In this document: positions 1-64,000 of the stretch, piece by piece
Layout of the letters: each line of letters opens with the position of its first letter
Numbering within the stretch: position 1 is the first letter of the stretch
Source: Candidatus Pacearchaeota archaeon
GTDB lineage: Archaea > Nanobdellota > Nanobdellia > Pacearchaeales > GW2011-AR1
Direction: 5' to 3'
Assembly (NCBI GenBank): GCA_018303755.1
Contig: JAGVXO010000007.1
Location: 295-64,294, forward strand
DNA: 64,000 nucleotides
Position numbers and translations under genes: made by a program
Notes under the pieces: model-generated
The model's input: only the letters and a program-made list of their open reading frames with translations
Database searches by the model: none
What the model was told of the DNA's origin: nothing

Positions 1-1
1 G

Positions 2-499
2 ATGCCAAAAGAAGAAAAAATGGCGGGTGTGAAATGCAGCGTTTGCATGAAAGATATGCAGATGCCTGAATCTTTTTTGAAAGCAGGAAAGGAAAGAGGA
101 GTTGATGCAATGAAGATGCCGCATATATGTTCTTATTGTACGGGTAAAATGGGAGATGTTCTGGGAGATAAGAAGATGAAGGGTTTTATGGAAGATGTTA
201 ATAAGCAGATGGAGAAGATGGGAAAGAATAATGAAATAGCAGAGAAGCTGGCTGAAGAGATAACTTATGGAAATATTGATGCTTTAATAGCCGAGCTTGA
301 TGAGTCTGATGCCTCTGAAGAAGACAAGATAAAAGAGGCATTTTATAGGGGCGCATGGATGACTTTATTTTTAATAGGGAATAATCATGAGCCTGGCTTC
401 TTGGAGAAAGAAGCTGTGAGCATTAAGGATTTTCACGAGAAGATGAAAGAAAGGGAAGAACAAGAAGCGGAGATGGAAGAGGATGATGGAAGAGGATGA
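2..499 (+). CDS. hypothetical zinc-ribbon protein (CxxC...CxxC) with acidic C-terminus; possibly 5'-partial
   Basis: ORF with two Cys pairs (CSVC, CSYC) and a Glu/Asp-rich tail; no recognisable family. Confidence 0.3.
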   Translation: MPKEEKMAGVKCSVCMKDMQMPESFLKAGKERGVDAMKMPHICSYCTGKMGDVLGDKKMKGFMEDVNKQMEKMGKNNEIAEKLAEEITYGNIDALIAELDESDASEEDKIKEAFYRGAWMTLFLIGNNHEPGFLEKEAVSIKDFHEKMKEREEQEAEMEEDDGRG

Positions 500-903
500 T
501 GAAGAGGAGAATGACGATGAGCAGGTATAAATTAAATATGTCTGATGCAAGGAATATGCAAAAATGGGCATTAGAAGTGAGCGGAGCTAGAAAATATCTT
601 AAAACCCTTCCTGAATTACCAAAAACGAAGAAGATAATCCCTGGAATTTATGTTGGTTACGACATTGATGAAAATGAATTAGAAGATGACGGGCTCGATT
701 ATTGTACTCCCGAAATTGCTTCTATTTGGGCAATTGATTCAAATGGAGAAGAAACTAATTTGGGTGGAATTAGGGCATATAATTGGGAAACTTTTTGGCT
801 AGAAATTGGTGAGGATTGTGAGGTTGATACTGCCGAGAACTGGTTTGATTTAATAAAAAAAGAATACGAAAAGATAACAAAATCTGATAGAGAAAAAACA
901 TGA
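496..903 (+). CDS. hypothetical protein
   Basis: ORF overlapping upstream stop (operon-like); no motif recognised. Confidence 0.3.
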   Translation: MMKRRMTMSRYKLNMSDARNMQKWALEVSGARKYLKTLPELPKTKKIIPGIYVGYDIDENELEDDGLDYCTPEIASIWAIDSNGEETNLGGIRAYNWETFWLEIGEDCEVDTAENWFDLIKKEYEKITKSDREKT

Positions 904-1589
904 AGATAAAAAAGGTTGTAAAATATAATTATGAACTAACAGAAGAGACTCTTGAGAAAGATATAGATAAATTTATCCAGAATGCGAAAAAAGGCGATTA
1001 TCACATGGATAAGATGTATGGTAATGAGGGATTAAAGATAATAAAGCAATATCTTAAAATATTAAATGAGAAATTTAAAAATAATGAATTGGAAGAATGC
1101 AAGAATTGTTATCATAAACTGATACCTTTCTTACTCATATCCTCATCTGCTGATGGAGATTTATTTGATTATAATGATATGCTAGCAATGTTAAGTAAAG
1201 ATTTTGACGATTATGTTAGAAATTATTTTATTTGTCTTGTAAAGACCTGTAGCATAGATGAATTAGCAGATAAAATCTCAGAATACGCTTCTAGCCTTGA
1301 TGTTTATGGTTTTGATTCTGATAAAGAAATTATGTTAAATAATTTAAACAAAGAGCAATTAAATCAGCTTGAAGAAAAGATGCTTGTGAAAACTCATGGA
1401 ATGACAAAAAAAGATGAAAAAAAGCATGAAATTGTTTATTTTTTAATGGAGATAGCTCAAATACAAAATGATAAAGAAAAATATCTTGAGTTATGCGAGA
1501 AATTCAAAGGAGTTTTAGACAATAAAGAATATGAATATATTAAGAGAGAATACAATAACTCAACAAATGAGGAGAATGAAAATGGATGA
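900..1589 (+). CDS. hypothetical protein
   Basis: ORF with ATGA start/stop overlap with upstream gene. Confidence 0.3.
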   Translation: MKIKKVVKYNYELTEETLEKDIDKFIQNAKKGDYHMDKMYGNEGLKIIKQYLKILNEKFKNNELEECKNCYHKLIPFLLISSSADGDLFDYNDMLAMLSKDFDDYVRNYFICLVKTCSIDELADKISEYASSLDVYGFDSDKEIMLNNLNKEQLNQLEEKMLVKTHGMTKKDEKKHEIVYFLMEIAQIQNDKEKYLELCEKFKGVLDNKEYEYIKREYNNSTNEENENG

Positions 1590-1959
1590 AGAAATTGGTA
1601 AAAAACTTGTTGATGAATTAGACAAATTGGAAATAACAAAGAAAGAAGTAGAATCTAAAATTAATAATTTAAAGTCAGAGATAGCTAATATTGCAAAGAT
1701 AGAGGGCAAGAACTTTATTAATGGAGCTCATAAAGGTTGTTCTGTAAAAGAATATGATAAGGTTATTTATCCTGAAGACAAGGATTATTTTGCTAAACTT
1801 ATTAGGGAAAAGGGAATTTATGATTATTTCTCACAAGTTAATTATTCTAGGTTGAGTCCGGCAATTATAAAGAAAGATATCAGTATCGATAAGGAAATAC
1901 TTGATAAAGTGAAAATAACAAAGAGCTTTAGGGTGGTCTTAATTGACAAAGGTGTTTAA
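1582..1959 (+). CDS. hypothetical coiled-coil protein
   Basis: ORF (track start 1531; ATG at 1582 overlaps upstream stop); heptad-like charged repeats. Confidence 0.3.
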   Translation: MDEEIGKKLVDELDKLEITKKEVESKINNLKSEIANIAKIEGKNFINGAHKGCSVKEYDKVIYPEDKDYFAKLIREKGIYDYFSQVNYSRLSPAIIKKDISIDKEILDKVKITKSFRVVLIDKGV

Positions 1960-2188
1960 AATGACAGAAACATGCAAGATTTGCAGGAAGAAGTTTGACT
2001 CTGGAATTTGGATAGCTCCGCAATTTGTAGATGAGCGTGTTTTATTATTTTGCTCAGAGAAATGCAAGAAAGAATATCTTAAGAAGAAGTTCAATAGAAT
2101 AAAAACAGAGTATCCAAAATATTATGACAAAATAATGAAATCCTCAAGAGATGCGAGAGAATCCTTTTTGGATACCTCAAAATTCTAA
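1943..2188 (+). CDS. small zinc-ribbon protein
   Basis: CKICRKKF...CSEKCKKEY: two CxxC pairs in an 81-aa basic protein. Confidence 0.3.
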   Translation: MTKVFKMTETCKICRKKFDSGIWIAPQFVDERVLLFCSEKCKKEYLKKKFNRIKTEYPKYYDKIMKSSRDARESFLDTSKF

Positions 2189-2461
2189 CAATTTTGATGG
2201 TCGTAGAAATCCAAACAATTAGAGAAAATTTCTGAGAAAAAAGAAAAATTAAATTTTAATCCCTCTCTTTTTCATCTCCTCTTCTAACTTCTTAGGAAAT
2301 CCTAAGGACATGAGCAGTTCTTGTTATGCTCTTTATCCCATTTAACTCTTTCTTCAAAAGAGATGTTTTTGGGCATCTTGTTTTTCTCGTGCCATTCTTT
2401 GTTTATGTCAAGATGTTTATTGTCTTTCGTTACATCTTGATCATCCAAAAGTCCAGACAAT

Positions 2462-3007
2462 TCATACAAGGACTTTTTGATTTTCATTTTTCAACTCTTG
2501 ATTATGATAACTAAACCAATTGTAATACATATCCTTTTCTATAGGTGGTCTTGAGCTAACAAAACCTAATAATTTTCCTATATATCTCAGATCCATTTTA
2601 AAAGGAACCCTCTCTTTTAATTCCAATACCCCGATTATTTCTACATCTTTAGAGCCTTCATCCCTCATTTTCCGAGTTATTTTTATTATAGTATTTTGAT
2701 TGTATTTTGACTTTTTGTATAAATCAACCACTGCCTGAACTTCACAGCCTTGACCGGCATGCTTTATTAGATTGCACATCTGACAAATTACTTGCATATT
2801 GCTATCCGAGTTATTCTCAGGGTTTCCATCAATATGATCAACTATTTGATATTTCTGAGATTTATATCCGCAGTATGCACATGTGTAATTATCTCTGTTC
2901 AAAATCTTATTTCTAAATTCTTGCCATTTCTCTCCTTCTAACTTTTTTGTTTGTCCGGGATTTCTCCATTTTTCAGGAGGGACGAATGATAAAACTAATT
3001 GTTTCAT
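2462..3007 (-). CDS. HNH endonuclease
   Basis: CAYCGYKSQ...IVDHIDGNPENNSDSNMQVICQMCN matches the HNH motif (CxxC..H..N..H/C..CxxC). Confidence 0.6.
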   Translation of the reverse strand: MKQLVLSFVPPEKWRNPGQTKKLEGEKWQEFRNKILNRDNYTCAYCGYKSQKYQIVDHIDGNPENNSDSNMQVICQMCNLIKHAGQGCEVQAVVDLYKKSKYNQNTIIKITRKMRDEGSKDVEIIGVLELKERVPFKMDLRYIGKLLGFVSSRPPIEKDMYYNWFSYHNQELKNENQKVLV

Positions 3008-3019
3008 GATTATGCAGTA

Positions 3020-3376
3020 TTATTCGTAATCTTCCTTGATAAATTTCAGATAATCGTTAATAACCGTATTGTTGGAAGATTTCTTATCTAAAGGCTCAAT
3101 TTCTGTCAAAGGCATTCTTGATCTTATTCCTTCTTCAAATTCTATTTCGCATACAACTCTGTGAGAAACAATTGAAGTAAATCTTAATACCTTAAAATTT
3201 TTGGAATTCTTCTCATTTTTTATCTTTGCTTCAAAAGGGAATTTAATATAATCTTCAAGATAGCAGCAGAATGCTGTTTGCATCTCATCTTCGCCATAAG
3301 CATCTGTTAAGATAATCTCAATTCTTTTGTCCTGATTCAGTTCATCTAAAATATTTTCGTATTCTGCCATTTTCAA
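3020..3376 (-). CDS. hypothetical protein
   Basis: ORF, overlaps downstream gene start (operon with 3373..3891). Confidence 0.3.
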   Translation of the reverse strand: MKMAEYENILDELNQDKRIEIILTDAYGEDEMQTAFCCYLEDYIKFPFEAKIKNEKNSKNFKVLRFTSIVSHRVVCEIEFEEGIRSRMPLTEIEPLDKKSSNNTVINDYLKFIKEDYE

Positions 3377-3891
3377 TAATTGTTCTTATCAAAGTTCTTT
3401 GGTATTTGATAAGTTTCATTAGTTATTTTAGCAGATGAAATTCTGCTTGTCCGGAATTTTCTGATGTCTTTTCTTAAATGACAATAACCAATAACATATT
3501 TGCTTGATTTATAATAAATATCTAATTTTCTCGTGCTGAATTCTGCGCTTTCCATACTGAAATATTTTATTTCGACCGTTCTCAATTGTGAGAATGCTTT
3601 TTCAATTGCAGAATAAACTTTATCATCAATTTCGTTGTTAAAAGTATGATATTTCTTTCTTAGAAAGTCTTTATCGATTTCTACTTTTTGTTTTTCAGGG
3701 AGAAAAGCACTAATTTTTTTAATTACTGATTGAATTATCTTTTTCTTTATTGGAGTTTCATATTCATCATAGTAATCATCATAATATTCCTTATCATTTT
3801 CGGGAGCGTTTTTCTCGTATTCCTTTATTATTTTGTATAATGATTCTGCTTCTTCTTTGCTAAAGTTTGTAGATTTCTCTTTTTTATCCAT
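3373..3891 (-). CDS. hypothetical protein
   Basis: ORF; acidic/Tyr-rich N-terminus; no family recognised. Confidence 0.3.
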   Translation of the reverse strand: MDKKEKSTNFSKEEAESLYKIIKEYEKNAPENDKEYYDDYYDEYETPIKKKIIQSVIKKISAFLPEKQKVEIDKDFLRKKYHTFNNEIDDKVYSAIEKAFSQLRTVEIKYFSMESAEFSTRKLDIYYKSSKYVIGYCHLRKDIRKFRTSRISSAKITNETYQIPKNFDKNNY

Positions 3892-3932
3892 ATTCTTTTA
3901 TTGTTTTTAGGATATTTTATACTTTTTGGATT

Positions 3933-4727
3933 TCATTCTGATTCCTTGTAGAGTTTACTAACTTCTTTAGGTGTTAAATCTCTGTCATAAATTCTTAAAT
4001 CATCCATTTCCCATTCAATATCTTTTAATGGGGCGTATGAAATTCCTATAAAAAAATGCGTGTCATTGTAGGATTTTGGGATAATCACAGAGATATTTTT
4101 GCTTTCAGCAACGGAGAGATTATTTAAGTAAAATTTCCAGGAAGTTTTATTCCAGGTCATTGTATAAAGAGACCATTCATTTATTTTGATGCTTTTGTTA
4201 AGCTCGCCTAAATACAATCTGCATCCTTCTGTGCCAATATCTGTGTAGTCGTTCTGGAATTTTCCACAGACAGTTCCGTTGGCAAGTATTTTTATAAATG
4301 AATCATTATTCCAAAACTGCTTGTCTATTCCAAATGTCCTTAAATCTGGCTGGCTTTCCCAATTGTCTTGCGCATTTCCCCATAGGTTTATTTTAAGCCA
4401 GTAGCTCCATGTACCCTCGCCTTCTGTTTTAAGCTCAATTTCATTTGTCGGAGACTGCATTGCAAGAATACCCTCATCTTTGTATGAAATTGCCTTTCCT
4501 ATTTTTCCATTTTCAATTTGCGCGACATTTGAATCATAATATGTCCAGTTGTATCTTCCAGTTGTATCTGCAGCTATGCTGCCATCAAATGTCCAGCGGA
4601 CGATATAATCATTTGTTCTATTAAAAACTAAATGGGGTTTTATTATTAGAATTAATAAAATAAATAAAACCAGAATTAAAGATATCTCTTTTATTTTTTT
4701 GTTCATTTTATTATTCTCTTTATGCAA
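3933..4727 (-). CDS. membrane-anchored secreted protein with ConA-like/LamG jelly-roll domain
   Basis: N-terminal TM (ISLILVLFILLILII); C-terminal ...HFFIGIS..PLKDIEWEMDDLRIYDRDLTPKEVSKL resembles the LamG/ConA-like lectin fold signature. Confidence 0.5.
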   Translation of the reverse strand: MHKENNKMNKKIKEISLILVLFILLILIIKPHLVFNRTNDYIVRWTFDGSIAADTTGRYNWTYYDSNVAQIENGKIGKAISYKDEGILAMQSPTNEIELKTEGEGTWSYWLKINLWGNAQDNWESQPDLRTFGIDKQFWNNDSFIKILANGTVCGKFQNDYTDIGTEGCRLYLGELNKSIKINEWSLYTMTWNKTSWKFYLNNLSVAESKNISVIIPKSYNDTHFFIGISYAPLKDIEWEMDDLRIYDRDLTPKEVSKLYKESE

Positions 4728-5089
4728 ATAAATTTATTTAATCATTCTCTTATATAAACTATTCCCTAATGGGATTATCAAGATATTTGGAGACTGGACA
4801 TTTAAAGTTTAATCTTGATTGATGCAGCTTAATTAATTTTTCTGACATCCCATAATTTTCCCTTATTTTACACATTTTATTTTTTAATTTTGCTGTTTAC
4901 ATTAATCCTTTTATCTTTAATATAAATTAAATTTTATAAAGAACCAATAAACCATTGGACGAAGAGTTTGAGAATAAATATAAGTAAACACGAAGATTAT
5001 AACCAAGGAGACCATTATGCATCTTTAATCTGATAACCTTTTTTTAATAAAGATTTAAAAAGAGAAGGAGATTATTATGTTTACCTGCA

Positions 5090-6049
5090 ATGGGGGACAG
5101 AAGATTAAGCAGACTTATGGCGCAAGAGACAGAACCTGAAAATGAGGCGGCGATAAAAAGGGGATTGAATATTTATCTTTATTACTGGACAATACCTGTT
5201 TTTTTAATTTTCATCCTGATTAATTATTACACTCCTATTTTGAAAATTGGCTCACTTGACATAGGGCTGATGATTTCAATTGTAACTTTTTTATTCGGCT
5301 TCCTTATTACTGTTACTTTTTCAATGCTTCTTACAAGGGTGTCTTCTCTTAAAGATGCATTAGCAACAGAAACAGGAAGATTGGCCAGTATTTTTCTGCT
5401 GTCAAAACATCTCGGAACAAAGTTTAATCAAGCAGTCAGGCAGAGAATTGACGATTACACTATTTTTACTTTAAGGGAATACACTAATTATTCCTTAAGC
5501 AGAGAGTCAATTTATGGAATTCACGAGGATATTTCTTTGATGGAGCTGAAAACATCAAATCAGCAGGCAGCTGCAAATTCTTTTCTTTATATTCTTGGAG
5601 AGCTTGAACCGATAAGAGAAAAGCTGGAATATCTTACTGGAAGAAGAGTTGAATGGTCTTTAAGATTTACTAATTTAATTCTCGGGACAATCTTAATAAT
5701 TCTTCTTTTTCTTAACAGAGGAGATGCATTTTCAAATGCGCTTTTTGTGATACTTTCCACAATTATAATATTCATTTTATTTATCCTTGAGGATTATGAT
5801 AATCTTAAAATTGGGGATTATATCACAAATATAAGCAACTCAGAACAGCTTTTTGATTTAATAGGAACTGAAAGATATTATCCGGAATTTGTGCTAAGGG
5901 GTGTTAAATTAGAACGGGGGAAAACATATAGAATCGGGATTTATGACCCCTCTGCAAAGGCAGAAAAAATATTTAGAATAACTTATAATCCGAAATTCTT
6001 TTTTAGGGTATCTGAAATTATCCGAAGAGTAAGAAGAAAATCCGTTTAA
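5090..6049 (+). CDS. integral membrane protein
   Basis: several hydrophobic helices; no catalytic motif. Confidence 0.35.
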   Translation: MGDRRLSRLMAQETEPENEAAIKRGLNIYLYYWTIPVFLIFILINYYTPILKIGSLDIGLMISIVTFLFGFLITVTFSMLLTRVSSLKDALATETGRLASIFLLSKHLGTKFNQAVRQRIDDYTIFTLREYTNYSLSRESIYGIHEDISLMELKTSNQQAAANSFLYILGELEPIREKLEYLTGRRVEWSLRFTNLILGTILIILLFLNRGDAFSNALFVILSTIIIFILFILEDYDNLKIGDYITNISNSEQLFDLIGTERYYPEFVLRGVKLERGKTYRIGIYDPSAKAEKIFRITYNPKFFFRVSEIIRRVRRKSV

Positions 6050-6501
6050 CAAGGGATTATTTCTTTTTCTGCAATAGGACAATTCCCTATTGAGAGATGA
6101 ACTTTTTCAAATTGTTCCGATGAATCAACATAGTAACTTTTTGAATTTCCTTTTGGCAGAATTGCACAATTTTTGCAGTCTGAAGAGCAGACAAATTTAT
6201 TTATTAATTCTCCTTTTTTTAATTCAAATACAAGAAAATTTATTTCAGGAGAATTTTCATTGCGAATTAAACTTGTTTTTGTTTCTTGCGAACTTTTGTT
6301 AAAGCAGGCAGATTCTATTTTAATCGGATCTTTTAACTGCATACTAATGCAGGATTTTTCGTAATCTGTATTTTCTTTTACATACTTTGATAAAAAGACG
6401 GCTAATATTGTTATGGAGGATATTGCCAGGAATATTATTAAAATTGTTACAACTATATTTGAAATTGCTTTTTTATCCAGCTCATTAGTTATATTTTGCA
6501 T
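6046..6501 (-). CDS. membrane-anchored Cys-rich extracellular protein
   Basis: N-terminal TM anchor then eight Cys in a 100-aa ectodomain; ATGC overlap with the upstream metalloprotease gene. Confidence 0.3.
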   Translation of the reverse strand: MQNITNELDKKAISNIVVTILIIFLAISSITILAVFLSKYVKENTDYEKSCISMQLKDPIKIESACFNKSSQETKTSLIRNENSPEINFLVFELKKGELINKFVCSSDCKNCAILPKGNSKSYYVDSSEQFEKVHLSIGNCPIAEKEIIPC

Positions 6502-7616
6502 GGCATTGCTCCTGCATGGCTTAAATCAATTTCTGCCATCGTTGCACCATTCTTTGTGATTGCAATTATTTCCCCCTGGTTTTTTGAAACAGGGATTCTA
6601 AGAATAAATGGTAATTCTGAAAAGAAAACTGTTCCATTGATTTCCCCTCCAAGAGATACGCCTTTTAGAGAATCTGTAAATATCAGCCCGGGATTAAATT
6701 CTATGCCCGAATAATTCTCGTCTGGATTTATGAAATTATATTCAAATTCTCCAGAGCCGCCATTTCCAGCACATCCTTTTTCAATAGAAGTATTTAAGAG
6801 AGTAATTTTTTCAGGCAATGTTAAATTTCCCGGGTTGTAAATTCCTTCAATTAAGTAATAGGCTGCATCATTGCACTCTGCAAATTCAGCTATTGCTTTT
6901 GAGGTTATTCCCTGAAAGTTTTTTGGCATCTTTTCCAATATTAAGTTATTGTTAAATTTCCCATATTCTTTAGAGGATAAAGTTCTCATTACCCCTTCAT
7001 CTATTGAACGATAGTACACCTCTTTTGAACAACCTTCGAAGCATCCATTAGTTTCCCAAGCGAATTTTGAGCATGAAGAAACGCAGTTTTTCGAATTTTT
7101 CGGGATTGTTGCAGGAGTGTATTCGTCTGCGAAGTTTGCAAATGCGTGCCCAAATTCATGAATAAGGACGCTTTTAGGATGATTTGAATTAATGCTCATA
7201 ACTTCCATGTAAGCAGAGCTTCGAATCTCGGCAGATTTTTCTTTAATTACAATAATATAATCGCTTGGGCAGGATGATGCCTTTTTTATAATCTTTTTTG
7301 AATAGCATACTAATGCGATTCCTTTGTATAATTCACATTCGGGAGTATAACTATCAATATAATAAAAATTAAATGCTTCTTTATTTTCATCAAAAGGCTG
7401 CACCTGAAGAAAAAAGTCAGAATATTCTTTTGCCTGCTCTTTTGTTGAAAAAAATAAGATATTCACCGCGTCTGCAGAATTGAATTTTAATTCATTGCAT
7501 TTTTCCAAGGCATCATTTGGCGGGCTCAGGTTATTTGTTGTTATAATAATAGATATTATTGAAGCAATTACCACAATTGCTCCAACCATTGAAAAAAGGA
7601 CATAGTTTTTATCCAT
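6489..7616 (-). CDS. membrane-anchored zinc metallopeptidase-like protein (HExxH)
   Basis: N-terminal TM anchor; HEFGHAFANFADEY contains the zincin HExxH motif followed by a downstream E/D. Confidence 0.5.
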   Translation of the reverse strand: MDKNYVLFSMVGAIVVIASIISIIITTNNLSPPNDALEKCNELKFNSADAVNILFFSTKEQAKEYSDFFLQVQPFDENKEAFNFYYIDSYTPECELYKGIALVCYSKKIIKKASSCPSDYIIVIKEKSAEIRSSAYMEVMSINSNHPKSVLIHEFGHAFANFADEYTPATIPKNSKNCVSSCSKFAWETNGCFEGCSKEVYYRSIDEGVMRTLSSKEYGKFNNNLILEKMPKNFQGITSKAIAEFAECNDAAYYLIEGIYNPGNLTLPEKITLLNTSIEKGCAGNGGSGEFEYNFINPDENYSGIEFNPGLIFTDSLKGVSLGGEINGTVFFSELPFILRIPVSKNQGEIIAITKNGATMAEIDLSHAGAMPCKI

Positions 7617-7646
7617 TTTTTTAATAAGGAAAGCACATTTAAATAA

Positions 7647-8105
7647 CTATCCTGCTGAGAGGCTATTAGGATACCTGTTTTTAAGAGTAATTTTAATTGA
7701 GAGTGAATAAATAAATTGATAGCCGATTTGCATAATAAATAGGAATAAACAAAGTTTATCTGCTATTAACAAAGTTCCTTGATTATCTTTTACTATGCGG
7801 ATTTGCGCAGAGACCTTTTGGCCATATGCCTCTTTTATTTTTTCAGAACAGATTTTGTCTTTGCATTCAAGGAATATTCTTGCAGAAGAATTTTGATTGT
7901 GAATTGTAATCCAAATTCCTGAACTGCTGTTGCTTATTTTTTCAACAATTCCTAAAATAAATACTTTTGAACCACCTGGCAATTCGCTGATTTTTTCCAA
8001 AGGCGTTTCTTTAGGGGAGATTAAAACTGAGGCAGAGTATAGAGAAAATATTCCAATCAGCGAAATTAGCAAGGCAAAGAGTTTTAATAGGTTTTCTTTA
8101 GTCAT
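7647..8105 (-). CDS. membrane-anchored OB-fold-like protein
   Basis: signal/TM anchor followed by a beta-rich domain (KVFILGIVEKISN...IRIVKDNQG). Confidence 0.3.
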   Translation of the reverse strand: MTKENLLKLFALLISLIGIFSLYSASVLISPKETPLEKISELPGGSKVFILGIVEKISNSSSGIWITIHNQNSSARIFLECKDKICSEKIKEAYGQKVSAQIRIVKDNQGTLLIADKLCLFLFIMQIGYQFIYSLSIKITLKNRYPNSLSAG

Positions 8106-8300
8106 TTTAAGGATAAATCACCAGAGGATTATTAAGTTAACGCACTATGCCTTTTGAATTTTTAAATAGCTCGTTTATTTTTCTTATTTTAGGTTTGTTT
8201 ATTGGTGTTTTATTTTTTGATTTAAGATATGTAAATTATGATTTGTAAGGGATTATTGACTTATGGAAAACTTTAATAATAAACCTTTTCTTCTTCTTTT

Positions 8301-9317
8301 ATGGATAGTGAAGAAAGATTTAAGCTGATAAAAAGAAATACTGAAGAGATTATTGGAGAGGAAGAGTTGAAAAAGAAGCTGGCTTTAAAAAAACAACTGG
8401 TTGTTTATTGGGGTACCGCACCAACAGGAAGGCCGCACGTGGGTTATTTTCTTCCAATGCTTAAAATTTCTGACTTGCTAAAAGCAGGATTTAAAGTAAA
8501 AATTCTTCTTGCAGATTTGCATGCAGCCCTTGATAATACTCCCTGGATAATTCTTGAAAAAAGATACGAGTATTATGCTGCAGTTATTCCCATGATTATT
8601 GGAGCAATAGGCGTAAATGTTAAAAATCTTGAAATTGTCAAGGGAAGCGACTTTCAGCTAAAACCCGAGTATATGTATGATGTTCTGCAGATGTCGAGCT
8701 ATGTTTCTGTTCATGATGCAAACAAAGCAGCTTCTGAAGTTGTTAAATTAGGAGATAATCCCAAACTCTCTGGCTTGATATATCCGATAATGCAGGCAAT
8801 TGATGAACAATATCTTGGAGTTGATGCACAGCTTGGAGGAACAGACCAGAGAAAGATAATGGTTCTTGCAAGAGAAACTCTGCCTAAACTCGGTTATGAT
8901 TCAAGAATTGAAATTCTTAATCCGCTTGTTCCTGGGCTTATAGGGAAAAAAATGAGTTCAAGTGATGAAAAATCAAAAATTGATTTGATTGATGATGAAA
9001 AATCTGTTTTTTCAAAGATAAATAATGCAGAATGCATTGCAGGAGATTCAAACAATGGGCTTATGGCGTTTCTGAAATATGTTATAATGACGATTAAATC
9101 AGACAAGAAAGAAAAGTTTGTGATTAAGCGAGATAAAAAATACGGAGGAGATTTAAGTTATTTCAATTATGCAGATATTGAGAAAGATTTTATTGCAAAG
9201 AAGATTCACCCTCTTGATTTGAAGAATGCAGTTGCAGTTGAGATAAATTCTCTTCTCGCAGTTTTCAGAAAGAATATTAAAAAGCTTGAAAAGCTCTCAG
9301 AAGAGGCGTATGAGTAA
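8301..9317 (+). CDS. tyrS: tyrosyl-tRNA synthetase (archaeal type)
   Basis: class I motifs P-T-G-R-P-H-V-G-Y (HIGH variant) and KMSSS; C-terminal GGDL...HPLDLKNAVA typical of archaeal TyrRS. Confidence 0.85.
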   Translation: MDSEERFKLIKRNTEEIIGEEELKKKLALKKQLVVYWGTAPTGRPHVGYFLPMLKISDLLKAGFKVKILLADLHAALDNTPWIILEKRYEYYAAVIPMIIGAIGVNVKNLEIVKGSDFQLKPEYMYDVLQMSSYVSVHDANKAASEVVKLGDNPKLSGLIYPIMQAIDEQYLGVDAQLGGTDQRKIMVLARETLPKLGYDSRIEILNPLVPGLIGKKMSSSDEKSKIDLIDDEKSVFSKINNAECIAGDSNNGLMAFLKYVIMTIKSDKKEKFVIKRDKKYGGDLSYFNYADIEKDFIAKKIHPLDLKNAVAVEINSLLAVFRKNIKKLEKLSEEAYE

Positions 9318-9324
9318 AACCTCC

Positions 9325-10245
9325 TTATTTAAACTTAAACTCCACAATGTCCTTGTCTTTTAATATATGCGAGATGCTTACAATTTGATTTGGGAATTTG
9401 CTTGAGGGGCCTGTAATTCTTGCCTCTTTTATTTTTTCTGACAGCCCTTTTTTTATTTTTTCAGCTATATCTTTTATATTTGTGTTTTGAGGCATAATTA
9501 TGGGTTCTTTGCTTACGGACTTACCTGGCTCTTTTGTGTAAACTCTTATTTTATTAAAGCTATGAAAAATCTTTTCTTTTAATTCTTCAATCCCTTCTTT
9601 AGTTATTTGGGAGATTAAAACAAATGAAACTCGTTTAGATTTGAGCGTTTCTGATATTTTTCTTTTTTCGTTTTCAGACAGCAAGTCACATTTTGAAAAG
9701 GCGATTATCCTTTTTCCAACCGCCCTTGGAATTGATTTTTCTATTTCCTCTATTTCTTTTATTGAGGTTATTGCATAAATTAATGTGTCTGCAGAGTTTG
9801 CAATGCCTATATCAAAATATTCACTGTTTATTGGAGGATTTTCTATAATTTGCACTTTGATATCTTCGTAATCCATCATGCCTACTTCAGGCAAAATTGT
9901 TGAAATGTACCCTCCTGTTATAATTGGTTTTGCATTTGTCAAAGCTGTGAGAAGGGAGGACTTTCCCGAGTTTGCTATTCCTATTAAAACTGCCTGCATA
10001 TCTGCTTTTTTTATAGAGTCTTTTCTTGATTTCCCGCCTTTTTTTGATTTTTTAATTCTATCAATTTTCTCGATAAGTTTTATTCTTCTTGTTTTAAGAT
10101 TAGCAAGCATTTTTTCAGAGGATTTGTGCTTAGGACATTCTTTAATCATTTCTTCAAGAAAATAAAGGCGCTCTTCATCTGTCTGTGCATTCAGAAAATT
10201 TTCTTCTGCTTTTTTATAAAAGGGTGACTGGTTTGTGCTCGCCAT
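9325..10245 (-). CDS. DRG/Obg-family GTPase with C-terminal TGS domain
   Basis: P-loop GIANSGKSSLL; C-terminal VYTKEPGK...IVEF resembles a TGS domain. Confidence 0.6.
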   Translation of the reverse strand: MASTNQSPFYKKAEENFLNAQTDEERLYFLEEMIKECPKHKSSEKMLANLKTRRIKLIEKIDRIKKSKKGGKSRKDSIKKADMQAVLIGIANSGKSSLLTALTNAKPIITGGYISTILPEVGMMDYEDIKVQIIENPPINSEYFDIGIANSADTLIYAITSIKEIEEIEKSIPRAVGKRIIAFSKCDLLSENEKRKISETLKSKRVSFVLISQITKEGIEELKEKIFHSFNKIRVYTKEPGKSVSKEPIIMPQNTNIKDIAEKIKKGLSEKIKEARITGPSSKFPNQIVSISHILKDKDIVEFKFK

Positions 10246-10261
10246 ATAAAGATGAATTCTG

Positions 10262-10440
10262 CATTATTTATCAAACTTTGCTTTTTAGGATTACTTTGCT
10301 CGCTCGTTTCACTCGCTCTGCTCGCGATTGTGCTCACATTGTTTAAAACTTTAATTACATTCGTCCAATCGCTCGCCCAACGATTTTGGCTCGCTCCGCT
10401 CACTTATTTATTCTCCTGCAAACCCTTAATCCCTTGGCAC
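10262..10440 (-). repeat. composite intergenic repeat R1 (minus orientation)
   Basis: reverse complement: aagtgagcggagcgagccaaaatcgttgggcgagcgattggacg...gagcacaatcgcgagcagagcgagtgaaacgagcgagc. Confidence 0.65.
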
Positions 10441-10565
10441 ATTGGAATTTATGTATATCACAAAACCCTTTGAGTATACTCCACACTAAAGTGTGGAGTT
10501 TGTGTTTGGGTTTTGGGAGAACCGGGAAAAATCTATACATTTTAACTCCAATCTATGAACAAAGG
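10441..10565 (-). repeat. repeat D (double-hairpin element), copy 3, 5'-truncated
   Basis: reverse complement matches copies 1 and 2 from agattggagttaaaatgtatagatttttcccggttctcccaaaaccc...ctccacactttagtgtggag (perfect 9-bp stem). Confidence 0.75.
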
Positions 10566-10656
10566 TAAAATAAGGAAAAGTTATAGGGTGTTAGAAGAAT
10601 TAAATATCCTTAATCCTTCTAAGAATGTTTAAAAACATCCTTGTCTTTTTGAGGCT

Positions 10657-11856
10657 ATGGTCCAAAGGAAAATTCTGAAAAACGGAATGACTGTGCTTTT
10701 TAAGAAGAAAAGAGGAGGAGTTGTAAGTGTTGCTTTTGCTGTTAGAAACGGCGGAAGAAATGAGGTTGCTAAGGAAAAAGGAATATCTCATTTTATTGAG
10801 CATATGCTTTACAAAGGTACGCCAAAAAGGAACAGCATGCAGATTTCAGCAGAGATTGAGAAAAATGGAGGGGAGCTAAACGGATTTACGAGCGAGAGGA
10901 TGACGGCTTTCTGGTGCAAGATGCCGAGCAGGCATATTAAGGTTGCTCTTGATGTTTTAAGTGATATGGTGAAAAATCCGCTTTTTGATGAAAATGAATT
11001 GAATAAAGAGCGGAAGGTTATTTTTGAAGAAATGAAATTATACCACGATACACCAAGCAGGTATACTGCTGAAAAAATAAAATCTTTGATGTATAGAGGA
11101 GATTTTTCAGTTCCAATCATAGGCACAGAAAGCTCAATGAATTCTATTTCCAGAAAAAAACTTACTGAATTCTTTAAAAAAGTTTATGCCAGCGAGAACA
11201 TGATTCTTTGTGTTGTCGGAGATACAGATTTTAGAAAAGTATGCAGTTTTGCAGAAAATAATTTTATCAAAAAAAGCGGGAAAGTTGCAAAGCCAAAAAT
11301 AATCCTTTCAAATAGTAAACAAATAGAGAGAAGAAATGGAATTGACCAGGCGAATCTTGTTTTTGCCCACCATATTCCTCTTCCAAATAAAAAAGGATAT
11401 TATTCTGCACAGGTATTGAATATGATTATGGCCGGCGGCATGTCTTCAAGGCTTTTTTCAGAAATACGCGAGAAAAGAAATCTTGCATATTCTATAAGAG
11501 GAGAGACAGATTCAGAGGGAGAGTATGCTTATAGTCTTATTGCTGTTGGAACTCCTCCAGAAAATGTTCAAAAAATTGAAAGGCTGATAGTTGAAGAGTT
11601 TAAGAAAGTCTCTGAAAAGCTTTCAGAAAAAGAGCTGTCAGAAGTTAAGGAGCAAATTATCGGGAATTATCTGATTTATCAGGAAGATTCTTTTAATGTT
11701 CTTGCAAATTTGCTTATGGAAGAGATAAAAGGGAATGCGCTTAATGCTGAGAAGTTCATTGACAATATAAAGAAAGTGAAACTAAGTGAAGTTAAAAAAC
11801 TTGCAAAAATTAAAAAATATAGTTTTTTTGCGCTTGTGCCTGATAAGCACAAGTAA
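10657..11856 (+). CDS. M16 (pitrilysin/insulinase) family zinc peptidase
   Basis: inverted zinc motif HFIEH (HxxEH) near the N-terminus; about 400 aa, consistent with two M16 domains. Confidence 0.75.
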   Translation: MVQRKILKNGMTVLFKKKRGGVVSVAFAVRNGGRNEVAKEKGISHFIEHMLYKGTPKRNSMQISAEIEKNGGELNGFTSERMTAFWCKMPSRHIKVALDVLSDMVKNPLFDENELNKERKVIFEEMKLYHDTPSRYTAEKIKSLMYRGDFSVPIIGTESSMNSISRKKLTEFFKKVYASENMILCVVGDTDFRKVCSFAENNFIKKSGKVAKPKIILSNSKQIERRNGIDQANLVFAHHIPLPNKKGYYSAQVLNMIMAGGMSSRLFSEIREKRNLAYSIRGETDSEGEYAYSLIAVGTPPENVQKIERLIVEEFKKVSEKLSEKELSEVKEQIIGNYLIYQEDSFNVLANLLMEEIKGNALNAEKFIDNIKKVKLSEVKKLAKIKKYSFFALVPDKHK

Positions 11857-11914
11857 ATTTGTCCTATTTTTAATGAACCAAAAGGTTTAAACTTGTTCTT
11901 GTATATGTGCTTCT

Positions 11915-12154
11915 ATGGCAATTAAGAATATCTCTATAACTAAAGAGGCATATAGCAGGCCTGCTCGTCTTAAAAAGAACAAGGAACGTTTTTCAGAAAT
12001 TATAGTAAAGATTACCCGAAAAACGAGATTAGAAGATTTTTTTGGAATTTTGTCTAAAGATGCAGGCAGAAAATTAGGAGAGAATATACTTTTTTTAAAA
12101 ACAGAAAGAATAAGAGAATATCAAAAACGACACAAGAAATATAATTCATTTTGA
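11915..12154 (+). CDS. small basic protein, function unknown
   Basis: 79-aa Lys/Arg-rich ORF. Confidence 0.2.
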   Translation: MAIKNISITKEAYSRPARLKKNKERFSEIIVKITRKTRLEDFFGILSKDAGRKLGENILFLKTERIREYQKRHKKYNSF

Positions 12155-12192
12155 GAAAATAAACGGATTAAAAATTGAAGGATATTAAATAT

Positions 12193-12561
12193 TCATTTAT
12201 TCGCATCAGTCAATCCGATTATTCCACCAATTAATGCAAGGATTCCTATAATATTTCCGATTCCAATTACTCCTATGATTATTGCCCAGATTGCGCCGTT
12301 TCTGGCAGTTTTGGCATTAAGCATTTTTCTTGATGAAATCAGCAGAATACATCCGATAAGAATGATTACTAGAGAAATTAATATGCCCAAGATAAATATG
12401 GCTATTGGAAGAAAGGGATGAGAAACTTCTGCATTCGGAAGTTTTCTTATATAATTAATAAATAATGAAATTACCAGGGCTACAAAGAGAACTATTCCTG
12501 CAATTACAAAATTAATAATTGCAGCGATTTTTGTCAGCGAAGCACCTGTTTCGCTTTTCAT
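12193..12561 (-). CDS. small integral membrane protein
   Basis: three to four hydrophobic helices, Gly/Ile-rich. Confidence 0.3.
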   Translation of the reverse strand: MKSETGASLTKIAAIINFVIAGIVLFVALVISLFINYIRKLPNAEVSHPFLPIAIFILGILISLVIILIGCILLISSRKMLNAKTARNGAIWAIIIGVIGIGNIIGILALIGGIIGLTDANK

Positions 12562-12611
12562 AAATAGGTTAATAAACAGAAGTTTATAAATTCTTTTAAT
12601 TTGAATTTAAG

Positions 12612-13427
12612 ATGATGTTGGTTAAAATTCCTATTGAAAGCAGTAAAGAATCTGCTGGATGCAGAGAGGCGGGAAATGCAGTTATTTCCCAGATACCTGC
12701 AAATTATTCAAATGAGACTGGCAAAAATTTTTCCAAATTTGATTTAAATATTGAAGAAATCCACTTAGATAATTCAAAACTTAAACAGGCGCATGCGCTT
12801 ATTTATGAAAATTCTATTGAGCTGATAGAAACAAATAAAAAAGTGGTTTTTCTCGGAGGAGACCACTCACTGACTTTTTCAACTGCTCTTGCATTTAAAG
12901 AGGTTTGTGATAATGAAAACAAGCAGAATAGAGAGGATAAAGAGCCATTTTTAATTATTTTTGACGCCCATGCTGATTGCGAAGAGTATTCGGGCATTCC
13001 GAACAGCAGGCAGTGGCTTAGAGCCTTAATTGAAAAAGGGTTTAATGCAGAGAAAATTATCTTAGCAGGATTTAGAACCGGAGATTCTGAAGAAATAGCT
13101 TTTTTAAAAAGTGCAGGAGCCAGAATTTATGCAATGAAAGATATGAACGATTTTGAAGAATTATGCGATATTATTATGGAGCTTGCGAGAGAGAATAATA
13201 TTTATCTTTCAATTGATATTGATGCTGCTGATGCTGTTTTTGTTCCAGGCACGGCTCATCCCGAAAGCGCAGGACTTACTTCAAGACAGCTCGTTTATTT
13301 TGTGCAAAGGATTAGTATGCTTAAAAATCTGAGAGTTGTTGATATTACTGAGATTAATCCTAAGAAAGATATAAAAGAAGCAACGGTTAAATTTGGAGCA
13401 AAAATCGCAATTGAGGTTTTAAATTGA
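12612..13427 (+). CDS. ureohydrolase (agmatinase/arginase family)
   Basis: GGDHSLT, DAHAD and SIDIDAAD manganese-binding motifs of the arginase fold. Confidence 0.7.
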   Translation: MMLVKIPIESSKESAGCREAGNAVISQIPANYSNETGKNFSKFDLNIEEIHLDNSKLKQAHALIYENSIELIETNKKVVFLGGDHSLTFSTALAFKEVCDNENKQNREDKEPFLIIFDAHADCEEYSGIPNSRQWLRALIEKGFNAEKIILAGFRTGDSEEIAFLKSAGARIYAMKDMNDFEELCDIIMELARENNIYLSIDIDAADAVFVPGTAHPESAGLTSRQLVYFVQRISMLKNLRVVDITEINPKKDIKEATVKFGAKIAIEVLN

Positions 13428-13963
13428 GGGCGTTTATATCCCTCGAACTTCCCGAAAATATAAAAAAAGAAATTGTAAAAATACAGAAATATATTGAGAA
13501 ACTTGGGATTTTAAAAGGAAAATACACTGAAGAGGAAAATTTGCATCTTACTTTAAAATTTTTGGGAGAGATTGATGAAAAAGAAGCTGAAAGAGCGGCA
13601 AATCTTTTGAAAAATGTTAAATTCAAAAAGTTTAAGAGTAAATTAGGGCTTTTGGGAGTTTTTTCAGAACAGGAGATTAGAATTGTTTGGATCGAACTCA
13701 AAGGAGAAGGAATTTTGGAATTGCAGAAACAGATAGATGATGTGTTATCTCCTATGTTTCCTAGAGAAGAAAGATTTATGCCCCATATTACAGTAATAAG
13801 GCCGAAGTATGTTGAAAACAGAAGAGTTTTTTTGGATAAGTTAAAAGAGATAAAATTTGAAAAATCAGAGTTTGAGGCAGATAGTTTCTGTTTTAAAAAA
13901 TCTGAACTCAATAAAAAAGGCGCAGTTTATTCAGATTTTGGTGTGTTTAAAACTACAGATTGA
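13424..13963 (+). CDS. thpR: 2'-5' RNA ligase / 2H phosphoesterase (LigT/ThpR)
   Basis: two H-x-T/S-x motifs (HLTLKF and HITVIR) at the spacing typical of LigT. Confidence 0.7.
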   Translation: MRAFISLELPENIKKEIVKIQKYIEKLGILKGKYTEEENLHLTLKFLGEIDEKEAERAANLLKNVKFKKFKSKLGLLGVFSEQEIRIVWIELKGEGILELQKQIDDVLSPMFPREERFMPHITVIRPKYVENRRVFLDKLKEIKFEKSEFEADSFCFKKSELNKKGAVYSDFGVFKTTD

Positions 13964-14329
13964 AAAATATAATTAATAAAGAATTTCTTGATTTATAAGT
14001 TTATTGGAATTTAATAAATATTTTCTACTGCATATTATTTTTTATACTCCTACTATTTTTAATTATTTTAATGTTTTGTTGTGATAATGCAAACCTTTTA
14101 AGGAGTTTAAATCACGAAGGATATGATTGCAGGGGATTTGTTTTTTATGGGGGTTCTGCTGAAATCCGTCAGCAGTTTGAATCTGAAATGAGAAAACAAC
14201 TTGCTGGAAGAGAATCAGAATATGTTGTTTTATGCTCTGAAGTCCGTCCATTTGATTACCTTATTAAATGGTTTAATCCTAAGGAACCAAAAAATCCCGG
14301 TGTAATGGGGGTTGATGTTGGTTATTTTA

Positions 14330-15037
14330 TTAAGAATGGCGTTCCGTTGATGAATCATACAGATATCCAGAGAGTCCAAAGATAAACGCTTTTTTCCCTA
14401 TAACTTTTTCCAGTTCTTCTTTTGAGGCATTTATTATATTCTTTATTGAGCCGAAATGCTCGAGAAGCTTTTTTGCATTTTTCGGGCCTATGCCTGGAAA
14501 ACTTTCTATGATATATTGAGTTTGCTCTTTTGGATTTCTTGATTTTCTTTTTAGGTTTGCGCTTTTTTCAGAAGAATTTTCTTTTTTATTGTATAAAACC
14601 TTTATGAATTCTGCTGTATCTTCATAATCTTTTGTGAAAATAATCGGAATTTTTCTTTTTAGCAGAATTGAGAGAATAAAGCCCCTTACTGCATTTTCAT
14701 TTATTCCAGAAGAGTATAAATCTTTTTCATCTGTGCCTTCAATTATCAGAAGCTTTTCTTTGTTTTCATATTGCATAAGAGTATCTAACTGGGATTCCAT
14801 TCTTTTGTTTATCATTGAAGAGAGAAAATCACCGATTGTTTTTCTTTCGATTATTACTTCTTTTACAATATAATCCCCTACTTCAAGATGCACAAAGTTT
14901 ATTTGACATCCTAAGCGCACGAGCTCGCTTGCAACAAGCGCGTTTTTTTCCCTATCATCAATTAGAATTTCCGGTTTATCCAAATCCTGTTCTTCTAGTT
15001 TTCTTTTCTCAGATTTTTCAAATATATTCTCGAACAT
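14330..15037 (-). CDS. XPF/Hef-type ERCC4 nuclease with C-terminal (HhH)2
   Basis: ERCC4 signature IDDREK...ERKTIGDF and a C-terminal FPGIGPKNAKKLLEHFGS helix-hairpin-helix. Confidence 0.7.
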   Translation of the reverse strand: MFENIFEKSEKRKLEEQDLDKPEILIDDREKNALVASELVRLGCQINFVHLEVGDYIVKEVIIERKTIGDFLSSMINKRMESQLDTLMQYENKEKLLIIEGTDEKDLYSSGINENAVRGFILSILLKRKIPIIFTKDYEDTAEFIKVLYNKKENSSEKSANLKRKSRNPKEQTQYIIESFPGIGPKNAKKLLEHFGSIKNIINASKEELEKVIGKKAFIFGLSGYLYDSSTERHS

Positions 15038-15084
15038 TTTTTTAAGAAGGGTTATGCCTTTTTATCTTTAACTGCACTTTTTAT

Positions 15085-15350
15085 TTTTTAAACATCCCCA
15101 TAACTTTTCCTTATTTTACATCTTTTCATTAAAGTTTTCTTTTTTATTTAATATCTCATTAAAAATCATAAAGTCTAATGAACAAATGGACGACAGATTT
15201 GCAGAATTAGATAAGTGAGCGGAGCGAACCAAATTAAGGCGAGCCCGAATGGGCGAGCCGATAATTCCATTATTCAAATAAAAAATCACAACCGAAATAT
15301 TTATAACTCCCCCCCTTAAATTGTTAATCTTGCTTTCATAACGATAAAGC
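15085..15350 (+). repeat. composite intergenic repeat R1 (AT block + GCGAGC block + conserved promoter-like leader)
   Basis: near-identical to 29700-29960 and related to 11+ other copies; contains gtgagcggagcgaaccaaattaaggcgagcccgaatgggcgagc. Confidence 0.8.
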
Positions 15351-15385
15351 AGGAATTTTAAAATTGAGTGAAAGGAGGTGATAAA

Positions 15386-16540
15386 ATGAAAAGCAAAGAA
15401 TGGGTTGGAGTGATTGCTGTTGTTGCAGTTGCGTTTGCAATTGCTTGGGTTTCTGCGAATTTAGATGTTTTAACTAATTCAGGAATACTGCAAAGCCCGC
15501 CTTCTGGTAATGATATAAATGTGACTCCGAGAGAGAATCAGACATATTCCTTTATTATGGGGGGAGATAGGTATGATTATAGATTTGGGATGAATAGTGT
15601 TAAGATTCCATATAGTATTGACTTGTCTATTAATGATCCTTTTGCTCAGGAATCCTTTATGAAAAGATTATCTTTTGCAGGGAATGATACTAATAATTTG
15701 AGTTATGCTTATTTTGGATTCCAAAAGATAATAATAAAGGCAAATCTTGTAAAAGTTCATGATACTTGGGCGAAGAAATGGTTTGTTAATTTAACCTTTA
15801 AAGATGCAACAAATGATCCGAATGCACCTTATACGAAAATTGATGGATGTAATCGTATAGATGAAGTAATCATTGATAAAACTCAGGAGCTTACTGATAA
15901 AGGAAGGATTGTTGTGATAGAAGAAATGAGCCCGGTATATTACGGGAATTACTTTATTGCTCCTGGAGATACTAATGGAACTGACGCAGGGATATATAAA
16001 ATAACTACACTTTCAAACTCTTCTACAGAATTCCATTTAGTGCTTACTGATGTGTTTGACACAGCAAATACTTTTGAGGTTACTGACTCTACTGGAGATG
16101 GAATTGCAAGTATCTATATAATGGGAAAACAATATGAGGTTTACTATGCATTTACTTCCTCAACCCTTCCAATTGAAAGGGCTGTTAAATTTGATTTTTC
16201 GCAAACAATAGGACATCAGATTATGGATTTCAGCAAGTGTGCTAATGCACAAGAGAATTATGTTGGTGTTTTGAAAATGTTGAATGAGTGCGATTTAAGA
16301 TTCGTAGACGATTCTTTTTTTAGAAATCAAACGGCTCACATTTCTTGCGATCAAAAATGCCGAGAATCTGGTCAAGTATGTACTGAAGCATATGGTTATC
16401 TATTTAATGGGACAGATGAAGATTCAGAAGATTTTAGAGTAATAACTACTAGGGTTCTTTGTCAGGCACAGGCTTCATCTTCTGATGTTCTGGGTGGGTA
16501 TCCTTTTTTAGAATTAATGTGCAACTGCTGTGGAGATTAA
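15386..16540 (+). CDS. secreted Cys-rich protein (paralog of 30025..30831 at the 5' end)
   Basis: perfect SD AAGGAGGTGA 4 nt upstream of ATG 15386 (track used GTG 15368); signal peptide ...AFAIAWVSA; C-terminal 9-Cys module. Confidence 0.5.
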   Translation: MKSKEWVGVIAVVAVAFAIAWVSANLDVLTNSGILQSPPSGNDINVTPRENQTYSFIMGGDRYDYRFGMNSVKIPYSIDLSINDPFAQESFMKRLSFAGNDTNNLSYAYFGFQKIIIKANLVKVHDTWAKKWFVNLTFKDATNDPNAPYTKIDGCNRIDEVIIDKTQELTDKGRIVVIEEMSPVYYGNYFIAPGDTNGTDAGIYKITTLSNSSTEFHLVLTDVFDTANTFEVTDSTGDGIASIYIMGKQYEVYYAFTSSTLPIERAVKFDFSQTIGHQIMDFSKCANAQENYVGVLKMLNECDLRFVDDSFFRNQTAHISCDQKCRESGQVCTEAYGYLFNGTDEDSEDFRVITTRVLCQAQASSSDVLGGYPFLELMCNCCGD

Positions 16541-16616
16541 TTAATCTTTAATTTTTATTTTTCTTCTTTTCTTTTTTATTCAATCAGCTTCTGCTGTGCG
16601 TCTTTTTCTCTTTTTT

Positions 16617-19600
16617 TTATATTAATTTTTTTTGTATTTCTTCTTCATCTTTTTTATTTTCGTCTGCGCTTTTTCCTTCACTTTCTATTTCTTCATCCTG
16701 CGCTTTTGCATTAAATGTTCCGTCCTGCATTTCCTGTTTTATTGAGCTTATGGCGTTGTGCATTCTTTTTTCCTTGTGATAAGCGGCCCAGTAATATGCT
16801 TCGTCTCTTGTGTCTTTTGTTATAAGCATTATCAACTCTCCTGGCATTAATCTTGCTGTTCTTCCTGCTCTCTGAATTTTTCTTATTGCGCTTGGAACTG
16901 GCTCGTAAAAAATAACTGTATCAACTTCAGGTATATCAAGCCCCTCTTCTCCTATCTGGGTGCTGACTAAGACATTGAATTTTCCGTCGGAAAAGTCAGA
17001 GATTATTTCTCTTTGCTCTTTTTGGCTTAGTCCTGTATCTCCTTTTTTTGCCTGCCCTACAAAAACTTTTGCACTTGCATTTTCAATCGAATTAATTTCC
17101 TTGCATATTTTTGTCACGCTGTCACGATACTGCGAAAAAACAATTATTTTCGGGTTTTTGATTGAGCTTATTTTTGATTCTATAATTGCTTTTAGCTGAA
17201 GAAGTTTCGGATGCTCTAAATTTTCATTTATCATCTGCTTTATTTTTTCATATGCAATTGTAAAATCAGGATTGCTGACAAGCTTTTTTACAGCTCTGCT
17301 TTTATTCTGCCTTGCCTGTTCATTCAGAGATTCAATATAATTATTTAATCCATAAAGTGTTTGGGTTTCAAGAAGTTCAATTGCATGTCCGATTTTTATT
17401 GCCTGTGCGCATAATGACGCTCCATAGAACAAATTAAAATTTTTACTTCCTCTTGAAATCATAGCCATTATTCTTTTCTGGCAGTCTAACAAAGCGATTT
17501 TGTTTGCGGGCCCATTAAGGATATTTTTTTCTTTAAGCGAATTTATGTTTTTATCATAAATGTTTTTCAAATGAACTTTAATTTCTTTGAATTTTTGCGG
17601 AAATTCCACTTTTATTGTGTTTATGTCAAGTTCCTGCAAATATTCTTTCAAGTCTTCGCTTTCTCGTGTTCTTATTTCAACTTCTTCAATATTCAGATTT
17701 TCACAAATGAGTTTTATTGACTTTTTGTCTGCGCCAGGCGAGGCAGTAAGTCCCAAAATCCTCGCATTTTTCGCCTGCTCGATATACTTTTTCGCAACAT
17801 AAGTGTAGCTGTAATTTTTCACGCATTTATGCGCTTCGTCTTCTATAAGCAGAGAAACTCCTTCTAAATCATATAGTTTTTTCTTTAAATCATTGGCAAT
17901 GCAATTATGGTTTACTAAATAATTTGCTATAAAATTATGGTGTTTATCAACGCTTAAATCATACACTTCTCTTTTTTCTCGACACCCTCTTTTTTCTTTA
18001 ATCTTCACCCACCTTATTGGAAGGTTGAGAAGTTCTTTCAATTTATTGGCACTTTCTCCCTCTAAACAAGAGGATAGCTTTTTTAAATTATCCAAGGACA
18101 GGCAACTAAATTTATAATATTCTGCTTTGCTCATATTAGACTTATGAATTTTTTTCATTAATTCTGGAATAGGCAGTATTTCTTTTGAGCGTGTTTCTGG
18201 TCTTTTTGTATTGTTTAAGGTTTCTATTAGTTTTTTACATTTTTCTTTGTTTGGAGAGGACTCAAGAAATTTTTTTAAATTCAGCCTTCCTGTGAATTTG
18301 AATGTAAAAATTTCAGATTCTTTTAAATGTCTTCCATTTATCGTTCCATGAGATTTTGTTTTTTCAATATTGCCAAGAATGCCTATTCTTAAAAATAGCC
18401 ACTTTAGTCCCTGCACAAATTTTTCGCTTACACTGGATATTGATACTCCGTATTTTGATGCATGGCCATCTGTGTCAAATATTCCTTTGATAAATCCATT
18501 TATAGAATCTTTATCTGCGAAAAATAAAAATTTTGGAATTTCAATTCTTCTTGCTTTTTTTCCTTTTGGGATTCCAAGATGCGAGAAGAAATGTGCGAGA
18601 GCAGAGTTATAAGCAATAAGCCCTTTAGTTTTATCTTTCTTCATTTCAATTCCAAAAACTTCTTTAACTGCCTCTTTAAATTCTTGAGAGATTGATTCTC
18701 TTTCTAATTCTGAGAGGACCACTTCAGACCCATGACCTATCCTATCTCCAATATGTCCATCACCAAACATCGCACCTAAGATATATGCTAATTTATTGTC
18801 TAACTTTTTAGGGAGCTTTATTGGAGAACTTTTTCCGCAGCTATCTGTAAGTGTCAATAAGCTATAATCAAAATCTATTTTTTTTGATAGTTCTAGGAAA
18901 AGTTTTATGGGCATGAAGTTATAAAAATATCTTGAATAAGGCGAGGTTTTAATTTTCTTCTCTTTTAACTTCTTTATTAAGTCTTTTGTAAGAGCAGTAT
19001 CTGCTATTTTTAAACATTCACTCGAAGAGAGGAGATTTAAAATGTCGAGATTTTTTTCTTCTATATCTATCTTCTTTGAAGATGCAATGTAATCTCCTTT
19101 ATTTAGGCTTGACGCTTCCTTCCAAATTAATTCTCCACATGGGCTTATTGTTAAAAGAGGGTGGTCTTTTGTACACAAGAGGGTATTTCCTATTTCGGTT
19201 TTTATATTAATTACTTCTTCGGTTGTCCTTTTCCATGCTTTTGTTGCCTTTAAGAAATCAATTTTTTGCCCATTGTAACCCAGAATTTTTTCATTTATCT
19301 CAGCGACTTCTATTTTTCCATTTAGATAGTTCTTTTCTTCGAAATTAAATTGTTTGAAGAAATCTGAAATTTTTATCGGACCTTCTCCAGTGAATATTAA
19401 TGTTCCGCCATCAATGCACTGCGGAGTTGAAAATATAATGTCTGTTCTCTGCCATATTTTTTTTCTTTTTTCTGCATCAACTTTTCCTGTAAAAAGCTCC
19501 ATTTGAGCAAACAGCTCTGGAAGATATTTTTTAAAATAAGCAATATGCTGTTCTGCGAGCGGGCGTGTTGGAGCAAGAAAAAGAATTTTCTCCTCTGGAA

Positions 19601-19760
19601 ATTTCTGCATCCTATGTATTGTGAGAAGCAATGCAACAAGAGTTTTTCCTATGCCTGTAGGCAGGACTACTAAACAGTTTTTTTCTTTGCATTTTTCAAA
19701 TATCTTTTTTTGATATTCTCTTGGATTTATATCTTTTAAAAATTTCTCTTCTGGCATCAT
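16617..19760 (-). CDS. Hef/RIG-I-like SF2 helicase (nuclease-less) containing one LAGLIDADG intein
   Basis: motifs PTGIGKT, FSTPQ, (intein), EDEAHK, LTASPG, QRAGRTAR; extein about 540 aa plus intein about 505 aa. Confidence 0.8.
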   Translation of the reverse strand: MMPEEKFLKDINPREYQKKIFEKCKEKNCLVVLPTGIGKTLVALLLTIHRMQKFPEEKILFLAPTRPLAEQHIAYFKKYLPELFAQMELFTGKVDAEKRKKIWQRTDIIFSTPQCIDGGTLIFTGEGPIKISDFFKQFNFEEKNYLNGKIEVAEINEKILGYNGQKIDFLKATKAWKRTTEEVINIKTEIGNTLLCTKDHPLLTISPCGELIWKEASSLNKGDYIASSKKIDIEEKNLDILNLLSSSECLKIADTALTKDLIKKLKEKKIKTSPYSRYFYNFMPIKLFLELSKKIDFDYSLLTLTDSCGKSSPIKLPKKLDNKLAYILGAMFGDGHIGDRIGHGSEVVLSELERESISQEFKEAVKEVFGIEMKKDKTKGLIAYNSALAHFFSHLGIPKGKKARRIEIPKFLFFADKDSINGFIKGIFDTDGHASKYGVSISSVSEKFVQGLKWLFLRIGILGNIEKTKSHGTINGRHLKESEIFTFKFTGRLNLKKFLESSPNKEKCKKLIETLNNTKRPETRSKEILPIPELMKKIHKSNMSKAEYYKFSCLSLDNLKKLSSCLEGESANKLKELLNLPIRWVKIKEKRGCREKREVYDLSVDKHHNFIANYLVNHNCIANDLKKKLYDLEGVSLLIEDEAHKCVKNYSYTYVAKKYIEQAKNARILGLTASPGADKKSIKLICENLNIEEVEIRTRESEDLKEYLQELDINTIKVEFPQKFKEIKVHLKNIYDKNINSLKEKNILNGPANKIALLDCQKRIMAMISRGSKNFNLFYGASLCAQAIKIGHAIELLETQTLYGLNNYIESLNEQARQNKSRAVKKLVSNPDFTIAYEKIKQMINENLEHPKLLQLKAIIESKISSIKNPKIIVFSQYRDSVTKICKEINSIENASAKVFVGQAKKGDTGLSQKEQREIISDFSDGKFNVLVSTQIGEEGLDIPEVDTVIFYEPVPSAIRKIQRAGRTARLMPGELIMLITKDTRDEAYYWAAYHKEKRMHNAISSIKQEMQDGTFNAKAQDEEIESEGKSADENKKDEEEIQKKLI
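17904..19418 (-). other. intein in helicase (between FSTPQ and CIANDL)
   Basis: starts with Cys (CIDGGTL), ends HN followed by +1 Cys; internal LAGLIDADG blocks (LAYILGAMFGDGH, DKDSINGFIKGIFDTDGH). Confidence 0.75.
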
Positions 19761-19776
19761 TTTAAGGATTAGAAAA

Positions 19777-20427
19777 TTAAATCAGTAAAAAAGAATATGA
19801 AAGGAATATTGCGGTTATTGATGCTAAGATTATCCATAAAAGAGCTCTTTTTGATGCAAAAAATATTTTTGTTCCGTCGAGGTTGCTGAATGGAATCAAG
19901 GAAAATGCCGCGTAGTAAATACCTACTCTTGCAATCTCTGGAAAGTTTACAAGATATGCCAGAATCGAGAGCGCCAAACAGGCAATTACTCCTGATGCAG
20001 CAATAAGCCCGAGATGAATGTCAGTTATTTCTGTAAAGCTGAATAATCCATGCCTTTTGCTTGCTCTTGCACTTGTTCCTTCTGCGTCAAATTCCAGAAC
20101 TGCCATCCAGATTAATTTTCCAAAAGAGATTATTGGAATTATAAATGCGAGAATTATTCCGATAGGAATAGGCGTTTTGAGATATGCATCTCTTCTAAGT
20201 CCAAACCTTTGGAAATTCCAGGATTTATGCTCTATTGTAATTTCATAATAATAGGCAGTTATTTTTTTTGCAACAATACTTGTGAAAGCAACAAGTACAA
20301 TGCCTATAAGACTAAGAAAAATTGAGGCATAGTCTGGAGTTCGCGAGATAAACTGGAGATAATTAAATGTAAATAAAAGAACAATTATTGCCAAGAAAAT
20401 ATGCCCTCCTTCTTTTAGTTTAATCAT
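19777..20427 (-). CDS. integral membrane protein
   Basis: 5-6 hydrophobic helices; no catalytic motif recognised. Confidence 0.3.
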   Translation of the reverse strand: MIKLKEGGHIFLAIIVLLFTFNYLQFISRTPDYASIFLSLIGIVLVAFTSIVAKKITAYYYEITIEHKSWNFQRFGLRRDAYLKTPIPIGIILAFIIPIISFGKLIWMAVLEFDAEGTSARASKRHGLFSFTEITDIHLGLIAASGVIACLALSILAYLVNFPEIARVGIYYAAFSLIPFSNLDGTKIFFASKRALLWIILASITAIFLSYSFLLI

Positions 20428-20564
20428 TATACTACTTGGAAGAGATTTTTTATAAACCTTGTTATTGCCAAAAATTTAGGTATTTTTTCCGGGAAGGTTT
20501 TTATTCTGCTGTTTTTTACATATTTTTCCGGTATAGAAAAGTATATAAATCAAATCTTTTTGAA

Positions 20565-20852
20565 ATGGGTATGTTAAACATAAAAAAGCTCAGCGAGGTG
20601 CTGAACAAGAAGGTGTATACTGATTCCGGCAATTTCTTTGGAGAGATAGAAGAGGTTAATTTAGTGAATAATCGGGTGGACAGCTGGAGAATAAGAGTTG
20701 CAGGAAGTGTCAGCAGGACATTTAATGGCGCGAGAGGAGTAATAATCCCCCATAATTTTGTTCGTTCTGTTGGAGATGTTTTTGTAGTAAGCCAAATGGC
20801 TCTGCCTTCACAAAGCGAACTGCCTGAAATTTCAACAGAAGAGTTTAATTAG
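20565..20852 (+). CDS. PRC-barrel domain protein
   Basis: LNIKKLSEVLNKKVYTDSGNFFGEIEEV...VDSWRIRVAG resembles the PRC barrel; probable start ATG 20565 (track 20436). Confidence 0.4.
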   Translation: MGMLNIKKLSEVLNKKVYTDSGNFFGEIEEVNLVNNRVDSWRIRVAGSVSRTFNGARGVIIPHNFVRSVGDVFVVSQMALPSQSELPEISTEEFN

Positions 20853-20887
20853 GTTGAAATTTATATAATATAAACAAAAAGGGGAAA

Positions 20888-21409
20888 ATGGCTTTTGAAA
20901 CAATTCTAATGCACGCTTTTGCAGTTCAGATAATTTATCCTTTTTTGCTTATTTTTACATTGGTTTTTGCAATTCTTCAGAAATCAAAAATTTTAGGAGA
21001 TGAGAAGAAACAGATTGATGCGCTTGTAGCTTTTTCAATTGCATTAATCACTGTTGCTTTTTCATGGGCAACAAACATTATTACTTCCTTAATGCCTTTT
21101 CTTGCAGTTTCAGTTGTTATACTTTTAGTATTCATGATTCTTTATGGTTTTGTTGGAAGCACTTCTGAAAAAGAATTTTCTCTGCCTAAACGCGTTCAGG
21201 TTGGAATTGTGATTATTGCAGGAATTGCATTGATAATTGCTGTTCTTGTTGCAACAGGACAATGGGATAAAGTTCATAATGCCTTGTTTATTAATGGCAA
21301 TCCAACGAATTTATTTTCAAATGTTCTTCTTATTGCGATTATTGCGGGTGCTTTGATTATTGTGGTAATGCCGTTTAAAAGTTCTGGCGGAAAAAAGAAG
21401 GACGAATAA
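20888..21409 (+). CDS. 4-TM membrane protein, paralog family M (member 1)
   Basis: shares the YPFLLIFTLVFAILQKSKILG... pattern with 21810 and 22368. Confidence 0.45.
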   Translation: MAFETILMHAFAVQIIYPFLLIFTLVFAILQKSKILGDEKKQIDALVAFSIALITVAFSWATNIITSLMPFLAVSVVILLVFMILYGFVGSTSEKEFSLPKRVQVGIVIIAGIALIIAVLVATGQWDKVHNALFINGNPTNLFSNVLLIAIIAGALIIVVMPFKSSGGKKKDE

Positions 21410-21534
21410 TCTTCTTTTGCGATCATCCAATAATCTTGCCTTATTTTAAGTTTGTTCATGGGCGTTTTTTATTTTTAATATAAATGAATCTTATTCAAAT
21501 TTATAAAAGAAATAGATTGCCTTTGTATGAATGT

Positions 21535-21725
21535 ATGGCGGATTAGCAGATTTGAAGAAAAATAAATATGAGTGAGCAGAGCGAACCAAATTAAGGCGAG
21601 CCCGAATGGGCGAGCATATTACTTATTTTGCTAACACCCTCCATACTTTTTTCCACATTTTACCTCTTTTCATTAAATTTTTTTTATTTAATATTTCATT
21701 AAAAATATAACTTCTAATAAACAAG
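21535..21725 (+). repeat. composite intergenic repeat R1
   Basis: gagtgagcagagcgaaccaaattaaggcgagcccgaatgggcgagc followed by tattttgctaacaccc...ttttcattaaa...ttatttaatat block. Confidence 0.75.
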
Positions 21726-21809
21726 TGGATTAAGAATTTAAGAAATGCCTTTTAAATACCTTTTAGAAAGGTATTTAAATAATGCTGGTTTTTTATTGGG
21801 GTTATTAAA

Positions 21810-22352
21810 ATGGGGCAATCAATAGGAACAATTCTTCAGCAGTGGGAGCAATTAGGGATATTTTATTATGCACTTCCTTTTCTTTTAATATTTGCGCTTG
21901 TATTTGCTGTTTTGCAGAAAGTAAAATTAATGGGCGGAGATGACGATAGGGCAAGAGGAGTTAATGCAATAATTGCTCTTGCTGTTGCACTAATGGCTTT
22001 GCAGTATAATAAAGTGCCAATATTTTTTCAGGTGATATTTCCTAAATTAGGAATTGCAATTTCAATACTTCTTGTTGCAATTATCCTTGTCGGGCTTTTT
22101 GTTGATTTTTCAAAGCACGAAGGCGCGGCAGTTATATTCTTTGGAATCGGAGGAGTTTCATTTATAGTAATTTTGTTGAGCTCTTTTGAAGATTATTCTT
22201 GGTGGAGTGGAGGCTGGTGGTATAATAATATGTCTGCTATAATTGCGGGAATTATTTTATTAGTTTTTGTAATGGTGATAATAAATTCAGGAAAAGTAAG
22301 AGAGAAAGGGACTCCTAACTGGCTTTTTAAACCGATTTCCGGAGGACATTGA
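21810..22352 (+). CDS. 4-TM membrane protein, paralog family M (member 2)
   Basis: LPFLLIFALVFAVLQKVKLMG...; tandem paralog. Confidence 0.45.
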   Translation: MGQSIGTILQQWEQLGIFYYALPFLLIFALVFAVLQKVKLMGGDDDRARGVNAIIALAVALMALQYNKVPIFFQVIFPKLGIAISILLVAIILVGLFVDFSKHEGAAVIFFGIGGVSFIVILLSSFEDYSWWSGGWWYNNMSAIIAGIILLVFVMVIINSGKVREKGTPNWLFKPISGGH

Positions 22353-22367
22353 GGATTATAAACAGAG

Positions 22368-22892
22368 ATGGCAGCAGCAGTTGATATTTCGTGGCTTGCA
22401 TATTTTATGCCGATAGTCGGCTTCTTTTTTGTATTTATTGTAATGTATGCAATTTTGGCAAAGACAAAATTATTAGGAGAGTCAAATTTTGTTAATTTGT
22501 TTTTATCATTTATTTTTGCAACGATTTTCGTGACTTTTTCTCCAGGAGTTGATTATGTTACAACAATCACCCCCTGGTTTGTGATATTAATTATTTCCCT
22601 TTTATTTGTTATGATGATAATCGGCTTTTCACAGAAAGAAATTGACAAGATGATGAAGCCGGGATTTTCATGGTTTTTTATTGTGGTTCTTGGAATTATA
22701 TTTTTAATATCTGCAATTAATGTTTTTCATCCAATACTCGCGCCTTATCTTCCTGGAGCATCTGACAGCGGAGGAGAAGACACTCTTTTATCTCTGAAGC
22801 ATTTTGTTTATTCTTCCAGATTCTTGGGGGCTGCGCTTCTGCTTATAATCGGCGCCTTGGCTTCGTGGATTATAACGAAAGGGAAGAAATAG
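22368..22892 (+). CDS. 4-TM membrane protein, paralog family M (member 3)
   Basis: GFFFVFIVMYAILAKTKLLG...; tandem paralog. Confidence 0.45.
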   Translation: MAAAVDISWLAYFMPIVGFFFVFIVMYAILAKTKLLGESNFVNLFLSFIFATIFVTFSPGVDYVTTITPWFVILIISLLFVMMIIGFSQKEIDKMMKPGFSWFFIVVLGIIFLISAINVFHPILAPYLPGASDSGGEDTLLSLKHFVYSSRFLGAALLLIIGALASWIITKGKK

Positions 22893-22978
22893 TTTTTGCT
22901 TAAGTCCATTTACCTTTGAAGAAAATCCGCTGAAATAAGAATAGAAACCCTTTTAAACCCATTATCTTTTAAAAGATA

Positions 22979-23632
22979 ATGGGAATAATAAACGAGATAA
23001 CCTTGAGCATAATAAAAAATGCTGAAGATGGAGAGAGCATTCACAGCTTGGCCTCTAAATTGGGATTTGCTTATTCAGCAGTGTACAGATGGATTTTGGA
23101 ATTAGAAAAATACGGAGTAATTGGTTTAATAAGAAATGGAAATAGGGATGTTATTAAGATTAATGAGAATTTAATATATAAAAAGTTTAAAGAGTTGGAT
23201 GGGGCTGTTTCTGTTATTGAAAAAGACAATAATTTTTGGGAGTTGGTTAAAACTTTAAAATTGAAAATAAGGTTTGTAAAGGGAACAGCCGCAGTTATCT
23301 GGACTCAGGGAAGTTTTATAACAGGAGACTTTTATGATAGAATTTATTTCTTGGAAGTTGAAAAGAAAGATGCTGATAGTTTAAAGAATGCTTTAAGGGA
23401 AAATGGAATTGCATATACTAGAGGAGAGATTAACAACAAAAGGCCTTTGATTTGGATTATCCAAAAACAAAGTTTTAAGACAGAAAGAAGAGAAGGCTTG
23501 CCTGTTATGCCTTTAAGAGAATTAGTAAAATGGGGAAAAGAATTGCATTTGGAAAATATTTTGGAACATTTGGATATTTTATATAATTTGAAATTAAATG
23601 TCAGATATTCGGAGGTTTTAACAAATGTTTAA
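22979..23632 (+). CDS. winged-HTH-like protein, upstream partner of a nucleotidyltransferase
   Basis: N-terminal ASKLGFAYSAVYRWILELEKYGVIGL HTH-like segment; overlaps the start of 23625. Confidence 0.35.
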   Translation: MGIINEITLSIIKNAEDGESIHSLASKLGFAYSAVYRWILELEKYGVIGLIRNGNRDVIKINENLIYKKFKELDGAVSVIEKDNNFWELVKTLKLKIRFVKGTAAVIWTQGSFITGDFYDRIYFLEVEKKDADSLKNALRENGIAYTRGEINNKRPLIWIIQKQSFKTERREGLPVMPLRELVKWGKELHLENILEHLDILYNLKLNVRYSEVLTNV

Positions 23633-24326
23633 AATGGATTCAAGAGCAGGTTTGCTTGAAAGAGAACAGGAGATTATAAAATTGCTTAATTTATTTTTGG
23701 ATAAAGAATTAGAGTTTATTGTTGTCGGAGGATATGCGGTTTCAACGTATAAAAAAAGATTCTCAATAGATTTGGATATCGTAATTCGCGAGGATAATTT
23801 TCTTCAATTTGAAAAAATATTAGAAAAAGAGGGTTTTGCTTTGCATTATGAAAAGAAAATTGCCCTGCTTTATGGAGAGAATTTTAAAAGATTTACAAAA
23901 AAGATGAAAAATTTGCCTGTTGATATTGATTTGTTAGTTAATGGGCTAGTTTCGCGAACAACAGATGCAAGTTGGGGATTTGATCATATCAGAAGAAATT
24001 CTATAAAAAGAAAGTTAAATGAATCCGAATTTTTAACTCCAGAAAAAGAGCTGCTTATTGCAATGAAATTTCATAGCGGAAGATTATCCGACATTCGGGA
24101 TATTGTTGCATTGATGCCCTGCAACAAAGAAAAACTTAAAGCTCATTTGTTAAAAGGGGATCTCAGCAAACTTAAACAATCTATGAAAAATCAAACATCT
24201 CTTCTAAATAACTCTCAATTTGATGATAGCTTTAAAGGGATATTTGGGCCATTTTCATATAATAATGAAGTTGTACAAGCAACTAAGGAGCTAATTGAAG
24301 GTATTTTAAAAGAAATGGATAAATAG
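23625..24326 (+). CDS. minimal nucleotidyltransferase (Pol-beta superfamily), paralog N1
   Basis: FIVVGGYAVS...SIDLDIVI = G[GS]x9-13 D x D NTase motif. Confidence 0.55.
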   Translation: MFKMDSRAGLLEREQEIIKLLNLFLDKELEFIVVGGYAVSTYKKRFSIDLDIVIREDNFLQFEKILEKEGFALHYEKKIALLYGENFKRFTKKMKNLPVDIDLLVNGLVSRTTDASWGFDHIRRNSIKRKLNESEFLTPEKELLIAMKFHSGRLSDIRDIVALMPCNKEKLKAHLLKGDLSKLKQSMKNQTSLLNNSQFDDSFKGIFGPFSYNNEVVQATKELIEGILKEMDK

Positions 24327-24342
24327 AAGTATTTTGTTAATC

Positions 24343-25200
24343 TTATTTTCTTCTCGTGCTTTTTGTTTGCACTTCTCTCGCACCATCTATCAATGGATTA
24401 ATAACTTTTCTAAATCCATCCTGCATCTGCCTCATTTCTGTTTTTATGTCCCCTATGTTCTGTTCTTGCTCAGATGCTTTTCTTATTAGTGATGCCTGCA
24501 AAGAATCTATTATTGATTCTATTTTTTCAAGGCGCGAATTTAGTTTTTCAAGTTGCGCAGATGCCATAATTTTAAATTCTGAAACATCTTTTACGGATTT
24601 TGACATCTTGGATGTTTTTTCTTCAATCAGCTGATTTGCAACTTCACTTATTGTTTCTGTGCTTGCTTGAGAATATCCTGCTCCGTACTCTGTTCCATAT
24701 TGCCCATTATTTTGTTCATATTGACCATACTCTGCTGTTTGAGGAATTGTCTGCGGGGCATATTGTTCTGGTTGTTGATTCCAGTATTGCGGCTCTTGCT
24801 GCTGAGGCATTTGTTGAGGAGGATATGCTTGTTGCTGTGGTTGAGCAGTATATTGTTCGTATTGTTCTTGCTGAGGAGGATATTGCTCTTGAGGTATTGT
24901 TTGTTGGCCATATTGCTCTTGTTGTCCTTGTTGCTCAAATTCTGTTTGCTGAAAATTTGATTGTTGTTTTGGAGTCATTATTGATGTTTCCATACCTTCA
25001 GTAATCATTGAATCTTCTTCATATTCCTTACTATTATCTCCTACTGCCTGTTTTATGCTTGACTGCGCCATTGCTTCATTTATATCTCTCGGAGATATTC
25101 CTTTTTCTTGAAGTGAGCGTATTACATCACTGTTTGAGTATCCCTGCTGTTTCATTATTTTTATTATATCTAGTGTTGCCATTATACTTTTCCTGCCCAA
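24343..25200 (-). CDS. Q/P/Y-rich low-complexity protein with C-terminal coiled coil
   Basis: central about 120 aa of QQEQY/PQQ repeats; helical heptads at the C-terminus. Confidence 0.4.
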   Translation of the reverse strand: MGRKSIMATLDIIKIMKQQGYSNSDVIRSLQEKGISPRDINEAMAQSSIKQAVGDNSKEYEEDSMITEGMETSIMTPKQQSNFQQTEFEQQGQQEQYGQQTIPQEQYPPQQEQYEQYTAQPQQQAYPPQQMPQQQEPQYWNQQPEQYAPQTIPQTAEYGQYEQNNGQYGTEYGAGYSQASTETISEVANQLIEEKTSKMSKSVKDVSEFKIMASAQLEKLNSRLEKIESIIDSLQASLIRKASEQEQNIGDIKTEMRQMQDGFRKVINPLIDGAREVQTKSTRRK

Positions 25201-25613
25201 AAAGCGTGTTTTGAATCTGAATTTTCTAATTCTTCTTTTTGTGAATGTTTTTTTCCTTTTCCTAATTTTTCGTCAATAATTTCTTCAACATCTTCTATTC
25301 TTGCATAATTTAACGGCTCAAACATTTTATACTGGCGCGAGAGTATTGCTAACTCTTCTTTTCTTGCACTTTTTGAAACTTCTTCTGAAAGCGACTCAAT
25401 TATACTTTTTATTCTTTTTACATCTGTTTTCATTTCCTGGACTTCTTTTTTTATTTCTGTTATCTCTGCACTGCTTTTTTCTTCAAATTCTATGAGATTT
25501 TTTCCAATTAGAAGAACTCGGTCTTTCATCAGTTTCTGCCCCTGCTCTAAATCACGAAGCTTTATTGCAACTTCATAGGAAATTTGCTGCTGAGTTTGAA
25601 ATTCCTGCACCAT
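25182..25613 (-). CDS. coiled-coil protein
   Basis: charged heptad repeats throughout. Confidence 0.35.
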   Translation of the reverse strand: MVQEFQTQQQISYEVAIKLRDLEQGQKLMKDRVLLIGKNLIEFEEKSSAEITEIKKEVQEMKTDVKRIKSIIESLSEEVSKSARKEELAILSRQYKMFEPLNYARIEDVEEIIDEKLGKGKKHSQKEELENSDSKHAFWAGKV

Positions 25614-25649
25614 CTTTATTTTATTATTAAATAACGAAGGGAGGGTTTA

Positions 25650-25790
25650 AATTTGTTTGCACGTGCAGATAAATTGAGCGTTTTAAGGGATGTTTTGCTC
25701 GCTTCGCTCGCCTTTTTATTTTTCAAATTTGTTAATCTATTGATACATTGGTTTTCAGGAATTTAATTTGTATTAATAATAAAATAATAA
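25650..25790 (-). repeat. composite intergenic repeat R1 (minus orientation)
   Basis: reverse complement contains aaaaccaatgtatcaa...ggcgagcgaagcgagcaaaacatccc. Confidence 0.6.
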
Positions 25791-25796
25791 ATTTTT

Positions 25797-25925
25797 AATA
25801 CTCGTGAAAAATCTCCAATCTTTAGATTGGAGTTAAAGTGTATAGATTTTTCCCGGTTCTCCCAAAACCCAAACACAAACTTCACACTTTAGTGTAGAGT
25901 ATCCTCAAATGGTTTTGTGATTAAA
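25797..25925 (+). repeat. repeat D (125-bp double-hairpin element), copy 1
   Basis: about 95% identical to 45017-45140; hairpins ctccaatctttagattggag and cttcacactttagtgtagag. Confidence 0.8.
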
Positions 25926-26023
25926 CAGATATTAAATAAGAGAAAGTTATTAGATGTTAGAGAATAAGCTACTTTAATCATATTTAGCATCACAGAAAAC
26001 TATTTTAATCGTCTTTTGGTTTT

Positions 26024-28285
26024 ATGGTTATGTTATTTAAAAAAGGGGCTGTGCTTTATTCATATGAAGTTCAGAGAGAGTCAGGAGAGAATGTTATTTA
26101 TGTAAACTATCTTGGAGCGCCTGATATTCCAAGCATCGCAAAATCTCCTGAAGTTATGACAAGAGCAATTGATTTATTTATTGAATCTCCTAATGCTTCG
26201 AGATTAGTATTAGTCCAGCAGAGAAATTACAGCTATAATTCAGAGCAGGTTGAAATGCTTGTTGAAATTGCACAATTATATACTTTTCTTTTAAAGCAGG
26301 AAAGAGTGCTTTCTCCAGAAATGTTGTCAAGTAATCCAAGGGAGTTATCATCAAGATATGCTTTTATGAATTATTTTATGACTATTTTAAGACAGAACCC
26401 ATTTTTAGCATACAGAAAGATTAAAAATGCCTTAATTGAAGAAAAATCAAAGAGTGGGCACGATATTCTTTACATTGGGCTTCTTGAAAAAATTGTTTCA
26501 TTACTCTTAAAAACAAAACTTATTTTAAAAATAGAAAAATATGCAGAGGATTATGCTTTTGAAAGCAGGGAAATATACGAAAAACTTTTTTCTCCAAATA
26601 TAATCCCTAATTATGCTTTTGCAAGGCTTGCTTCTGAGCTTCCGGAAAATGCGAAAATAATATCGCAATATGCTATTGGAAGTGGAGATGATAAAAGCAC
26701 AGTAACTATCTTAAAAAAAGAAAATGAATTAAAATATATTTATCATTTAATGCCTCCTGAATATTTTCTTAATGAGGATTTTCAGATGCTTCTTAATCTT
26801 GCGAGAAATGTTCTTATAGAGCACCAGCCAAAGGCAGAAGAGTTTACAGATACTGAAAGAACAAGGCAGGTTTTTTTTAATGTTGCGCGCGATTTATTGA
26901 GGGAGCTTGCAGAAGAAAAACATATAACTTTTTCTTATGAAGAGCTTGGCAAACTCGCGATGATTCTTGTAAGACATACAATTGGCTTTGGCTTGTTAGA
27001 GGTTCTTTTGCAGGACAGTAATTTGCAGGATATTGTTCTTAATGCTCCGATAAGCATGAATACAATTTTTGTAAGGCATGGAAAATATGATGAGTGTTCT
27101 ACGAATATTATTCTTAGCCAGGAAGATGGAGAATCGTGGGCCGCGAAATTCAGAATGATTTCAGGAAGGCCGCTTGATGAGGCAAATCCTGTTCTCGATA
27201 CTGATTTATTGATTGAAGGCGCGAGAGCAAGAGTTTCAATTGTGCAGAGGCCTTTATCTCCTCACGGACTTGCATATGCTGTAAGAAGACACAGAGATTA
27301 TCCTTGGACACTTCCTTTGTTTATTGAAAATAAAATGCTTAATCCATTTACTGCTGGATTATTAAGTTTTCTTATTGATGGGAGCAGGACACTTCTTGTG
27401 GCAGGAACAAGAAGCTCTGGAAAAACTTCGCTTCTTGGAGCTTTAATGCTTGAAATAAAACCAAAATATAGAATTATCCTTATAGAAGATACTCTTGAAA
27501 TTCCTGCAGATTATTTGAGAAAAATGGGTTATGATATTTTAAGTATGAAGGTGCGTTCTTCGCTGACTGAAACAAGCAACGAAGTTACAGCAGAAGAGGG
27601 AATAAGAACAAGTTTGAGATTAGGAGACAGCTCTTTAATTGTCGGCGAGATAAGAAGCAATGAAGCAAAAGCATTATATGAGGCAATGAGAGTAGGAGCA
27701 CTTGCAAATGTTGTTGCAGGAACGGTTCATGGAAACTCTCCTTATGGTGTTTTTGACAGAATTGTAAATGATTTGCAAGTTCCGATTACAAGTTTTAAAG
27801 CAACTGATTTAGTTCTTGTTGCAAATCCTGTTAAAAGTCCTGATGGATTACATTCTGCGAGGAGAGTTGTTCAATTAACAGAGGTAAGAAAGCACTGGAC
27901 AAAAGATCCTCTTGAAGAAAAAGGATTTGTTGATTTGGTTAATTATAATGTTGAGAAAGATGAATTAGAGCCGAGTGATGAATTGATTAACGGGAATTCT
28001 GAAGTTATAAAAGCAATTGCTTCAGGAGTTAAGGGATGGGCAGGAAACTGGGATGCTGTTTATGATAATATTATTTTAAGAGGGATGGTTAAACAGGAGC
28101 AGGTTGAATTAGCACATAGGTTGAACAGGCCAGAACTACTTGAGGCAAATTTTTCCCTTCTTGCAAATACTTTATTTCATAACATTTCTGAAGAAGTTAC
28201 AAAAGAGTTAGGATTTCCTGATTCCAAGATTGTTTTTCCTAAATGGAAAAAGGACGTTGAGAAACTTGCGCAGGATTTTTCTTAA
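26024..28285 (+). CDS. type IV pilus/archaellum-type secretion ATPase (GspE/FlaI/PilB family)
   Basis: Walker A VAGTRSSGKTS, Walker B IILIEDTLEI, downstream Asp/His boxes; large N-terminal domain. Confidence 0.75.
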   Translation: MVMLFKKGAVLYSYEVQRESGENVIYVNYLGAPDIPSIAKSPEVMTRAIDLFIESPNASRLVLVQQRNYSYNSEQVEMLVEIAQLYTFLLKQERVLSPEMLSSNPRELSSRYAFMNYFMTILRQNPFLAYRKIKNALIEEKSKSGHDILYIGLLEKIVSLLLKTKLILKIEKYAEDYAFESREIYEKLFSPNIIPNYAFARLASELPENAKIISQYAIGSGDDKSTVTILKKENELKYIYHLMPPEYFLNEDFQMLLNLARNVLIEHQPKAEEFTDTERTRQVFFNVARDLLRELAEEKHITFSYEELGKLAMILVRHTIGFGLLEVLLQDSNLQDIVLNAPISMNTIFVRHGKYDECSTNIILSQEDGESWAAKFRMISGRPLDEANPVLDTDLLIEGARARVSIVQRPLSPHGLAYAVRRHRDYPWTLPLFIENKMLNPFTAGLLSFLIDGSRTLLVAGTRSSGKTSLLGALMLEIKPKYRIILIEDTLEIPADYLRKMGYDILSMKVRSSLTETSNEVTAEEGIRTSLRLGDSSLIVGEIRSNEAKALYEAMRVGALANVVAGTVHGNSPYGVFDRIVNDLQVPITSFKATDLVLVANPVKSPDGLHSARRVVQLTEVRKHWTKDPLEEKGFVDLVNYNVEKDELEPSDELINGNSEVIKAIASGVKGWAGNWDAVYDNIILRGMVKQEQVELAHRLNRPELLEANFSLLANTLFHNISEEVTKELGFPDSKIVFPKWKKDVEKLAQDFS

Positions 28286-28292
28286 ATCTTAT

Positions 28293-28470
28293 TTTTAAAC
28301 ATCCCATAATTTTGCCTTATTTTTACATCTTTTCATTGAAGTCTTCTTTTTTATTTAATATCCCATTAAAAATCATAAAGTCTAATGAACAAATAGACGA
28401 CAGATTTGCAGAATAAAACAAGCGCGAAGCGCACTAATGTCGTTATTAATGTGAGCGAGCGAAAGATTTA
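28293..28470 (+). repeat. composite intergenic repeat R1
   Basis: aaacatcccataattttgccttatttttacatcttttcat...gacagatttgcagaataaaacaagcgcgaagcgcac...gtgagcgagcgaaag. Confidence 0.75.
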
Positions 28471-28489
28471 AATATCCATATACTTCTAT

Positions 28490-29095
28490 ATGATAAGGTG
28501 TATAAATATGTATGAAAATAAATATAAAAATGAGCCTCTTACGAGATTAGAAGATTTAGATATTCTTTTAAATCTTTTGGCAGATTTAAATGAGCCGTTG
28601 GAATTGTTTGCAATAGGAGGAACTGCAATGGTTTTAAAAAGAATTAAAGAATCTACAAAGGATATAGATTTTTTGACTGCTGAAAAATATGAGAAAATTA
28701 AAAAGCTATTTACTTTAGCAGGTTTAAAAGAAGAAAGTTCTAATAAACTTTGTAACATTTGGAAATTAGGCAATATTCGGATAGATATTTTTTATGATGG
28801 TTTTATTATGGGCATAAGATTTCCTGATGATTGGAGAAAGTTATCTGAAAAAGTAAAAGAAATTGGAAAAATTAAGCTATATATTCTTAATTGGTATGAT
28901 TTGATTATCACGAAAATTTCAAGGGCTGAGAAAAGAGATATTGAAGATATAATTGCAATAATAAAAAGCCAAAAGTTAGATTTTGGTTTTTTGAAAAAGA
29001 GATATTATTCTTTTGCCGAAACTGCACTTATTTCAGATTTTGATTATAAATTTAAACATTTGGAAAGGGAATATGCCAAGCGCAAAATTGATTAA
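28490..29095 (+). CDS. nucleotidyltransferase, paralog N2
   Basis: LFAIGGTAMVLK...DIDFLT NTase motif; same architecture as 23625 and 43554. Confidence 0.5.
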   Translation: MIRCINMYENKYKNEPLTRLEDLDILLNLLADLNEPLELFAIGGTAMVLKRIKESTKDIDFLTAEKYEKIKKLFTLAGLKEESSNKLCNIWKLGNIRIDIFYDGFIMGIRFPDDWRKLSEKVKEIGKIKLYILNWYDLIITKISRAEKRDIEDIIAIIKSQKLDFGFLKKRYYSFAETALISDFDYKFKHLEREYAKRKID

Positions 29096-29693
29096 GGCAC
29101 TTGAAAAAGAAGGCTTTTTTTTGGAGTTTCCAGAATATTATTCAAATGAAGAAATTGTTTTTGAGATATTAAAGGAGGACAATCCGAGAATAACTCTCTG
29201 CCTGCCGCTTTTTTTAAGAAAAGGAATAGATTACAAAACGATTTCCTCGAAATTAAATCCCAAAAAGAAAAAAGAATTAAATAGGGCAATTGCTATCAGT
29301 GATAAAATCTACAAAAAAGAAAAAATTGAGAATACTCTTTCAGGCATTATAAAACAAAATAGAATAAAAGTAAACTTCTCAGAACAGGAATTCAAAGAGT
29401 TTTATGATTCTTTTAAAGAGAGTCGAGCAAGATTAAAAGAAAATGAACAAAAAATTATTGAAAAGCAGTCTAAACTGCGGCTTAATCTTGATTTAAACAA
29501 ATGCATGTCTGTTTTATTTTCTCCAGCAAAGATAAAAATAATGGAGAAAATATTCAATCATAAACTGCTTACGAATACAGAATTAAAGTATTATTATAAA
29601 TCCATTTCAAATATAAACAAGGCAGTTTTAAATCCAAATTTGCAGGATTATTTAAGGATAATTGAGATTACGAAGAAGATTGCGGAGAAATGA
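29013..29693 (+). CDS. hypothetical protein, downstream partner of NTase N2
   Basis: overlaps the NTase gene 3' end; Lys-rich helical protein. Confidence 0.3.
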   Translation: MPKLHLFQILIINLNIWKGNMPSAKLIKALEKEGFFLEFPEYYSNEEIVFEILKEDNPRITLCLPLFLRKGIDYKTISSKLNPKKKKELNRAIAISDKIYKKEKIENTLSGIIKQNRIKVNFSEQEFKEFYDSFKESRARLKENEQKIIEKQSKLRLNLDLNKCMSVLFSPAKIKIMEKIFNHKLLTNTELKYYYKSISNINKAVLNPNLQDYLRIIEITKKIAEK

Positions 29694-29699
29694 GCGAGC

Positions 29700-29960
29700 T
29701 AAATTAATTATTCTAACATCCTATAATTTTGCCTTATTTTAAGTTTGTTCATTGGTGCTTTTTATTTATTGATTTAAAACATAATGTAAATTCCAATCTG
29801 CTCACGGGTTTAGGATTTACAAAATAAATAAGTGAGCGAAGCGAACCAAAATTGTGGGGCGAGCCCGCAGGGCGAGCCGATAATTCCATTATTCAAATAA
29901 AAAATCACAACCGAAATATTTATAACTCCCCCCCCCTTGGATTGTTAATCTTTCAATAAG
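29700..29960 (+). repeat. composite intergenic repeat R1 with promoter-like leader (9-C tract)
   Basis: taagtgagcgaagcgaaccaaaattgtggggcgagcccgcagggcgagccgataattccattattcaaataaaaaatcacaaccgaaatatttataactccccccccc. Confidence 0.8.
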
Positions 29961-30024
29961 TTTTTAACACGAAAAAGAAAGATTGAACTAAAATAAAAAA
30001 TAGTGATTGAAAGGAGGTGATAAA

Positions 30025-30831
30025 ATGAATAGAAATTTAGTGATTGGACTTTCTGTTACTTTAGTTGCTGTTTTAATTGCAGGAAGCTTGAGCGGATGGT
30101 TTGGATTGACTGGAAACGTAATTTGGGGAAGTTCTCCCTATGCTGATAAGATTGCAAAATTAGGGAAAACATATACTCTAAATTTAGAAGGGAGTAGTCA
30201 TACATTTTTAGTTACCGATTATCAGAGAGAAAATTCTACTTCTGTAGGGTTTATCTGGTTAAATGTGGATGGAGAACTAAAAAAGGTAAGTTATGGGACA
30301 TCTGCTGTTAGATTTTGGGATAATATTGACGTGCAGATTTTACAGTTTTACAATTGGGCAGGAAGTTTTGTTCAAATAAGGTTTTTTTATCTTTACCCTG
30401 AATATACTGATATGAATGATTGTAGGTGGGAATATAATACTTATGATAATGAGTATCTCCCAGAATCTCGGGCGGTAATTTGCAGATATGGTGAAGAAGT
30501 ATTAGTCTCAACCGAATTTGTCACTTGTGATACTCCAAGGTTGGTTGAAACATGGAACTATTGGTGGCCTGGATTTAAAGGTGCACCAACCTTTGGAAGA
30601 GGGTATACTTGTTATGACTCTTCTTCAAATACTGTTTTTAAGCCAGGGTATGTATCTGGAGTATGTTGTAAAGTAAGAAGTACAAATGGATCTCCAGGAG
30701 TAATCTCTTCATTGAAGTCTGGTGCTGAAAATGGAGAAATCTTGGCAAAGGTAAATCAATTGACTTCAGATAATAAAATAATAGAAAGAGATTTAACTTC
30801 TGAAGAAATAGAAGTGACTTTATCTGCTTAA
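30025..30831 (+). CDS. secreted protein (5' paralog of 15386..16540)
   Basis: identical SD and leader; N-terminal hydrophobic signal; Cys, Trp and Tyr-rich. Confidence 0.45.
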   Translation: MNRNLVIGLSVTLVAVLIAGSLSGWFGLTGNVIWGSSPYADKIAKLGKTYTLNLEGSSHTFLVTDYQRENSTSVGFIWLNVDGELKKVSYGTSAVRFWDNIDVQILQFYNWAGSFVQIRFFYLYPEYTDMNDCRWEYNTYDNEYLPESRAVICRYGEEVLVSTEFVTCDTPRLVETWNYWWPGFKGAPTFGRGYTCYDSSSNTVFKPGYVSGVCCKVRSTNGSPGVISSLKSGAENGEILAKVNQLTSDNKIIERDLTSEEIEVTLSA

Positions 30832-30913
30832 GCAATTTATTTTTTATTTTCTTTTTATTTTCTTTTTTCAATACCTTTATTAATTCTTTTTTTCTTATTT
30901 CTATAAGGAATAA

Positions 30914-33130
30914 GTGAAAGAGGGAATAATGGCGGATGTTAATGAGATTTTAAAAAAGTATGGGGGCAAGCTTTCAGAGGGGATTAATGAAGAGTATAAA
31001 TCCGGGGATATAAGCAAAGAGTATATACATTTCAAACAGGATATGATGCCACAGCTTTCAAGATATGAAAAGCTTGCAAAGACGTTTTCTCTTTTAAAAC
31101 TTAAAATGGGAAAAAAGAGCGAGGAGAGAATGAAGAAAAATCTTGATTCTGCGCATCTTGACTTGACTCCTTCTGATGTTGCGACTTTTTCTTTTTTTTC
31201 TGCAGTAATGGTTTTTATGCTCGGACTTGTAATTTATGTTGTTGTTTATATGAATACAGATGAACTTTCTGGCGCAAATGGATTATTTTTAGCGCTTATG
31301 TTTATTGCATCTCTTTTTGTTTTTTATTTTGTATATACCTCTCCTGAAAGAATGGCGAATATGTGGAGATTAAAAGCTGGTTCGCAAATGGTGCCGTGCA
31401 TACTTTATATTGTAGTTTATATGAAGCACACTTCAAATTTGGAAAGAGCAATACATTTTGCATCTCAGAATTTAAAAGCGCCTCTTTCGCTTGATTTGAA
31501 AAAGATTTTCTGGGATGTGGAAACTGGGAGATTCAGCACAATAAAAGAGAGTTTGGATAATTATCTTAAAACATGGGAAAAATACAGCATTGAATTTGTC
31601 GAGGCATTTCATCTTATTGAGAGCAGTTTGTATGAGTCGTCTGAATTAAGAAGAATTCAGATACTTGAAAAATCACTGCAGGTGATTCTTGACGGGGTTT
31701 ATGAAAAGATGCAGTCCTTTTCACGAGAAGTCCGCGGACCTTTGACAAATGTTTATATGCTGGGAGTTGTTCTGCCGACACTTGCGCTTGCACTTCTTCC
31801 TCTTGCTTCGACACTTTTAGGAGGAGTTATAAAAGTTTATCATGTGTTTATACTTTTCAATCTTATTGTTCCTTTTCTTGTGTTTTATATGACTAACAGC
31901 ATTATGCTTAAGCGTCCAGGAGGACATGGAGAGAGCGAGATTTTAGAAATGAATCCTGACTATCCTAAATATAAAAGCAAAAAACCATATTTTATTGCAG
32001 CATTATTTGCAGTTCCATTATTAATTATTGGCTTGATGCCATTGTTTTTTCAATGGGCTTGGTTTGTGCAGACATTTAATCTTGCTCCTGATTATAATCT
32101 TGGAGTTTTAGGCGGGAATTTTGAAGGAGCAGTTATGTTTGATTATAAAAATGCTGATTTAAGTTCTGGAAGCTCGATAATGACACTTGCAGAGCTTAAT
32201 TCTGCAAAAAATATTGCAGGGCCTTTTGGAATTGGCGCGCTTATTCTAAGCTTGTTTGTTCCTCTTTCTGTATGCCTTTTTTTTGCTATTTCTTTTTCTA
32301 TTAAAACAAAAGAGATGATAAAGGCAAGAAAAAATACACAGGAGCTTGAGAAAGAATTTACAAACTCGCTTTTTCAGCTTGGAAACAGGATTGGCGACGG
32401 GCTTCCTGCTGAAGTTGCATTTGCAAGAGTTGCAGAATCAACACGCGGACAGAGAACAGCAGAATTTTTTAGAAAGGTGAATCTTAATCTTCAGCAGTCA
32501 GGAATGTCACTTGAAAACTCTATTTTTCATCCGCGCAATGGGGCAATAATCTTCTTTCCATCACAGCTTATTGCTACGAGTATGAAAATTCTTGTTGAAT
32601 CAGTCAAGAAAGGGCTGAAAATTGCAGCACAGAGTTTAATGAGTATTTCAGAATATCTGAAAAATATAAATAAAGTTGAAGACAGGATGAAGGATTTGCT
32701 TGCAGAGGTTACAAGTGATATGAAAAGCAATATGGTATTTTTGGCGCCTCTTCTTGCAGGAATTGTTGTCGGACTTGCTGGTATGATTACTTCTATAATA
32801 AACAAACTGACTCTTCTAATAGATTCTATGGCTTCTGGACAGGAGATTCCCGGATTTGGAAATATTTCAAATATTGTAAATCTCTTTGAAATAACTAAAA
32901 TGGTTCCGCCTTATTATCTGCAGATTGCAATAGGAATTTATCTTATCGAGATTATTTTTATTCTTACAAAGGTTCTTGTTACAATTGATTCAGGAGAGGA
33001 CAAGTTAAGCACAACAAACAGAATTGGAAAGAATCTTTACACGGGATTATTCCTTTATTTTGTTGTGACTCTTGCAGCAGTCATTACTCTTTATATTCTT
33101 GCAACTGTTTCTTTGGGCGCGATTGGGTGA
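30914..33130 (+). CDS. type IV pilus platform membrane protein (FlaJ/TadC/GspF-like)
   Basis: 738 aa, multiple TM helices in two clusters separated by cytoplasmic domains; immediately downstream of the ATPase locus. Confidence 0.55.
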   Translation: MKEGIMADVNEILKKYGGKLSEGINEEYKSGDISKEYIHFKQDMMPQLSRYEKLAKTFSLLKLKMGKKSEERMKKNLDSAHLDLTPSDVATFSFFSAVMVFMLGLVIYVVVYMNTDELSGANGLFLALMFIASLFVFYFVYTSPERMANMWRLKAGSQMVPCILYIVVYMKHTSNLERAIHFASQNLKAPLSLDLKKIFWDVETGRFSTIKESLDNYLKTWEKYSIEFVEAFHLIESSLYESSELRRIQILEKSLQVILDGVYEKMQSFSREVRGPLTNVYMLGVVLPTLALALLPLASTLLGGVIKVYHVFILFNLIVPFLVFYMTNSIMLKRPGGHGESEILEMNPDYPKYKSKKPYFIAALFAVPLLIIGLMPLFFQWAWFVQTFNLAPDYNLGVLGGNFEGAVMFDYKNADLSSGSSIMTLAELNSAKNIAGPFGIGALILSLFVPLSVCLFFAISFSIKTKEMIKARKNTQELEKEFTNSLFQLGNRIGDGLPAEVAFARVAESTRGQRTAEFFRKVNLNLQQSGMSLENSIFHPRNGAIIFFPSQLIATSMKILVESVKKGLKIAAQSLMSISEYLKNINKVEDRMKDLLAEVTSDMKSNMVFLAPLLAGIVVGLAGMITSIINKLTLLIDSMASGQEIPGFGNISNIVNLFEITKMVPPYYLQIAIGIYLIEIIFILTKVLVTIDSGEDKLSTTNRIGKNLYTGLFLYFVVTLAAVITLYILATVSLGAIG

Positions 33131-33139
33131 TTTTTTCTG

Positions 33140-33545
33140 TTATTTTCTTTAAACACACTATAACTTTTCCTTATTTAACATCTTTTCATCTCACTTTTTT
33201 CTTAATATTATTAAAACAATCCAAAGGACAAATGTATCAATGGAGTCAGATTTGCAGAATAAAATAGGCGAGGCGAAGCCGAGCACAATATTTATTTTGT
33301 TAATATCCAATAATTTTCCCACATTTTACATCTTTTTAATTGCCTTTTTATTTTTTTAATTAGATTTTGATTTAATGCATTTAAACTTTATAAAAACCAA
33401 TGTATCAACGGATTAGGGGTTAGCAGAATAAAACGCGCGCCCGCAGGCGCGCGTTATCTCTCTATTAAACGAGCGAGGCGGAGCCGAGCGAAAATCGTGG
33501 GGTCGCAGGGCGAGCGAACCGAAGGTGAGCGAGCCGTTATACTCT
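33140..33545 (+). repeat. composite intergenic repeat R1, about 2 tandem units, with a perfect GC hairpin
   Basis: two A-blocks (33148-, 33300-) and GC blocks (33265-33290; 33430-33540); hairpin gcgcgcc-cgca-ggcgcgc at 33435-33452. Confidence 0.75.
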
Positions 33546-33605
33546 TCAGAAAGCCGTAGTTTAATTCAGAGATACATTTATTAATTATTCTTTGTTAATT
33601 GAATT

Positions 33606-33770
33606 ATGGTGGAAAGAGAGGATAAACGGGGCTTTGAAATGGATTTTCTTGCGTGGACTTTGCTTGCAATTGCAACTGTTGCAGTTGTTGTGATTATTTA
33701 TCTGGGCATTATCGGAAGACTTGATGGAATAGTTGAATATATAAAAAATGTTTTTACTTTTGGAATATGA
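33606..33770 (+). CDS. small type IV pilin-like protein (class III signal peptide)
   Basis: 54-aa ORF absent from the track: MVEREDKRG|FEMDFLAWTLLAIATVAVVVIIYLGI; ATGA overlap with the next gene. Confidence 0.5.
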   Translation: MVEREDKRGFEMDFLAWTLLAIATVAVVVIIYLGIIGRLDGIVEYIKNVFTFGI

Positions 33771-35065
33771 GGAAACTAAGTAAATCCGGAAAAAGAGGAG
33801 AGTTATCAAGCGACAAATTGCTTACAGTAATTCTTATTATAGTAACTTTGGCACTTGCATTTTATTTTTTGTTTGTGAGAAGCGAAATTAAAAGCCTGAT
33901 TAATATTTTTCCAGATTATACTCCAGGAGGAAATAACGAGATTGTTGTTGAAGAGGGAAGCCAGGTTGACAGCAACTGTGTAAATATTGGTGCTGTGCAA
34001 GTTGATAAAAGTAATTCTAAAGAATATCTTGTTGCAGTCAAACAGAATTTACAGAGTGATAGTTATAACTACCTTGGATTAAAGTATGATGAAAGTACAG
34101 AAACAATAATTTATCCAGTTAAATATTACAGCAAGCATAAAGGGTTTTCAGATATAACTGTTGGAAAAATTGAAGATTCAATAAATAAAGATGGAGAGAA
34201 AGAGAAAAGATTTATTGCAGATAAAAATATGTTTGATGCAAATTCCTTTATTCAAAGCCAAATTGCATTTCAACACGTTTTATCAGGGGTTATAAATCCT
34301 GAAGTTAAACAACAGGGGCTTGCTTATCAGTTATGGACTCTAAATAATGCAAAAGTTTCTTTGAAAGCAGTTTCATCTGATAATGTTTTATTCTTTTTGT
34401 GCAAGAGCAAAGATGAAATTAAGCCCTTGGAATATGTTCCAAGCAAAGTTGATGAAAATGCGCGGGTTTTGAGTTTGAAAGAAATTAATCCAAAATCAAT
34501 TCCAAGTAAGGGAACTATTTGGAATTTGTGGAATTTATTTTCACCTGGAAATCTTTTAGGATATGAAATTGTTTTGCCTTATGATGTTCATTCTAGGGGG
34601 GTTAGAGAATTATCTCAAGAGGATTTAAATTGGGTTAGGAATTATAAAATGTATAAAATTGAGAACTATCTTTTTGTAGGATATACGGATATTCCAGACT
34701 ATATGGCTGAACAATTTGCAAGGAAAGGGATTGGGTTTGATTTTAATGCTGCCACAGTTAGCAATTATTTTCCATTTACTAAGAGTTTTGTGCCTGTTGC
34801 ATTTATATTTCCTGACGGTTCTGTTTGGTTTTATAAAAGTTATTATGATGTTTTTATTGATGAATATAAAGTGATTATTAATGAAAATTTCTTTCTTAAA
34901 GGGGGTTATGCTCCTCACAAAACATTTTCTGGAGATATTGACTATCATTTTGGTTTTGAACCTGAACCAGGTGAAAAATATGGATTTCCTCGTGACTTTG
35001 TAAAATCAAATCTCCGCATAAGCCCTGAGGATTTTAAACTTCTGCATGATGGAATTGGAAAATGA
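33767..35065 (+). CDS. pilin-like protein with class III signal peptide (large)
   Basis: MRKLSKSGKRG|ELSSDKLLTVILIIVTLALAF. Confidence 0.5.
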   Translation: MRKLSKSGKRGELSSDKLLTVILIIVTLALAFYFLFVRSEIKSLINIFPDYTPGGNNEIVVEEGSQVDSNCVNIGAVQVDKSNSKEYLVAVKQNLQSDSYNYLGLKYDESTETIIYPVKYYSKHKGFSDITVGKIEDSINKDGEKEKRFIADKNMFDANSFIQSQIAFQHVLSGVINPEVKQQGLAYQLWTLNNAKVSLKAVSSDNVLFFLCKSKDEIKPLEYVPSKVDENARVLSLKEINPKSIPSKGTIWNLWNLFSPGNLLGYEIVLPYDVHSRGVRELSQEDLNWVRNYKMYKIENYLFVGYTDIPDYMAEQFARKGIGFDFNAATVSNYFPFTKSFVPVAFIFPDGSVWFYKSYYDVFIDEYKVIINENFFLKGGYAPHKTFSGDIDYHFGFEPEPGEKYGFPRDFVKSNLRISPEDFKLLHDGIGK

Positions 35066-35766
35066 GGGAAATAAAATTTGATAGTGATAAAATGAAAAAA
35101 GGAAAATTTAAATTTGGTAATGGTGAAATAAGTAAAAAAGATAGAGGGGATAAAAAAGCAATTCTCCTGCCAGAGGCGCTGAAGATAATTATTGCACTTG
35201 CGTGCCTTGTTCTGCTGGGTTATCTTGCAGTCGATTTGTATTCTTTATTTGCGTCTGCAAACCAAAAACAGCAGGTAAAAGTTCATCTTGATAATCTCAT
35301 TGAACTTTCAAATACAATCAAAGATGGTGAAAGCAAGGAATATGTGCTTATTTATCCTAAGGGATGGGCATTGACAAGCTGGCCTGCAAAAGGATATATT
35401 GAAACTCACCCTCCAACAAGGGTTGGCAATGAGTATATTTCTGGAGACATAGAGCAGATTCCTTATGGAGAAGAAGATGTTCCGGCAATTTGCAAGCAAA
35501 GCAACTGGAAGAGATGCATTTGTTTTTGTGAATGGAGTAACAGCAAAAATTATCTTCTTTGGTGTGAAGGTGAAAATACTATTTGTGACAGTGCTGAAGG
35601 AAAAGAGATTTTTGTAAATCCGCAATTAGATGATAAATTTAGGGATGGATACAGGAATTATTTAGTTATAGCTGATCTTGTTGATATGAAAACATCAGTA
35701 GTTTTATCTGCAAAAGATAATCAGATAACAATTAAACCTTCTGGTAAACCTGCAAAAATTGAATAA
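35062..35766 (+). CDS. pilin-like protein with class III signal peptide
   Basis: ...RGDKKA|ILLPEALKIIIALACLVLLGYLAV; Cys-rich C-terminal domain. Confidence 0.45.
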   Translation: MREIKFDSDKMKKGKFKFGNGEISKKDRGDKKAILLPEALKIIIALACLVLLGYLAVDLYSLFASANQKQQVKVHLDNLIELSNTIKDGESKEYVLIYPKGWALTSWPAKGYIETHPPTRVGNEYISGDIEQIPYGEEDVPAICKQSNWKRCICFCEWSNSKNYLLWCEGENTICDSAEGKEIFVNPQLDDKFRDGYRNYLVIADLVDMKTSVVLSAKDNQITIKPSGKPAKIE

Positions 35767-35929
35767 ATTAATAATGGAGAATAAAAATGCCTGAAAATCT
35801 GCCAATGGAAAATGTTGTGAGAATTTTATTCTGGATAATTTTGTTTATTTTTCTTGGGATAGGGGTTTATCTGATTTATAAAGGACTGACGAACGTATAA
35901 TATAAAAACTCTATTTTATTTGTTTTATA

Positions 35930-36976
35930 ATGGTGCAAAATACCAAGAAAAGAGGCGAGATTTCAATGTCTTTTGTTGCAGGAATTGTTCTTCTGCTTAT
36001 TGGCTTTGGAATTTTATTTTTATTTTATCAGTCTTTGTATAAAGCAGTTGACATTAATAGAACTGCGTGCCATACTTCTGTTATTGGAAGGGCAACGCTT
36101 CCTGCTCTGGCACAGGGATATGTTCCTCTTAAATGCACAACTGCAAAAATATGCATTACTGGAAAGAAAAGCGAGAAATGTGAAGAATTTCTTAACAGCG
36201 AAAGCGTTACAACTGCAGTAGTCAAAAATAGTCCAGAAGGAATTAATCAGATACAGGCAATTTATGCAAATGAAATTATAAGTTGCTGGGCAGCAATGGG
36301 AGAGGGCAGAGTTGATGTTTTTCCTGATTATGTTCAATCACAATTAGGGCTTGGAAATAATGAGCCTGGATGTGTAATCTGCTCGAGGATTGCAATAGAT
36401 AAAGATAGTTTAAATCAGGTGGATTTTTCTAAAATGGACCTTGTCAAATATATGGATAGTCATACTCTTCCTGGAAAAAAAGAGACTTATGTAGAGTATC
36501 TTTCTAAAAATAAAAATGCAGCGCCTGTAAGAATTGGAGAGGATGTACAAATTGTTGATGCAGAAGGAAATATTATTGATAGTGATGATAAATGGAATAA
36601 TAATAAAGAAGCTGAATACGAAGAAACAGCAATTTTATTTGCTCAGCTTAGTGATACTCCTGGCTATTTTGAGGGTCCTTTAAATGGTTTAAAGACTATT
36701 TTTAAGGGAGCTACTATTTCAACAGTTATTTCTCCTTTGGCTACTGTTTATATTGGAAAGACGATTATAACCGAACCTCTCGCATGGGTAGCGATTTTGG
36801 TTGCAGGAGGATATCAAGAATATTCAATTTATAAAAATCGTGCATTCAGCGCAGGATATTGCGGGGATGTTCAGTCAGCAGATAAAGATAAAACTGGGTG
36901 CTCTGCTATTAGAACCGTGCATTATAATGCTCCAGAGATATTAGAGTATTGTGGCACGATTGAAAGTATAGGATAG
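35930..36976 (+). CDS. pilin-like protein with class III signal peptide
   Basis: MVQNTKKRG|EISMSFVAGIVLLLIGFGILF. Confidence 0.5.
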   Translation: MVQNTKKRGEISMSFVAGIVLLLIGFGILFLFYQSLYKAVDINRTACHTSVIGRATLPALAQGYVPLKCTTAKICITGKKSEKCEEFLNSESVTTAVVKNSPEGINQIQAIYANEIISCWAAMGEGRVDVFPDYVQSQLGLGNNEPGCVICSRIAIDKDSLNQVDFSKMDLVKYMDSHTLPGKKETYVEYLSKNKNAAPVRIGEDVQIVDAEGNIIDSDDKWNNNKEAEYEETAILFAQLSDTPGYFEGPLNGLKTIFKGATISTVISPLATVYIGKTIITEPLAWVAILVAGGYQEYSIYKNRAFSAGYCGDVQSADKDKTGCSAIRTVHYNAPEILEYCGTIESIG

Positions 36977-37000
36977 TTATAAATTTTAATTTGTTGTGAA

Positions 37001-37447
37001 ATGAATAAAAAAGGTGAAGAGTTGGTTATTGAACAGGTTATTTTTATAGTTTTGAATATCGTGTTTGTGGGTTTGCTTTTAGCATTTGCTTATAAGACAT
37101 CATCTTCTGCATTTACTTTTGAGCAGAGATATGCAAAAGAAATCGCGCTTCTTATTGACAGCACAGCAGACAATTCTGCACTGAAATTAGATGTTACAGA
37201 AGCATATGAAATTGCCAAAAAAAATAATATTCCAAAAGAGGAGATGATTGTTATTTCTGACAAAGAGGTTATTTTAAAACTTTCTGGAGAAAAAGGATAT
37301 GCTTATCCATATTTTCATAAAGTGAGCATAGATAAAATTGGCGGAATTTCTTATGAAGATAAAAAAGAGGATTCTGGAAATGAGCGAGTTTTTGTCAATA
37401 TAATTCTTGGAAATGCCGGAGGAGAAAATGAGAATGGTCAAGATTAA
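37001..37447 (+). CDS. pilin-like protein with class III signal peptide
   Basis: MNKKG|EELVIEQVIFIVLNIVFVGLLLAFAY. Confidence 0.5.
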   Translation: MNKKGEELVIEQVIFIVLNIVFVGLLLAFAYKTSSSAFTFEQRYAKEIALLIDSTADNSALKLDVTEAYEIAKKNNIPKEEMIVISDKEVILKLSGEKGYAYPYFHKVSIDKIGGISYEDKKEDSGNERVFVNIILGNAGGENENGQD

Positions 37448-37928
37448 TGGAAAAAGAGCAAATTTGCTTTCTGCGTGGTGGATACTTGTGATTATTATAA
37501 TTGGCAGCGGGCTCGTTGCAGGAACACTGTTATTCTTTTTCAATTATGCAAATGTCTCTCTTGCAGAATCAGAGATTTTGGCAAATAATCTTGCAAGATG
37601 TATTTTTGAAAAATCTGTGAATGCAAACGAAGTTTTAGATGAAAATACAGATTTTCTTAATGAGTGCAGTATTAATTCTGAGTTATTCACAGGAAGTTCA
37701 CGTTATTTTGTAAAGATAAATGTAGATTACTCTGATTCTGAAAGAACAGATTTTGTTAAAAAGTATGGTGCAAATGCCTATGAAAAGGATTGCGAAATAA
37801 CACATGCAAAAATAAAGACAAAATATTTCTCCCAGTGTGATATTAAAAAGATAAAAGTACCTGATGAAAAAGGCGGAGCTGATGTTGAAATTACTGCCTC
37901 TTCTAAATCTTCTGGGAGGCAGATATGA
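37434..37928 (+). CDS. pilin-like protein with class III signal peptide
   Basis: MVKINGKRA|NLLSAWWILVIIIIGSGLVAG (ATG 37434 overlaps upstream stop; track start 37407). Confidence 0.5.
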   Translation: MVKINGKRANLLSAWWILVIIIIGSGLVAGTLLFFFNYANVSLAESEILANNLARCIFEKSVNANEVLDENTDFLNECSINSELFTGSSRYFVKINVDYSDSERTDFVKKYGANAYEKDCEITHAKIKTKYFSQCDIKKIKVPDEKGGADVEITASSKSSGRQI

Positions 37929-38560
37929 TAAGAAGCTTGATTAAAAATACGAGAGCACAAGTAGGAGACACTTTAACATGGATAGGCGTGACCATATTAA
38001 TAGTTTTTATAATGATGATTTTTTTGGCAGGAGTTGGATTTTTGTCATCTAAAAAATCAAGTGCTGAAGATGTGAGAGTTTATCCTGCTTCAGAGGAAAT
38101 TTTAATTGGGGATTATGAAACTGACTTGGTTATGATGAATTTTTTTCAGGAGCATAAAAAAGAGATTTTTGAGTGGGTAGATAATGCGCCGAGTTTTAAA
38201 TCTGCTGAAAATATGGAGGATTATTTTAATTTGCAGGATAATAGAGATAAGTATAAACTTTATGATAATTTAGGCAAGGCGTATGCAGGATTTATTTCTG
38301 ACAAAGGATTAGGAACACCGTATTTTTATATAAGAACTTCGGATAAAGAAATGTGGGCTATTTCAGAAGTTTTGAATCTGGAATTAAAATGGCTTTCAAA
38401 TAACAGAGAAAATATTTTTTTATTTAATTTTCAGCCAGGCTATGCTTACTCCTCAGGCACTGATTTGAATGCTCCGCGTTTTTTTGTTGTCACAGACAAA
38501 GGAACTCTTGCAATGATTGTTTTTGATTATGAAAGGGCGGGGAGGGTTGTTACAGGATGA
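37925..38560 (+). CDS. pilin-like protein with class III signal peptide
   Basis: MIRSLIKNTRA|QVGDTLTWIGVTILIVFIMMIFLAGVGFL. Confidence 0.5.
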   Translation: MIRSLIKNTRAQVGDTLTWIGVTILIVFIMMIFLAGVGFLSSKKSSAEDVRVYPASEEILIGDYETDLVMMNFFQEHKKEIFEWVDNAPSFKSAENMEDYFNLQDNRDKYKLYDNLGKAYAGFISDKGLGTPYFYIRTSDKEMWAISEVLNLELKWLSNNRENIFLFNFQPGYAYSSGTDLNAPRFFVVTDKGTLAMIVFDYERAGRVVTG

Positions 38561-39099
38561 GCAGAGAGTTGTTAAAACAGAATAAAAAAGCAATGTCTAT
38601 TCCTTCAACACTTTTGGTATTTCTTGCTTTGTTTCTGGTTGTGACTTTTTTGTTTTATTTTTCAGCAGAAAATGCGAAAAGCGTGAAAAATATTATTTAT
38701 TCTGTTAAATTAACTTCAGATTTATATGAAAGAACAAATTTGATTACATTTTATGTTCAGGATGCTTTGGAAAGAGGCGTGAACTCTGTTGATGTTTCTG
38801 CGAATAATAAAGAAGAATTAATTGCTGAGAAAATGAAGGAAACCCTTGATAAATATAGGTATCCTGACGGGATACTTATTTTTCCAGAATTTGAAAAAAT
38901 TATTGGGCAGATAAGCGCAGAGAAGATTGTTATAATAAATGGTGTTGATGGAACTCCTGAAAAAGCAGAGATTGAACTTGAGATAAGCGCAAAGGGAGGA
39001 ATAAATAGTGGAATAGGAGATAATTATAAAGAAATTGCAAGTGTGGAGAATTTTTATAAAAAGAAATTCAGCACTGAATTTCTTAAAGCGGGCAAATAG
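38557..39099 (+). CDS. pilin-like protein with class III signal peptide
   Basis: ...LKQNKKA|MSIPSTLLVFLALFLVVTFLFYF. Confidence 0.5.
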   Translation: MSRELLKQNKKAMSIPSTLLVFLALFLVVTFLFYFSAENAKSVKNIIYSVKLTSDLYERTNLITFYVQDALERGVNSVDVSANNKEELIAEKMKETLDKYRYPDGILIFPEFEKIIGQISAEKIVIINGVDGTPEKAEIELEISAKGGINSGIGDNYKEIASVENFYKKKFSTEFLKAGK

Positions 39100-39159
39100 G
39101 ATTTATAAATAGGTTGAGAAACATTTATAAATATAATCCCACTTAATAAATAATAAAAG

Positions 39160-39660
39160 ATGGTGAAAATGAATAAAAAAGCGCAGGAGACATCTCTTCT
39201 TGTCTGGATTGTCGGAATTGCTGCTGTTGTTATAATTATCATATTCCTTGCAGGAGGATTTGGATTTTTAGGGGATATATTTAATGTAGCTCCTGGAAAA
39301 GCACTTGAAGTAAGATTGGAAGCATGCAAGCTTGCAGTTAATACAAATAATCCCACTTCATTCTGCAGATTTGATTTAATAAAAGTCCCTGGATACAGCA
39401 ATGAGATTTATGTAAATTGTGAGTTTAGTGATTTGGCTTCAGGATTAGCAGAAAATCCTGATGTGGATACAACTGCATTGACAGAAATTAAAAAAAGCTG
39501 TGTAAATTCTGATGTAGAACTTTGCATAAGAAATTATAAGGACGATATGGATAAATTTACTAAGATAATTATTAATGGAAAGACTTGTGAAAAGACAAAT
39601 AATGGTTTAGAATTTGGCGGTGTTTGTGACTTAGATGCGAAAACTTGTGGAAACCCTTAA
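39160..39660 (+). CDS. pilin-like protein with class III signal peptide, Cys-rich
   Basis: MVKMNKKA|QETSLLVWIVGIAAVVIIIIFLAGG; 9 Cys in the ectodomain. Confidence 0.5.
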   Translation: MVKMNKKAQETSLLVWIVGIAAVVIIIIFLAGGFGFLGDIFNVAPGKALEVRLEACKLAVNTNNPTSFCRFDLIKVPGYSNEIYVNCEFSDLASGLAENPDVDTTALTEIKKSCVNSDVELCIRNYKDDMDKFTKIIINGKTCEKTNNGLEFGGVCDLDAKTCGNP

Positions 39661-39860
39661 AATTTTAAAATAACTTTAAAAACAATCTTTTCTTTAATAT
39701 TAAAATGTCAGACGACTACGGCTTTGAAGGAAAGAGAACAACAAAAAAGGATTTGAAGAGAAAGCGCAAGGCGCGAGTGTATAAAAGAGGTGGGCAGAAT
39801 AGGGTTGATGAAAAGAGATGGTGATTTTTGGGATATTGCTTTTTTATAATTCTTTTATTC

Positions 39861-40838
39861 TCACTTCGCCTTCGGCATGTTTTCTATTATCGTCACTAAG
39901 ATTGTAAGTATTAACGGGCCTATTATTAGTCCAATTATTCCAAAGAGTTTTATTCCTCCAATTATTCCAAACAGCATTATTGCAGGATGTGTTCCTGTTT
40001 TCTTGCTTAGTATTCTCGCGCGAAGAAGGTTGTCAATAAATAAGCTTAGAGTTATGCCCAATCCAATTATTCCTGCAGCTGCGAAATATTGTCCATAAAT
40101 TATTTTAATTATTGCAAGAGGAACCCAGATAATTGCAGGTCCGAGCGCAGGAATAAATGCGAGTATTCCTATTGCAAATGCAAGCACAAGATAAGCATCA
40201 ATTCCAAGAAGCTTGAAAACAACTGCACTTAGGATTATTTCTATTAATGCAATAAGGCATGTCCCCATTATTATATTCGATACCCTTTTCTTTATTTTAT
40301 CAACAATTTCTACTTTATTTTTAAATGGCAGTATATTGATAATTGCCTTTTCTATTTTATCCCAGTCAATTAAAAGATAATATGCAGTGAAAATTATTAT
40401 GAACAAATGAAGGATAAAAGAGGGAATGTAGCTTATTGTTTGAGGTATCAGGCTTATGAAATATTCCCCTATTCTAGAGATTATTGCTTCAAGATTATTA
40501 TTTATCAAAGGAATTTTGCTGATTTTTGATAGGCCTTCAAGTATAGCAGAGATATTGACAGGATTTAGGAATTTTGATAGCTGATTAATAAATGCTCCTG
40601 CAAAGGCGACGATAAATCCAATAATTATGGCTATTGCAAGGGAAATTATTGAAAATGCAGATATTCTTTTAGGTATTTTTTTAGAAAGTTTATCATGAAA
40701 GGGTTTAAGTGCATAGGCGAGAATTGCTCCAGTAATAATTGCAATAAGCATTTCATTAAGTATAAGATAAGAAAGTATAATCACTCCTGCAATTATACTC
40801 CAGAAGACATATTTTTTTGTCTGTTCGCTTTTCTCCAT
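39861..40838 (-). CDS. AI-2E family transporter (PerM/UPF0118)
   Basis: 8-TM architecture and sequence pattern (ITGAILAYALKPF...) typical of the AI-2E family. Confidence 0.55.
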   Translation of the reverse strand: MEKSEQTKKYVFWSIIAGVIILSYLILNEMLIAIITGAILAYALKPFHDKLSKKIPKRISAFSIISLAIAIIIGFIVAFAGAFINQLSKFLNPVNISAILEGLSKISKIPLINNNLEAIISRIGEYFISLIPQTISYIPSFILHLFIIIFTAYYLLIDWDKIEKAIINILPFKNKVEIVDKIKKRVSNIIMGTCLIALIEIILSAVVFKLLGIDAYLVLAFAIGILAFIPALGPAIIWVPLAIIKIIYGQYFAAAGIIGLGITLSLFIDNLLRARILSKKTGTHPAIMLFGIIGGIKLFGIIGLIIGPLILTILVTIIENMPKAK

Positions 40839-40899
40839 TTCTGCCTCTTTATAATTCTAATTTAAAAACATTAATAAAGCTTTTTGTTTAGGTTATAAT

Positions 40900-41763
40900 A
40901 TGGATATGTTTTTGGCAGTGCTTGGAATTGTGTGGATAGCTGCTGCAGTGATTCAGGACTTGAAATCACGCGAAGTTGCAAACTGGATAAATTTCAGCTT
41001 AGTTATTTTTGCACTTGCATACAGGTCATTTTACTGGATTTTTTCAGGAGAGCAGATGTTTTTTTTGTCTGGAATTTTAGGACTTGCAATTTTTTTTATA
41101 GTAGCACATCTCTTTTATTATCTTCGGCTTTTTGCAGGAGGAGATGCAAAATTGCTGATTGCGCTTGGGGCAATTCTTCCCACAGCAGGAGGATATTATG
41201 AAAATGCGCTGATAATGCTGTTTTTTATTCTTGTGCTTCTTGCAGGAGGGGGGGTATATTCGTTCTGTTACAGCATTCTTCTTTCTTTTATTTCGTGGAA
41301 TAAATTTTTAAAAGAATTCAAGGTTCAGGTAAGAAAGAATGCATTTTATTTGGTGATTGCTGCGATTGTTTCTGCAGTTCTTGCAACTTTTTCTATGTTT
41401 AGCGGAGATTTTGTTTCTGCTCTTGCCTCTGTTTTAATAATTCTTATTTCTGCACTTTATGTTTATGTAAAAGCAGTTGAAAGTGCGTGCCTTATTTATG
41501 AAGTTTCTCCTGATAAACTTTCTGAAGGTGATTGGCTGGCATCTGAATTGATTGTTAAAGGAAGAAAAATAAACCCTTTCTGGGAAGGAATTAGTCAAGA
41601 AGAAATAGAGTTTATTAAAAAGAATTATAAAAGCAAGGTAAAGATAAAAGGAGGAGTTCCATTTACTCCTGCATTTTTGATTGCATTTATTGCAGTTCTT
41701 TATGTAAGTTATTTTGTTGGTTTTGATTTTATGCTTGAAAGGCTGATGAGGTTTATTGCATAA
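40900..41763 (+). CDS. prepilin/prearchaellin peptidase (A24 family, PibD/FlaK-like)
   Basis: first catalytic Asp in TM1 context (AAVIQDLKSREVANWIN) and second in the AGGDAKLLIALG (GxGD-like) motif; polytopic. Confidence 0.65.
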   Translation: MDMFLAVLGIVWIAAAVIQDLKSREVANWINFSLVIFALAYRSFYWIFSGEQMFFLSGILGLAIFFIVAHLFYYLRLFAGGDAKLLIALGAILPTAGGYYENALIMLFFILVLLAGGGVYSFCYSILLSFISWNKFLKEFKVQVRKNAFYLVIAAIVSAVLATFSMFSGDFVSALASVLIILISALYVYVKAVESACLIYEVSPDKLSEGDWLASELIVKGRKINPFWEGISQEEIEFIKKNYKSKVKIKGGVPFTPAFLIAFIAVLYVSYFVGFDFMLERLMRFIA

Positions 41764-41799
41764 ATGCCCGCTCTGCTCATTCATCATTATTATTTCTTA

Positions 41800-41960
41800 A
41801 ATTTTACTCCATGAGAACATTGGGTATTCATATATTTTAATTCATATTAAAAATAAAGAGGATATAAAAGATAAACACCAATGAACAAACTTAAAATTAG
41901 GGAAAAGAATGGAGTGATAGCAAAATGTTGTTCATTTGCCTATGGCAGAAAGCAATAAGT
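41800..41960 (-). repeat. composite intergenic repeat R1 (minus orientation, partial)
   Basis: reverse complement: attttgctatcactccattcttttccctaattttaagtttgttcattggtgtttatcttt. Confidence 0.55.
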
Positions 41961-41989
41961 TTATAAATAGTCCGTACTAAGTACATACT

Positions 41990-42745
41990 ATGAAATTCGT
42001 GCATAAAGTGTCAAAAGGAAGCAGGTTTAATCAGATATACATTCCAAAAGAATTTGAAAATCATTTTGAAGTCGGAGATTTGGTGCAGGTGGAATTGCTG
42101 GAAAAAAATACAAAACTTTATTATTCTAAAAAAATAGAATTAAGTAGTTTTAAAAAAAGAATTATCCAAGAAATATTCAGTTGCCTTAACAACTTAAAAT
42201 CTATAAGCCAGATATTTGTTTTTGGCTCTTTTATTACAAAAAAAGCAGATTATAATGACATTGATCTTATAATCATTTCCGACATAATAACTGAAAAACA
42301 GGTTTATACCCTGCTATTGGAAAAATTAGAATTGAAATTCCACATTTTAATGATTCCAGAATCTAAATTAAAAGAACTTGAAAAAATATGTCCTTTGACA
42401 AGAAGTATGCTGTATTACAGCATTTCAAACAAGCCATTTTTCCTGGAAAAAGAGAGGGTTATTGACAAAAACCACATAAATTTTCTTTTAATGATGCCAG
42501 AAGATATACTTAAACTTAATGTAGATGGAAAAACAATTTACAATGCTCTAAGAAGATTAGAAACAATAGAGAATTTTCTTAATAACAAAGAAGAAAATCC
42601 TAGAAAAATAGAAAAAGATGTAGAAAAATTAATAGGAGAGAAAATATCATGCAAATTAAAAGAAAACACTCCTCTTGCACAAGAAGAAACAAAAAGATTA
42701 AATGAGATTATCAAATCCAAATTAGTAAAAATCAGGAAAAAATAA
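41990..42745 (+). CDS. nucleotidyltransferase (Pol-beta superfamily)
   Basis: IFVFGSFITKKADYNDIDLIIIS = GSx9-11 DxD motif. Confidence 0.55.
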   Translation: MKFVHKVSKGSRFNQIYIPKEFENHFEVGDLVQVELLEKNTKLYYSKKIELSSFKKRIIQEIFSCLNNLKSISQIFVFGSFITKKADYNDIDLIIISDIITEKQVYTLLLEKLELKFHILMIPESKLKELEKICPLTRSMLYYSISNKPFFLEKERVIDKNHINFLLMMPEDILKLNVDGKTIYNALRRLETIENFLNNKEENPRKIEKDVEKLIGEKISCKLKENTPLAQEETKRLNEIIKSKLVKIRKK

Positions 42746-42746
42746 A

Positions 42747-43061
42747 ATGAGCAAAAAAGACAAAATCAGCGAACTGACAAATATACTTTCAAAAGCATTG
42801 AGGCATAGAATTGGAAGCATAGTAAATGAACATGAAATTTACGCAGAAAGATATTCTAAAGATTCAGATACTCTGATAAAATCCGCCCAAGATATCTCTT
42901 TAGGAGAAAACTGGAGCATCTATGACAAGGCAGAAATAAAAACACTATTAAAGAAAAAACTCCAAAAAGAACTTGAAGAAAAAGAATTCATAAATGAAAA
43001 AAAGTTTAAGATTTTAGACAAAGAACTGGAAAAAGTGCTTCTCTTCTTAGAACTAAATTAA
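42747..43061 (+). CDS. small helical protein, downstream partner of NTase (possible HEPN-like)
   Basis: start 2 nt after the NTase stop; weak R-x7-H segment (RHRIGSIVNEH). Confidence 0.3.
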   Translation: MSKKDKISELTNILSKALRHRIGSIVNEHEIYAERYSKDSDTLIKSAQDISLGENWSIYDKAEIKTLLKKKLQKELEEKEFINEKKFKILDKELEKVLLFLELN

Positions 43062-43062
43062 T

Positions 43063-43341
43063 TTATTTTCCGGTTCTTCTAAATCCTACAACCTTCTTTC
43101 CCTGATAAATCGGAAGTTCAACAAGTTTTCCTCCTGAACTTCTTAAAGCACTCACGCCGAAAATTACAAAGGCAACTCCAATAACAATAAAATATACTCC
43201 ATGAATATTCATCAAAGGCAAAAATGCTGAAACTGCTTCTTTAATAGGCGCAACACTTAAAGCCATAAAAAATATTCCAATTGCACTTAAAAAATAACCT
43301 AATGTTCTTGACATTTTCACCTCAATACTAAATAATCGCAA
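43063..43341 (-). CDS. small 2-3 TM membrane protein
   Basis: hydrophobic helices. Confidence 0.3.
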   Translation of the reverse strand: MRLFSIEVKMSRTLGYFLSAIGIFFMALSVAPIKEAVSAFLPLMNIHGVYFIVIGVAFVIFGVSALRSSGGKLVELPIYQGKKVVGFRRTGK

Positions 43342-43348
43342 TTAGAAT

Positions 43349-43552
43349 TTATAAATCTTGTCCCATCTTCATCTCTTTAATTTTCAGAAGAGTTTGCCTG
43401 CCTTTTTCTGTTTTCATAAGTTCAGAATAAAATCTCCGTGCCATTATAATTTGCGCATCTAAAAATGGCTTTAATTTGCTCTTCCATTTTTCAGGATTTT
43501 CTCTGATATAATTTGCCCATCTTTCAATTTGTTCTGAATGTTCCTCACGCAT
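43349..43552 (-). CDS. small helical protein, downstream partner of NTase N3
   Basis: abuts the stop of 43554..44120. Confidence 0.25.
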   Translation of the reverse strand: MREEHSEQIERWANYIRENPEKWKSKLKPFLDAQIIMARRFYSELMKTEKGRQTLLKIKEMKMGQDL

Positions 43553-43553
43553 T

Positions 43554-44120
43554 TTATCTCCTCATTTTAATCATTTTTATTTTATCTTTTATTTTTTCTA
43601 TTTCTTCTAAATTAAGCTTGTCTTTATAAATAATTCTTAAATGCTTTGCATCTTCCATATCCTTATCTGATTTTAAATACTCTTCTTTAAAGGCAATATT
43701 CATTTCAATAGACGAAAAATAAACATTCAACCCTGTAAAAGGCAGTTTAACCCGAGTTTTAATCTGGTAGTCATCTAATTCATCTTTTACAAACTTAATT
43801 TCCATTTCAGGAAGGAATTCTCCTTTTTTTGTATACCTCACACTGGTTTTATGCAACAAATAATCCATGTAGATAATTTGAGGATTTTCAGACTGCATGC
43901 ATTCAAATCCATGTTCTATCAAATCATTATGCAACTCCTCAAATCTTTTTTCATCAATTTTTTCAATAATCATGTCTATATCTTCTGTTCCTCTGCTTCT
44001 TCCATGCGCAATTGCAACAAAACCAGACACAATGATATACCTGCAGTGCTTTTCTACAATTTTTGTAAAATCTTCTGCAAATTCCTCTAAAATCGTTCTG
44101 TCTTTGATTCCTCTCTCCAT
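43554..44120 (-). CDS. nucleotidyltransferase, paralog N3
   Basis: IIVSGFVAIAHGRSRGTEDIDMIIE NTase motif; architecture shared with 23625 and 28490. Confidence 0.5.
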   Translation of the reverse strand: MERGIKDRTILEEFAEDFTKIVEKHCRYIIVSGFVAIAHGRSRGTEDIDMIIEKIDEKRFEELHNDLIEHGFECMQSENPQIIYMDYLLHKTSVRYTKKGEFLPEMEIKFVKDELDDYQIKTRVKLPFTGLNVYFSSIEMNIAFKEEYLKSDKDMEDAKHLRIIYKDKLNLEEIEKIKDKIKMIKMRR

Positions 44121-44179
44121 TATACGGTATATCTCCAGGACTATATAATAATTTCTATAAACTCAAGCATCCTTAATAT

Positions 44180-44350
44180 GACTGATATCAGTTTTCTTCT
44201 TTAAACACTCGTAACTTTCTCACATTCATTATCTTTTCAAGGGTTTTCTTTTTTGATTGAATTTGTTTAATGTTAAATTAAAACATATAAAACCAATCTG
44301 CCCACAACGCCAGATTTCAAAAATAATAAAACAGGTACGAAGCGCACAAA
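44180..44350 (+). repeat. composite intergenic repeat R1
   Basis: tttaaacactcgtaactttctcacattcattatcttttcaa...aaccaatctgcccacaacgccagatttcaaaaataataaaacaggtacgaagcgcac. Confidence 0.6.
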
Positions 44351-44382
44351 AGTATTAAATACTCCAAAAACGGGAAATATCA

Positions 44383-45015
44383 ATGAGCAGTTTAAGAAAA
44401 GAACAGCTGAAACAGGCAAGAGAAGCGCTTTTAAAGCAGATTGAAAGCTGGAAAGGAGATCAGGAAGGCGCAAGAGAGCAGATTAATTCTTTATCAGATG
44501 AAGAGCTTGAAAGCTTTTTGATTAAAAATAAGATTATAAAACTGCCTTATGGCGAATCTGAAAATTCTGCAGAATCAAAAAGTCCGTTCAGAATGATTGT
44601 AGAAGGAAAAATTAAGAGTTATAAAATTTCAGAAAATGACAGTGCACTTGCAGTTCTTGAAATAAATCCTGTTTCAAAAGGGCACACAATTATAATTCAA
44701 AAATCGCCGTCTGAAGAAATCTTAGAGGGAACAGAAACTCTTGTAAAAGAAACTGCAGACAAATTAAAATACACGCTAAACTGCAGAAGAGTTGATGTTG
44801 CAGTTCAGGATGTTCTGGGAGAAAGAATAATTAATTTAATTCCAGTTCATAATGAAGAAAATATAAACTCAGAAAGAAAAAAAGCAAGTGATAACGAACT
44901 TAAAGACGTGCAAAAACAAATTCTGGAGAAAAAAGCTGAGGAAAAAACAGAGAAAAAATCTGAAAAAGAAATTCCAATAGAAAAGCTTCCAAAAGCGCCG
45001 AGGAGGATTCCTTAA
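44383..45015 (+). CDS. HIT-like protein (degenerate histidine triad) with Lys/Glu-rich tail
   Basis: SALAVLEINPVSKGHTIIIQK resembles the HIT N-terminal block; the canonical HxHxHxx triad is not intact (NLIPVHNEE). Confidence 0.35.
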   Translation: MSSLRKEQLKQAREALLKQIESWKGDQEGAREQINSLSDEELESFLIKNKIIKLPYGESENSAESKSPFRMIVEGKIKSYKISENDSALAVLEINPVSKGHTIIIQKSPSEEILEGTETLVKETADKLKYTLNCRRVDVAVQDVLGERIINLIPVHNEENINSERKKASDNELKDVQKQILEKKAEEKTEKKSEKEIPIEKLPKAPRRIP

Positions 45016-45016
45016 T

Positions 45017-45140
45017 ACTCGTGAAAAATCTCCAATCTTTAGATTGGAGTTAAAATGTATAGATTTTTCCCGGTTATCCCAAAACCCAAGCACAAACCCC
45101 ACACTTTAGTGTGGAGTATACTCAAAGGGTTTTGTGATTT
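45017..45140 (+). repeat. repeat D (double-hairpin element), copy 2
   Basis: perfect 9-bp stem ctccaatct-tt-agattggag (45030-45049) and ccccacact-tt-agtgtggag (45097-45116). Confidence 0.8.
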
Positions 45141-45333
45141 TATACAAAGCTCTGTAATCTCCAATTCGATAACGAAATATTTTATCAGAGTTTTCCCTGC
45201 CAATAAATTTTGCATCACTTGGTATAGGTTCTTGTTTCAACCTTTCAATTCTTTTGATTATCCTTTCAGTTACATGCAAATCAAGATTTTTTAAGAATTT
45301 TTTTGGTTGAGCTGCGAATTCAATAGAAAACAT
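45106..45333 (-). CDS. RelE/ParE-family toxin (apparently orphan)
   Basis: ...DKIFRYRIGDYRALYKI... matches the RelE/ParE core; no antitoxin ORF upstream; 3' end overlaps repeat D. Confidence 0.55.
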   Translation of the reverse strand: MFSIEFAAQPKKFLKNLDLHVTERIIKRIERLKQEPIPSDAKFIGRENSDKIFRYRIGDYRALYKITKPFEYTPH

Positions 45334-45443
45334 TTTAAATACTTAACTCTTTTTTTAAACATTCAATAGATGTATAGCATAAGACATTAATTATTCCCCA
45401 AGATTTATATACCCCTTATCTTTGTTTATTGGGAGGTAAAAAT

Positions 45444-46437
45444 ATGAACAATAAACAAATAGAATTTCTTAAGAAAGCTTATAAAAAAGAAAGAGATGCA
45501 AAAATAATAAAGAGAATTCTTATGATAATTTACACACTTCAAAAAGAAACTTTAAGAGAGATAGGTGAAAGACTTCATTGTGACCATAAACTTGTACTTT
45601 ATTGGAAAAGGAGATATGAAAAAGAAGGCTTAGAAGGTCTTAAAACAAGACCCAAAAGTGGAAAGCCGAGAAAGATTTCACGACGACAAGAAGCAAATTT
45701 AAAAAGAATCTTTTCTAAAGAAAATCCAGATAAACCTTGGACAACAAAAAGAGCTTTAGTATTAATTGCAGAAAAAACAGGTGTAGATTATTCACAACGT
45801 CAGACAACGAGAATTTTAAATCGCTGGAATTTTGGTCTCTCTACGGGTAGACCAATTTATTGGCATAAAGCTTCAGAGGAAGAAATAGCAAAATTCGGAA
45901 AAAAAAATTTGGTATTACAAAGATAAATATCCAAATCATCCATTATTTTGTGAAGATGAATCAACATTCCTTTATGATTCAATTTCCAGGAAAGTTTGGG
46001 TAGTAAAAGGCAGAGAATATAGACGATTAGTGACAGGTTCTCATAAGAAAGTACATGCATATGGCTTTCTTTCTGAAAATGGTAAAAAGATGTTTACATT
46101 AAGAAAAAACATGAATGCTGAAGAATTTGTTAAAGTTTTATCTAAATTCTTACACAAATTCAAAAGAGCAATACTAATTTTGGATAAGGCTCCTTGGCAT
46201 AAAAAGTCAAAGAAAGTTCAAAAATATTTGAAGGAACATCGACGAGAATTAAAGATAATTTGGTTTCCATCCGGATGCCCTGAAATGAATCCTGTTGAAG
46301 AATGTTGGAGACAAGCCAAAGGAGAAGTTAATGGTGGTAGAATTCATGAAAGTTTTGAAAGGATGGTGAAAGAACTAAGATATTTTATGAAATATACTGA
46401 ATTCAGGCAGAATATGGGGAAATACTTACGTCCTTAG
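45444..46437 (+). mobile_element. IS630/Tc1-mariner family transposase, split into two frames at an A9 tract
   Basis: ORF1 (HTH/CENP-B-like, ends 45926) and +1-frame ORF2 (reading back to 45898: KIWYYKDKYPNHPLFCEDESTF...; DDE with ...WFPSGCPEMNPVEECW) joined at ggAAAAAAAAAttt (45899-45907). Confidence 0.7.
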
Positions 46438-46520
46438 CCATAGCTTCTAAAATTTCTTTTATTTTTCCTGTTAGATATTTTTTATCATACTTGCTCTGTA
46501 TATATTCACTTACAAGTTCA

Positions 46521-46925
46521 TTAGTTAAGTTTTGTGTGCTTTGCATTATTAATAATCTCTATAATGTCTTTTTCCACTTCTTCAGCTTCCTCTTGACTTA
46601 CTTCTGGAAAAAACTGGGAAATCATTGTTGGTCTCATGCCAACAATTTTTACCTTACCATTTTCTTCCAAAACATTAATTTTGCATGGCATGCATAGAGA
46701 AATAAGCTTGTTCTTGTTCAAAAATTGGTTTGCATATTTTCCTGAACAAATTTCAATTATTTTTAGTGGTTTTTGACCAAATCCTTTTGCAGCCAATCTT
46801 TCTTTCATATCATAAATCTGAAATATTGTCCAATTTTTCTGCTCAACTACTTTCAGCACCGAAACAACTGCTTCATCGAAACTTTTTTCAGTCTCAACAA
46901 TATATGCAAAATTTTCTATTTTCAT
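46521..46925 (-). CDS. DUF302 domain protein
   Basis: ...KGFGQKPLKIIEICSGKYANQFL... matches the DUF302 core; last gene of a 4-gene operon with ATGA overlaps. Confidence 0.45.
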   Translation of the reverse strand: MKIENFAYIVETEKSFDEAVVSVLKVVEQKNWTIFQIYDMKERLAAKGFGQKPLKIIEICSGKYANQFLNKNKLISLCMPCKINVLEENGKVKIVGMRPTMISQFFPEVSQEEAEEVEKDIIEIINNAKHTKLN

Positions 46926-47158
46926 TTTTTACCTTCTTGTAACTGTTTAACTAACCATAGAATAAATAAAACTAAGGCTACTAAAATTAGAGTCATAAAT
47001 AAAAACCCAAAAATCCACATACCTCCAAAACCAAATCCCCAATTTCCCATCATGCCATAACTTCCACCAATCATTCCACCAAAACCAAACATTCCCAAGA
47101 GTAAGAATACAATTACAGCAATTATTATTCCAATGATTAAATTATTATTGTCTTTCAT
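46922..47158 (-). CDS. small Gly/Met-rich membrane protein
   Basis: GMFGFGGMIGGSYGMMGNWGFGFGGMW flanked by two TM helices. Confidence 0.3.
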   Translation of the reverse strand: MKDNNNLIIGIIIAVIVFLLLGMFGFGGMIGGSYGMMGNWGFGFGGMWIFGFLFMTLILVALVLFILWLVKQLQEGKK

Positions 47159-47727
47159 TTTGTTTTCTCCATTATGATGCCATAGTGATATGGTTTTAAA
47201 TCATATTTTTTTAGACTACTAAATCCAGCAAATTCTGCCCACTTAATGCATTGTTCAGGTTTTGGTCTCATTTCCATTGGAGGACCTCTTGGAGTTGTTG
47301 AATCATAGTTCCAGTGAATAATTCCAAGTTTCCCATTTATTTTCAAAATCCTATAAGCTTCTTTTAATAATTTTTCTGGATTTTTTGTGGTATACAATAT
47401 ATTGAAAAGAAAGACATAATCGACAATTTCATTTTCAAGACCAGAGCCTTCAGCCATAAAGTCACGAAGCCTTGCTTCTACATTATCCAGCCCGTTTTCT
47501 TTTGCTTTTCTTTTTACATTCTCTATCATTTCGGGCTCTATATCAATAGCATAAACTTTTCCTCTTATTATCTTGGCTGCAGGTATTGTGAAAGTTCCAT
47601 AACCACATCCTAAATCTGCCACACCCACTACACTGTTGCTTAAACCCAGAGTTTGAAGTATTTTATTGGGCTCAAAAAATCTACCCCACATCTCTTCTTC
47701 AGGCATGCCACTTTCTTTAAGTTTCAT
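47155..47727 (-). CDS. class I SAM-dependent methyltransferase
   Basis: motif I VADLGCGYGTF, post-I acidic residue (YAIDIEPEM), motif II/III present. Confidence 0.65.
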   Translation of the reverse strand: MKLKESGMPEEEMWGRFFEPNKILQTLGLSNSVVGVADLGCGYGTFTIPAAKIIRGKVYAIDIEPEMIENVKRKAKENGLDNVEARLRDFMAEGSGLENEIVDYVFLFNILYTTKNPEKLLKEAYRILKINGKLGIIHWNYDSTTPRGPPMEMRPKPEQCIKWAEFAGFSSLKKYDLKPYHYGIIMEKTK

Positions 47728-48050
47728 GCTTTCACCCCCACTAATATTTTTCTATTTTTTTCTAATCTTTCTGTCAAAACTTCTTTAATAATATCAAACG
47801 CCTTGAATATCTTTGGATTTGATAATTTATAATAAATCATTTTACCATCTCTTTTAGAGACAACAATACCTTTAGATTTCATTATTGACAAATGCTGGGA
47901 AATATTCGCTTGGCTTAATTTAGACATATTGATTAGTTCTGTAACAGACATTTCCTTATCTCTAAGAAGATTTAGAATTTCTAACCTTATTGGATTAGAG
48001 AACACCTTACACATTTCTGCATGTAGATTATAGATCTCTTTCATTAACAT
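47724..48050 (-). CDS. ArsR/SmtB family transcriptional regulator
   Basis: HTH region MSVTELINMSKLSQANISQHLSIMKSKGIV; 108 aa. Confidence 0.7.
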   Translation of the reverse strand: MLMKEIYNLHAEMCKVFSNPIRLEILNLLRDKEMSVTELINMSKLSQANISQHLSIMKSKGIVVSKRDGKMIYYKLSNPKIFKAFDIIKEVLTERLEKNRKILVGVKA

Positions 48051-48112
48051 ATTAGAATATTCTAATATATAAACTTTATGCTTCGGCTTTTTAATGCCTC
48101 ACCTCTTTTCTA

Positions 48113-48478
48113 ATGTTTCAAAAATATGAAATGTCTGCCAAACCTTCTAATTTAGCTCCCGTTAACTTTACAGCTCAAAGAAAACATAAAAATAAAGATG
48201 GAACATTTGATTTTGAAGTCAAAGGAGATGATATTTATCTTGCCAATGATTTGCTTGTCGGTGCTTATGAAAATCTTTATGATACGGCTATTTTAGTTTC
48301 AGGAGATGAAGATTTTATTCCAGTAATCCATACATTAAAAAGATTAAACAAAAAAACAGAAAATGTCTTTTTTTCAAAAACTTCTTCTAAAAAACTAAGA
48401 AAACTTTGTGATAAAGCAGTAAATATTTTAAGTATAATTGATAAAATAAGATTAAATAAAAAGTCCGGTATTGTCTAA
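48113..48478 (+). CDS. NYN/LabA-like domain protein
   Basis: AILVSGDEDFIPVI matches the LabA/NYN (PIN-like) signature block. Confidence 0.45.
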   Translation: MFQKYEMSAKPSNLAPVNFTAQRKHKNKDGTFDFEVKGDDIYLANDLLVGAYENLYDTAILVSGDEDFIPVIHTLKRLNKKTENVFFSKTSSKKLRKLCDKAVNILSIIDKIRLNKKSGIV

Positions 48479-48632
48479 AAGACCATACCGGGAAAGTTAT
48501 TAGTAATATAATAATTAAGTACTTTTTAAACTCTTTTCTCGCTTTTTTATGGGCAATTTCCCCTTTTTATAGACAAAAAGCCCATTTATGGAATGTGTCC
48601 CAGATGTTTAAAATTATTTAAGAATTACCTTT

Positions 48633-49451
48633 TTATTTCAGACGTCTTATTGCGTCTTCTAAGTTTTTCTCTTTCTTTTTCAGTTTTCTTGCTTCTGCGC
48701 CAGAAATATAAGGGCTTGCGAGAGCTGATTGAACTCGCTCTAATTCTTTGCTTAACTCTGCTTTATTAACAATATCATTCATATCATAGCCTGCCTTTAT
48801 AGCGCCAACAATTATTGCTTCTCTTATTGTTTTATCAAATGCCAGAGCAATTATTGAAATTGCTGCAACAGCTATGTAAATCCAGCCTAAATTAAATGGC
48901 TCTGCTTCTAATTCTGTCCAGCGCATTGCTGCTAAAAAGAAATAGATAACTCCGAATGCAGTCCAGCCGAATTTTCTTAGAACTGTGCTGTCCAAGCTTT
49001 CTATGAAAAAGAAGAATATAATTAAAGGAAGAAGTGAAGATAGTGCTATGCCTAAAACCCCGTAAGGGAGCCAGATAAATTGTATGAGCTCTTCTGCTGT
49101 GAGATAGCGCGCAGCCATTAAAGCAATGATTACAGAGAGAATTTTTCCAAGCTGAGGATTTTCATTTATTCCAGGAACTCTTTTAAGAGCAACAACACAA
49201 ATAGCTAAAATTAAAAGAAAAATAAGGAATTTTATAAATACAATATTCATATCCCCGCCTACATCTCCTAAGACAAAACTTATTGTCGGCTCAAGCTGGC
49301 GAAATCCTTCTTCAAGTGAAAAGCCGCCAAAATTTCTTCCAAAGAATTGTGCACTTGCAAAATTAATTTGAAACATTGAAACAAGGAAGATAAAAGATAA
49401 GATTAACAAAAGATAAATTTGACGAGCACCTCGTTGCGAATTGAATTTCAT
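48633..49451 (-). CDS. multipass membrane protein, paralog family S (member 1)
   Basis: signal peptide, 4-5 TM, C-terminal charged coiled tail; clearly alignable with 49536..50399. Confidence 0.45.
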   Translation of the reverse strand: MKFNSQRGARQIYLLLILSFIFLVSMFQINFASAQFFGRNFGGFSLEEGFRQLEPTISFVLGDVGGDMNIVFIKFLIFLLILAICVVALKRVPGINENPQLGKILSVIIALMAARYLTAEELIQFIWLPYGVLGIALSSLLPLIIFFFFIESLDSTVLRKFGWTAFGVIYFFLAAMRWTELEAEPFNLGWIYIAVAAISIIALAFDKTIREAIIVGAIKAGYDMNDIVNKAELSKELERVQSALASPYISGAEARKLKKKEKNLEDAIRRLK

Positions 49452-49535
49452 AACATATCAAACATAAAGGAATTTAAAAAGGTTGTTGTGAACCAAGTTT
49501 TTCATTAGAATAATCTTTTATTCAATTTTGTAGAT

Positions 49536-50399
49536 TTAATATAACTCTTTTATTCTTCTTTCAATATCTCTAATTCTTTTTTTTATTTTTGATGCTTCTT
49601 TATTATTTGGAGCATTTGCAAGGGCTGTTGATAATCTTTTGATTTCTTCTCTTAACTCTCCTCTTGCTGTAAGATTTGCAGCACCTCTAGTTGCTTCTGC
49701 TTGTGAGCCAATAATCATCTTTCTTACTGGACGATCTAAAAATACCGCTAAAATTGCTAATACTGCGGTTATAAGATATACCCACCCTAAATTTGCAAAT
49801 ACTGGATTCACTTCTAGTCCAAAAATGCCATTTTGTCCCGTTGCTAAATCTTTCCATCTTAACATTGCTAACATTATATATACCAATGTAAATAAAGACC
49901 AACCAACTTTTCTTACAAGGGAAGCATCAAAACTCTCAATAAAGTAGAAGAAGATTATGAAGGGGAGTATACAGATTAATGTAATTCCAAGAACTCCTGT
50001 TGGTAACCATATAAATTCTATTAAGTAACTTTCGGAAAGAAGTCTAATTGCAAGTATAGAAGTAATAATTGAAATAATCCATGTTACTCCTGAATTATCT
50101 CCGAGTGTTGGAACTTGTCTTACTGCATAATAAATAATTGCCAATAAAATTATAAAGAATAAGAATTTTACAAGCAAAAGTTCGCCTGTAGGCGTATCAC
50201 CGAGAAACCATTTTAATATCGGTTCTGTATTCATAGCTACACCATTAAGAAAAGTAGTAACTAAATTTGTGATTGCGCCAGGAGTATTTTTAACTCCTTG
50301 ATTTGAATTTTGCACATTTGTAGCAGCAAAAGCAAAAGACGAAGCTAATACAAGCATTAAGAAAAATCCGAAGATTGCCACACTCTTTTTTTTGCTCAT
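49536..50399 (-). CDS. multipass membrane protein, paralog family S (member 2)
   Basis: LLLVKFLFFIILLAIIYYAV...FIWLPTGVLGITL...FIESFDASLVRKVGW aligns with member 1. Confidence 0.45.
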   Translation of the reverse strand: MSKKKSVAIFGFFLMLVLASSFAFAATNVQNSNQGVKNTPGAITNLVTTFLNGVAMNTEPILKWFLGDTPTGELLLVKFLFFIILLAIIYYAVRQVPTLGDNSGVTWIISIITSILAIRLLSESYLIEFIWLPTGVLGITLICILPFIIFFYFIESFDASLVRKVGWSLFTLVYIMLAMLRWKDLATGQNGIFGLEVNPVFANLGWVYLITAVLAILAVFLDRPVRKMIIGSQAEATRGAANLTARGELREEIKRLSTALANAPNNKEASKIKKRIRDIERRIKELY

Positions 50400-50439
50400 G
50401 TTAATTCTATATCTTTATGCTTTATAAAGTTTTCTTTGT

Positions 50440-50940
50440 TTTTGGGCGTTTTTGGTTTTATCAATCAAAGATTTTCAAATGAATCAATGTACTTGCAAGT
50501 AGAGCGCAATATTTATTTTGCTAACATACCATAACTTTCCATTATTTTAAGTTTGTTCATTGGTGCTTTTTTTAATATCTCTCAGTTAAATCTCAGAAGA
50601 ACAAATGAATCAATTGGCGTAAGATTTGAGAAATAGATAAGTGAGTGAAGCGAACCAAAATAAAGCGAGCCCGAAGGGCGAGCGATTGCACGAGCTAAAA
50701 AAAGTTGATACAATGAGTGCAATCGTGAGCAGAGCACAATATTTATTTTATTAACATCCCATTCTTTTTACTTATTTTAAGTTTGTTCATGGGTGTTTTT
50801 TATTTAAGGCATGTAAATTTCAATCTGCTCATGGAAAAGGATTAGCAGAATAAAATAAGCGCGAAGCGCGAACCATTAATTGCACTTATGGCGAGCCCGC
50901 AGGCGAGCGAGTTTGCTTTTATTAGAAAAGTGCGAAATGT
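50440..50940 (+). repeat. composite intergenic repeat R1, about 2 tandem units between divergent genes
   Basis: two A/C blocks (ttattttaagtttgttcat at about 50545 and 50778) and GC blocks (50640-50700; 50855-50920). Confidence 0.75.
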
Positions 50941-50968
50941 TTATAAATATCTTATTTGTAGGTAAGTT

Positions 50969-51784
50969 ATGAAAAAAGAGAACAGGAATATTTATGTTAA
51001 TCTCCTTATCATAGTTTTGTTAATTTCTATGTTTGTTTTGAGTGTGGAGATGGTGAGTGCAGAAACTATCCTTCAAAAATTTGTTTCTGATATTTCTTTT
51101 GGAAATATAAACCTAACATTTTTAGATGAGGGTTTAAAATTTGGTGAAAATATTTGGTTTGTCAGAGTTTTATTTTTTCTATTAGTTGCTTTAATTATTT
51201 ATGCAGTTTCTGATTTTATTCCAATTTTCGAGGAGCATAAATATGCTGGAGGGATTGTTTCGGTTATTATTGCTATACTTGCTACTTTTTATTTATCAAA
51301 TCAAGAAGTTTATACTATTCTTTTATCTTATAATGCTTTGGGAATTGCTTTAACCTCAATTATTCCATTTATGGTAATTTTAGCAATTTCCAAAAAATTT
51401 CATGATAAAGGGCATACCTCTTTTAGCAAAGTTATTTGGATTTTTTTCATCGGTTTTCTATTTTACAGGTGGGCATTTGCAGATTCTACCGAACTTGGAA
51501 TTTTTGGAATGTATGCATATCCTGTAATAATTGGCTTGTCTTTTATTTTATTCTTATGGGAGAATAGACTTTGGTTCCTTCTTTTTAAAACGGAATTAAG
51601 AGGATATGCAGATACAGCTAGAGAAAATGCTGTAGCAAGAATAACTGCCGATTTGGATAGACTTGTTAAAAGAATTGAAGATACAGATAATAATACCGTT
51701 AAGGAGAGATTAATTTCTCAACACGATAAAATGGCAGAAAAGGCTAGAGAACTTGGGGTTCGGTGGAAAAATTGGGGACATTAA
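50969..51784 (+). CDS. multipass membrane protein, paralog family S (member 3, divergent)
   Basis: same architecture: signal, WFVRVLFFLLVALIIYAV..., C-terminal helical charged tail. Confidence 0.4.
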   Translation: MKKENRNIYVNLLIIVLLISMFVLSVEMVSAETILQKFVSDISFGNINLTFLDEGLKFGENIWFVRVLFFLLVALIIYAVSDFIPIFEEHKYAGGIVSVIIAILATFYLSNQEVYTILLSYNALGIALTSIIPFMVILAISKKFHDKGHTSFSKVIWIFFIGFLFYRWAFADSTELGIFGMYAYPVIIGLSFILFLWENRLWFLLFKTELRGYADTARENAVARITADLDRLVKRIEDTDNNTVKERLISQHDKMAEKARELGVRWKNWGH

Positions 51785-52170
51785 TGAATTCTTTTTTTTA
51801 ACAACCCTTAAACTCCTCCCTTATTAATCCAATTTTCGGCGTTTGGAAATCTAAACTCCACTCGTTCCTTTTTGTTCTCATCTTGTTTTTTGTTTTATTT
51901 TTGAAAGCCATGCTCCTATGCCTCGTGTCTCGTGCTGAGGCGCTTGCGCTTCGCTTAAAGGAACATTTATAACCATGTGTTAATATAATTTAACAGATGT
52001 TAAAAGAAATTAACAGGCTTGCTGTGTTTTTTGGGAATTGTTCTTTTTAATGGATGTATTGGCTTTGTCTAAAAGATTATATTCAGGATGTTTAATAGTT
52101 TATATTACCAATATACAATAGTTTATATTGAGAATAGAAAGCTTTAAAAATATGTGCTCTTATAATAATT

Positions 52171-53388
52171 ATGCTATCAAAAGAAATATTGAGCAATGTG
52201 ATTATTTCACAAAGAGAATTTTTGGATAGTTTAGAACAAGGGACTATAAGAGAAAAAAGCAGGGAAATAAATATAGAAGATTCTTTTGCATTGATAATTA
52301 CAGGAGTAAGAAGATGTGGAAAAAGCACCCTTCTTTATCAATTGCTGAAGAAACAAAAAAAAGGATATTATCTTAATTTAGAAGATCCCCGTTTAGGCGG
52401 ATTTGATTTTTCGGATTTTAATAAAGTTGAGATGATTATGAAAGAAATTTATGGCAATGGAGGAATTTATTTTTTTGATGAAATACAAGTTATTCCTGAA
52501 TGGGAGAGGTTTGTAAGATATTTAGTTGATAAAAAAGAGAAAGTTGTTTTAACCGGTTCTAATGCTTCTATACTCAGCAGAGAACTTGGAACAAAATTAA
52601 CTGGCAGGCATATCTCAATAGAGTTATTTCCATTTTCATTTAGAGAATTCCTTAATATTAAAAAACAGGAACCTTCAATTTATTCTTTTGAAGAATATCT
52701 GATTAAAGGAGGTTTCCCTGAATATCTCAAAAAAGAAAATCCTGAGATTCTTCATGAATTATTATCTGATGTTGTAATGAAAGATATTGCTGCGAGATTT
52801 AAAATAAAAAACACAGCAATTCTAAATAAGATAGTAATTTATTTAATAAGCAATATAGGAAAAGAATTTTCATATAATTCAATTAAGAAAATGTTTGAAA
52901 TTAAATCTATAAAAACAGTCATAGATTATATATCTTTTTTTGAGAATGCTTATCTTATTTTTACTATACCCAGATTTAGCTATTCATTCAAACAACAACA
53001 AGTAAATCCTAAAAAAGTTTACTCTATAGATAACGGCTTTTCTTTTAATAACTCCGCGTCATTTTCAAAGGATTATGGAAAAATGCTTGAAAATTTAGTA
53101 TTTTTGGATTTAAGGACAAAATATAAAGAAATTTTTTATTTTCAAGAAATGCAGGAATGTGACTTTATTATAAAAGAAAAAACAAAAGTCATAAAGGCAA
53201 TACAGGTATGCTTTGATTTTAATGAAGATAATAAAGATAGGGAAATAAACGGGCTAATAAAAGCAATGGAAAAATTTAATTTAAAAGAAGGAATAATTTT
53301 AACGAATAAGCAAGAAGATGAGTTTAAATTAAAAGATAAAACAATAAAGATTTTGCCTGTATGGAAATGGCTCCTGAAAAATAATTAA
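52171..53388 (+). CDS. AAA+ ATPase with C-terminal DUF4143-like domain
   Basis: Walker A GVRRCGKSTLL, Walker B IYFFDEIQ; length and C-terminal pattern typical of archaeal 'ATPase (AAA+ superfamily)' proteins. Confidence 0.55.
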   Translation: MLSKEILSNVIISQREFLDSLEQGTIREKSREINIEDSFALIITGVRRCGKSTLLYQLLKKQKKGYYLNLEDPRLGGFDFSDFNKVEMIMKEIYGNGGIYFFDEIQVIPEWERFVRYLVDKKEKVVLTGSNASILSRELGTKLTGRHISIELFPFSFREFLNIKKQEPSIYSFEEYLIKGGFPEYLKKENPEILHELLSDVVMKDIAARFKIKNTAILNKIVIYLISNIGKEFSYNSIKKMFEIKSIKTVIDYISFFENAYLIFTIPRFSYSFKQQQVNPKKVYSIDNGFSFNNSASFSKDYGKMLENLVFLDLRTKYKEIFYFQEMQECDFIIKEKTKVIKAIQVCFDFNEDNKDREINGLIKAMEKFNLKEGIILTNKQEDEFKLKDKTIKILPVWKWLLKNN

Positions 53389-53407
53389 ATACAGAGATTA
53401 AGATACT

Positions 53408-53692
53408 ATGAAAAAACAAACAGAAGATAAGAATTATGAAATTAAATTTTGGAAGGATTGGCTTAATGCAAATTTATTAGAAAGGGAAAAACTTGTTGAA
53501 AAACTCCCGATAGTTAAAAATATCTGGGGAATGGTAAAACTGCCAGAAAAACCAAGAAAACAATGCTTTGTTTCGATGCTTAATGGTTTTTTTGAAGATC
53601 TTGAATCAGCAGTTTATACTAAAATTAGAATTGAAAATAAAAAAGTATTAAAAAACAAAGGTATTAGAAAGCAGGATAATAAAAGAGAGTAA
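53408..53692 (+). CDS. small basic protein
   Basis: 94-aa Lys-rich ORF. Confidence 0.25.
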   Translation: MKKQTEDKNYEIKFWKDWLNANLLEREKLVEKLPIVKNIWGMVKLPEKPRKQCFVSMLNGFFEDLESAVYTKIRIENKKVLKNKGIRKQDNKRE

Positions 53693-53734
53693 AAATCATA
53701 ATATACCGAAAGAATTAAAAGATAATTTGATTAA

Positions 53735-54457
53735 TTGTATTGTAATGGAGAGGTATTTCAAGGTGATAAAATGAAAAAAAATTGGGCATTTATTTTATCT
53801 GTCGTGCTTTTTGCATTATTCTTTTCTTTTTCTGCAAGTGTGCAGGCATTAGAAGATATTAAAATTAATCCTGATGATCCGCTTGGCATAGGTATTAATT
53901 CTGATAATCTTAATTCTGGAGATCTTGTTGGAAGCGCAAGCGACAAATGGCAGTATCTTCAGCAGGAATGGACAAAGATTTTAATGCAGAATCCAGCAGT
54001 TGTTGGAATTGACACTTTTTTCAAGCAATTTAATATTGTATTTGTGATTTTATTTGCAGAGCAGTATGCTATGCTTTCTCCTGTTTTATGGCTTGTTGTT
54101 GTGCTTTGGATTTTGATTGCTGCAGGCACCAGTGATTTAATAAGAGGGCAATTTGGGATGGACTTTGTAATTTCATTTTTGCTTGGAGTTATCACAACAG
54201 TAATTTTTGCACAGATGAAAATTTTCCGCTTTTTTGCAGAGCTTATGCTGAAAGTTGCCTTTACACCAGAGTTATGGTATGTTCGCCTGATTGTATGGCT
54301 TATTATTTTTGCTGTTGTTTTTGCAATTTTTCAGGGTTTTAAGATTTTAAGCAAGCACCTTAAGGAATCACGGCTTGCAAAGGCTGAGAAAGAGACAGCA
54401 CACAGACAAAAAGAATTAAAAACATATACTGATGCAGCAAAAAAAGATAAAGCATAA
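53735..54457 (+). CDS. multipass membrane protein with C-terminal charged tail (possible family S relative)
   Basis: signal peptide (probable start MKKNWAFIL at 53771), 4 TM, Lys/Glu tail. Confidence 0.35.
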   Translation: MYCNGEVFQGDKMKKNWAFILSVVLFALFFSFSASVQALEDIKINPDDPLGIGINSDNLNSGDLVGSASDKWQYLQQEWTKILMQNPAVVGIDTFFKQFNIVFVILFAEQYAMLSPVLWLVVVLWILIAAGTSDLIRGQFGMDFVISFLLGVITTVIFAQMKIFRFFAELMLKVAFTPELWYVRLIVWLIIFAVVFAIFQGFKILSKHLKESRLAKAEKETAHRQKELKTYTDAAKKDKA

Positions 54458-54615
54458 AATAGAATTTGAAGATGAAGAATTAAGCAAAGAAGAGATTAAA
54501 GAGATAAAAATAGGTTTAAAAAATATTGAAAAAGGAGAGGTTCAGTCAATAGAACAAGTTGCAAAAGATATGGGTATTTTGCTTAAAGAGAAAAAGATTA
54601 GGTAATTTTAAAAAA

Positions 54616-55254
54616 CTAAGGGATTCTTGTTTCTTTGATTATTCTTGCTTCTGCATTCATCTGTGCAACATCTCTCCCTTTCATTTCTGCTTCTGCAAGT
54701 CCTGTTTTATGTTCTATTAATCTTATGATTATTGATAGTCCGTATGCCAGAAGCGCAACTATTCCAAGCGCAACCACAACTGCCAATGCAGGCCATTTGC
54801 TTAGAATATTAAACATATTTGCAAGATTGAGAAAAAATGTTGATACTTCAAGTATTGCTCCGCTTACACCAACAAGCGCAGTAACTATAAATGCAATTGC
54901 ATATCTTTGCAAACCTTCATTTGCAAAAGGCATTGATTTTAATATCTCTGAAATAAGGACAGCAAGACAAATAAAAACTCCAATTATGATAATTAGCAGC
55001 TGAAGAGGAATTTCTCCTTGTATCCCAAATAAGATTCTTGCAGGAATTTGATATTTTTCAGGCACTTGTATTGAGCGGTCAAAGTTGAAATCAATTTTGC
55101 CTATTGTAGAACTTAGGTCTACGCCCCTTGTAATTGAGGTATTGTTTGTAAGAGAATTATTTGTTTCATTTTGCGCACTGGCTAAATTTAGAACACTCAA
55201 AAAACTTAAAAGTAATATTGATAGAAACAAAAGGGATTGGATTTGCCTGTTCAT
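54616..55254 (-). CDS. multipass membrane protein with C-terminal charged tail (possible family S relative)
   Basis: signal peptide, N-rich ectodomain, 4 TM, LAEAEMKGRDVAQ tail. Confidence 0.35.
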   Translation of the reverse strand: MNRQIQSLLFLSILLLSFLSVLNLASAQNETNNSLTNNTSITRGVDLSSTIGKIDFNFDRSIQVPEKYQIPARILFGIQGEIPLQLLIIIIGVFICLAVLISEILKSMPFANEGLQRYAIAFIVTALVGVSGAILEVSTFFLNLANMFNILSKWPALAVVVALGIVALLAYGLSIIIRLIEHKTGLAEAEMKGRDVAQMNAEARIIKETRIP

Positions 55255-55289
55255 AGAATAAACAGCTTTTTTTTGTTTATATTTCTTTC

Positions 55290-55560
55290 TCTGCCTTGAT
55301 TTATATTGGCTCTGCTCGCGATTGCACTAATTGTATATTCTTCTTTGGCTTGTGTAATTGCTCGCCTGCTACTCGCGATTGCACTCATTATATCTCCTTC
55401 ATTAGCTCGTGCAATCGCTCGCCCTTCGGGCTCGCTATAAATGTACTTAATGGCTCGGCTTCGCCTCGCTTATTTTATTTTGCAAATCCCACTTCATGAG
55501 CACATTGATTATTGGGTGCTTTTAATTGATAATGTAAAAAAGAAAAGATAAATGAAAAGA
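55290..55560 (-). repeat. composite intergenic repeat R1 (minus orientation)
   Basis: reverse complement contains gagcgagcccgaagggcgagcgattgcacgagc and A-block aaacatgccattcctttcctgcattttacctcttttcat. Confidence 0.7.
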
Positions 55561-55599
55561 GGTAAAATGCAGGAAAGGAATGGCATGTTTAAAAAATAA

Positions 55600-55872
55600 C
55601 TAAAAGCTAATTCTTCTGAAGTCAATTATTTCTGTTGAGCTTACATTTTCTATTGCCCTTAGCGCCTCTTCCAAAGGATCCTGATCTGAATTTTCGTCCC
55701 AGGCAAATGTGATTATAATGGAATTAAGCCCAAATGCAATCGGCTCTTTTTCTGTTTTTGCCACCTTGCCGTGATATTCCATTATTATTTTTACTGCAGA
55801 ACTCTCTATGGCTTCCAGGTCTGCGTCTGGAGAAGTGGGCATTATCCTTATTTTTACTGCTGCGTCTCCCAT
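55600..55872 (-). CDS. translation elongation factor 1-beta (aEF-1beta)
   Basis: 89 aa; AVKIRIMPTSPDADLEAIE...EPIAFGL matches the archaeal EF-1beta signature. Confidence 0.7.
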   Translation of the reverse strand: MGDAAVKIRIMPTSPDADLEAIESSAVKIIMEYHGKVAKTEKEPIAFGLNSIIITFAWDENSDQDPLEEALRAIENVSSTEIIDFRRISF

Positions 55873-56165
55873 AGCTATTTGAGTTAAATTTGCTTTTTAA
55901 GGATTTTGGTTTAAACCGGCAACTTATCTTCTTGCAGAGTATCCTTAGTCAGTGCTTTTCTTTAGACTTCTTACACCTTTCTAATATTTTGGGTTTAATT
56001 GAAGTTTATCTAACTATCTATAATTGTATAAGTAAAAATAAATTCTAGATTTTTAAGTTTTTAATAAAACTCAGCTATCACAATACTTAAAAATGGCCGA
56101 TGTTTTTTTAAGGAGTTCTCTAAAAGAGCACGTTAAAAAAAGATTAAAATAAGGGGTAAAATAAA

Positions 56166-57101
56166 ATGCTTCAAAATTATCAGCAAATTGCGGAAAAGAT
56201 TTCAAGAGCATCAGGTTTATCTATAGATGAGATAGACAGGAGAGTTGAGGCAAAGTGCGCGAAACTTTCTGGATTGATTTCAAAAGAGGGAAGTGCGCAG
56301 ATTGTTGCATCTGAACTTGGAATTTCATTTGAAAAAGAAAAAATGAAGGTATCTGAGCTTGCAGCAGGAATGAAAAGAGTTAATATTTTGGGCAAAATAA
56401 TTACAGAGCCAATGATAAGGAGTTATTCTAAAAATGGGCGAGAGGGCAAGGTTGCATCTTTGACTGTTGCAGATGAGACAGGGAATATAAGGGTTGTTTT
56501 GTGGGATACAAATCACATAGGGCTGTTTGAATCAGGAAAAATAAAACAGGGCAATACTGTTGAAATATCAAATGCTGCGGTCAGAAATGATGAGCTGCAT
56601 TTATCCGGTTTTTCTTATATCAAGCCGAGCACAGAAAATATTGAAAATGTGAATACAGAAATAAGTGTGCATGAGAAAAAGATATCAGAACTTGCTTCTG
56701 GGCAGAATGCTGTTGTTCGGGCTTTTCTTGTCCAGATTTTTGAGCCGAGGTTTTTTGATGTCTGCCCAGAATGTGGAAAAAAAGCTGCGAATAATTTATG
56801 CGCTGTTCATGGGAATGTTATTTCAAGAAAAAGGGCGCTTGTGGGAGTTGTGCTTGATGACGGATATGAAAACATGAGGGGAGTGATGTTTAATGAGCAG
56901 ATAGAAAATTTAGGAATAACAAATGAAGAACTTGAAAATCCTGAGTTATTTTTCAAGAAAAGAGAGGCGCTTATTGGAGAAGAGGCGTTTTTTACAGTTA
57001 ATGTAAGAAATAACAACCTTTTTAATACAACAGAGCTTATTGTGAATAATATAGAGAGAATTGACATTGATAGATTGATTAACTCTCTGCAGACGAAGTA
57101 A
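56166..57101 (+). CDS. replication protein A-like ssDNA-binding protein (OB folds + zinc ribbon)
   Basis: OB-fold block VASLTVADETGNIRVVLWD and CPECGKK...C..H zinc ribbon. Confidence 0.5.
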   Translation: MLQNYQQIAEKISRASGLSIDEIDRRVEAKCAKLSGLISKEGSAQIVASELGISFEKEKMKVSELAAGMKRVNILGKIITEPMIRSYSKNGREGKVASLTVADETGNIRVVLWDTNHIGLFESGKIKQGNTVEISNAAVRNDELHLSGFSYIKPSTENIENVNTEISVHEKKISELASGQNAVVRAFLVQIFEPRFFDVCPECGKKAANNLCAVHGNVISRKRALVGVVLDDGYENMRGVMFNEQIENLGITNEELENPELFFKKREALIGEEAFFTVNVRNNNLFNTTELIVNNIERIDIDRLINSLQTK

Positions 57102-57116
57102 AGAGGTTGAAAGAAA

Positions 57117-57569
57117 ATGATGTTTAAAACTCATTTGGCAATTGGAATTTTTGCAATTATTTTGTTTTTACCAATCGTCAGCGATGTTTTTATTTTTGTG
57201 CCCATTGCCCTTGCAGCTTCTGTTCTTCCTGACATTGACACGAATTTTTCAAAAGTCGGGAAATCAAAGCCTGCCAAAGTTGTTCAGGTTTTTACAGAAC
57301 ACAGAGGTTTTTTACATAGCTTAACTATTTGCATTTTAATTTCTTTACTTCTTGCTGTCTTCCTCCCTGTTGCTGCTTTTGGTTTTTTTCTCGGATATTC
57401 GCTTCATTTAATATCAGACAGCTTTACTAAAATGGGCATAACTCCATTTTGGCCTTATTCAAAAAAAGCGCAGGGATTTATCAGCACAGGTGGAGTAACT
57501 GAAAAAACAATTTTTGTTATATTTGTGTTTATAGATATTATTGCTTTTGCAGTTTTGATGCTGAAGTAA
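57117..57569 (+). CDS. membrane-bound metal-dependent hydrolase (DUF457/YdjM-like)
   Basis: 4 TM with conserved D/H residues (DIDTNF, HRGFLHS, HLISD). Confidence 0.4.
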   Translation: MMFKTHLAIGIFAIILFLPIVSDVFIFVPIALAASVLPDIDTNFSKVGKSKPAKVVQVFTEHRGFLHSLTICILISLLLAVFLPVAAFGFFLGYSLHLISDSFTKMGITPFWPYSKKAQGFISTGGVTEKTIFVIFVFIDIIAFAVLMLK

Positions 57570-57800
57570 GTTATTTTGTAATGGTGCGCTTCGCGCACTT
57601 ATCAAATATTCTGCAAATCTGCTAATCCGCGGATACATTGATTCTTTATATTTTTAAAAGGATATTTAATTAAAATATGGGATAATTAAAATTAAAATAA
57701 TAAAACTTCAATAAAAAGATGTTAAATAAGGGAAAAGAATGGGATGTTAGAGACATTTAAGTTTATCTTGCTATTTTTAACACTATCCTGCGACTGAAAT
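57570..57800 (-). repeat. composite intergenic repeat R1 (minus orientation)
   Basis: reverse complement: ctaacatcccattcttttcccttatttaacatcttttt...aatcaatgtatccgcggattagcagatttgcagaatatttgataagtgcgcgaagcgcac. Confidence 0.7.
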
Positions 57801-57833
57801 AATCTTTATAAATGCGCGTTGTGAAGGGTATTT

Positions 57834-60800
57834 ATGGCTAAGGATAAAGAAGAGGAAGTTAAAGAAGCGGTTTCTGATGAAGGCAAAGGATTAAATGACT
57901 TGCCTGGAATAGGGCCTGCGGCAATTGCAAAGCTCGAGGCAGCAGGGGTATTTGATTTAATGGGTGTTGCAACAATGAGCCCGCCAATGCTTTCTGAAAT
58001 AAGCGGACTTGGAGAAGCAGTTGCAAGAAAGGCAATTCAGGCATCAAGAAAAATGCTTGATTTGGGATTTATGGACGCTTCTGAATTTGAGAAAAAACGC
58101 CTTGATATTCATCACATTACAACTGGCTCAAAAAATATTGATAATCTTCTTGGTGGAAAGGGAGTTGAGAGCAAGGCGATAACTGAACTATTTGGTGCTT
58201 TTGGCAGCGGGAAATGTGTGAGTAAAGATACAGAGGTTTGTTATTTTAATGATACAAGGATGCATGTTGAACAGATACAAGAAACTTATGAAAAATATAA
58301 AAAATTCAATGAAGAGTGTTTAGTTGATAGGGGTTATGCTGTGCCTGTTTCAACTGTAAAAGTATTGTCTTGGCATAATGGAATTTTAAGTGTTTTGAAA
58401 GCTTCCCACTTATATAAAGAAAAAGTTAATCAATTGTATATTATTAAAACAAGAAGAGGTAGAGTTCTTAAAACAACAGGAATGCATCAGATACTTAGTT
58501 TTGAAAATGGTGTTGCTTGGAAAAGAGTAGGATTGTTGAGCAAAGGAGATTTGATTGCCTCTCCAAAAGAAATTAGCATGATAACGGAAAATATTTATGA
58601 TGAAGATGACGCTTATTTTTTGGGATTATTTGTTGCAGAAGGCAGTTCAAATCCATTTTCAATTTCAATAAGTGAAAAAGAAATTAAAGATTGGTTGTGC
58701 AATTATATAACCAATAAATTTGGCTATTCTCCGACAGTCAGAGAAGACAGAAGACGAGAAAAAATTGTTTATCAAATACTATTAAGAAACAGCACAAAAA
58801 GAATTATGGACAATCTGGATAATTGCAATTCTTCCAATAAATTTATACCTGAAGGCATTTTTCTTTCATCAAAAGAAGTTGTTTTGTCATTTTTAGGGGG
58901 ATATTTAGATGGTGATGGTGAAGTTTCAAAAAGCGATATTTCTGCAACTACAAAAAGTATTAAACTTGCAACTCAATTGACTTATCTTTTTATGAGAATT
59001 GGAGTTTCTGCAAGTTTAAGAAATAGATTTGTTAATGGACAATTGTTTAAAATTATTCGGATTTCTGGAGAAGATAGAGAAAGGATGAAAGATGTGAAAT
59101 TTAAAATAAAAAGCTTTAATCCTAATATCTTAAATAGTTTTTATGGATATCCTAAAAAGATTATCGAGTTTATTTCTGATTTATACAAAGAAAGTATTGG
59201 GGGAAATAGAGGAAGGTTAAGAAAAGAATTTGGAAAAATAAGCGGCGGTTATGAACATAGGATTTTTACAAATTCCTCAACTCCATTTGTTATCAATACT
59301 AATACTCTAAATAAAATTGAGAAGGTTTTTATCAAACAGAAAGAAGAGTTTATTAAAATTATAAAATTATTAGAAGAAGAAAAATTTTCCACAGCATTCT
59401 TAAAAGAGATTTATCCAAAAATGCCCTTTGCTTTTAATAGTTTGGCTGAAAATATGGGGCTGAAGAAAAGCAGCATTCAAAATTATTACAGCAGAAAAAT
59501 TCCTGAAAATAAATCAGAGATTTTAAGAAATTTGATTTTAAATGAATTAAAAACAAGAGTCGATGTTATCTGTTTGGCTTTAGAAATGATTAGCGAGATA
59601 AGACTGTTTAATTGGGATGTTGTTGAAAGTATTGAGTTGGTGGATTATAATGATTTTGTGTATGATTTTGTTGTTCCAGAAGGGCATTCGTTTGTCGGAG
59701 GAAATATGCCTACAATGATGCATAATACTCAAATTGCACTTTCTCTTGCAGTTAATGTTCAGCTTCCTAAAGAAAACGGAGGAGCAAATGGAAAAGCAGT
59801 TTATATTGATACAGAAGGCACTTTTAGGCCAGAGAGAGTCAAGCAGTATGCTGCAGGAATCGGTGCAAATCCTGAAAAAGTGCTGAAAAATATCTTCGTA
59901 GCTCGCGCGTTTAATTCAGATCACCAGATTTTGCTTCTTGAAAAAATAAATGAAATGATTAAAGGTGGCGAACCTATTAAACTGCTGATTGTTGATTCTC
60001 TTACAGCGCATTTTAGGGCAGAGTATTCTGGAAGAGGACAGCTTGCAGACAGGCAGCAGAGATTAAATAGATATCTTCATGACTTAATGAAATTAGCAGA
60101 GCAGAGAAATCTTGCTGTGCTTGTTACAAATCAGGTTATGTCAAATCCTGCAATGATGTTTGGAGATCCAACAACTCCTATTGGCGGGAATATAGTCGGG
60201 CACGCATGTCTGACTGGAGACAGCTTAATTCAGCTTTCTGATGGAAGCATAAAACAAATTAAAACTATGCAACAAGAAAATGTGCTTTCAGGCAGTTTTA
60301 AAAATTTAAAAATTGAAAATGCTAAAAGTGAGAACTTGTTTATTAATAATAAAGTTGATAAGCTTTATAATATTAAGACAGATTGCCAGATTAATTGTTC
60401 TTCATTACACAGATTTTTTGCAATTGAAGATTTTAATGTTATTGAAAAAGAAGCTAAAGATTTAAAAGAAGGGGATTTTGTTGCGCAAGCAGGGAAAATT
60501 GAAGTGATTGGTGATGAACAAAAATTGCCTTTAGTCCATATCAAAAAAATAGCGAAACTCTCTGATGATTCTTCAAAACACTTAAAATTAGAGCTTGAAA
60601 AGGAAAATTCAACAAAAGAGGAAATTTGCAAAAAAATTGGCATAACAAAAAGGCAATTTAGAAGAGTTTTAAATCAGAGTTGGCCTACTTCTTGCGATGT
60701 TTTAAATAATCTGCAGGAGCATTTTTCTGGAAGATTGCAACTTCAAATGATTCCTGTTCAGACATATAAACATAGAGATTTAATAATTCCTGCTATGATG

Positions 60801-61832
60801 ACCACAGAATTTTCACAGATTTGTGGATATTTTATCGGAGATGGAAATTTTGAAGCAAGAGGGTTAAGATTTAAAGATGAGAGAATTGAAATTTTACAAA
60901 GTTATAATTCTTTATTTAAGGATATTTTTAATATAGTAGGAAGTATTACAAAGGTTAAAAATAAAAACTGCTATACTTTATATATTAATTCAAAAGAAAT
61001 TTCTGATTTCTTTAGACTTATTATCCCCGATGTTTTAGGCTATGTTGCAAAATCTAAAGATGAGGTAGTTGCAGGATTTATTAAGGGGTTTGTTGATGCT
61101 GAAGGGCACATTAACAAAGAAAGAGCGATGATAACTATTACTCAAAAGGAAAAAATGATCCTAAGGCATATTCAGATGTTTTTACTAAGGTTTGGTATAA
61201 GAGCAACTATTAAGTTTGATATTGGAATGAAGAAGATGAGCATTTTGAGGATTATTGGAAAGGATTGTTTGGATTATCTTCAGATTGGATTTACAGCTCA
61301 AGATAAACAGAAAGAGTTATTTAATTATAAGAGGCATTATTTGCGAACTTATTATAAAGAAATGATGCCTATGCAAAGAGAAGAGATTTGGAATTTATTA
61401 AAACAAGTTGGATTAAAATCCTCGCATTTTATGAAGCCAAGAGATAATAGTTATAAATGGGTAAATAGGAAGGAATTAGAAACGTGTTTTAAAGTTTTAA
61501 TGAATCAAAAAATAAATGACAGACAGATAAAACAAAAAATTGAGTTTATTTTTAAATTGATGAACGGCGATTTAAGGTTTGAAAAAATAAGAGAAATTAA
61601 AATTTCTGATAATATTAATAAAGAGTTGTTTTATGATTTCTCTGTTCCTTCTCATGAAAATTATATTGCTAACGGGTTTGTTGTGCATAATTCGACTTAC
61701 AGAATTTATCTTCGGAGAGGGAAGAAAGACACAAGGGTTGCAAAACTTATTGATTCTCCAAATCTTCCTGACAATGAAACTGTATTCATGGTTACAACTG
61801 ATGGATTAAAAGATGTTGTGCTGAAAGAGTAA
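57834..61832 (+). CDS. radA: RadA recombinase interrupted by two LAGLIDADG inteins
   Basis: N-terminal HhH (DLPGIGPAAIAKLEAAG), Walker A GAFGSGK|(intein)|TQIALSL, ...PIGGNIVGHA|(intein)|STYRIYLRRGKKDTRVAKLIDSPNLPDNE. Confidence 0.85.
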   Translation: MAKDKEEEVKEAVSDEGKGLNDLPGIGPAAIAKLEAAGVFDLMGVATMSPPMLSEISGLGEAVARKAIQASRKMLDLGFMDASEFEKKRLDIHHITTGSKNIDNLLGGKGVESKAITELFGAFGSGKCVSKDTEVCYFNDTRMHVEQIQETYEKYKKFNEECLVDRGYAVPVSTVKVLSWHNGILSVLKASHLYKEKVNQLYIIKTRRGRVLKTTGMHQILSFENGVAWKRVGLLSKGDLIASPKEISMITENIYDEDDAYFLGLFVAEGSSNPFSISISEKEIKDWLCNYITNKFGYSPTVREDRRREKIVYQILLRNSTKRIMDNLDNCNSSNKFIPEGIFLSSKEVVLSFLGGYLDGDGEVSKSDISATTKSIKLATQLTYLFMRIGVSASLRNRFVNGQLFKIIRISGEDRERMKDVKFKIKSFNPNILNSFYGYPKKIIEFISDLYKESIGGNRGRLRKEFGKISGGYEHRIFTNSSTPFVINTNTLNKIEKVFIKQKEEFIKIIKLLEEEKFSTAFLKEIYPKMPFAFNSLAENMGLKKSSIQNYYSRKIPENKSEILRNLILNELKTRVDVICLALEMISEIRLFNWDVVESIELVDYNDFVYDFVVPEGHSFVGGNMPTMMHNTQIALSLAVNVQLPKENGGANGKAVYIDTEGTFRPERVKQYAAGIGANPEKVLKNIFVARAFNSDHQILLLEKINEMIKGGEPIKLLIVDSLTAHFRAEYSGRGQLADRQQRLNRYLHDLMKLAEQRNLAVLVTNQVMSNPAMMFGDPTTPIGGNIVGHACLTGDSLIQLSDGSIKQIKTMQQENVLSGSFKNLKIENAKSENLFINNKVDKLYNIKTDCQINCSSLHRFFAIEDFNVIEKEAKDLKEGDFVAQAGKIEVIGDEQKLPLVHIKKIAKLSDDSSKHLKLELEKENSTKEEICKKIGITKRQFRRVLNQSWPTSCDVLNNLQEHFSGRLQLQMIPVQTYKHRDLIIPAMMTTEFSQICGYFIGDGNFEARGLRFKDERIEILQSYNSLFKDIFNIVGSITKVKNKNCYTLYINSKEISDFFRLIIPDVLGYVAKSKDEVVAGFIKGFVDAEGHINKERAMITITQKEKMILRHIQMFLLRFGIRATIKFDIGMKKMSILRIIGKDCLDYLQIGFTAQDKQKELFNYKRHYLRTYYKEMMPMQREEIWNLLKQVGLKSSHFMKPRDNSYKWVNRKELETCFKVLMNQKINDRQIKQKIEFIFKLMNGDLRFEKIREIKISDNINKELFYDFSVPSHENYIANGFVVHNSTYRIYLRRGKKDTRVAKLIDSPNLPDNETVFMVTTDGLKDVVLKE
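58215..59726 (+). other. RadA intein 1 (in P-loop)
   Basis: starts CVSKDTE, ends ...PTMMHN with +1 Thr; LAGLIDADG blocks YFLGLFVAEGSS and FLGGYLDGDGEV. Confidence 0.75.
60207..61691 (+). other. RadA intein 2
   Basis: starts CLTGDSL, ends ...GFVVHN with +1 Ser; LAGLIDADG blocks ICGYFIGDGNFE and AGFIKGFVDAEGHI. Confidence 0.75.
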
Positions 61833-62041
61833 AATGGATTTTCAAAAGGGAGTTTAATTACAACAAGTGTAATTGCTTTTTCAATTTCTTTAGGGTGTTA
61901 ATTACTTTGCTTGGATTTATCAATTCAATGAAAGAAGCTCATTTTTGAAAATAATTTTTTTATGTTTTTTATATGATATTTAAACTAACATCTTAATTCA
62001 ACAATCTTTTTATACGCGCTTAATTTCCCAATTAGGTTAAA

Positions 62042-63247
62042 ATGATAATCGTTGATTTGCATCTGCATTCAAAACATTCAAGGGCGACTTCCAAGAATCT
62101 TAGTTTTGAAAATCTTGTGAAATATGCACGGATTAAAGGAATTGATGTTTTGGGAACAGGAGATTTTACGCATCCAGAGCATTTCAAAGACATTAAAAAA
62201 TTAAAAGAGAAGAACAGTATTTATTATTGCAAGGATTTTCCATTTATCATAACAGGAGAAGTTTCTTTGATATATCACCAGGGAAGCAGTCGGAGAGTTC
62301 ATTTATTGATACTTGTTCCAGATATTGCAACTGCTGAAAAAATAAATGCTTATCTTGATACACTTGGAAGACGGGATTATGACGGCAGGCCGATATTCGG
62401 AATTTCGTGCATTGAATTCACGAAAAAAATGATGGAGATTTCAAGGGATATTGAAATAATTCCGGCGCATTGCTGGACCCCCTGGTTTGGAGTTTTTGGA
62501 AGCAAGTCAGGATTTAATTCCCTGAAAGAGGCATTTGGCGAACAGATAAGGAATATTCATGCAATTGAGACCGGACTGAGTTCAGATCCACCAATGAACT
62601 GGAGAATCTCAGAGCTTGATAATTTTGCAATATTAAGTTTTTCAGATTCTCATAGCTACTGGCCTTGGCGCCTGGGAAGGGAAGCAACTTTATTTGAGAT
62701 TAATAAAAAAGATATTTCTTATAAAAAAATAATTGATGCAATAAGAGAAAATAAAATTATGGGAACAATTGAAGTTGATCCTGCATATGGGATGTATCAT
62801 TTTGACGGACACAGGAACTGCAATTTTTCATGCTCTCCTGAAAAAACAAAAGAACTTAATAGAATATGCCCTGTTTGCAAAGAGTTATTAACTATCGGAG
62901 TAGATTATAGAGTAGGAGAGCTTGCAGAAAGAAAAGAGGGATTTATTCCTGAAAATGCAAAAAAATTTTATAAGGTGCTTCCTCTTCAGGAGATTATATG
63001 CCTTTATACTGGGAAAGGAATATCTTCAAAAGAAAACTGGGAGATTTATAATTCCATTATTGATAAATTCAGAACAGAATTTAATGTTTTGCTTGATGTT
63101 TCTTTGAATGATTTTCTATCAGCAGAGATTAATGAAAAACTTGCGCATCTGATAATAAAGAACAGGGAAGGAAAAATAAAAGTAAAGCCAGGATTTGACG
63201 GGGTTTATGGAGAGGCGGTTGTTGAAGAGCAGAAAAAGCTGTTTTAA
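62042..63247 (+). CDS. PHP-domain nuclease, endonuclease Q-like
   Basis: N-terminal DLHLHS PHP motif, additional His clusters, and a C-terminal CPVCKELL zinc-finger; size about 400 aa as in EndoQ. Confidence 0.45.
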   Translation: MIIVDLHLHSKHSRATSKNLSFENLVKYARIKGIDVLGTGDFTHPEHFKDIKKLKEKNSIYYCKDFPFIITGEVSLIYHQGSSRRVHLLILVPDIATAEKINAYLDTLGRRDYDGRPIFGISCIEFTKKMMEISRDIEIIPAHCWTPWFGVFGSKSGFNSLKEAFGEQIRNIHAIETGLSSDPPMNWRISELDNFAILSFSDSHSYWPWRLGREATLFEINKKDISYKKIIDAIRENKIMGTIEVDPAYGMYHFDGHRNCNFSCSPEKTKELNRICPVCKELLTIGVDYRVGELAERKEGFIPENAKKFYKVLPLQEIICLYTGKGISSKENWEIYNSIIDKFRTEFNVLLDVSLNDFLSAEINEKLAHLIIKNREGKIKVKPGFDGVYGEAVVEEQKKLF

Positions 63248-63248
63248 A

Positions 63249-63560
63249 ATGGTTGAGAAACTTTTGCATAAACTTGAAAGATTATTTTTAATGGACGAGG
63301 TTTTAGTTGATTCTGATGGAAATGAGGCTGCTGCATTTTTTGAAGGATTAGCTTCTATAAGAGCAAAGAACGAAGAGGAAATTGAAAATATTTTTAATGA
63401 ATTGGTTGGAAAGGAGTTTGAAGGATGTTTCAAAATAAGCACAAATTATGCAATACTTCTGGGAATTCCTGAAAGAGCAGACGCTTATGCAATTGGAAAA
63501 GGAACTGAATTTTTCAGCAGGCATAATTTATATCCTGTTGCTTACTGCAGAATTCTTTGA
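63249..63560 (+). CDS. hypothetical protein
   Basis: ATG 63249 one nt after upstream stop (track start 63195). Confidence 0.25.
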   Translation: MVEKLLHKLERLFLMDEVLVDSDGNEAAAFFEGLASIRAKNEEEIENIFNELVGKEFEGCFKISTNYAILLGIPERADAYAIGKGTEFFSRHNLYPVAYCRIL

Positions 63561-63653
63561 GAATATTAATTTAATTCTTAGATTAAATATTTATTTAATC
63601 TCTTGATTATTTTATTGCGGGGTTGTTTAGAGATTGTGCAAATATTTTGATGT

Positions 63654-63863
63654 TCATTTATTCCATCTTTTATCTAATTTATTGTCCCAATCTTTTTTGA
63701 GCGATTTTTCAGATGCGAGCATTGTCATAATTCCCTCTTTATTCAAATTTTTCATAAATTTCTCCCTGAATTTATATCCTGCGTCTTTTGTTTCTGAGGC
63801 GCATTTGAGGCATTTTTTCTCCATTGTGTATGCATTGCACTTTGCGCATTTTTTCAAGTTCAT
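63654..63863 (-). CDS. Nop10-like H/ACA RNP protein
   Basis: LKKCAKCNAYTMEKKCLKCASETKDAGYKFREKF resembles the Nop10 zinc ribbon (CxxC..YTL...CxxC..T...RF). Confidence 0.45.
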   Translation of the reverse strand: MNLKKCAKCNAYTMEKKCLKCASETKDAGYKFREKFMKNLNKEGIMTMLASEKSLKKDWDNKLDKRWNK

Positions 63864-64000
63864 TTTAATAATAAATTATTTTAATGTATTTAAATTTGTT
63901 TGGAAAGATATGCGAATAAATTCTTTTGCTAACACTCCAAATTTCCTTATTTTAAATTTGTTTCTTGGTGTTTTTTATCTTTAATATTTTAAAGTACAAT

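Follow-up and report, generated by a model that had tools for sequence, protein, structure and literature searches.

A predicted promoter module common to two accessory surface-protein genes in a repeat-rich Pacearchaeota genome

Promoter-bearing dispersed intergenic repeats that serve as substrates for recombination include the Correia elements of Neisseria, the ERIC and REP sequences of enterobacteria and the MITEs of archaea. Highly expressed archaeal surface genes, for example those encoding S-layer proteins, give rise to leadered mRNAs whose translation depends on a Shine-Dalgarno sequence (SD). For DPANN archaea, whose genomes are small and whose life is thought to require contact with host cells, it is of interest which surface proteins they have and how they acquire and express them. 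In Mycoplasma, the vlp, vsp and vpma families consist of surface genes with a common 5′ expression region and different mature parts. The 5′ UTR and the signal-peptide coding region are conserved in vsp of M. bovis and vpma of M. agalactiae, and in vlp of M. hyorhinis the promoter contains a homopolymer tract of changing length (PMC2268961).

Here we analyse a 64-kb stretch of DNA (the window) from an uncultivated member of the Pacearchaeota (DPANN), in which two genes, A and B, share parts of their upstream regions. The explanation that we favour, with moderate confidence, is that one promoter module was copied between these two accessory surface genes by recombination among repeats and confers leadered, strong and probably co-regulated expression. 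The genes and their neighbours are as follows.

14330..15037, minus strand: XPF/ERCC4-(HhH)2 nuclease gene (Pfam ERCC4, 5e-22; HHH_5)
15386..16540, plus strand: gene A, 384 aa (NCBI MBS3099776.1, locus tag J4463_00995, hypothetical protein, Candidatus Pacearchaeota)
16617..19760, minus strand: Hef-type helicase gene with a LAGLIDADG intein (Pfam DEAD, Helicase_C, Intein_splicing, LAGLIDADG_3)
26024..28285, plus strand: T2SSE-family (type IV filament) ATPase gene, 753 aa (PF00437 on record)
30025..30831, plus strand: gene B, 268 aa (NCBI MBS3099790.1, locus tag J4463_01065, hypothetical protein)
30929..33130, plus strand: gene for a polytopic membrane protein, 733 aa, the conserved downstream partner of the ATPase

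Upstream of A and B we found two separate blocks of identity. In the larger one, positions 15196-15331 (A, 136 nt) and 29814-29952 (B, 139 nt) are 88.7% identical over 141 aligned columns, with a perfect core of 65 nt (15251-15315 = 29870-29934, 100%); a 49-mer of this core has two matches in the window and none in 100 shuffles. The smaller block is an identical 22-mer, TGAAAGGAGGTGATAAAATGAA, at 15369-15390 (A) and 30008-30029 (B), again with two matches and none in shuffles. The stretch of 5′ UTR between the two blocks, 37 nt in A and 55 nt in B, aligns poorly, and at codon 2 the DNA identity falls from 100% straight to background, the last shared letters being ATGAA. The 3′ flanks of A and B have only their T-richness in common, which rules out a cassette conserved at both ends.

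15196..15331, plus strand: shared block, A copy (module B of the repeat described below, upstream block, BRE/TATA, poly-C, sequence to the predicted TSS)
15292..15315, plus strand: predicted core promoter of A, read from sequence (BRE-like CCGAAA, 15292-15297; TATA TTTATAAC, 15300-15307; poly-C7, 15309-15315)
15369..15390, plus strand: extended SD/start block of A (TGAAAGGAGGTGAT, then AAA, then ATGAA; SD GGAGGTGAT, 15374-15382; ATG, 15386)
29814..29952, plus strand: shared block, B copy (core, 29870-29934; BRE/TATA, 29911-29926; poly-C9, 29928-29936)
30008..30029, plus strand: extended SD/start block of B (SD, 30013-30021; ATG, 30025)

The original prediction of a conserved expression module in front of two different secreted proteins, with the same SD, is thus borne out. 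It had also described about 130 bp of essentially identical upstream DNA; this length is roughly right, but the identity is split into two blocks and does not form one continuous stretch.

The arrangement resembles vlp, vsp and vpma in that surface genes with different mature parts have a common 5′ expression region, here a putative promoter with a homopolymer tract. It differs from vsp and vpma in that identity ends at codon 2 and the greater part of the 5′ UTR differs. Whereas the Mycoplasma families comprise numerous clustered genes with internal repeats and vary strongly between clones, A and B are two dispersed, invariant genes 14.6 kb apart. Their predicted promoter would be of the archaeal BRE/TATA type, with the tract downstream of the TATA box and not in a -35/-10 spacer.

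The larger block is made up of the GC-hairpin end of a dispersed repeat of about 190 nt and a predicted archaeal BRE/TATA promoter with poly-C. The sequence CCGAAATATTTATAAC agrees with the BRE/TATA of the leaderless genes in the window, in which TTTATAAA lies 29-30 nt before the ATG. Using this spacing as the TATA-to-TSS distance for A and B, we predict TSSs at about 15329 and 29948, respectively, corresponding to 5′ UTRs of about 57 and 77 nt. Conservation between A and B ends where the spacing of the leaderless genes predicts the TSS. Runs of at least seven C are found only in the A and B promoters, in a window of 32% GC. Folding of the 5′ UTRs and of the shared block was no better than that of shuffled sequences (z-scores from -1.3 to +0.5), ruling out a conserved leader structure. 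The module is present twice, counting copies within the 64-kb window, and its promoter core had no match in genome, metagenome and viral contig collections, which evidently do not contain this organism.

The smaller block contains a perfect 9-nt SD, found before only these two of the 76 ORFs of the window. Since ATGAAAGGAGGT also precedes remote members of the gene A family in other organisms, the identity of the SD block is probably a generic feature. The block may represent the maximal complement of the 16S 3′ end, for which AUCACCUCCUUUCA is a candidate tail. With a seemingly strong BRE/TATA, a long predicted 5′ UTR, a strong SD and a Sec-signal product, among genes that are mostly leaderless, A and B are reminiscent of S-layer genes. 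Nonetheless, they resemble no known S-layer protein (no Pfam match for either product) and are accessory, being absent from relatives.

The repeat itself is an undescribed intergenic element of this Pacearchaeota genome. An nhmmer profile detects at least 18 copies in the window, all of them intergenic (about one copy per 3.6 kb), including subtypes and tandem dimers. It consists of two parts of its own, module A (AACATCCCCATAACTTTTCCTTATTTTACATCTTTTCAT) and module B (GATTTGCAGAAT..GTGAGCGGAGCGAACC..GGCGAGCCCGAATGGGCGAGCC). Three copies and a gene cassette are relevant to the A and B loci.

15071..15261, plus strand: repeat copy upstream of gene A (nhmmer E = 4e-53; repeat families D1, D2, D5, D7, D8)
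28285..28463, plus strand: repeat copy directly 3′ of the pilus ATPase gene (nhmmer E = 2e-39), at the left edge of the present/absent cassette
28490..29693, plus strand: two-gene cassette, toxin-antitoxin-like, encoding a DUF6036 nucleotidyltransferase (Pfam 1.5e-19) and a 206-aa partner
29694..29880, plus strand: repeat copy upstream of gene B (nhmmer E = 8e-46), a module A subtype with AAGTTTGTTCATTGGTG

Like the Correia, ERIC and REP sequences and the MITEs, this repeat is short, non-coding, dense, intergenic and close to promoters, occurs as subtypes and dimers, and marks structural polymorphism. Unlike Correia elements and MITEs, it has no terminal inverted repeats and no consensus RNA fold: no consistent inverted repeat was found at the element ends in four copies, whose inverted repeats were limited to one internal pair, TTGTTCAT/ATGAACAA, and to short GC hairpins, and RNAalifold gave no consensus structure for 14 copies, which rules out a structured RNA gene. 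Searches against Rfam (gathering threshold for the whole window; E-value mode for two intergenic regions) and tRNA scans returned nothing. A small reverse-strand ORF in module A (MKRCKIRKSYGDV and similar) was rejected as peptide-coding, its frame not being kept between copies. The repeat was not found in 938 kb of related Pacearchaeota DNA, and the weak blastn matches that relatives give to module A are AT-rich and due to chance. The promoter common to A and B is outside the repeat consensus and present at two of the approximately 18 copies; accordingly, the repeat itself is not established as a promoter carrier. Module B faces the downstream start in five informative co-oriented gene pairs and does not do so in two; we base no claim on these counts.

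The original prediction pointed to the repeats as the place to look for recombination breakpoints, and they are found there. The region upstream of A is a mosaic of two repeat copies of the B locus: positions 15081-15207 match 28289-28414, the left part of the copy next to the ATPase gene, with 93% identity over 127 nt, and the switch to the copy upstream of B falls at the conserved GATTTGCAGAAT box. Moreover, the DUF6036 cassette present in the window is absent from a natural haplotype (L007), the only same-species variant and a repeat-to-repeat recombinant, the junction of which is a hybrid of both flanking repeat copies with a 70-nt overlap and a crossover inside module A. Ordinary homologous recombination between direct repeats would leave such an overlap. 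The absence of the cassette, with a crossover within the repeat, demonstrates that recombination between repeats occurs in the population; in natural populations, it adds or removes a gene cassette. The DUF6036 pair, A and B are comparable to integron cassettes in being gene-sized units that are bounded by a recurring element and present or absent between haplotypes or species. In contrast to integrons, there is no integrase nearby and no attC-like imperfect palindrome, and the L007 junction has the 70-nt overlap.

In the explanation that we favour, the module would comprise, in order, an upstream block, the BRE/TATA, the poly-C tract and the sequence to the TSS, fused to the GC-hairpin end of the repeat. 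Homologous recombination or gene conversion among repeat copies would have copied or homogenised it between the A and B loci, with any direction of copying remaining conjectural, and would have spread it without duplicating genes A and B themselves. The resulting leadered mRNAs, with a 14-nt extended SD, would stand out in a genome of mostly leaderless transcription units, and module and SD together are predicted to drive strong and probably co-regulated expression of both genes.

A and B each interrupt a conserved gene pair as a lineage-specific insertion. In six related genomes, XPF and the Hef helicase gene are directly adjacent, while here gene A and its repeat separate XPF from this usual upstream partner, in line with the original prediction that the two are normally fused or adjacent. 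Among the 23 contigs read for XPF, there was no same-species contig without gene A. The relatives, with ATPases of 63-74% amino acid identity, have diverged too far in DNA sequence to serve as empty-site references for the repeat. At the other locus, the ATPase (481 relatives found) and the membrane gene are co-linear in 58 related contigs, at distances of 74 to 4598 nt; they abut in around half of these and the rest carry unrelated cargo between them. Gene B indeed lies inside a pilus locus, that of the type IV filament ATPase. This adjacency in relatives identifies A and B as insertions, and no homologue of A or B was found at either position in the relatives surveyed. One promoter module would serve two unrelated-looking accessory surface genes, each within an otherwise conserved gene pair. 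We regard this as a modest case of repeat-driven genome plasticity that establishes no new mechanism; it is useful for annotating promoters, for separating leadered from leaderless genes and for studies of repeat-driven plasticity.

The protein encoded by gene A has an N-terminal signal or anchor (MKSKEWVGVIAVVAVAFAIAWVSA, then NL), a mid domain at about residues 147-286 and a C-terminal Cys domain at about 284-384 that ends in CNCC. A phmmer search against 1.84e9 representatives found 18 remote homologues at E <= 1e-3, for example P0004 for the mid domain (1.7e-16) and P0006 for the C-terminal domain (1.1e-9). A word-indexed homologue search returned only A itself, and a search with a profile of the C-terminal domain of the A family returned only P0010. 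A is a member of a sparsely populated family of archaeal secreted proteins that has no Pfam model. The product of B has an N-terminal signal or anchor (MNRNLVIGLSVTLVAVLIAGSLSG), a body predicted to be beta-rich, six Cys at 133-215 ending in CCKV, and a 53-aa acidic tail in which a 27-nt unit is present in two copies. It is an orphan by sequence in a search of 5.8e9 proteins, and the word-indexed search again found only the query.

We considered whether A and B could instead be ancient paralogues, that is, whether gene and promoter were duplicated together, after which diversifying selection on a surface protein drove the coding parts apart beyond recognition, with the promoter being retained or re-homogenised. 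We think this unlikely. The two products do have a common architecture: a signal or anchor at the N-terminus, a body predicted to be beta-rich, and a cluster of Cys with CC at its end. The spacing of the six Cys in B (19/14/27/17/0) is close to that in P0013, a member of the family of the A C-terminal domain (19/7/27/13/0), both ending in CCKV, and MAFFT places all six in conserved Cys columns of the A family, the framework of which is C-x17-19-C-...-C-x25-27-C-x13-21-(CxCC or CC). Such a match would arise by chance with a probability of about 1.5e-5, given a uniform null and ranges that were set post hoc. In addition, the motif LTGNVI, which B has after its helix, is also seen in P0006 and P0010, as NLTGNVI and NITGNTI. 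Against these points, BLASTP (best E = 1.4 for the mature regions), phmmer, profile HMM and hhalign all gave no match between A and B, and no significant sequence similarity of B to the mid or C-terminal domain of the A family was found. Of 5000 shuffles, 819 reach the HMM score of the B Cys region, nothing in B corresponds to the mid domain of A, DNA identity ends at codon 2, and the 3′ flanks are not alike beyond their T-richness. The original prediction that the proteins diverge in the body, which implies common descent, is therefore unsupported by sequence methods, and the matching Cys spacing is its sole hint. Because the Cys framework of B matches the A family, there may nonetheless have been an old whole-gene duplication followed by homogenisation of the promoter.

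Both proteins open with a short charged stretch ahead of a hydrophobic helix, which spans residues 3-31 (A) and 3-22 (B) in AlphaFold2 models that were built without an alignment and are otherwise unusable (pLDDT 40 and 38). The original prediction of N-terminal signal sequences holds in this respect, but the signal-peptide coding region is not conserved as a shared leader would be; the peptides are not alignably similar and are analogous only. By inspection, the prepilin [KR][GA] site is not present in A (MKSKE-WVGVI) or B (MNRN-LVIGL), while downstream genes of the pilus locus do carry prepilin-type motifs such as KKAQ, RAQ and KRAN. We rejected A and B as archaeal type IV pilins with a class III signal peptide, as they have neither the K/R-G/A motif nor a Pfam match. 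Composition was ranked among the 66 window ORFs of at least 100 aa. Both proteins are rich in Cys as predicted (A, 2.6%, rank 9; B, 2.2%, rank 14; median 0.77%), and Tyr amounts to 4.9% in A (rank 14) and 6.0% in B (rank 4). Richness in Trp applies to B (3.4%, rank 3) and is wrong for A (1.0%, rank 24).

Next, we weighed a phase-variable surface system, in which members of a variant family would be switched on and off by a conserved expression module whose poly-C tract is hypermutable, as in Mycoplasma vlp and vsp. The tract lies between the TATA box and the predicted TSS in both copies, and these are the only such C runs in the window. Its length differs between A (C7) and B (C9), and at B also among eight assemblies: C9 in the window, L006, L007, L009 and L010, C8 in L005 and L118, and AC7 in L008. 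Over 6.8 kb, two indels at or next to the B tract are the sole differences between L005 and the window. B is frameshifted in some assemblies, and the two products are secreted or surface-located in an organism whose group is regarded as living in attachment to hosts. Nonetheless, we judge this reading to be very unlikely. The A tract is C7 in all five complete copies, length calls for C8-9 are error-prone in short-read assemblies, and the tract variants come with nearby compensating indels that resemble consensus errors. Archaeal promoters set the TSS at a fixed distance from the TATA box, so a change of 1-2 nt downstream of it is not expected to turn off transcription. The window contains only two copies, which lack conservation in the signal-peptide region, and the mature regions have no tandem repeats except for the two-copy unit in the B tail. 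The exact proteins are found on 27 (A) and 20 (B) contigs, and the 90% protein clusters are near-empty, with 3 members for A and 8 for B that are mostly fragments. Given this invariance across 20-27 contigs, the contingency or variant surface-protein family of the original prediction is unsupported, and the survey of relatives for positional variability found none with a homologue at either position.

We consider it less probable still that repeat and promoter module constitute a repeat-bounded cassette system that moves a portable high-expression module, with poly-C slippage tuning or switching accessory surface genes. If true, this would be a case of promoter-tract phase variation in an archaeon; the distribution of phase-variable loci across archaea is still to be explored (review PMC11868660).

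Finally, mis-assembly or collapse across the repeat, the artefact that the original prediction named as its own refutation, has practically no chance of explaining the upstream identity: some contigs do break inside the shared region (L004 at 15217, L106 and L107 at 15315 and 15311, L010 at 29795), but many independent assemblies, built from several samples with various assemblers (IDBA-type scaffolds, MEGAHIT k141, SPAdes NODE, JGI), contain both full junctions, with unique flanks on either side, at 99.5-100% identity, the flanks being unchanged in the 23 + 23 contigs read, and the A and B copies differ by 9 mismatches and 5 gaps that a collapse would not give. An ORF of 209 aa in L110, which had appeared to be a different cargo gene, is actually gene B broken by a scaffold gap.

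The DNA studied belongs to an uncultivated archaeon of Candidatus Pacearchaeota (DPANN) and has a G+C content of ~32%. Both genes are present as the original prediction gave them, and each is annotated by NCBI as 'hypothetical protein':

15386..16540 (+), gene A, 384 aa, MBS3099776.1
30025..30831 (+), gene B, 268 aa, MBS3099790.1

The duplicated upstream DNA and the same SD, also predicted, are found as two blocks. Block 1 (15196-15331 versus 29814-29952) shows 88.7% identity across 141 aligned columns and contains a 65-nt core of 100% identity (15251-15315 = 29870-29934). Block 2 is the identical 22-mer TGAAAGGAGGTGATAAAATGAA (15369-15390 and 30008-30029), and DNA identity stops past ATGAA. 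For either block, chance gave 0 matches in 100 shuffles. The spacer between the blocks (37 nt in A, 55 nt in B) aligns poorly. Mechanical ORF calling places both starts 18 nt early, at 15368 (GTG) and 30007 (TTG), and thereby translates the SD into the same spurious N-terminus MKGGDK, a start used in one JGI gene call (P0022).

Within the window, the promoter part of block 1 (15260-15331) is confined to A and B. First-in-operon genes of the window are mostly leaderless, with TTTATAAA beginning 29-30 nt 5′ of the ATG (for example 12612, 19777, 41990, 49536, 50969 and 57834). Block 1 carries CCGAAA-TA-TTTATAAC at 15292-15307 (A) and 29911-29926 (B), a putative promoter that fits the BRE/TATA pattern of these leaderless genes. 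Next come a poly-C tract of C7 in A and C9 in B (the sole C runs of at least 7 in the window) and then TT(AA/GG)ATTGTTAATCTT. By the 29-30 nt rule, transcription would start at ~15329 (A) and ~29948 (B), which coincides exactly with the end of A-versus-B conservation and predicts 5′UTRs of ~57 nt and ~77 nt, respectively. Folding found no significant structure in either UTR. Both terminate in the perfect 9-nt SD GGAGGTGAT, part of the 14-nt TGAAAGGAGGTGAT, 3 nt 5′ of the ATG; only A and B have it among 76 ORFs. This SD block is probably generic and not a mark of duplication, since ATGAAAGGAGGT is also upstream of P0006, P0010 and P0013, which are remote homologues of A from other organisms, and GAAAGGAGGT is enriched before start codons of related contigs (6 observed versus ~1.7 expected by our own estimate).

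The 5′ part of block 1 (GTGAGCGRAGCGAACC...GGCGAGCCCG..GGGCGAGCC) belongs to an intergenic repeat of ~190 nt, of which it forms the GC-hairpin end (module B); the opposite end (module A) has the sequence AACATCCCATAAyTTTyCCTTATTTTA(CATC/AGTT)TkTTCAT. Searched with a profile, the window (64 kb) gave ~18 copies, every one intergenic. Tandem dimers are found at three positions:

21402-21746, tandem dimer
33140-33517, tandem dimer
50502-50911, tandem dimer

The repeat was not found in 938 kb of related Pacearchaeota DNA, and it has neither a consensus RNA fold nor an Rfam match. It resembles Correia/ERIC/MITE-type elements in its density and its ties to promoters and rearrangements, but differs from them in having no terminal inverted repeats.

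We found that the region 5′ of A is a mosaic of two repeat copies. Its left part (15081-15207) is 93% identical to the copy directly 3′ of the pilus ATPase gene (28289-28414), its right part (15196-15331) matches the copy 5′ of B at 89%, and the switch occurs at the conserved GATTTGCAGAAT box. Another haplotype, contig L007, lacks 28490-29693, which encodes a DUF6036 nucleotidyltransferase and its 206-aa partner. The L007 junction (L007 2676-2746) is a hybrid in which both flanking repeat copies overlap by 70 nt within module A; recombination between these two B-locus copies is directly seen here. A check for breakpoints at the repeats had been suggested, and both the mosaic switch and the L007 crossover lie inside repeat copies. 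The polymorphism has the look of plain homologous recombination across direct repeats and not that of integron chemistry. The missing cassette is toxin-antitoxin-like; it is kept in the window and most assemblies and absent from one groundwater haplotype.

We favour, with some reserve, a reading in which a promoter module joined to the dispersed repeat at one end would have been copied or homogenised between the A and B loci through recombination among repeat copies. The predicted outcome would be leadered, strongly translated and probably co-regulated mRNAs for two accessory surface or secreted proteins. Such an event would be of a known class, namely repeat-mediated promoter spread in front of accessory genes.

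Gene order in relatives shows that A and B are lineage-specific insertions within conserved gene pairs, because helicase and XPF adjoin in relatives without A, and the slot between the ATPase and its membrane protein partner holds no A- or B-like cargo. The nearest public XPF and ATPase relatives are in Pacearchaeota/Woesearchaeota MAGs (50-74% amino-acid identity). A Hef-type helicase gene lies immediately 5′ of XPF on the same strand in 6 related genomes, with a gap from overlap to ~120 nt, in line with the predicted normal adjacency. In the window, the two are separated by 15038-16616, gene A with its repeat, in antisense orientation, and the relatives compared have no A homologue at this position. 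In 58 related contigs (L020-L099), the T2SSE ATPase gene is collinear with that of a 733-aa membrane protein, at a spacing of 74 to 4598 nt. In around half of them the gap is <200 nt; the others carry unrelated cargo, including toxin-antitoxin pairs (VapBC/AbrB-like), RelE-like genes, PAP2-like membrane proteins and secreted proteins very rich in Cys (for example one of 298 aa with 40 Cys in L065). No cargo similar to A or B was found in the 58 contigs. B sits in a recurrent variable slot of Pacearchaeota. The label 'pilus locus' is reasonable given the ATPase (PF00437), its conserved polytopic partner and the class-III-signal-like N-termini of downstream small proteins, which have no Pfam match; the prepilin motif is missing from both A and B.

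The Hef helicase 16617-19760 (-) carries a LAGLIDADG intein, and the likeness of a 1332-aa protein (57834-61832, +) to this helicase is intein-like only. Relatives' helicases are intein-free with 527-529 aa (L011, L014); that of L012 has 1033 aa, the extra length not being at the window intein's position. A 59-nt indel at 14073 (versus L001/L002 1628-1688) falls at the start of ORF 14071-14385, which is 104 aa long in this window versus 124 aa in other assemblies.

Do the proteins themselves share an origin? BLASTP found no similarity between A and B (best E = 1.4), and neither has a Pfam domain. Both are moderately Cys-rich as predicted (2.6% in A and 2.2% in B versus a window median of 0.77%), while the predicted Trp richness holds for B only. 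An exhaustive phmmer search of 1.84 billion representatives gave 18 remote relatives of A, none with informative Pfam annotation. These delimit a mid domain (aa ~147-286), which recurs in large signal-peptide proteins, at times repeated, and a C-terminal Cys domain (aa ~284-384) common to the small proteins P0006 and P0010 and to P0013. B is an orphan by sequence in homologue searches, and with the C-domain profile it did no better than chance, its score being reached by 819 of 5000 shuffles. The only six cysteines of B (133-215) are spaced 19/14/27/17/0, compared to 19/7/27/13/0 in P0013; both regions finish in CCKV, and all six B cysteines fall in conserved Cys columns (MAFFT). The chance of this spacing match is ~1.5e-5 under a uniform null with ranges set post hoc. 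We take this as a real but unproven hint of a disulfide-rich C-terminal module common to A and B. AlphaFold2 models made without alignments have pLDDT 38-40 for both proteins.

A duplication of the whole gene long ago, followed by extreme divergence of the coding part and later homogenisation of the promoter, would account for the match between the Cys framework of B and the C-domain family of A. Nevertheless we consider it improbable, as the identity boundary is abrupt and sequence signal between the proteins is absent.

The original prediction read the pair as a contingency family. In Mycoplasma vlp/vsp/vpma systems the 5′ region is conserved, the mature parts diverge, and the vlp promoter tract varies in length (PMC2268961). 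A and B are similar in their common 5′ region and differing mature parts, but depart from these systems in that most of the 5′UTR and the signal-peptide coding region are not conserved between them, and in being two dispersed genes instead of a cluster of variable paralogues. The exact A protein is on 27 contigs and the exact B protein on 20; their 90% clusters hold start-codon variants, one single-substitution A variant and fragments, and nothing else.

The poly-C tract of B reads C9 (n=5), C8 (n=2) or AC7 (n=1) across assemblies, and that of A is C7 in all complete copies. Over 6.8 kb, L005 differs from the window only by the tract change and a +T next to it. In L118 (1501-2307), which also has the C8 tract, B is broken near window 30413-30440 by a +T and a -A indel with 24 nt between them. 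Several assemblies have B as two ORFs, with fragments like those of L118 (P0024, P0026-P0029); the split B is a strain-level pseudogene or else a consensus error. Indels that are paired and compensate each other have the look of consensus errors in difficult sequence, which leaves tract instability unproven. Changes of 1-2 nt 3′ of an archaeal TATA are expected to displace the start site, with initiation kept. Phase variation, for which the promoter poly-C tract speaks, is thus quite unlikely given this expectation, the invariant proteins, the only two copies seen in the window and a signal region that is not conserved; the original observation holds, and its interpretation is supported in part, the shared expression module included.

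Contig ends are frequent within the A/B shared region; an assembly artefact as the source of the upstream identity can be dismissed, since for A and B alike the locus and its unique flanks were reproduced, at 99.5-100% identity, by many assemblies made independently from several samples.

Two paralogue trios are also found in the window:

20888-21409 (+), small membrane protein
21810-22352 (+), small membrane protein
22368-22892 (+), small membrane protein
48633-49451 (-), signal-peptide protein
49536-50399 (-), signal-peptide protein
50969-51784 (+), signal-peptide protein

The small membrane proteins are 33-37% identical, and the tandem repeat pair 21402-21746 divides the first from the other two. 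The signal-peptide proteins (22-40% identity, no Pfam match) are, in contrast to A and B, a genuine local family of secreted-protein paralogues; the 50969-51784 gene is directly 3′ of the tandem dimer 50502-50911.

The most interesting by-product of the analysis, worth a separate study, is a second repeat unrelated to the ~190-nt one. It has ~123 nt and three helices with strong covariation, and is found in several Pacearchaeota:

25806-25928 (+), window
45023-45145 (+), window
10450-10571 (-), window
L066 4264-4384, other contig
L078 10996-11113, other contig
L039 9324-9433 and 13459-13582, other contig
L035 11146-11270, other contig
L055 9304-9428, other contig
L096 6596-6707, other contig

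A covariance model from 5 copies gave 21 matches across the window and other Pacearchaeota contigs. In the alignment, 96.6% of cells are paired versus 35-47% with partners slid, and 24 of 27 pairs show compensatory changes; Rfam gave no match. Either the element is a MITE rich in hairpins, or it is a structured small RNA as yet undescribed. In the window, two of its copies are nested within copies of the ~190-nt repeat. A split IS630/Tc1-like transposase (45444-45926 and 46090-46437, +; HTH_32/HTH_33, then DDE_3) lies 300 nt 3′ of the 45023-45145 copy and may be the autonomous partner of the element.

Follow-up and report, generated by a model that had tools for sequence, protein, structure and literature searches.

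Archaeal loci of the kind considered here have been described before. Hamm et al. 2024 (Nat Commun 15:6449, PMC11291902) reported conserved CCP, CpaF and TadC loci in cluster-2 DPANN, naming Pacearchaeota, Woesearchaeota and Nanoarchaeota. Their study centres on Nanohaloarchaeota, with proteomic detection from Ca. Nanohaloarchaeum antarcticus, not from Pacearchaeota, whose pilin array is not detailed, and they liken the CCPs to viral attachment proteins. Then there is the Epd pilus of Methanococcus maripaludis, encoded by an 11-gene cluster and built on a major pilin that has no globular domain (bioRxiv 10.64898/2026.04.22.720090). Archaeal TFF 'system 1' has been reported in some DPANN (bioRxiv 10.64898/2026.04.22.720090; Makarova et al. 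2016, PMC4858521).

I propose that a locus of a tiny Pacearchaeota archaeon (DPANN; contig JAGVXO010000007.1) probably codes for an archaeal type IV filament machine of the Tad/Epd style, and I infer attachment, to a host cell or to a surface, as its most probable use. The locus lies in a window of 64,000 nucleotides, the whole stretch of DNA analysed, and its features are collected in Table 1; every ORF named in the preliminary description stands at the coordinates given there. Judged by sequence, the gene set supports the reading of a complete type IV pilus-like system that is not an archaellum, consisting of ATPase, platform, class III substrates and A24 peptidase. The best relatives of the ATPase come from Pacearchaeota MAGs (74% identity), as the earlier attribution to a DPANN-like organism would lead one to expect. 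A common layout is found in 80 related genomes of Pacearchaeota, Woesearchaeota and Nanoarchaeota, whose ATPases are 62-74% identical: divergent cc1 with cc2, then the ATPase and, beyond a slot of variable cargo, the platform, the pilin array and the peptidase. This layout recurs throughout relatives and is on record in the literature, so the locus is a good example of a system already known, not a new kind.

Table 1. Features of the filament locus (coordinates of the window).
Feature	Coordinates	Strand	Description
cc1	24343..25182	-	cytoplasmic coiled-coil protein, 279-285 aa, probable accessory component; divergent from ATPase
cc2	25182..25613	-	second cytoplasmic coiled-coil protein, 143 aa, probable accessory component
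ATPase	26024..28285	+	assembly ATPase, 753 aa, TadA/CpaF/afGspE/FlaI superfamily; profile and PDB sequence matches, intact motifs
cargo region	28286..29900	+	variable, not a machine part
repeat copies	28286-28489 and 29694-29900		repeat cores at 28298 and 29715
nucleotidyltransferase	28508-29095	+	DUF6036 (Pfam, 1.5e-19)
nucleotidyltransferase partner	29073-29693	+	206 aa
secreted or membrane-anchored protein	30025..30831	+	268 aa, 6 Cys, one N-terminal hydrophobic helix; variable cargo
platform	30929..33130	+	733 aa, ~9 TM helices; public gene callers' start (ORF from GTG 30914, 738 aa)
p1	33606..33770	+	54-aa prepilin, ~45 aa mature, KRG|FEMDF and one TM helix; candidate major subunit (Flp/EpdE-like architecture)
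p2	33767..35065	+	432-aa class III protein, KRG|ELS and TM; variable array slot, candidate adhesin
p3	35062..35766	+	234-aa class III protein (class III scan), 7 Cys; conserved family, in 39 related loci
tenth array gene	35787..35900	+	37-aa single-TM micro-protein; called in public assemblies
p4	35930..36976	+	348-aa class III protein, ten invariant Cys; conserved minor pilin/adhesin candidate
p5	37001..37447	+	148-aa class III protein, NKKG|EEL; conserved family, alternative major-subunit candidate
p6	37434..37928	+	164-aa class III protein, 4 Cys; public start (ORF from TTG 37407, 173 aa); family in 37 loci
p7	37925..38560	+	211-aa class III protein, TRA|QVG and TM; family in 19 loci
p8	38557..39099	+	180-aa class III protein, NKKA|MSI and TM; 3 homologues at E<=1e-5
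p9	39169..39660	+	163-aa class III protein, 8 Cys, NKKA|QET and TM; public start (ORF from 39160, 166 aa)
peptidase	40900..41763	+	A24 prepilin peptidase, 287 aa, ~6 TM, FlaK/PibD type; Pfam Peptidase_A24, 2.3e-12

The sequences show what the four core parts are, the signal motif that the array shares and a conserved gene order; the mechanism proposed on that footing is as follows. The N-terminal hydrophobic helices of the nine class III precursors would carry them into the membrane, and the peptidase, through Asp20 and Asp82, would cut behind the conserved NKK[G/A] motif and so remove the short basic leader. The CpaF/afGspE-like ATPase, as a hexamer, would dock onto the 9-TM platform at its two cytoplasmic helical bundles (T2SSF-like domains), and ATP hydrolysis would raise the subunits, once processed, from the membrane to form a helical filament.

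The ATPase was at first called GspE/FlaI-type, and the profile searches suggested at that time agree. It matches Pfam T2SSE (4e-15) and, in NCBIfam, TadA (2e-38, the best model) and FlaI (5e-37), both far under the curated cut-offs, with its motifs intact: Walker A (GTRSSGKT) at 461, Asp box at 488, Walker B at 538 and His box at 567. Matched to PDB sequences (afGspE 2e-31, CpaF 4e-24, FlaI 4e-14), it is nearer to afGspE and CpaF, with FlaI more distant. Measured against afGspE, which matches residues 207-602, it has about 200 additional N-terminal and about 150 additional C-terminal residues, extensions that are conserved, because relatives align across residues 3-752.

The archaellum (FlaI/ArlI, FlaJ/ArlJ, FlaK, archaellins) has a homologous ATPase, platform superfamily and peptidase, and the locus might be imagined to encode a divergent one, a rotary motility filament: besides the FlaI match, the peptidase reaches 1e-12 on the NCBIfam FlaK model. 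No match to Arch_flagellin, FlaF/G, FlaH or FlaC/D/E/X appears in the nine pilin-like genes or the scanned neighbours, in accord with the earlier remark that archaellum accessory genes (FlaC to FlaH) are absent. The scores fall far under the curated cut-offs (128 against 550 bits for FlaI, 48 against 330 bits for FlaK), the ATPase sequence is nearer afGspE and CpaF, and archaellum ATPases do not typically have the extra domains that it carries at its N- and C-termini (bioRxiv 10.64898/2026.04.22.720090). I regard this reading as very improbable indeed.

There is likeness to the bacterial Tad/Flp pilus (TadA/CpaF, TadB+TadC, Flp, TadV): TadA is the best NCBIfam model of the ATPase and CpaF its second-best solved relative, and both systems have a single ATPase, an A24 peptidase dedicated to the system and, with a cleavage site of the G|xxx[DE]Y type, a very short pilin. 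However, the outer-membrane secretin and TadZ/TadD/TadG of Tad/Flp are absent here, and one fused 9-TM platform stands in place of TadB and TadC. The locus likewise resembles Epd and system 1: it is a multi-gene cluster that includes numerous class III proteins and a peptidase of its own, and its candidate major pilin lacks a globular domain. System 1, however, has two platform genes in place of the one here.

That platform matches no Pfam (T2SSF included) or NCBIfam model directly, and no sign of the expected internal duplication emerged from profile comparison. The predicted fold, together with a chain of sequence homologues, places it in the GspF/PilC/TadC/FlaJ (T2SSF) superfamily, of which it is a diverged member. 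The FlaJ/TadC-like, polytopic protein of the preliminary description is thereby upheld, with about nine hydrophobic helices, its public start lying at 30929, not 30914.

The peptidase, when aligned to FlaK (3s0x), has D20 and D82 (GGD82) on both catalytic Asp, as had been claimed. It is shorter than the 9-TM form represented by EpdA. It follows the pilin array in at least 26 related loci; the true figure may be higher, as many of the loci end short of its position.

What would the peptidase cut? In all nine pilin-like ORFs (33606-39660) the residues [KR][GA] precede a hydrophobic stretch 16 aa or more in length, and a scan recovered exactly the class III motifs that had been listed for them. 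Under a stricter class III rule the signal is found in 8/8 scored array genes and in 3/76 other non-overlapping ORFs of the window (Fisher p = 3.8e-9); the 54-aa p1 was left out of this set by the ORF-overlap filter and passes the looser scan. Among 366 pilin-like ORFs of related loci, K occupies position -3 in 82% and N position -4 in 55%. The scan that found them did not select for either position, and such conservation points to one common processing site.

The array was described as at least nine genes and as unusually long. Nine signal-bearing genes are indeed present, and a 37-aa tenth gene was missed; it does not have the NKK[GA] leader that its relatives' same-position orthologues possess. 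Nor is nine unusual: the median among related loci is 8 such genes and the range 3-11, seven to eleven in a fixed order being the rule in this clade, and the Methanococcus Epd cluster has 11 genes (bioRxiv 10.64898/2026.04.22.720090). Several of the nine have 4-nt overlaps of the kind found in translationally coupled operons, and the pilin families hold a fixed order across related loci.

The bulk of the filament would most likely be built of p1, which lacks a globular domain and is the leading array gene in nearly all relatives (consensus KKG|xxx[DE]Y...IDxIKNLFR). The p1-family G|xxx[DE]Y is close to the Flp motif, G|xxxxEY. Unlike Flp, p1 has its acidic-aromatic pair one residue nearer the cleavage site and matches neither the Flp nor a pilin model of Pfam. 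Across all nine proteins and 60 sampled relatives, there are 0 matches to the Pfam pilin, archaellin, Flp or TadE families. An alternative bulk subunit is p5, with 41 homologues among related loci. The larger p2, p3, p4, p6, p7, p8 and p9 would then be minor pilins that prime assembly or serve as tip adhesins. Several are Cys-rich, as had been noted (p3, p4, p6 and p9). In clustering p2 is a singleton, and relatives have unrelated large proteins in its slot.

Most of the nine are nonetheless large (148-432 aa) with non-pilin ectodomains, which lends something to an alternative view: that ATPase and platform serve to position proteins with class III anchors in the envelope, giving a short, bindosome-like or pseudopilus structure without a long filament, the large subunits being surface receptors or binding proteins. 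Class III signals are known on non-pilin substrates in Sulfolobus (PMC4858521), and the ATPase also scores on the model of the Sulfolobus bindosome ATPase BasE (2e-18). That score is far weaker than those on TadA and FlaI, however, no solute-binding-protein domain occurs in any of the nine proteins, the conserved, minimal p1 makes sense as a filament building block, and small and large subunits follow one another in a fixed order reminiscent of pilus operons. Surface display of this sort seems improbable.

A filament of the Tad/Epd style could serve more than one end, and a role in adhesion, uptake or host attachment is reasonable to infer. Type IV-like pili are required for natural transformation in Methanococcus and Methanothermobacter. 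The same machine might mainly take up DNA or nutrients, a short dynamic pilus binding extracellular DNA and bringing it to the cell surface. The core machinery would be identical, the activity would suit an organism unable to make its own nucleotides, and CpaF can reportedly drive extension and retraction alike; bidirectional processing figures in the title of PMC11300603. Pilin-like genes in DPANN and CPR genomes are commonly paired with competence genes (PMC9938205). Here, however, no ComEC, DprA or DNA-binding component was found in the locus or scanned neighbours, and the variable, Cys-rich large subunits look more like adhesins. I consider uptake unlikely as the main function, and attachment the better reading.

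Like the loci of Hamm et al. (PMC11291902), which combine a CpaF-type ATPase, a TadC-type platform and filament proteins with one or two adjoining coiled-coil proteins, this one has cc1 and cc2 upstream. The architecture of cc1 matches that of 'CCP' genes beside CpaF/TadC in DPANN (PMC11291902), the CCPs of that study being NAR1_03220 and NAR1_01690. The middle region of cc1 is rich in Gln, Pro and Tyr, and residues 197-261 show heptad periodicity (24 windows against a shuffle mean of 0.5). The heptad segment of cc2 (residues 38-89) is weak, the shuffle maximum exceeding the observed count. Both are kept in related loci (cc1 at the same position in 71/80, cc2 in 73/80). There is no match for cc1 in Pfam, NCBIfam or PDB, and no family match for cc2. 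In contrast to the viral-attachment view of the CCPs, neither has a signal peptide or TM helix, and they look cytoplasmic; these conserved upstream proteins are probable accessory or regulatory partners of the ATPase.

Two further features count against the proposed filament machine: variable cargo and repeats part the ATPase, the platform and the pilin array into transcription units of their own, and no second (retraction) ATPase occurs in the window. The repeats are real, and the nucleotidyltransferase cassette they flank splits the locus between ATPase and platform, as first described. The 1417-bp unit is absent from one assembly of the same population, where the junction falls inside the repeat core that both copies share. 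The 268-aa protein beyond it, which has no homologue at the same position in relatives, had been thought phase-variable. A C9 tract does exist (29928-29936), but upstream, in the promoter region, not inside the gene; its length among assemblies is 9, 8 or 7 C, which sequencing error could also account for, and phase variation is weakly supported. The poly-C tract and upstream element of this gene are found again at the gene at 15386.

The core of the preliminary description, a type IV pilus-like system other than an archaellum, is supported by the presence of an ATPase, a platform protein, class III substrates and an A24 prepilin peptidase, and every open reading frame it named lies where it had been placed. 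The locus is a well-preserved representative of a kind already known and reported. What makes it noteworthy is a fused platform of divergent sequence, pilin families missing from current domain libraries, and micro-pilins. The window is AT-rich (G+C about 32%), and searches of it for tRNAs and against Rfam gave no match. The DPANN origin holds, because the nearest relatives of both the ATPase (at most 74% identity) and the platform (at most 69%) come from metagenome-assembled genomes labelled Pacearchaeota, Woesearchaeota or Nanoarchaeota. Many groundwater metagenome assemblies contain the locus in near-identical form.

Features of the pilus locus and its surroundings (window coordinates)
Feature	Position	Strand	Size or structure	Match
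Nucleotidyltransferase-type gene	23625-24326			Pfam NTP_transf_5/DUF6036
Coiled-coil protein gene cc1	24343-25182	-
Coiled-coil protein gene cc2	25182-25613	-
ATPase	26024-28285		753 aa	Pfam T2SSE, 4e-15
Nucleotidyltransferase-type gene	28508-29095			Pfam DUF6036
Platform	30914/30929-33130		733 aa, single gene; about 9 predicted TM helices
Pilin-like genes p1 to p9	33606-39660	+
A24 prepilin peptidase	40900-41763			Pfam Peptidase_A24, 2.3e-12
Nucleotidyltransferase-type gene	41990-42745			weak MntA-type NCBIfam match only
Nucleotidyltransferase-type gene	43554-44120			no NCBIfam match
Repeat copy	4830-5000	forward
Repeat copy	21410-21600	forward
Repeat copy	25614-25790	reverse	partial
Repeat copy	28286-28489	forward
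Repeat copy	29694-29900	forward
Repeat copy	33131-33285	forward
Repeat copy	33280-33470	forward
Repeat copy	41790-41935	reverse

The ATPase is, as predicted from its sequence, a secretion ATPase of the GspE/TadA/FlaI/VirB11 superfamily. The NCBIfam models it matches best are TadA (2e-38) and FlaI (5e-37), both far under their curated cut-offs, so it is a superfamily member and the equivalog of neither. Amongst solved structures, it is closest to Archaeoglobus GspE (afGspE, 2e-31), then to CpaF (4e-24) and FlaI (4e-14). These HMM and PDB sequence matches bear out the identity first given to it, as do the four intact motifs: Walker A at residue 461, the Asp box at 488, Walker B at 538 and the His box at 567. 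The protein exceeds afGspE by about 200 residues at the N-terminus and about 150 at the C-terminus, and the extensions are kept in relatives. Terminal domains specific to a subsystem have been described as common among non-archaellum archaeal ATPases (bioRxiv 10.64898/2026.04.22.720090).

Both catalytic Asp motifs claimed for the peptidase can be found by aligning the protein to FlaK (3s0x), where D20 and D82 fall on the two catalytic residues, the second within AGGD, a motif of the GxGD type; with its Pfam match, this marks the protein as an A24 prepilin peptidase. The gene for an AI-2E transporter lies next to it (39861-40838, minus strand). I leave it out of the system, because it occupies that position in just 3 of 80 relatives.

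The platform was where the first reading was least secure. Direct profile assignment came to nothing significant: the protein has no match in Pfam or NCBIfam, the profile of its family finds nothing among PDB sequences, and just one of 27 family members touches T2SSF (E = 0.028). Two independent lines, a fold search and transitive homology, settle the matter. A search of 1.8 billion representatives with the family profile gathers 1213 members (clusters at 50% identity), the remote ones including full-length proteins that align end to end with the window's platform (25-28% identity, E from 1e-65 to 1e-81). These remote members match Pfam T2SSF, the best at 30.4 bits against a gathering threshold of 25.2 bits, and their matches fall in both the N-terminal and the C-terminal halves. 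The platform is on this basis a FlaJ/TadC-like protein of the T2SSF superfamily, strongly diverged in sequence, and its first identification is borne out. Comparison of its N-terminal half with its C-terminal half by hhalign detected no internal duplication, but in an alignment so shallow (Neff 1.8) that the result carries no weight. A single platform gene is the arrangement in the window and in 65 of 80 relatives.

Then there are the substrates. By pattern match, class III signal peptides are predicted on all nine genes of the array, as had been claimed: in 9/9 a strongly hydrophobic stretch comes after a [KR][GA] site, and each protein has one predicted TM helix, at its N-terminus. Under a stricter class III rule, all eight of the array genes scored pass, against 3 of 76 other open reading frames in the window (p = 3.8e-9), and one of those three owes its place to an upstream TTG start and is an artefact. 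A tenth gene, between p3 and p4 (35787-35900), emerges from public gene calls and synteny. The 37-aa protein it encodes has a single TM helix and has lost the NKK[GA] leader that is present in its orthologues from relatives. Among 366 pilin-like open reading frames from related loci, position -3 is K in 82% and position -4 is N in 55%. The scan that collected them imposed no requirement at either position, and their conservation therefore supports one putative common processing site, NKK[G/A].

What lies beyond the N-termini is unfamiliar. None of the nine proteins matches Pilin_N, Class_IIIsignal, Arch_flagellin, Flp_Fap or TadE at E<=1; 60 sampled relatives of the array proteins give no pilin, archaellin, Flp or TadE match at E<=0.05; and 18 members of the p1 family match no described pilin or archaellin family in Pfam at E<=10. 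By these comparisons the subunits are pilin-like in N-terminal design and stand outside the described pilin families. Once processed, members of the p1 family would be peptides of about 45 aa that have no globular domain, and their site is KKG|xxx[DE]Y. That design, with a similar cleavage motif, recalls Flp and also the major pilin (EpdE) of the Methanococcus Epd pilus, which likewise lacks a globular domain (10.64898/2026.04.22.720090). A p1-family profile run against PDB and Pfam retrieves designed helical proteins only, with no sequence relationship to Flp detected, so the resemblance is one of architecture only; by analogy, p1 would be a candidate for the bulk subunit. The p4 family has ten invariant Cys, and its structural model, of moderate confidence (pLDDT 61.5), matches no known fold. 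A homologue search with p5 yielded only 5 matches, too few for a model. Single-linkage clustering made p4, p5 and p8 look paralogous, an artefact caused by a single bridging protein, and the families are separate; a split of p2 in one assembly proved to be a scaffold gap of 10 N, not variation.

Outside the locus, a 151-aa protein (6046-6501, minus strand) has a class III-like N-terminus, DKKA|ISNIVV..., and may be a further substrate of the A24 peptidase. Its gene adjoins a weakly Peptidase_M64-like gene at 6489-7616.

The array had been called unusually long, which is not the case. Between platform and peptidase, relatives have a median of 8 class III open reading frames (range 3-11), and nine genes plus one are therefore the norm. 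Order is kept as well as number. In 80 related loci the genes run cc1(-), cc2(-), ATPase(+), gap, platform(+), pilin array(+), A24 peptidase, and the families within the array stand in a fixed sequence: a small p1-like gene, a variable large one (the slot that p2 occupies), then p3-, p4-, p5-, p6- and p7-like genes, then variable ones. The genes cc1 and cc2, divergent from the ATPase gene, are kept beside it in 71-73 of the 80. Heptad-periodic segments mark cc1 and, more weakly, cc2; neither has a TM helix, nor a match in Pfam, NCBIfam or PDB sequences. They were considered as FlaC/D/E and rejected, no such Pfam or NCBIfam matches being found. A long region of cc1 is of low complexity, rich in Gln, Pro and Tyr, and its N-terminal segment resembles, by eye, a UBA domain.

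Coiled-coil genes beside a pilus ATPase have been seen before. Hamm et al. 2024 (PMC11291902) described a pair of type IV pilus-like loci that are conserved in cluster-2 DPANN, Pacearchaeota included, and have CpaF, TadC, filament proteins and adjoining coiled-coil proteins (CCPs); their proteomics of Ca. Nanohaloarchaeum antarcticus detected several of the products. The window's locus fits the CCP type of cluster-2 DPANN in gene content (coiled-coil genes beside CpaF- and TadC-type genes), in the position of the coiled-coil genes and in its Pacearchaeota origin. The archaeal T4P census of 2016 (PMC4858521) is older than these genomes; a 2026 preprint (10.64898/2026.04.22.720090) reports that some DPANN have the Epd-like system 1 and subsystem 4A. 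Whereas Tad and Epd system 1 have two platform genes (TadB and TadC, or EpdJ and EpdK), the window's locus has one.

What might the locus do? Archaellum accessory genes were said to be absent, and indeed archaellins, FlaF/FlaG, FlaH, FlaC/D/E and FlaX have no matches in the array, cc1/cc2 or the scanned neighbours, which makes motility unlikely. The ATPase and peptidase, moreover, score far under the cut-offs of the FlaI and FlaK models. I infer that the leaders are cleaved and filaments form, and also which subunit is the major one. The most economical reading of function, I infer, is adhesion or host contact, which is in keeping with large subunits that are conserved and rich in Cys, with the variable slot and with an episymbiotic lifestyle. 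The same machinery might mainly serve DNA uptake, which I think improbable, and it would be more surprising still if it built a short pseudopilus for surface display in place of a long filament.

Pacearchaeota and Woesearchaeota are archaea that occur abundantly, have not been cultured and depend on hosts, and the locus bears on how they make contact with them. It ranks among the clade's most conserved surface-structure gene sets, given the 1213 clusters of the platform family alone. I offer tentatively, as a possibility I would not bet on, that their machinery is a distinct, as yet unclassified type IV filament subsystem. It may be marked by a platform fused into one 9-TM protein of about 730 aa, invisible to current Pfam and NCBIfam models; by clade-specific terminal domains on the ATPase; by two cytoplasmic coiled-coil partners; and by new pilin families in a set order, the first of them a micro-pilin that lacks a globular domain and measures about 45 aa. 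If this is true, the subsystem would build a minimal Tad/Epd-like filament, and that filament would be the chief organelle by which these DPANN archaea contact their hosts. The analysis also provides handles for experiments: the NKK[G/A] consensus cleavage motif, p1 as candidate bulk subunit, and p3 and p4 as conserved Cys-rich candidate adhesins. The variable slot p2 might track host range. Neither the platform nor any of the pilins is caught by standard domain models, and automated surveys therefore likely under-count pili in these lineages.

The gap between ATPase and platform genes ranges from 63 to 2992 bp across related loci and holds unrelated cargo in different genomes. Judged by eye from the N-termini of open reading frames, some of this cargo resembles toxin-antitoxin pairs of the PIN/AbrB type, some of it looks like paired nucleotidyltransferase genes, and an apparent membrane protein of about 340 aa recurs. 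The gap looks like a hotspot for nucleotidyltransferase or toxin-antitoxin-like cargo. In the window it holds a cassette, a DUF6036 nucleotidyltransferase gene and its partner, between copies of the repeat first named R1. The repeats are real: intergenic elements of about 170-190 nt, in at least 8 copies in the window, some of them separating transcription units within the pilus locus (3' of the ATPase, 3' of the cassette, two 3' of the platform, and one inverted 3' of the peptidase), others elsewhere. Their conserved cores are AACATCCNATAATTTTNCCTTATTTT, CCAATGTAYCAATGGA, AGATTTGCAGAATAAA and GCGAGCGAAGCGAAC. They have no match in Rfam; promoter/terminator modules, small RNA genes and MITE-like elements are all possibilities.

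The 1417-bp cassette between two repeat cores (28298-29740; loci L083 and L094) is missing in one assembly, otherwise 99.7% identical and from the same population, and the junction lies inside the shared repeat core. Such a junction points to the repeats as mediators of a deletion or insertion, and the cassette is probably a genuine presence/absence polymorphism in the population. Only about 18 nt are shared exactly, however, and for that reason an assembly artefact is a possible explanation too.

The secreted protein encoded at 30025 had been called phase-variable. A C9 tract (29928-29936) sits directly 3' of a TATA-like TTTATAA, and across ten assemblies its length does vary (C9 in 8/10, C8 in 1/10, AC7 in 1/10), but it lies upstream of the gene, about 90 nt before the start codon, and phase variation is left as a suggestion, and a weak one. 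The tract belongs to a repeated promoter-like element of about 130 nt, whose second copy, with C7 (15309-15315), precedes the gene starting at 15386. The two genes sharing the element encode unrelated secreted Cys-containing proteins and have the same Shine-Dalgarno sequence, GGAGGTGAT.

Elsewhere in the window (45429-46437), a gene for a helix-turn-helix protein precedes one for a DDE_3 endonuclease, and the two are probably an insertion-sequence transposase in two pieces. An intein that has a LAGLIDADG domain interrupts a DEAD/Helicase_C helicase (16617-19760, minus strand), and a RadA/Rad51 recombinase (57834-61832, plus strand) contains two intein splicing domains together with LAGLIDADG homing-endonuclease domains.
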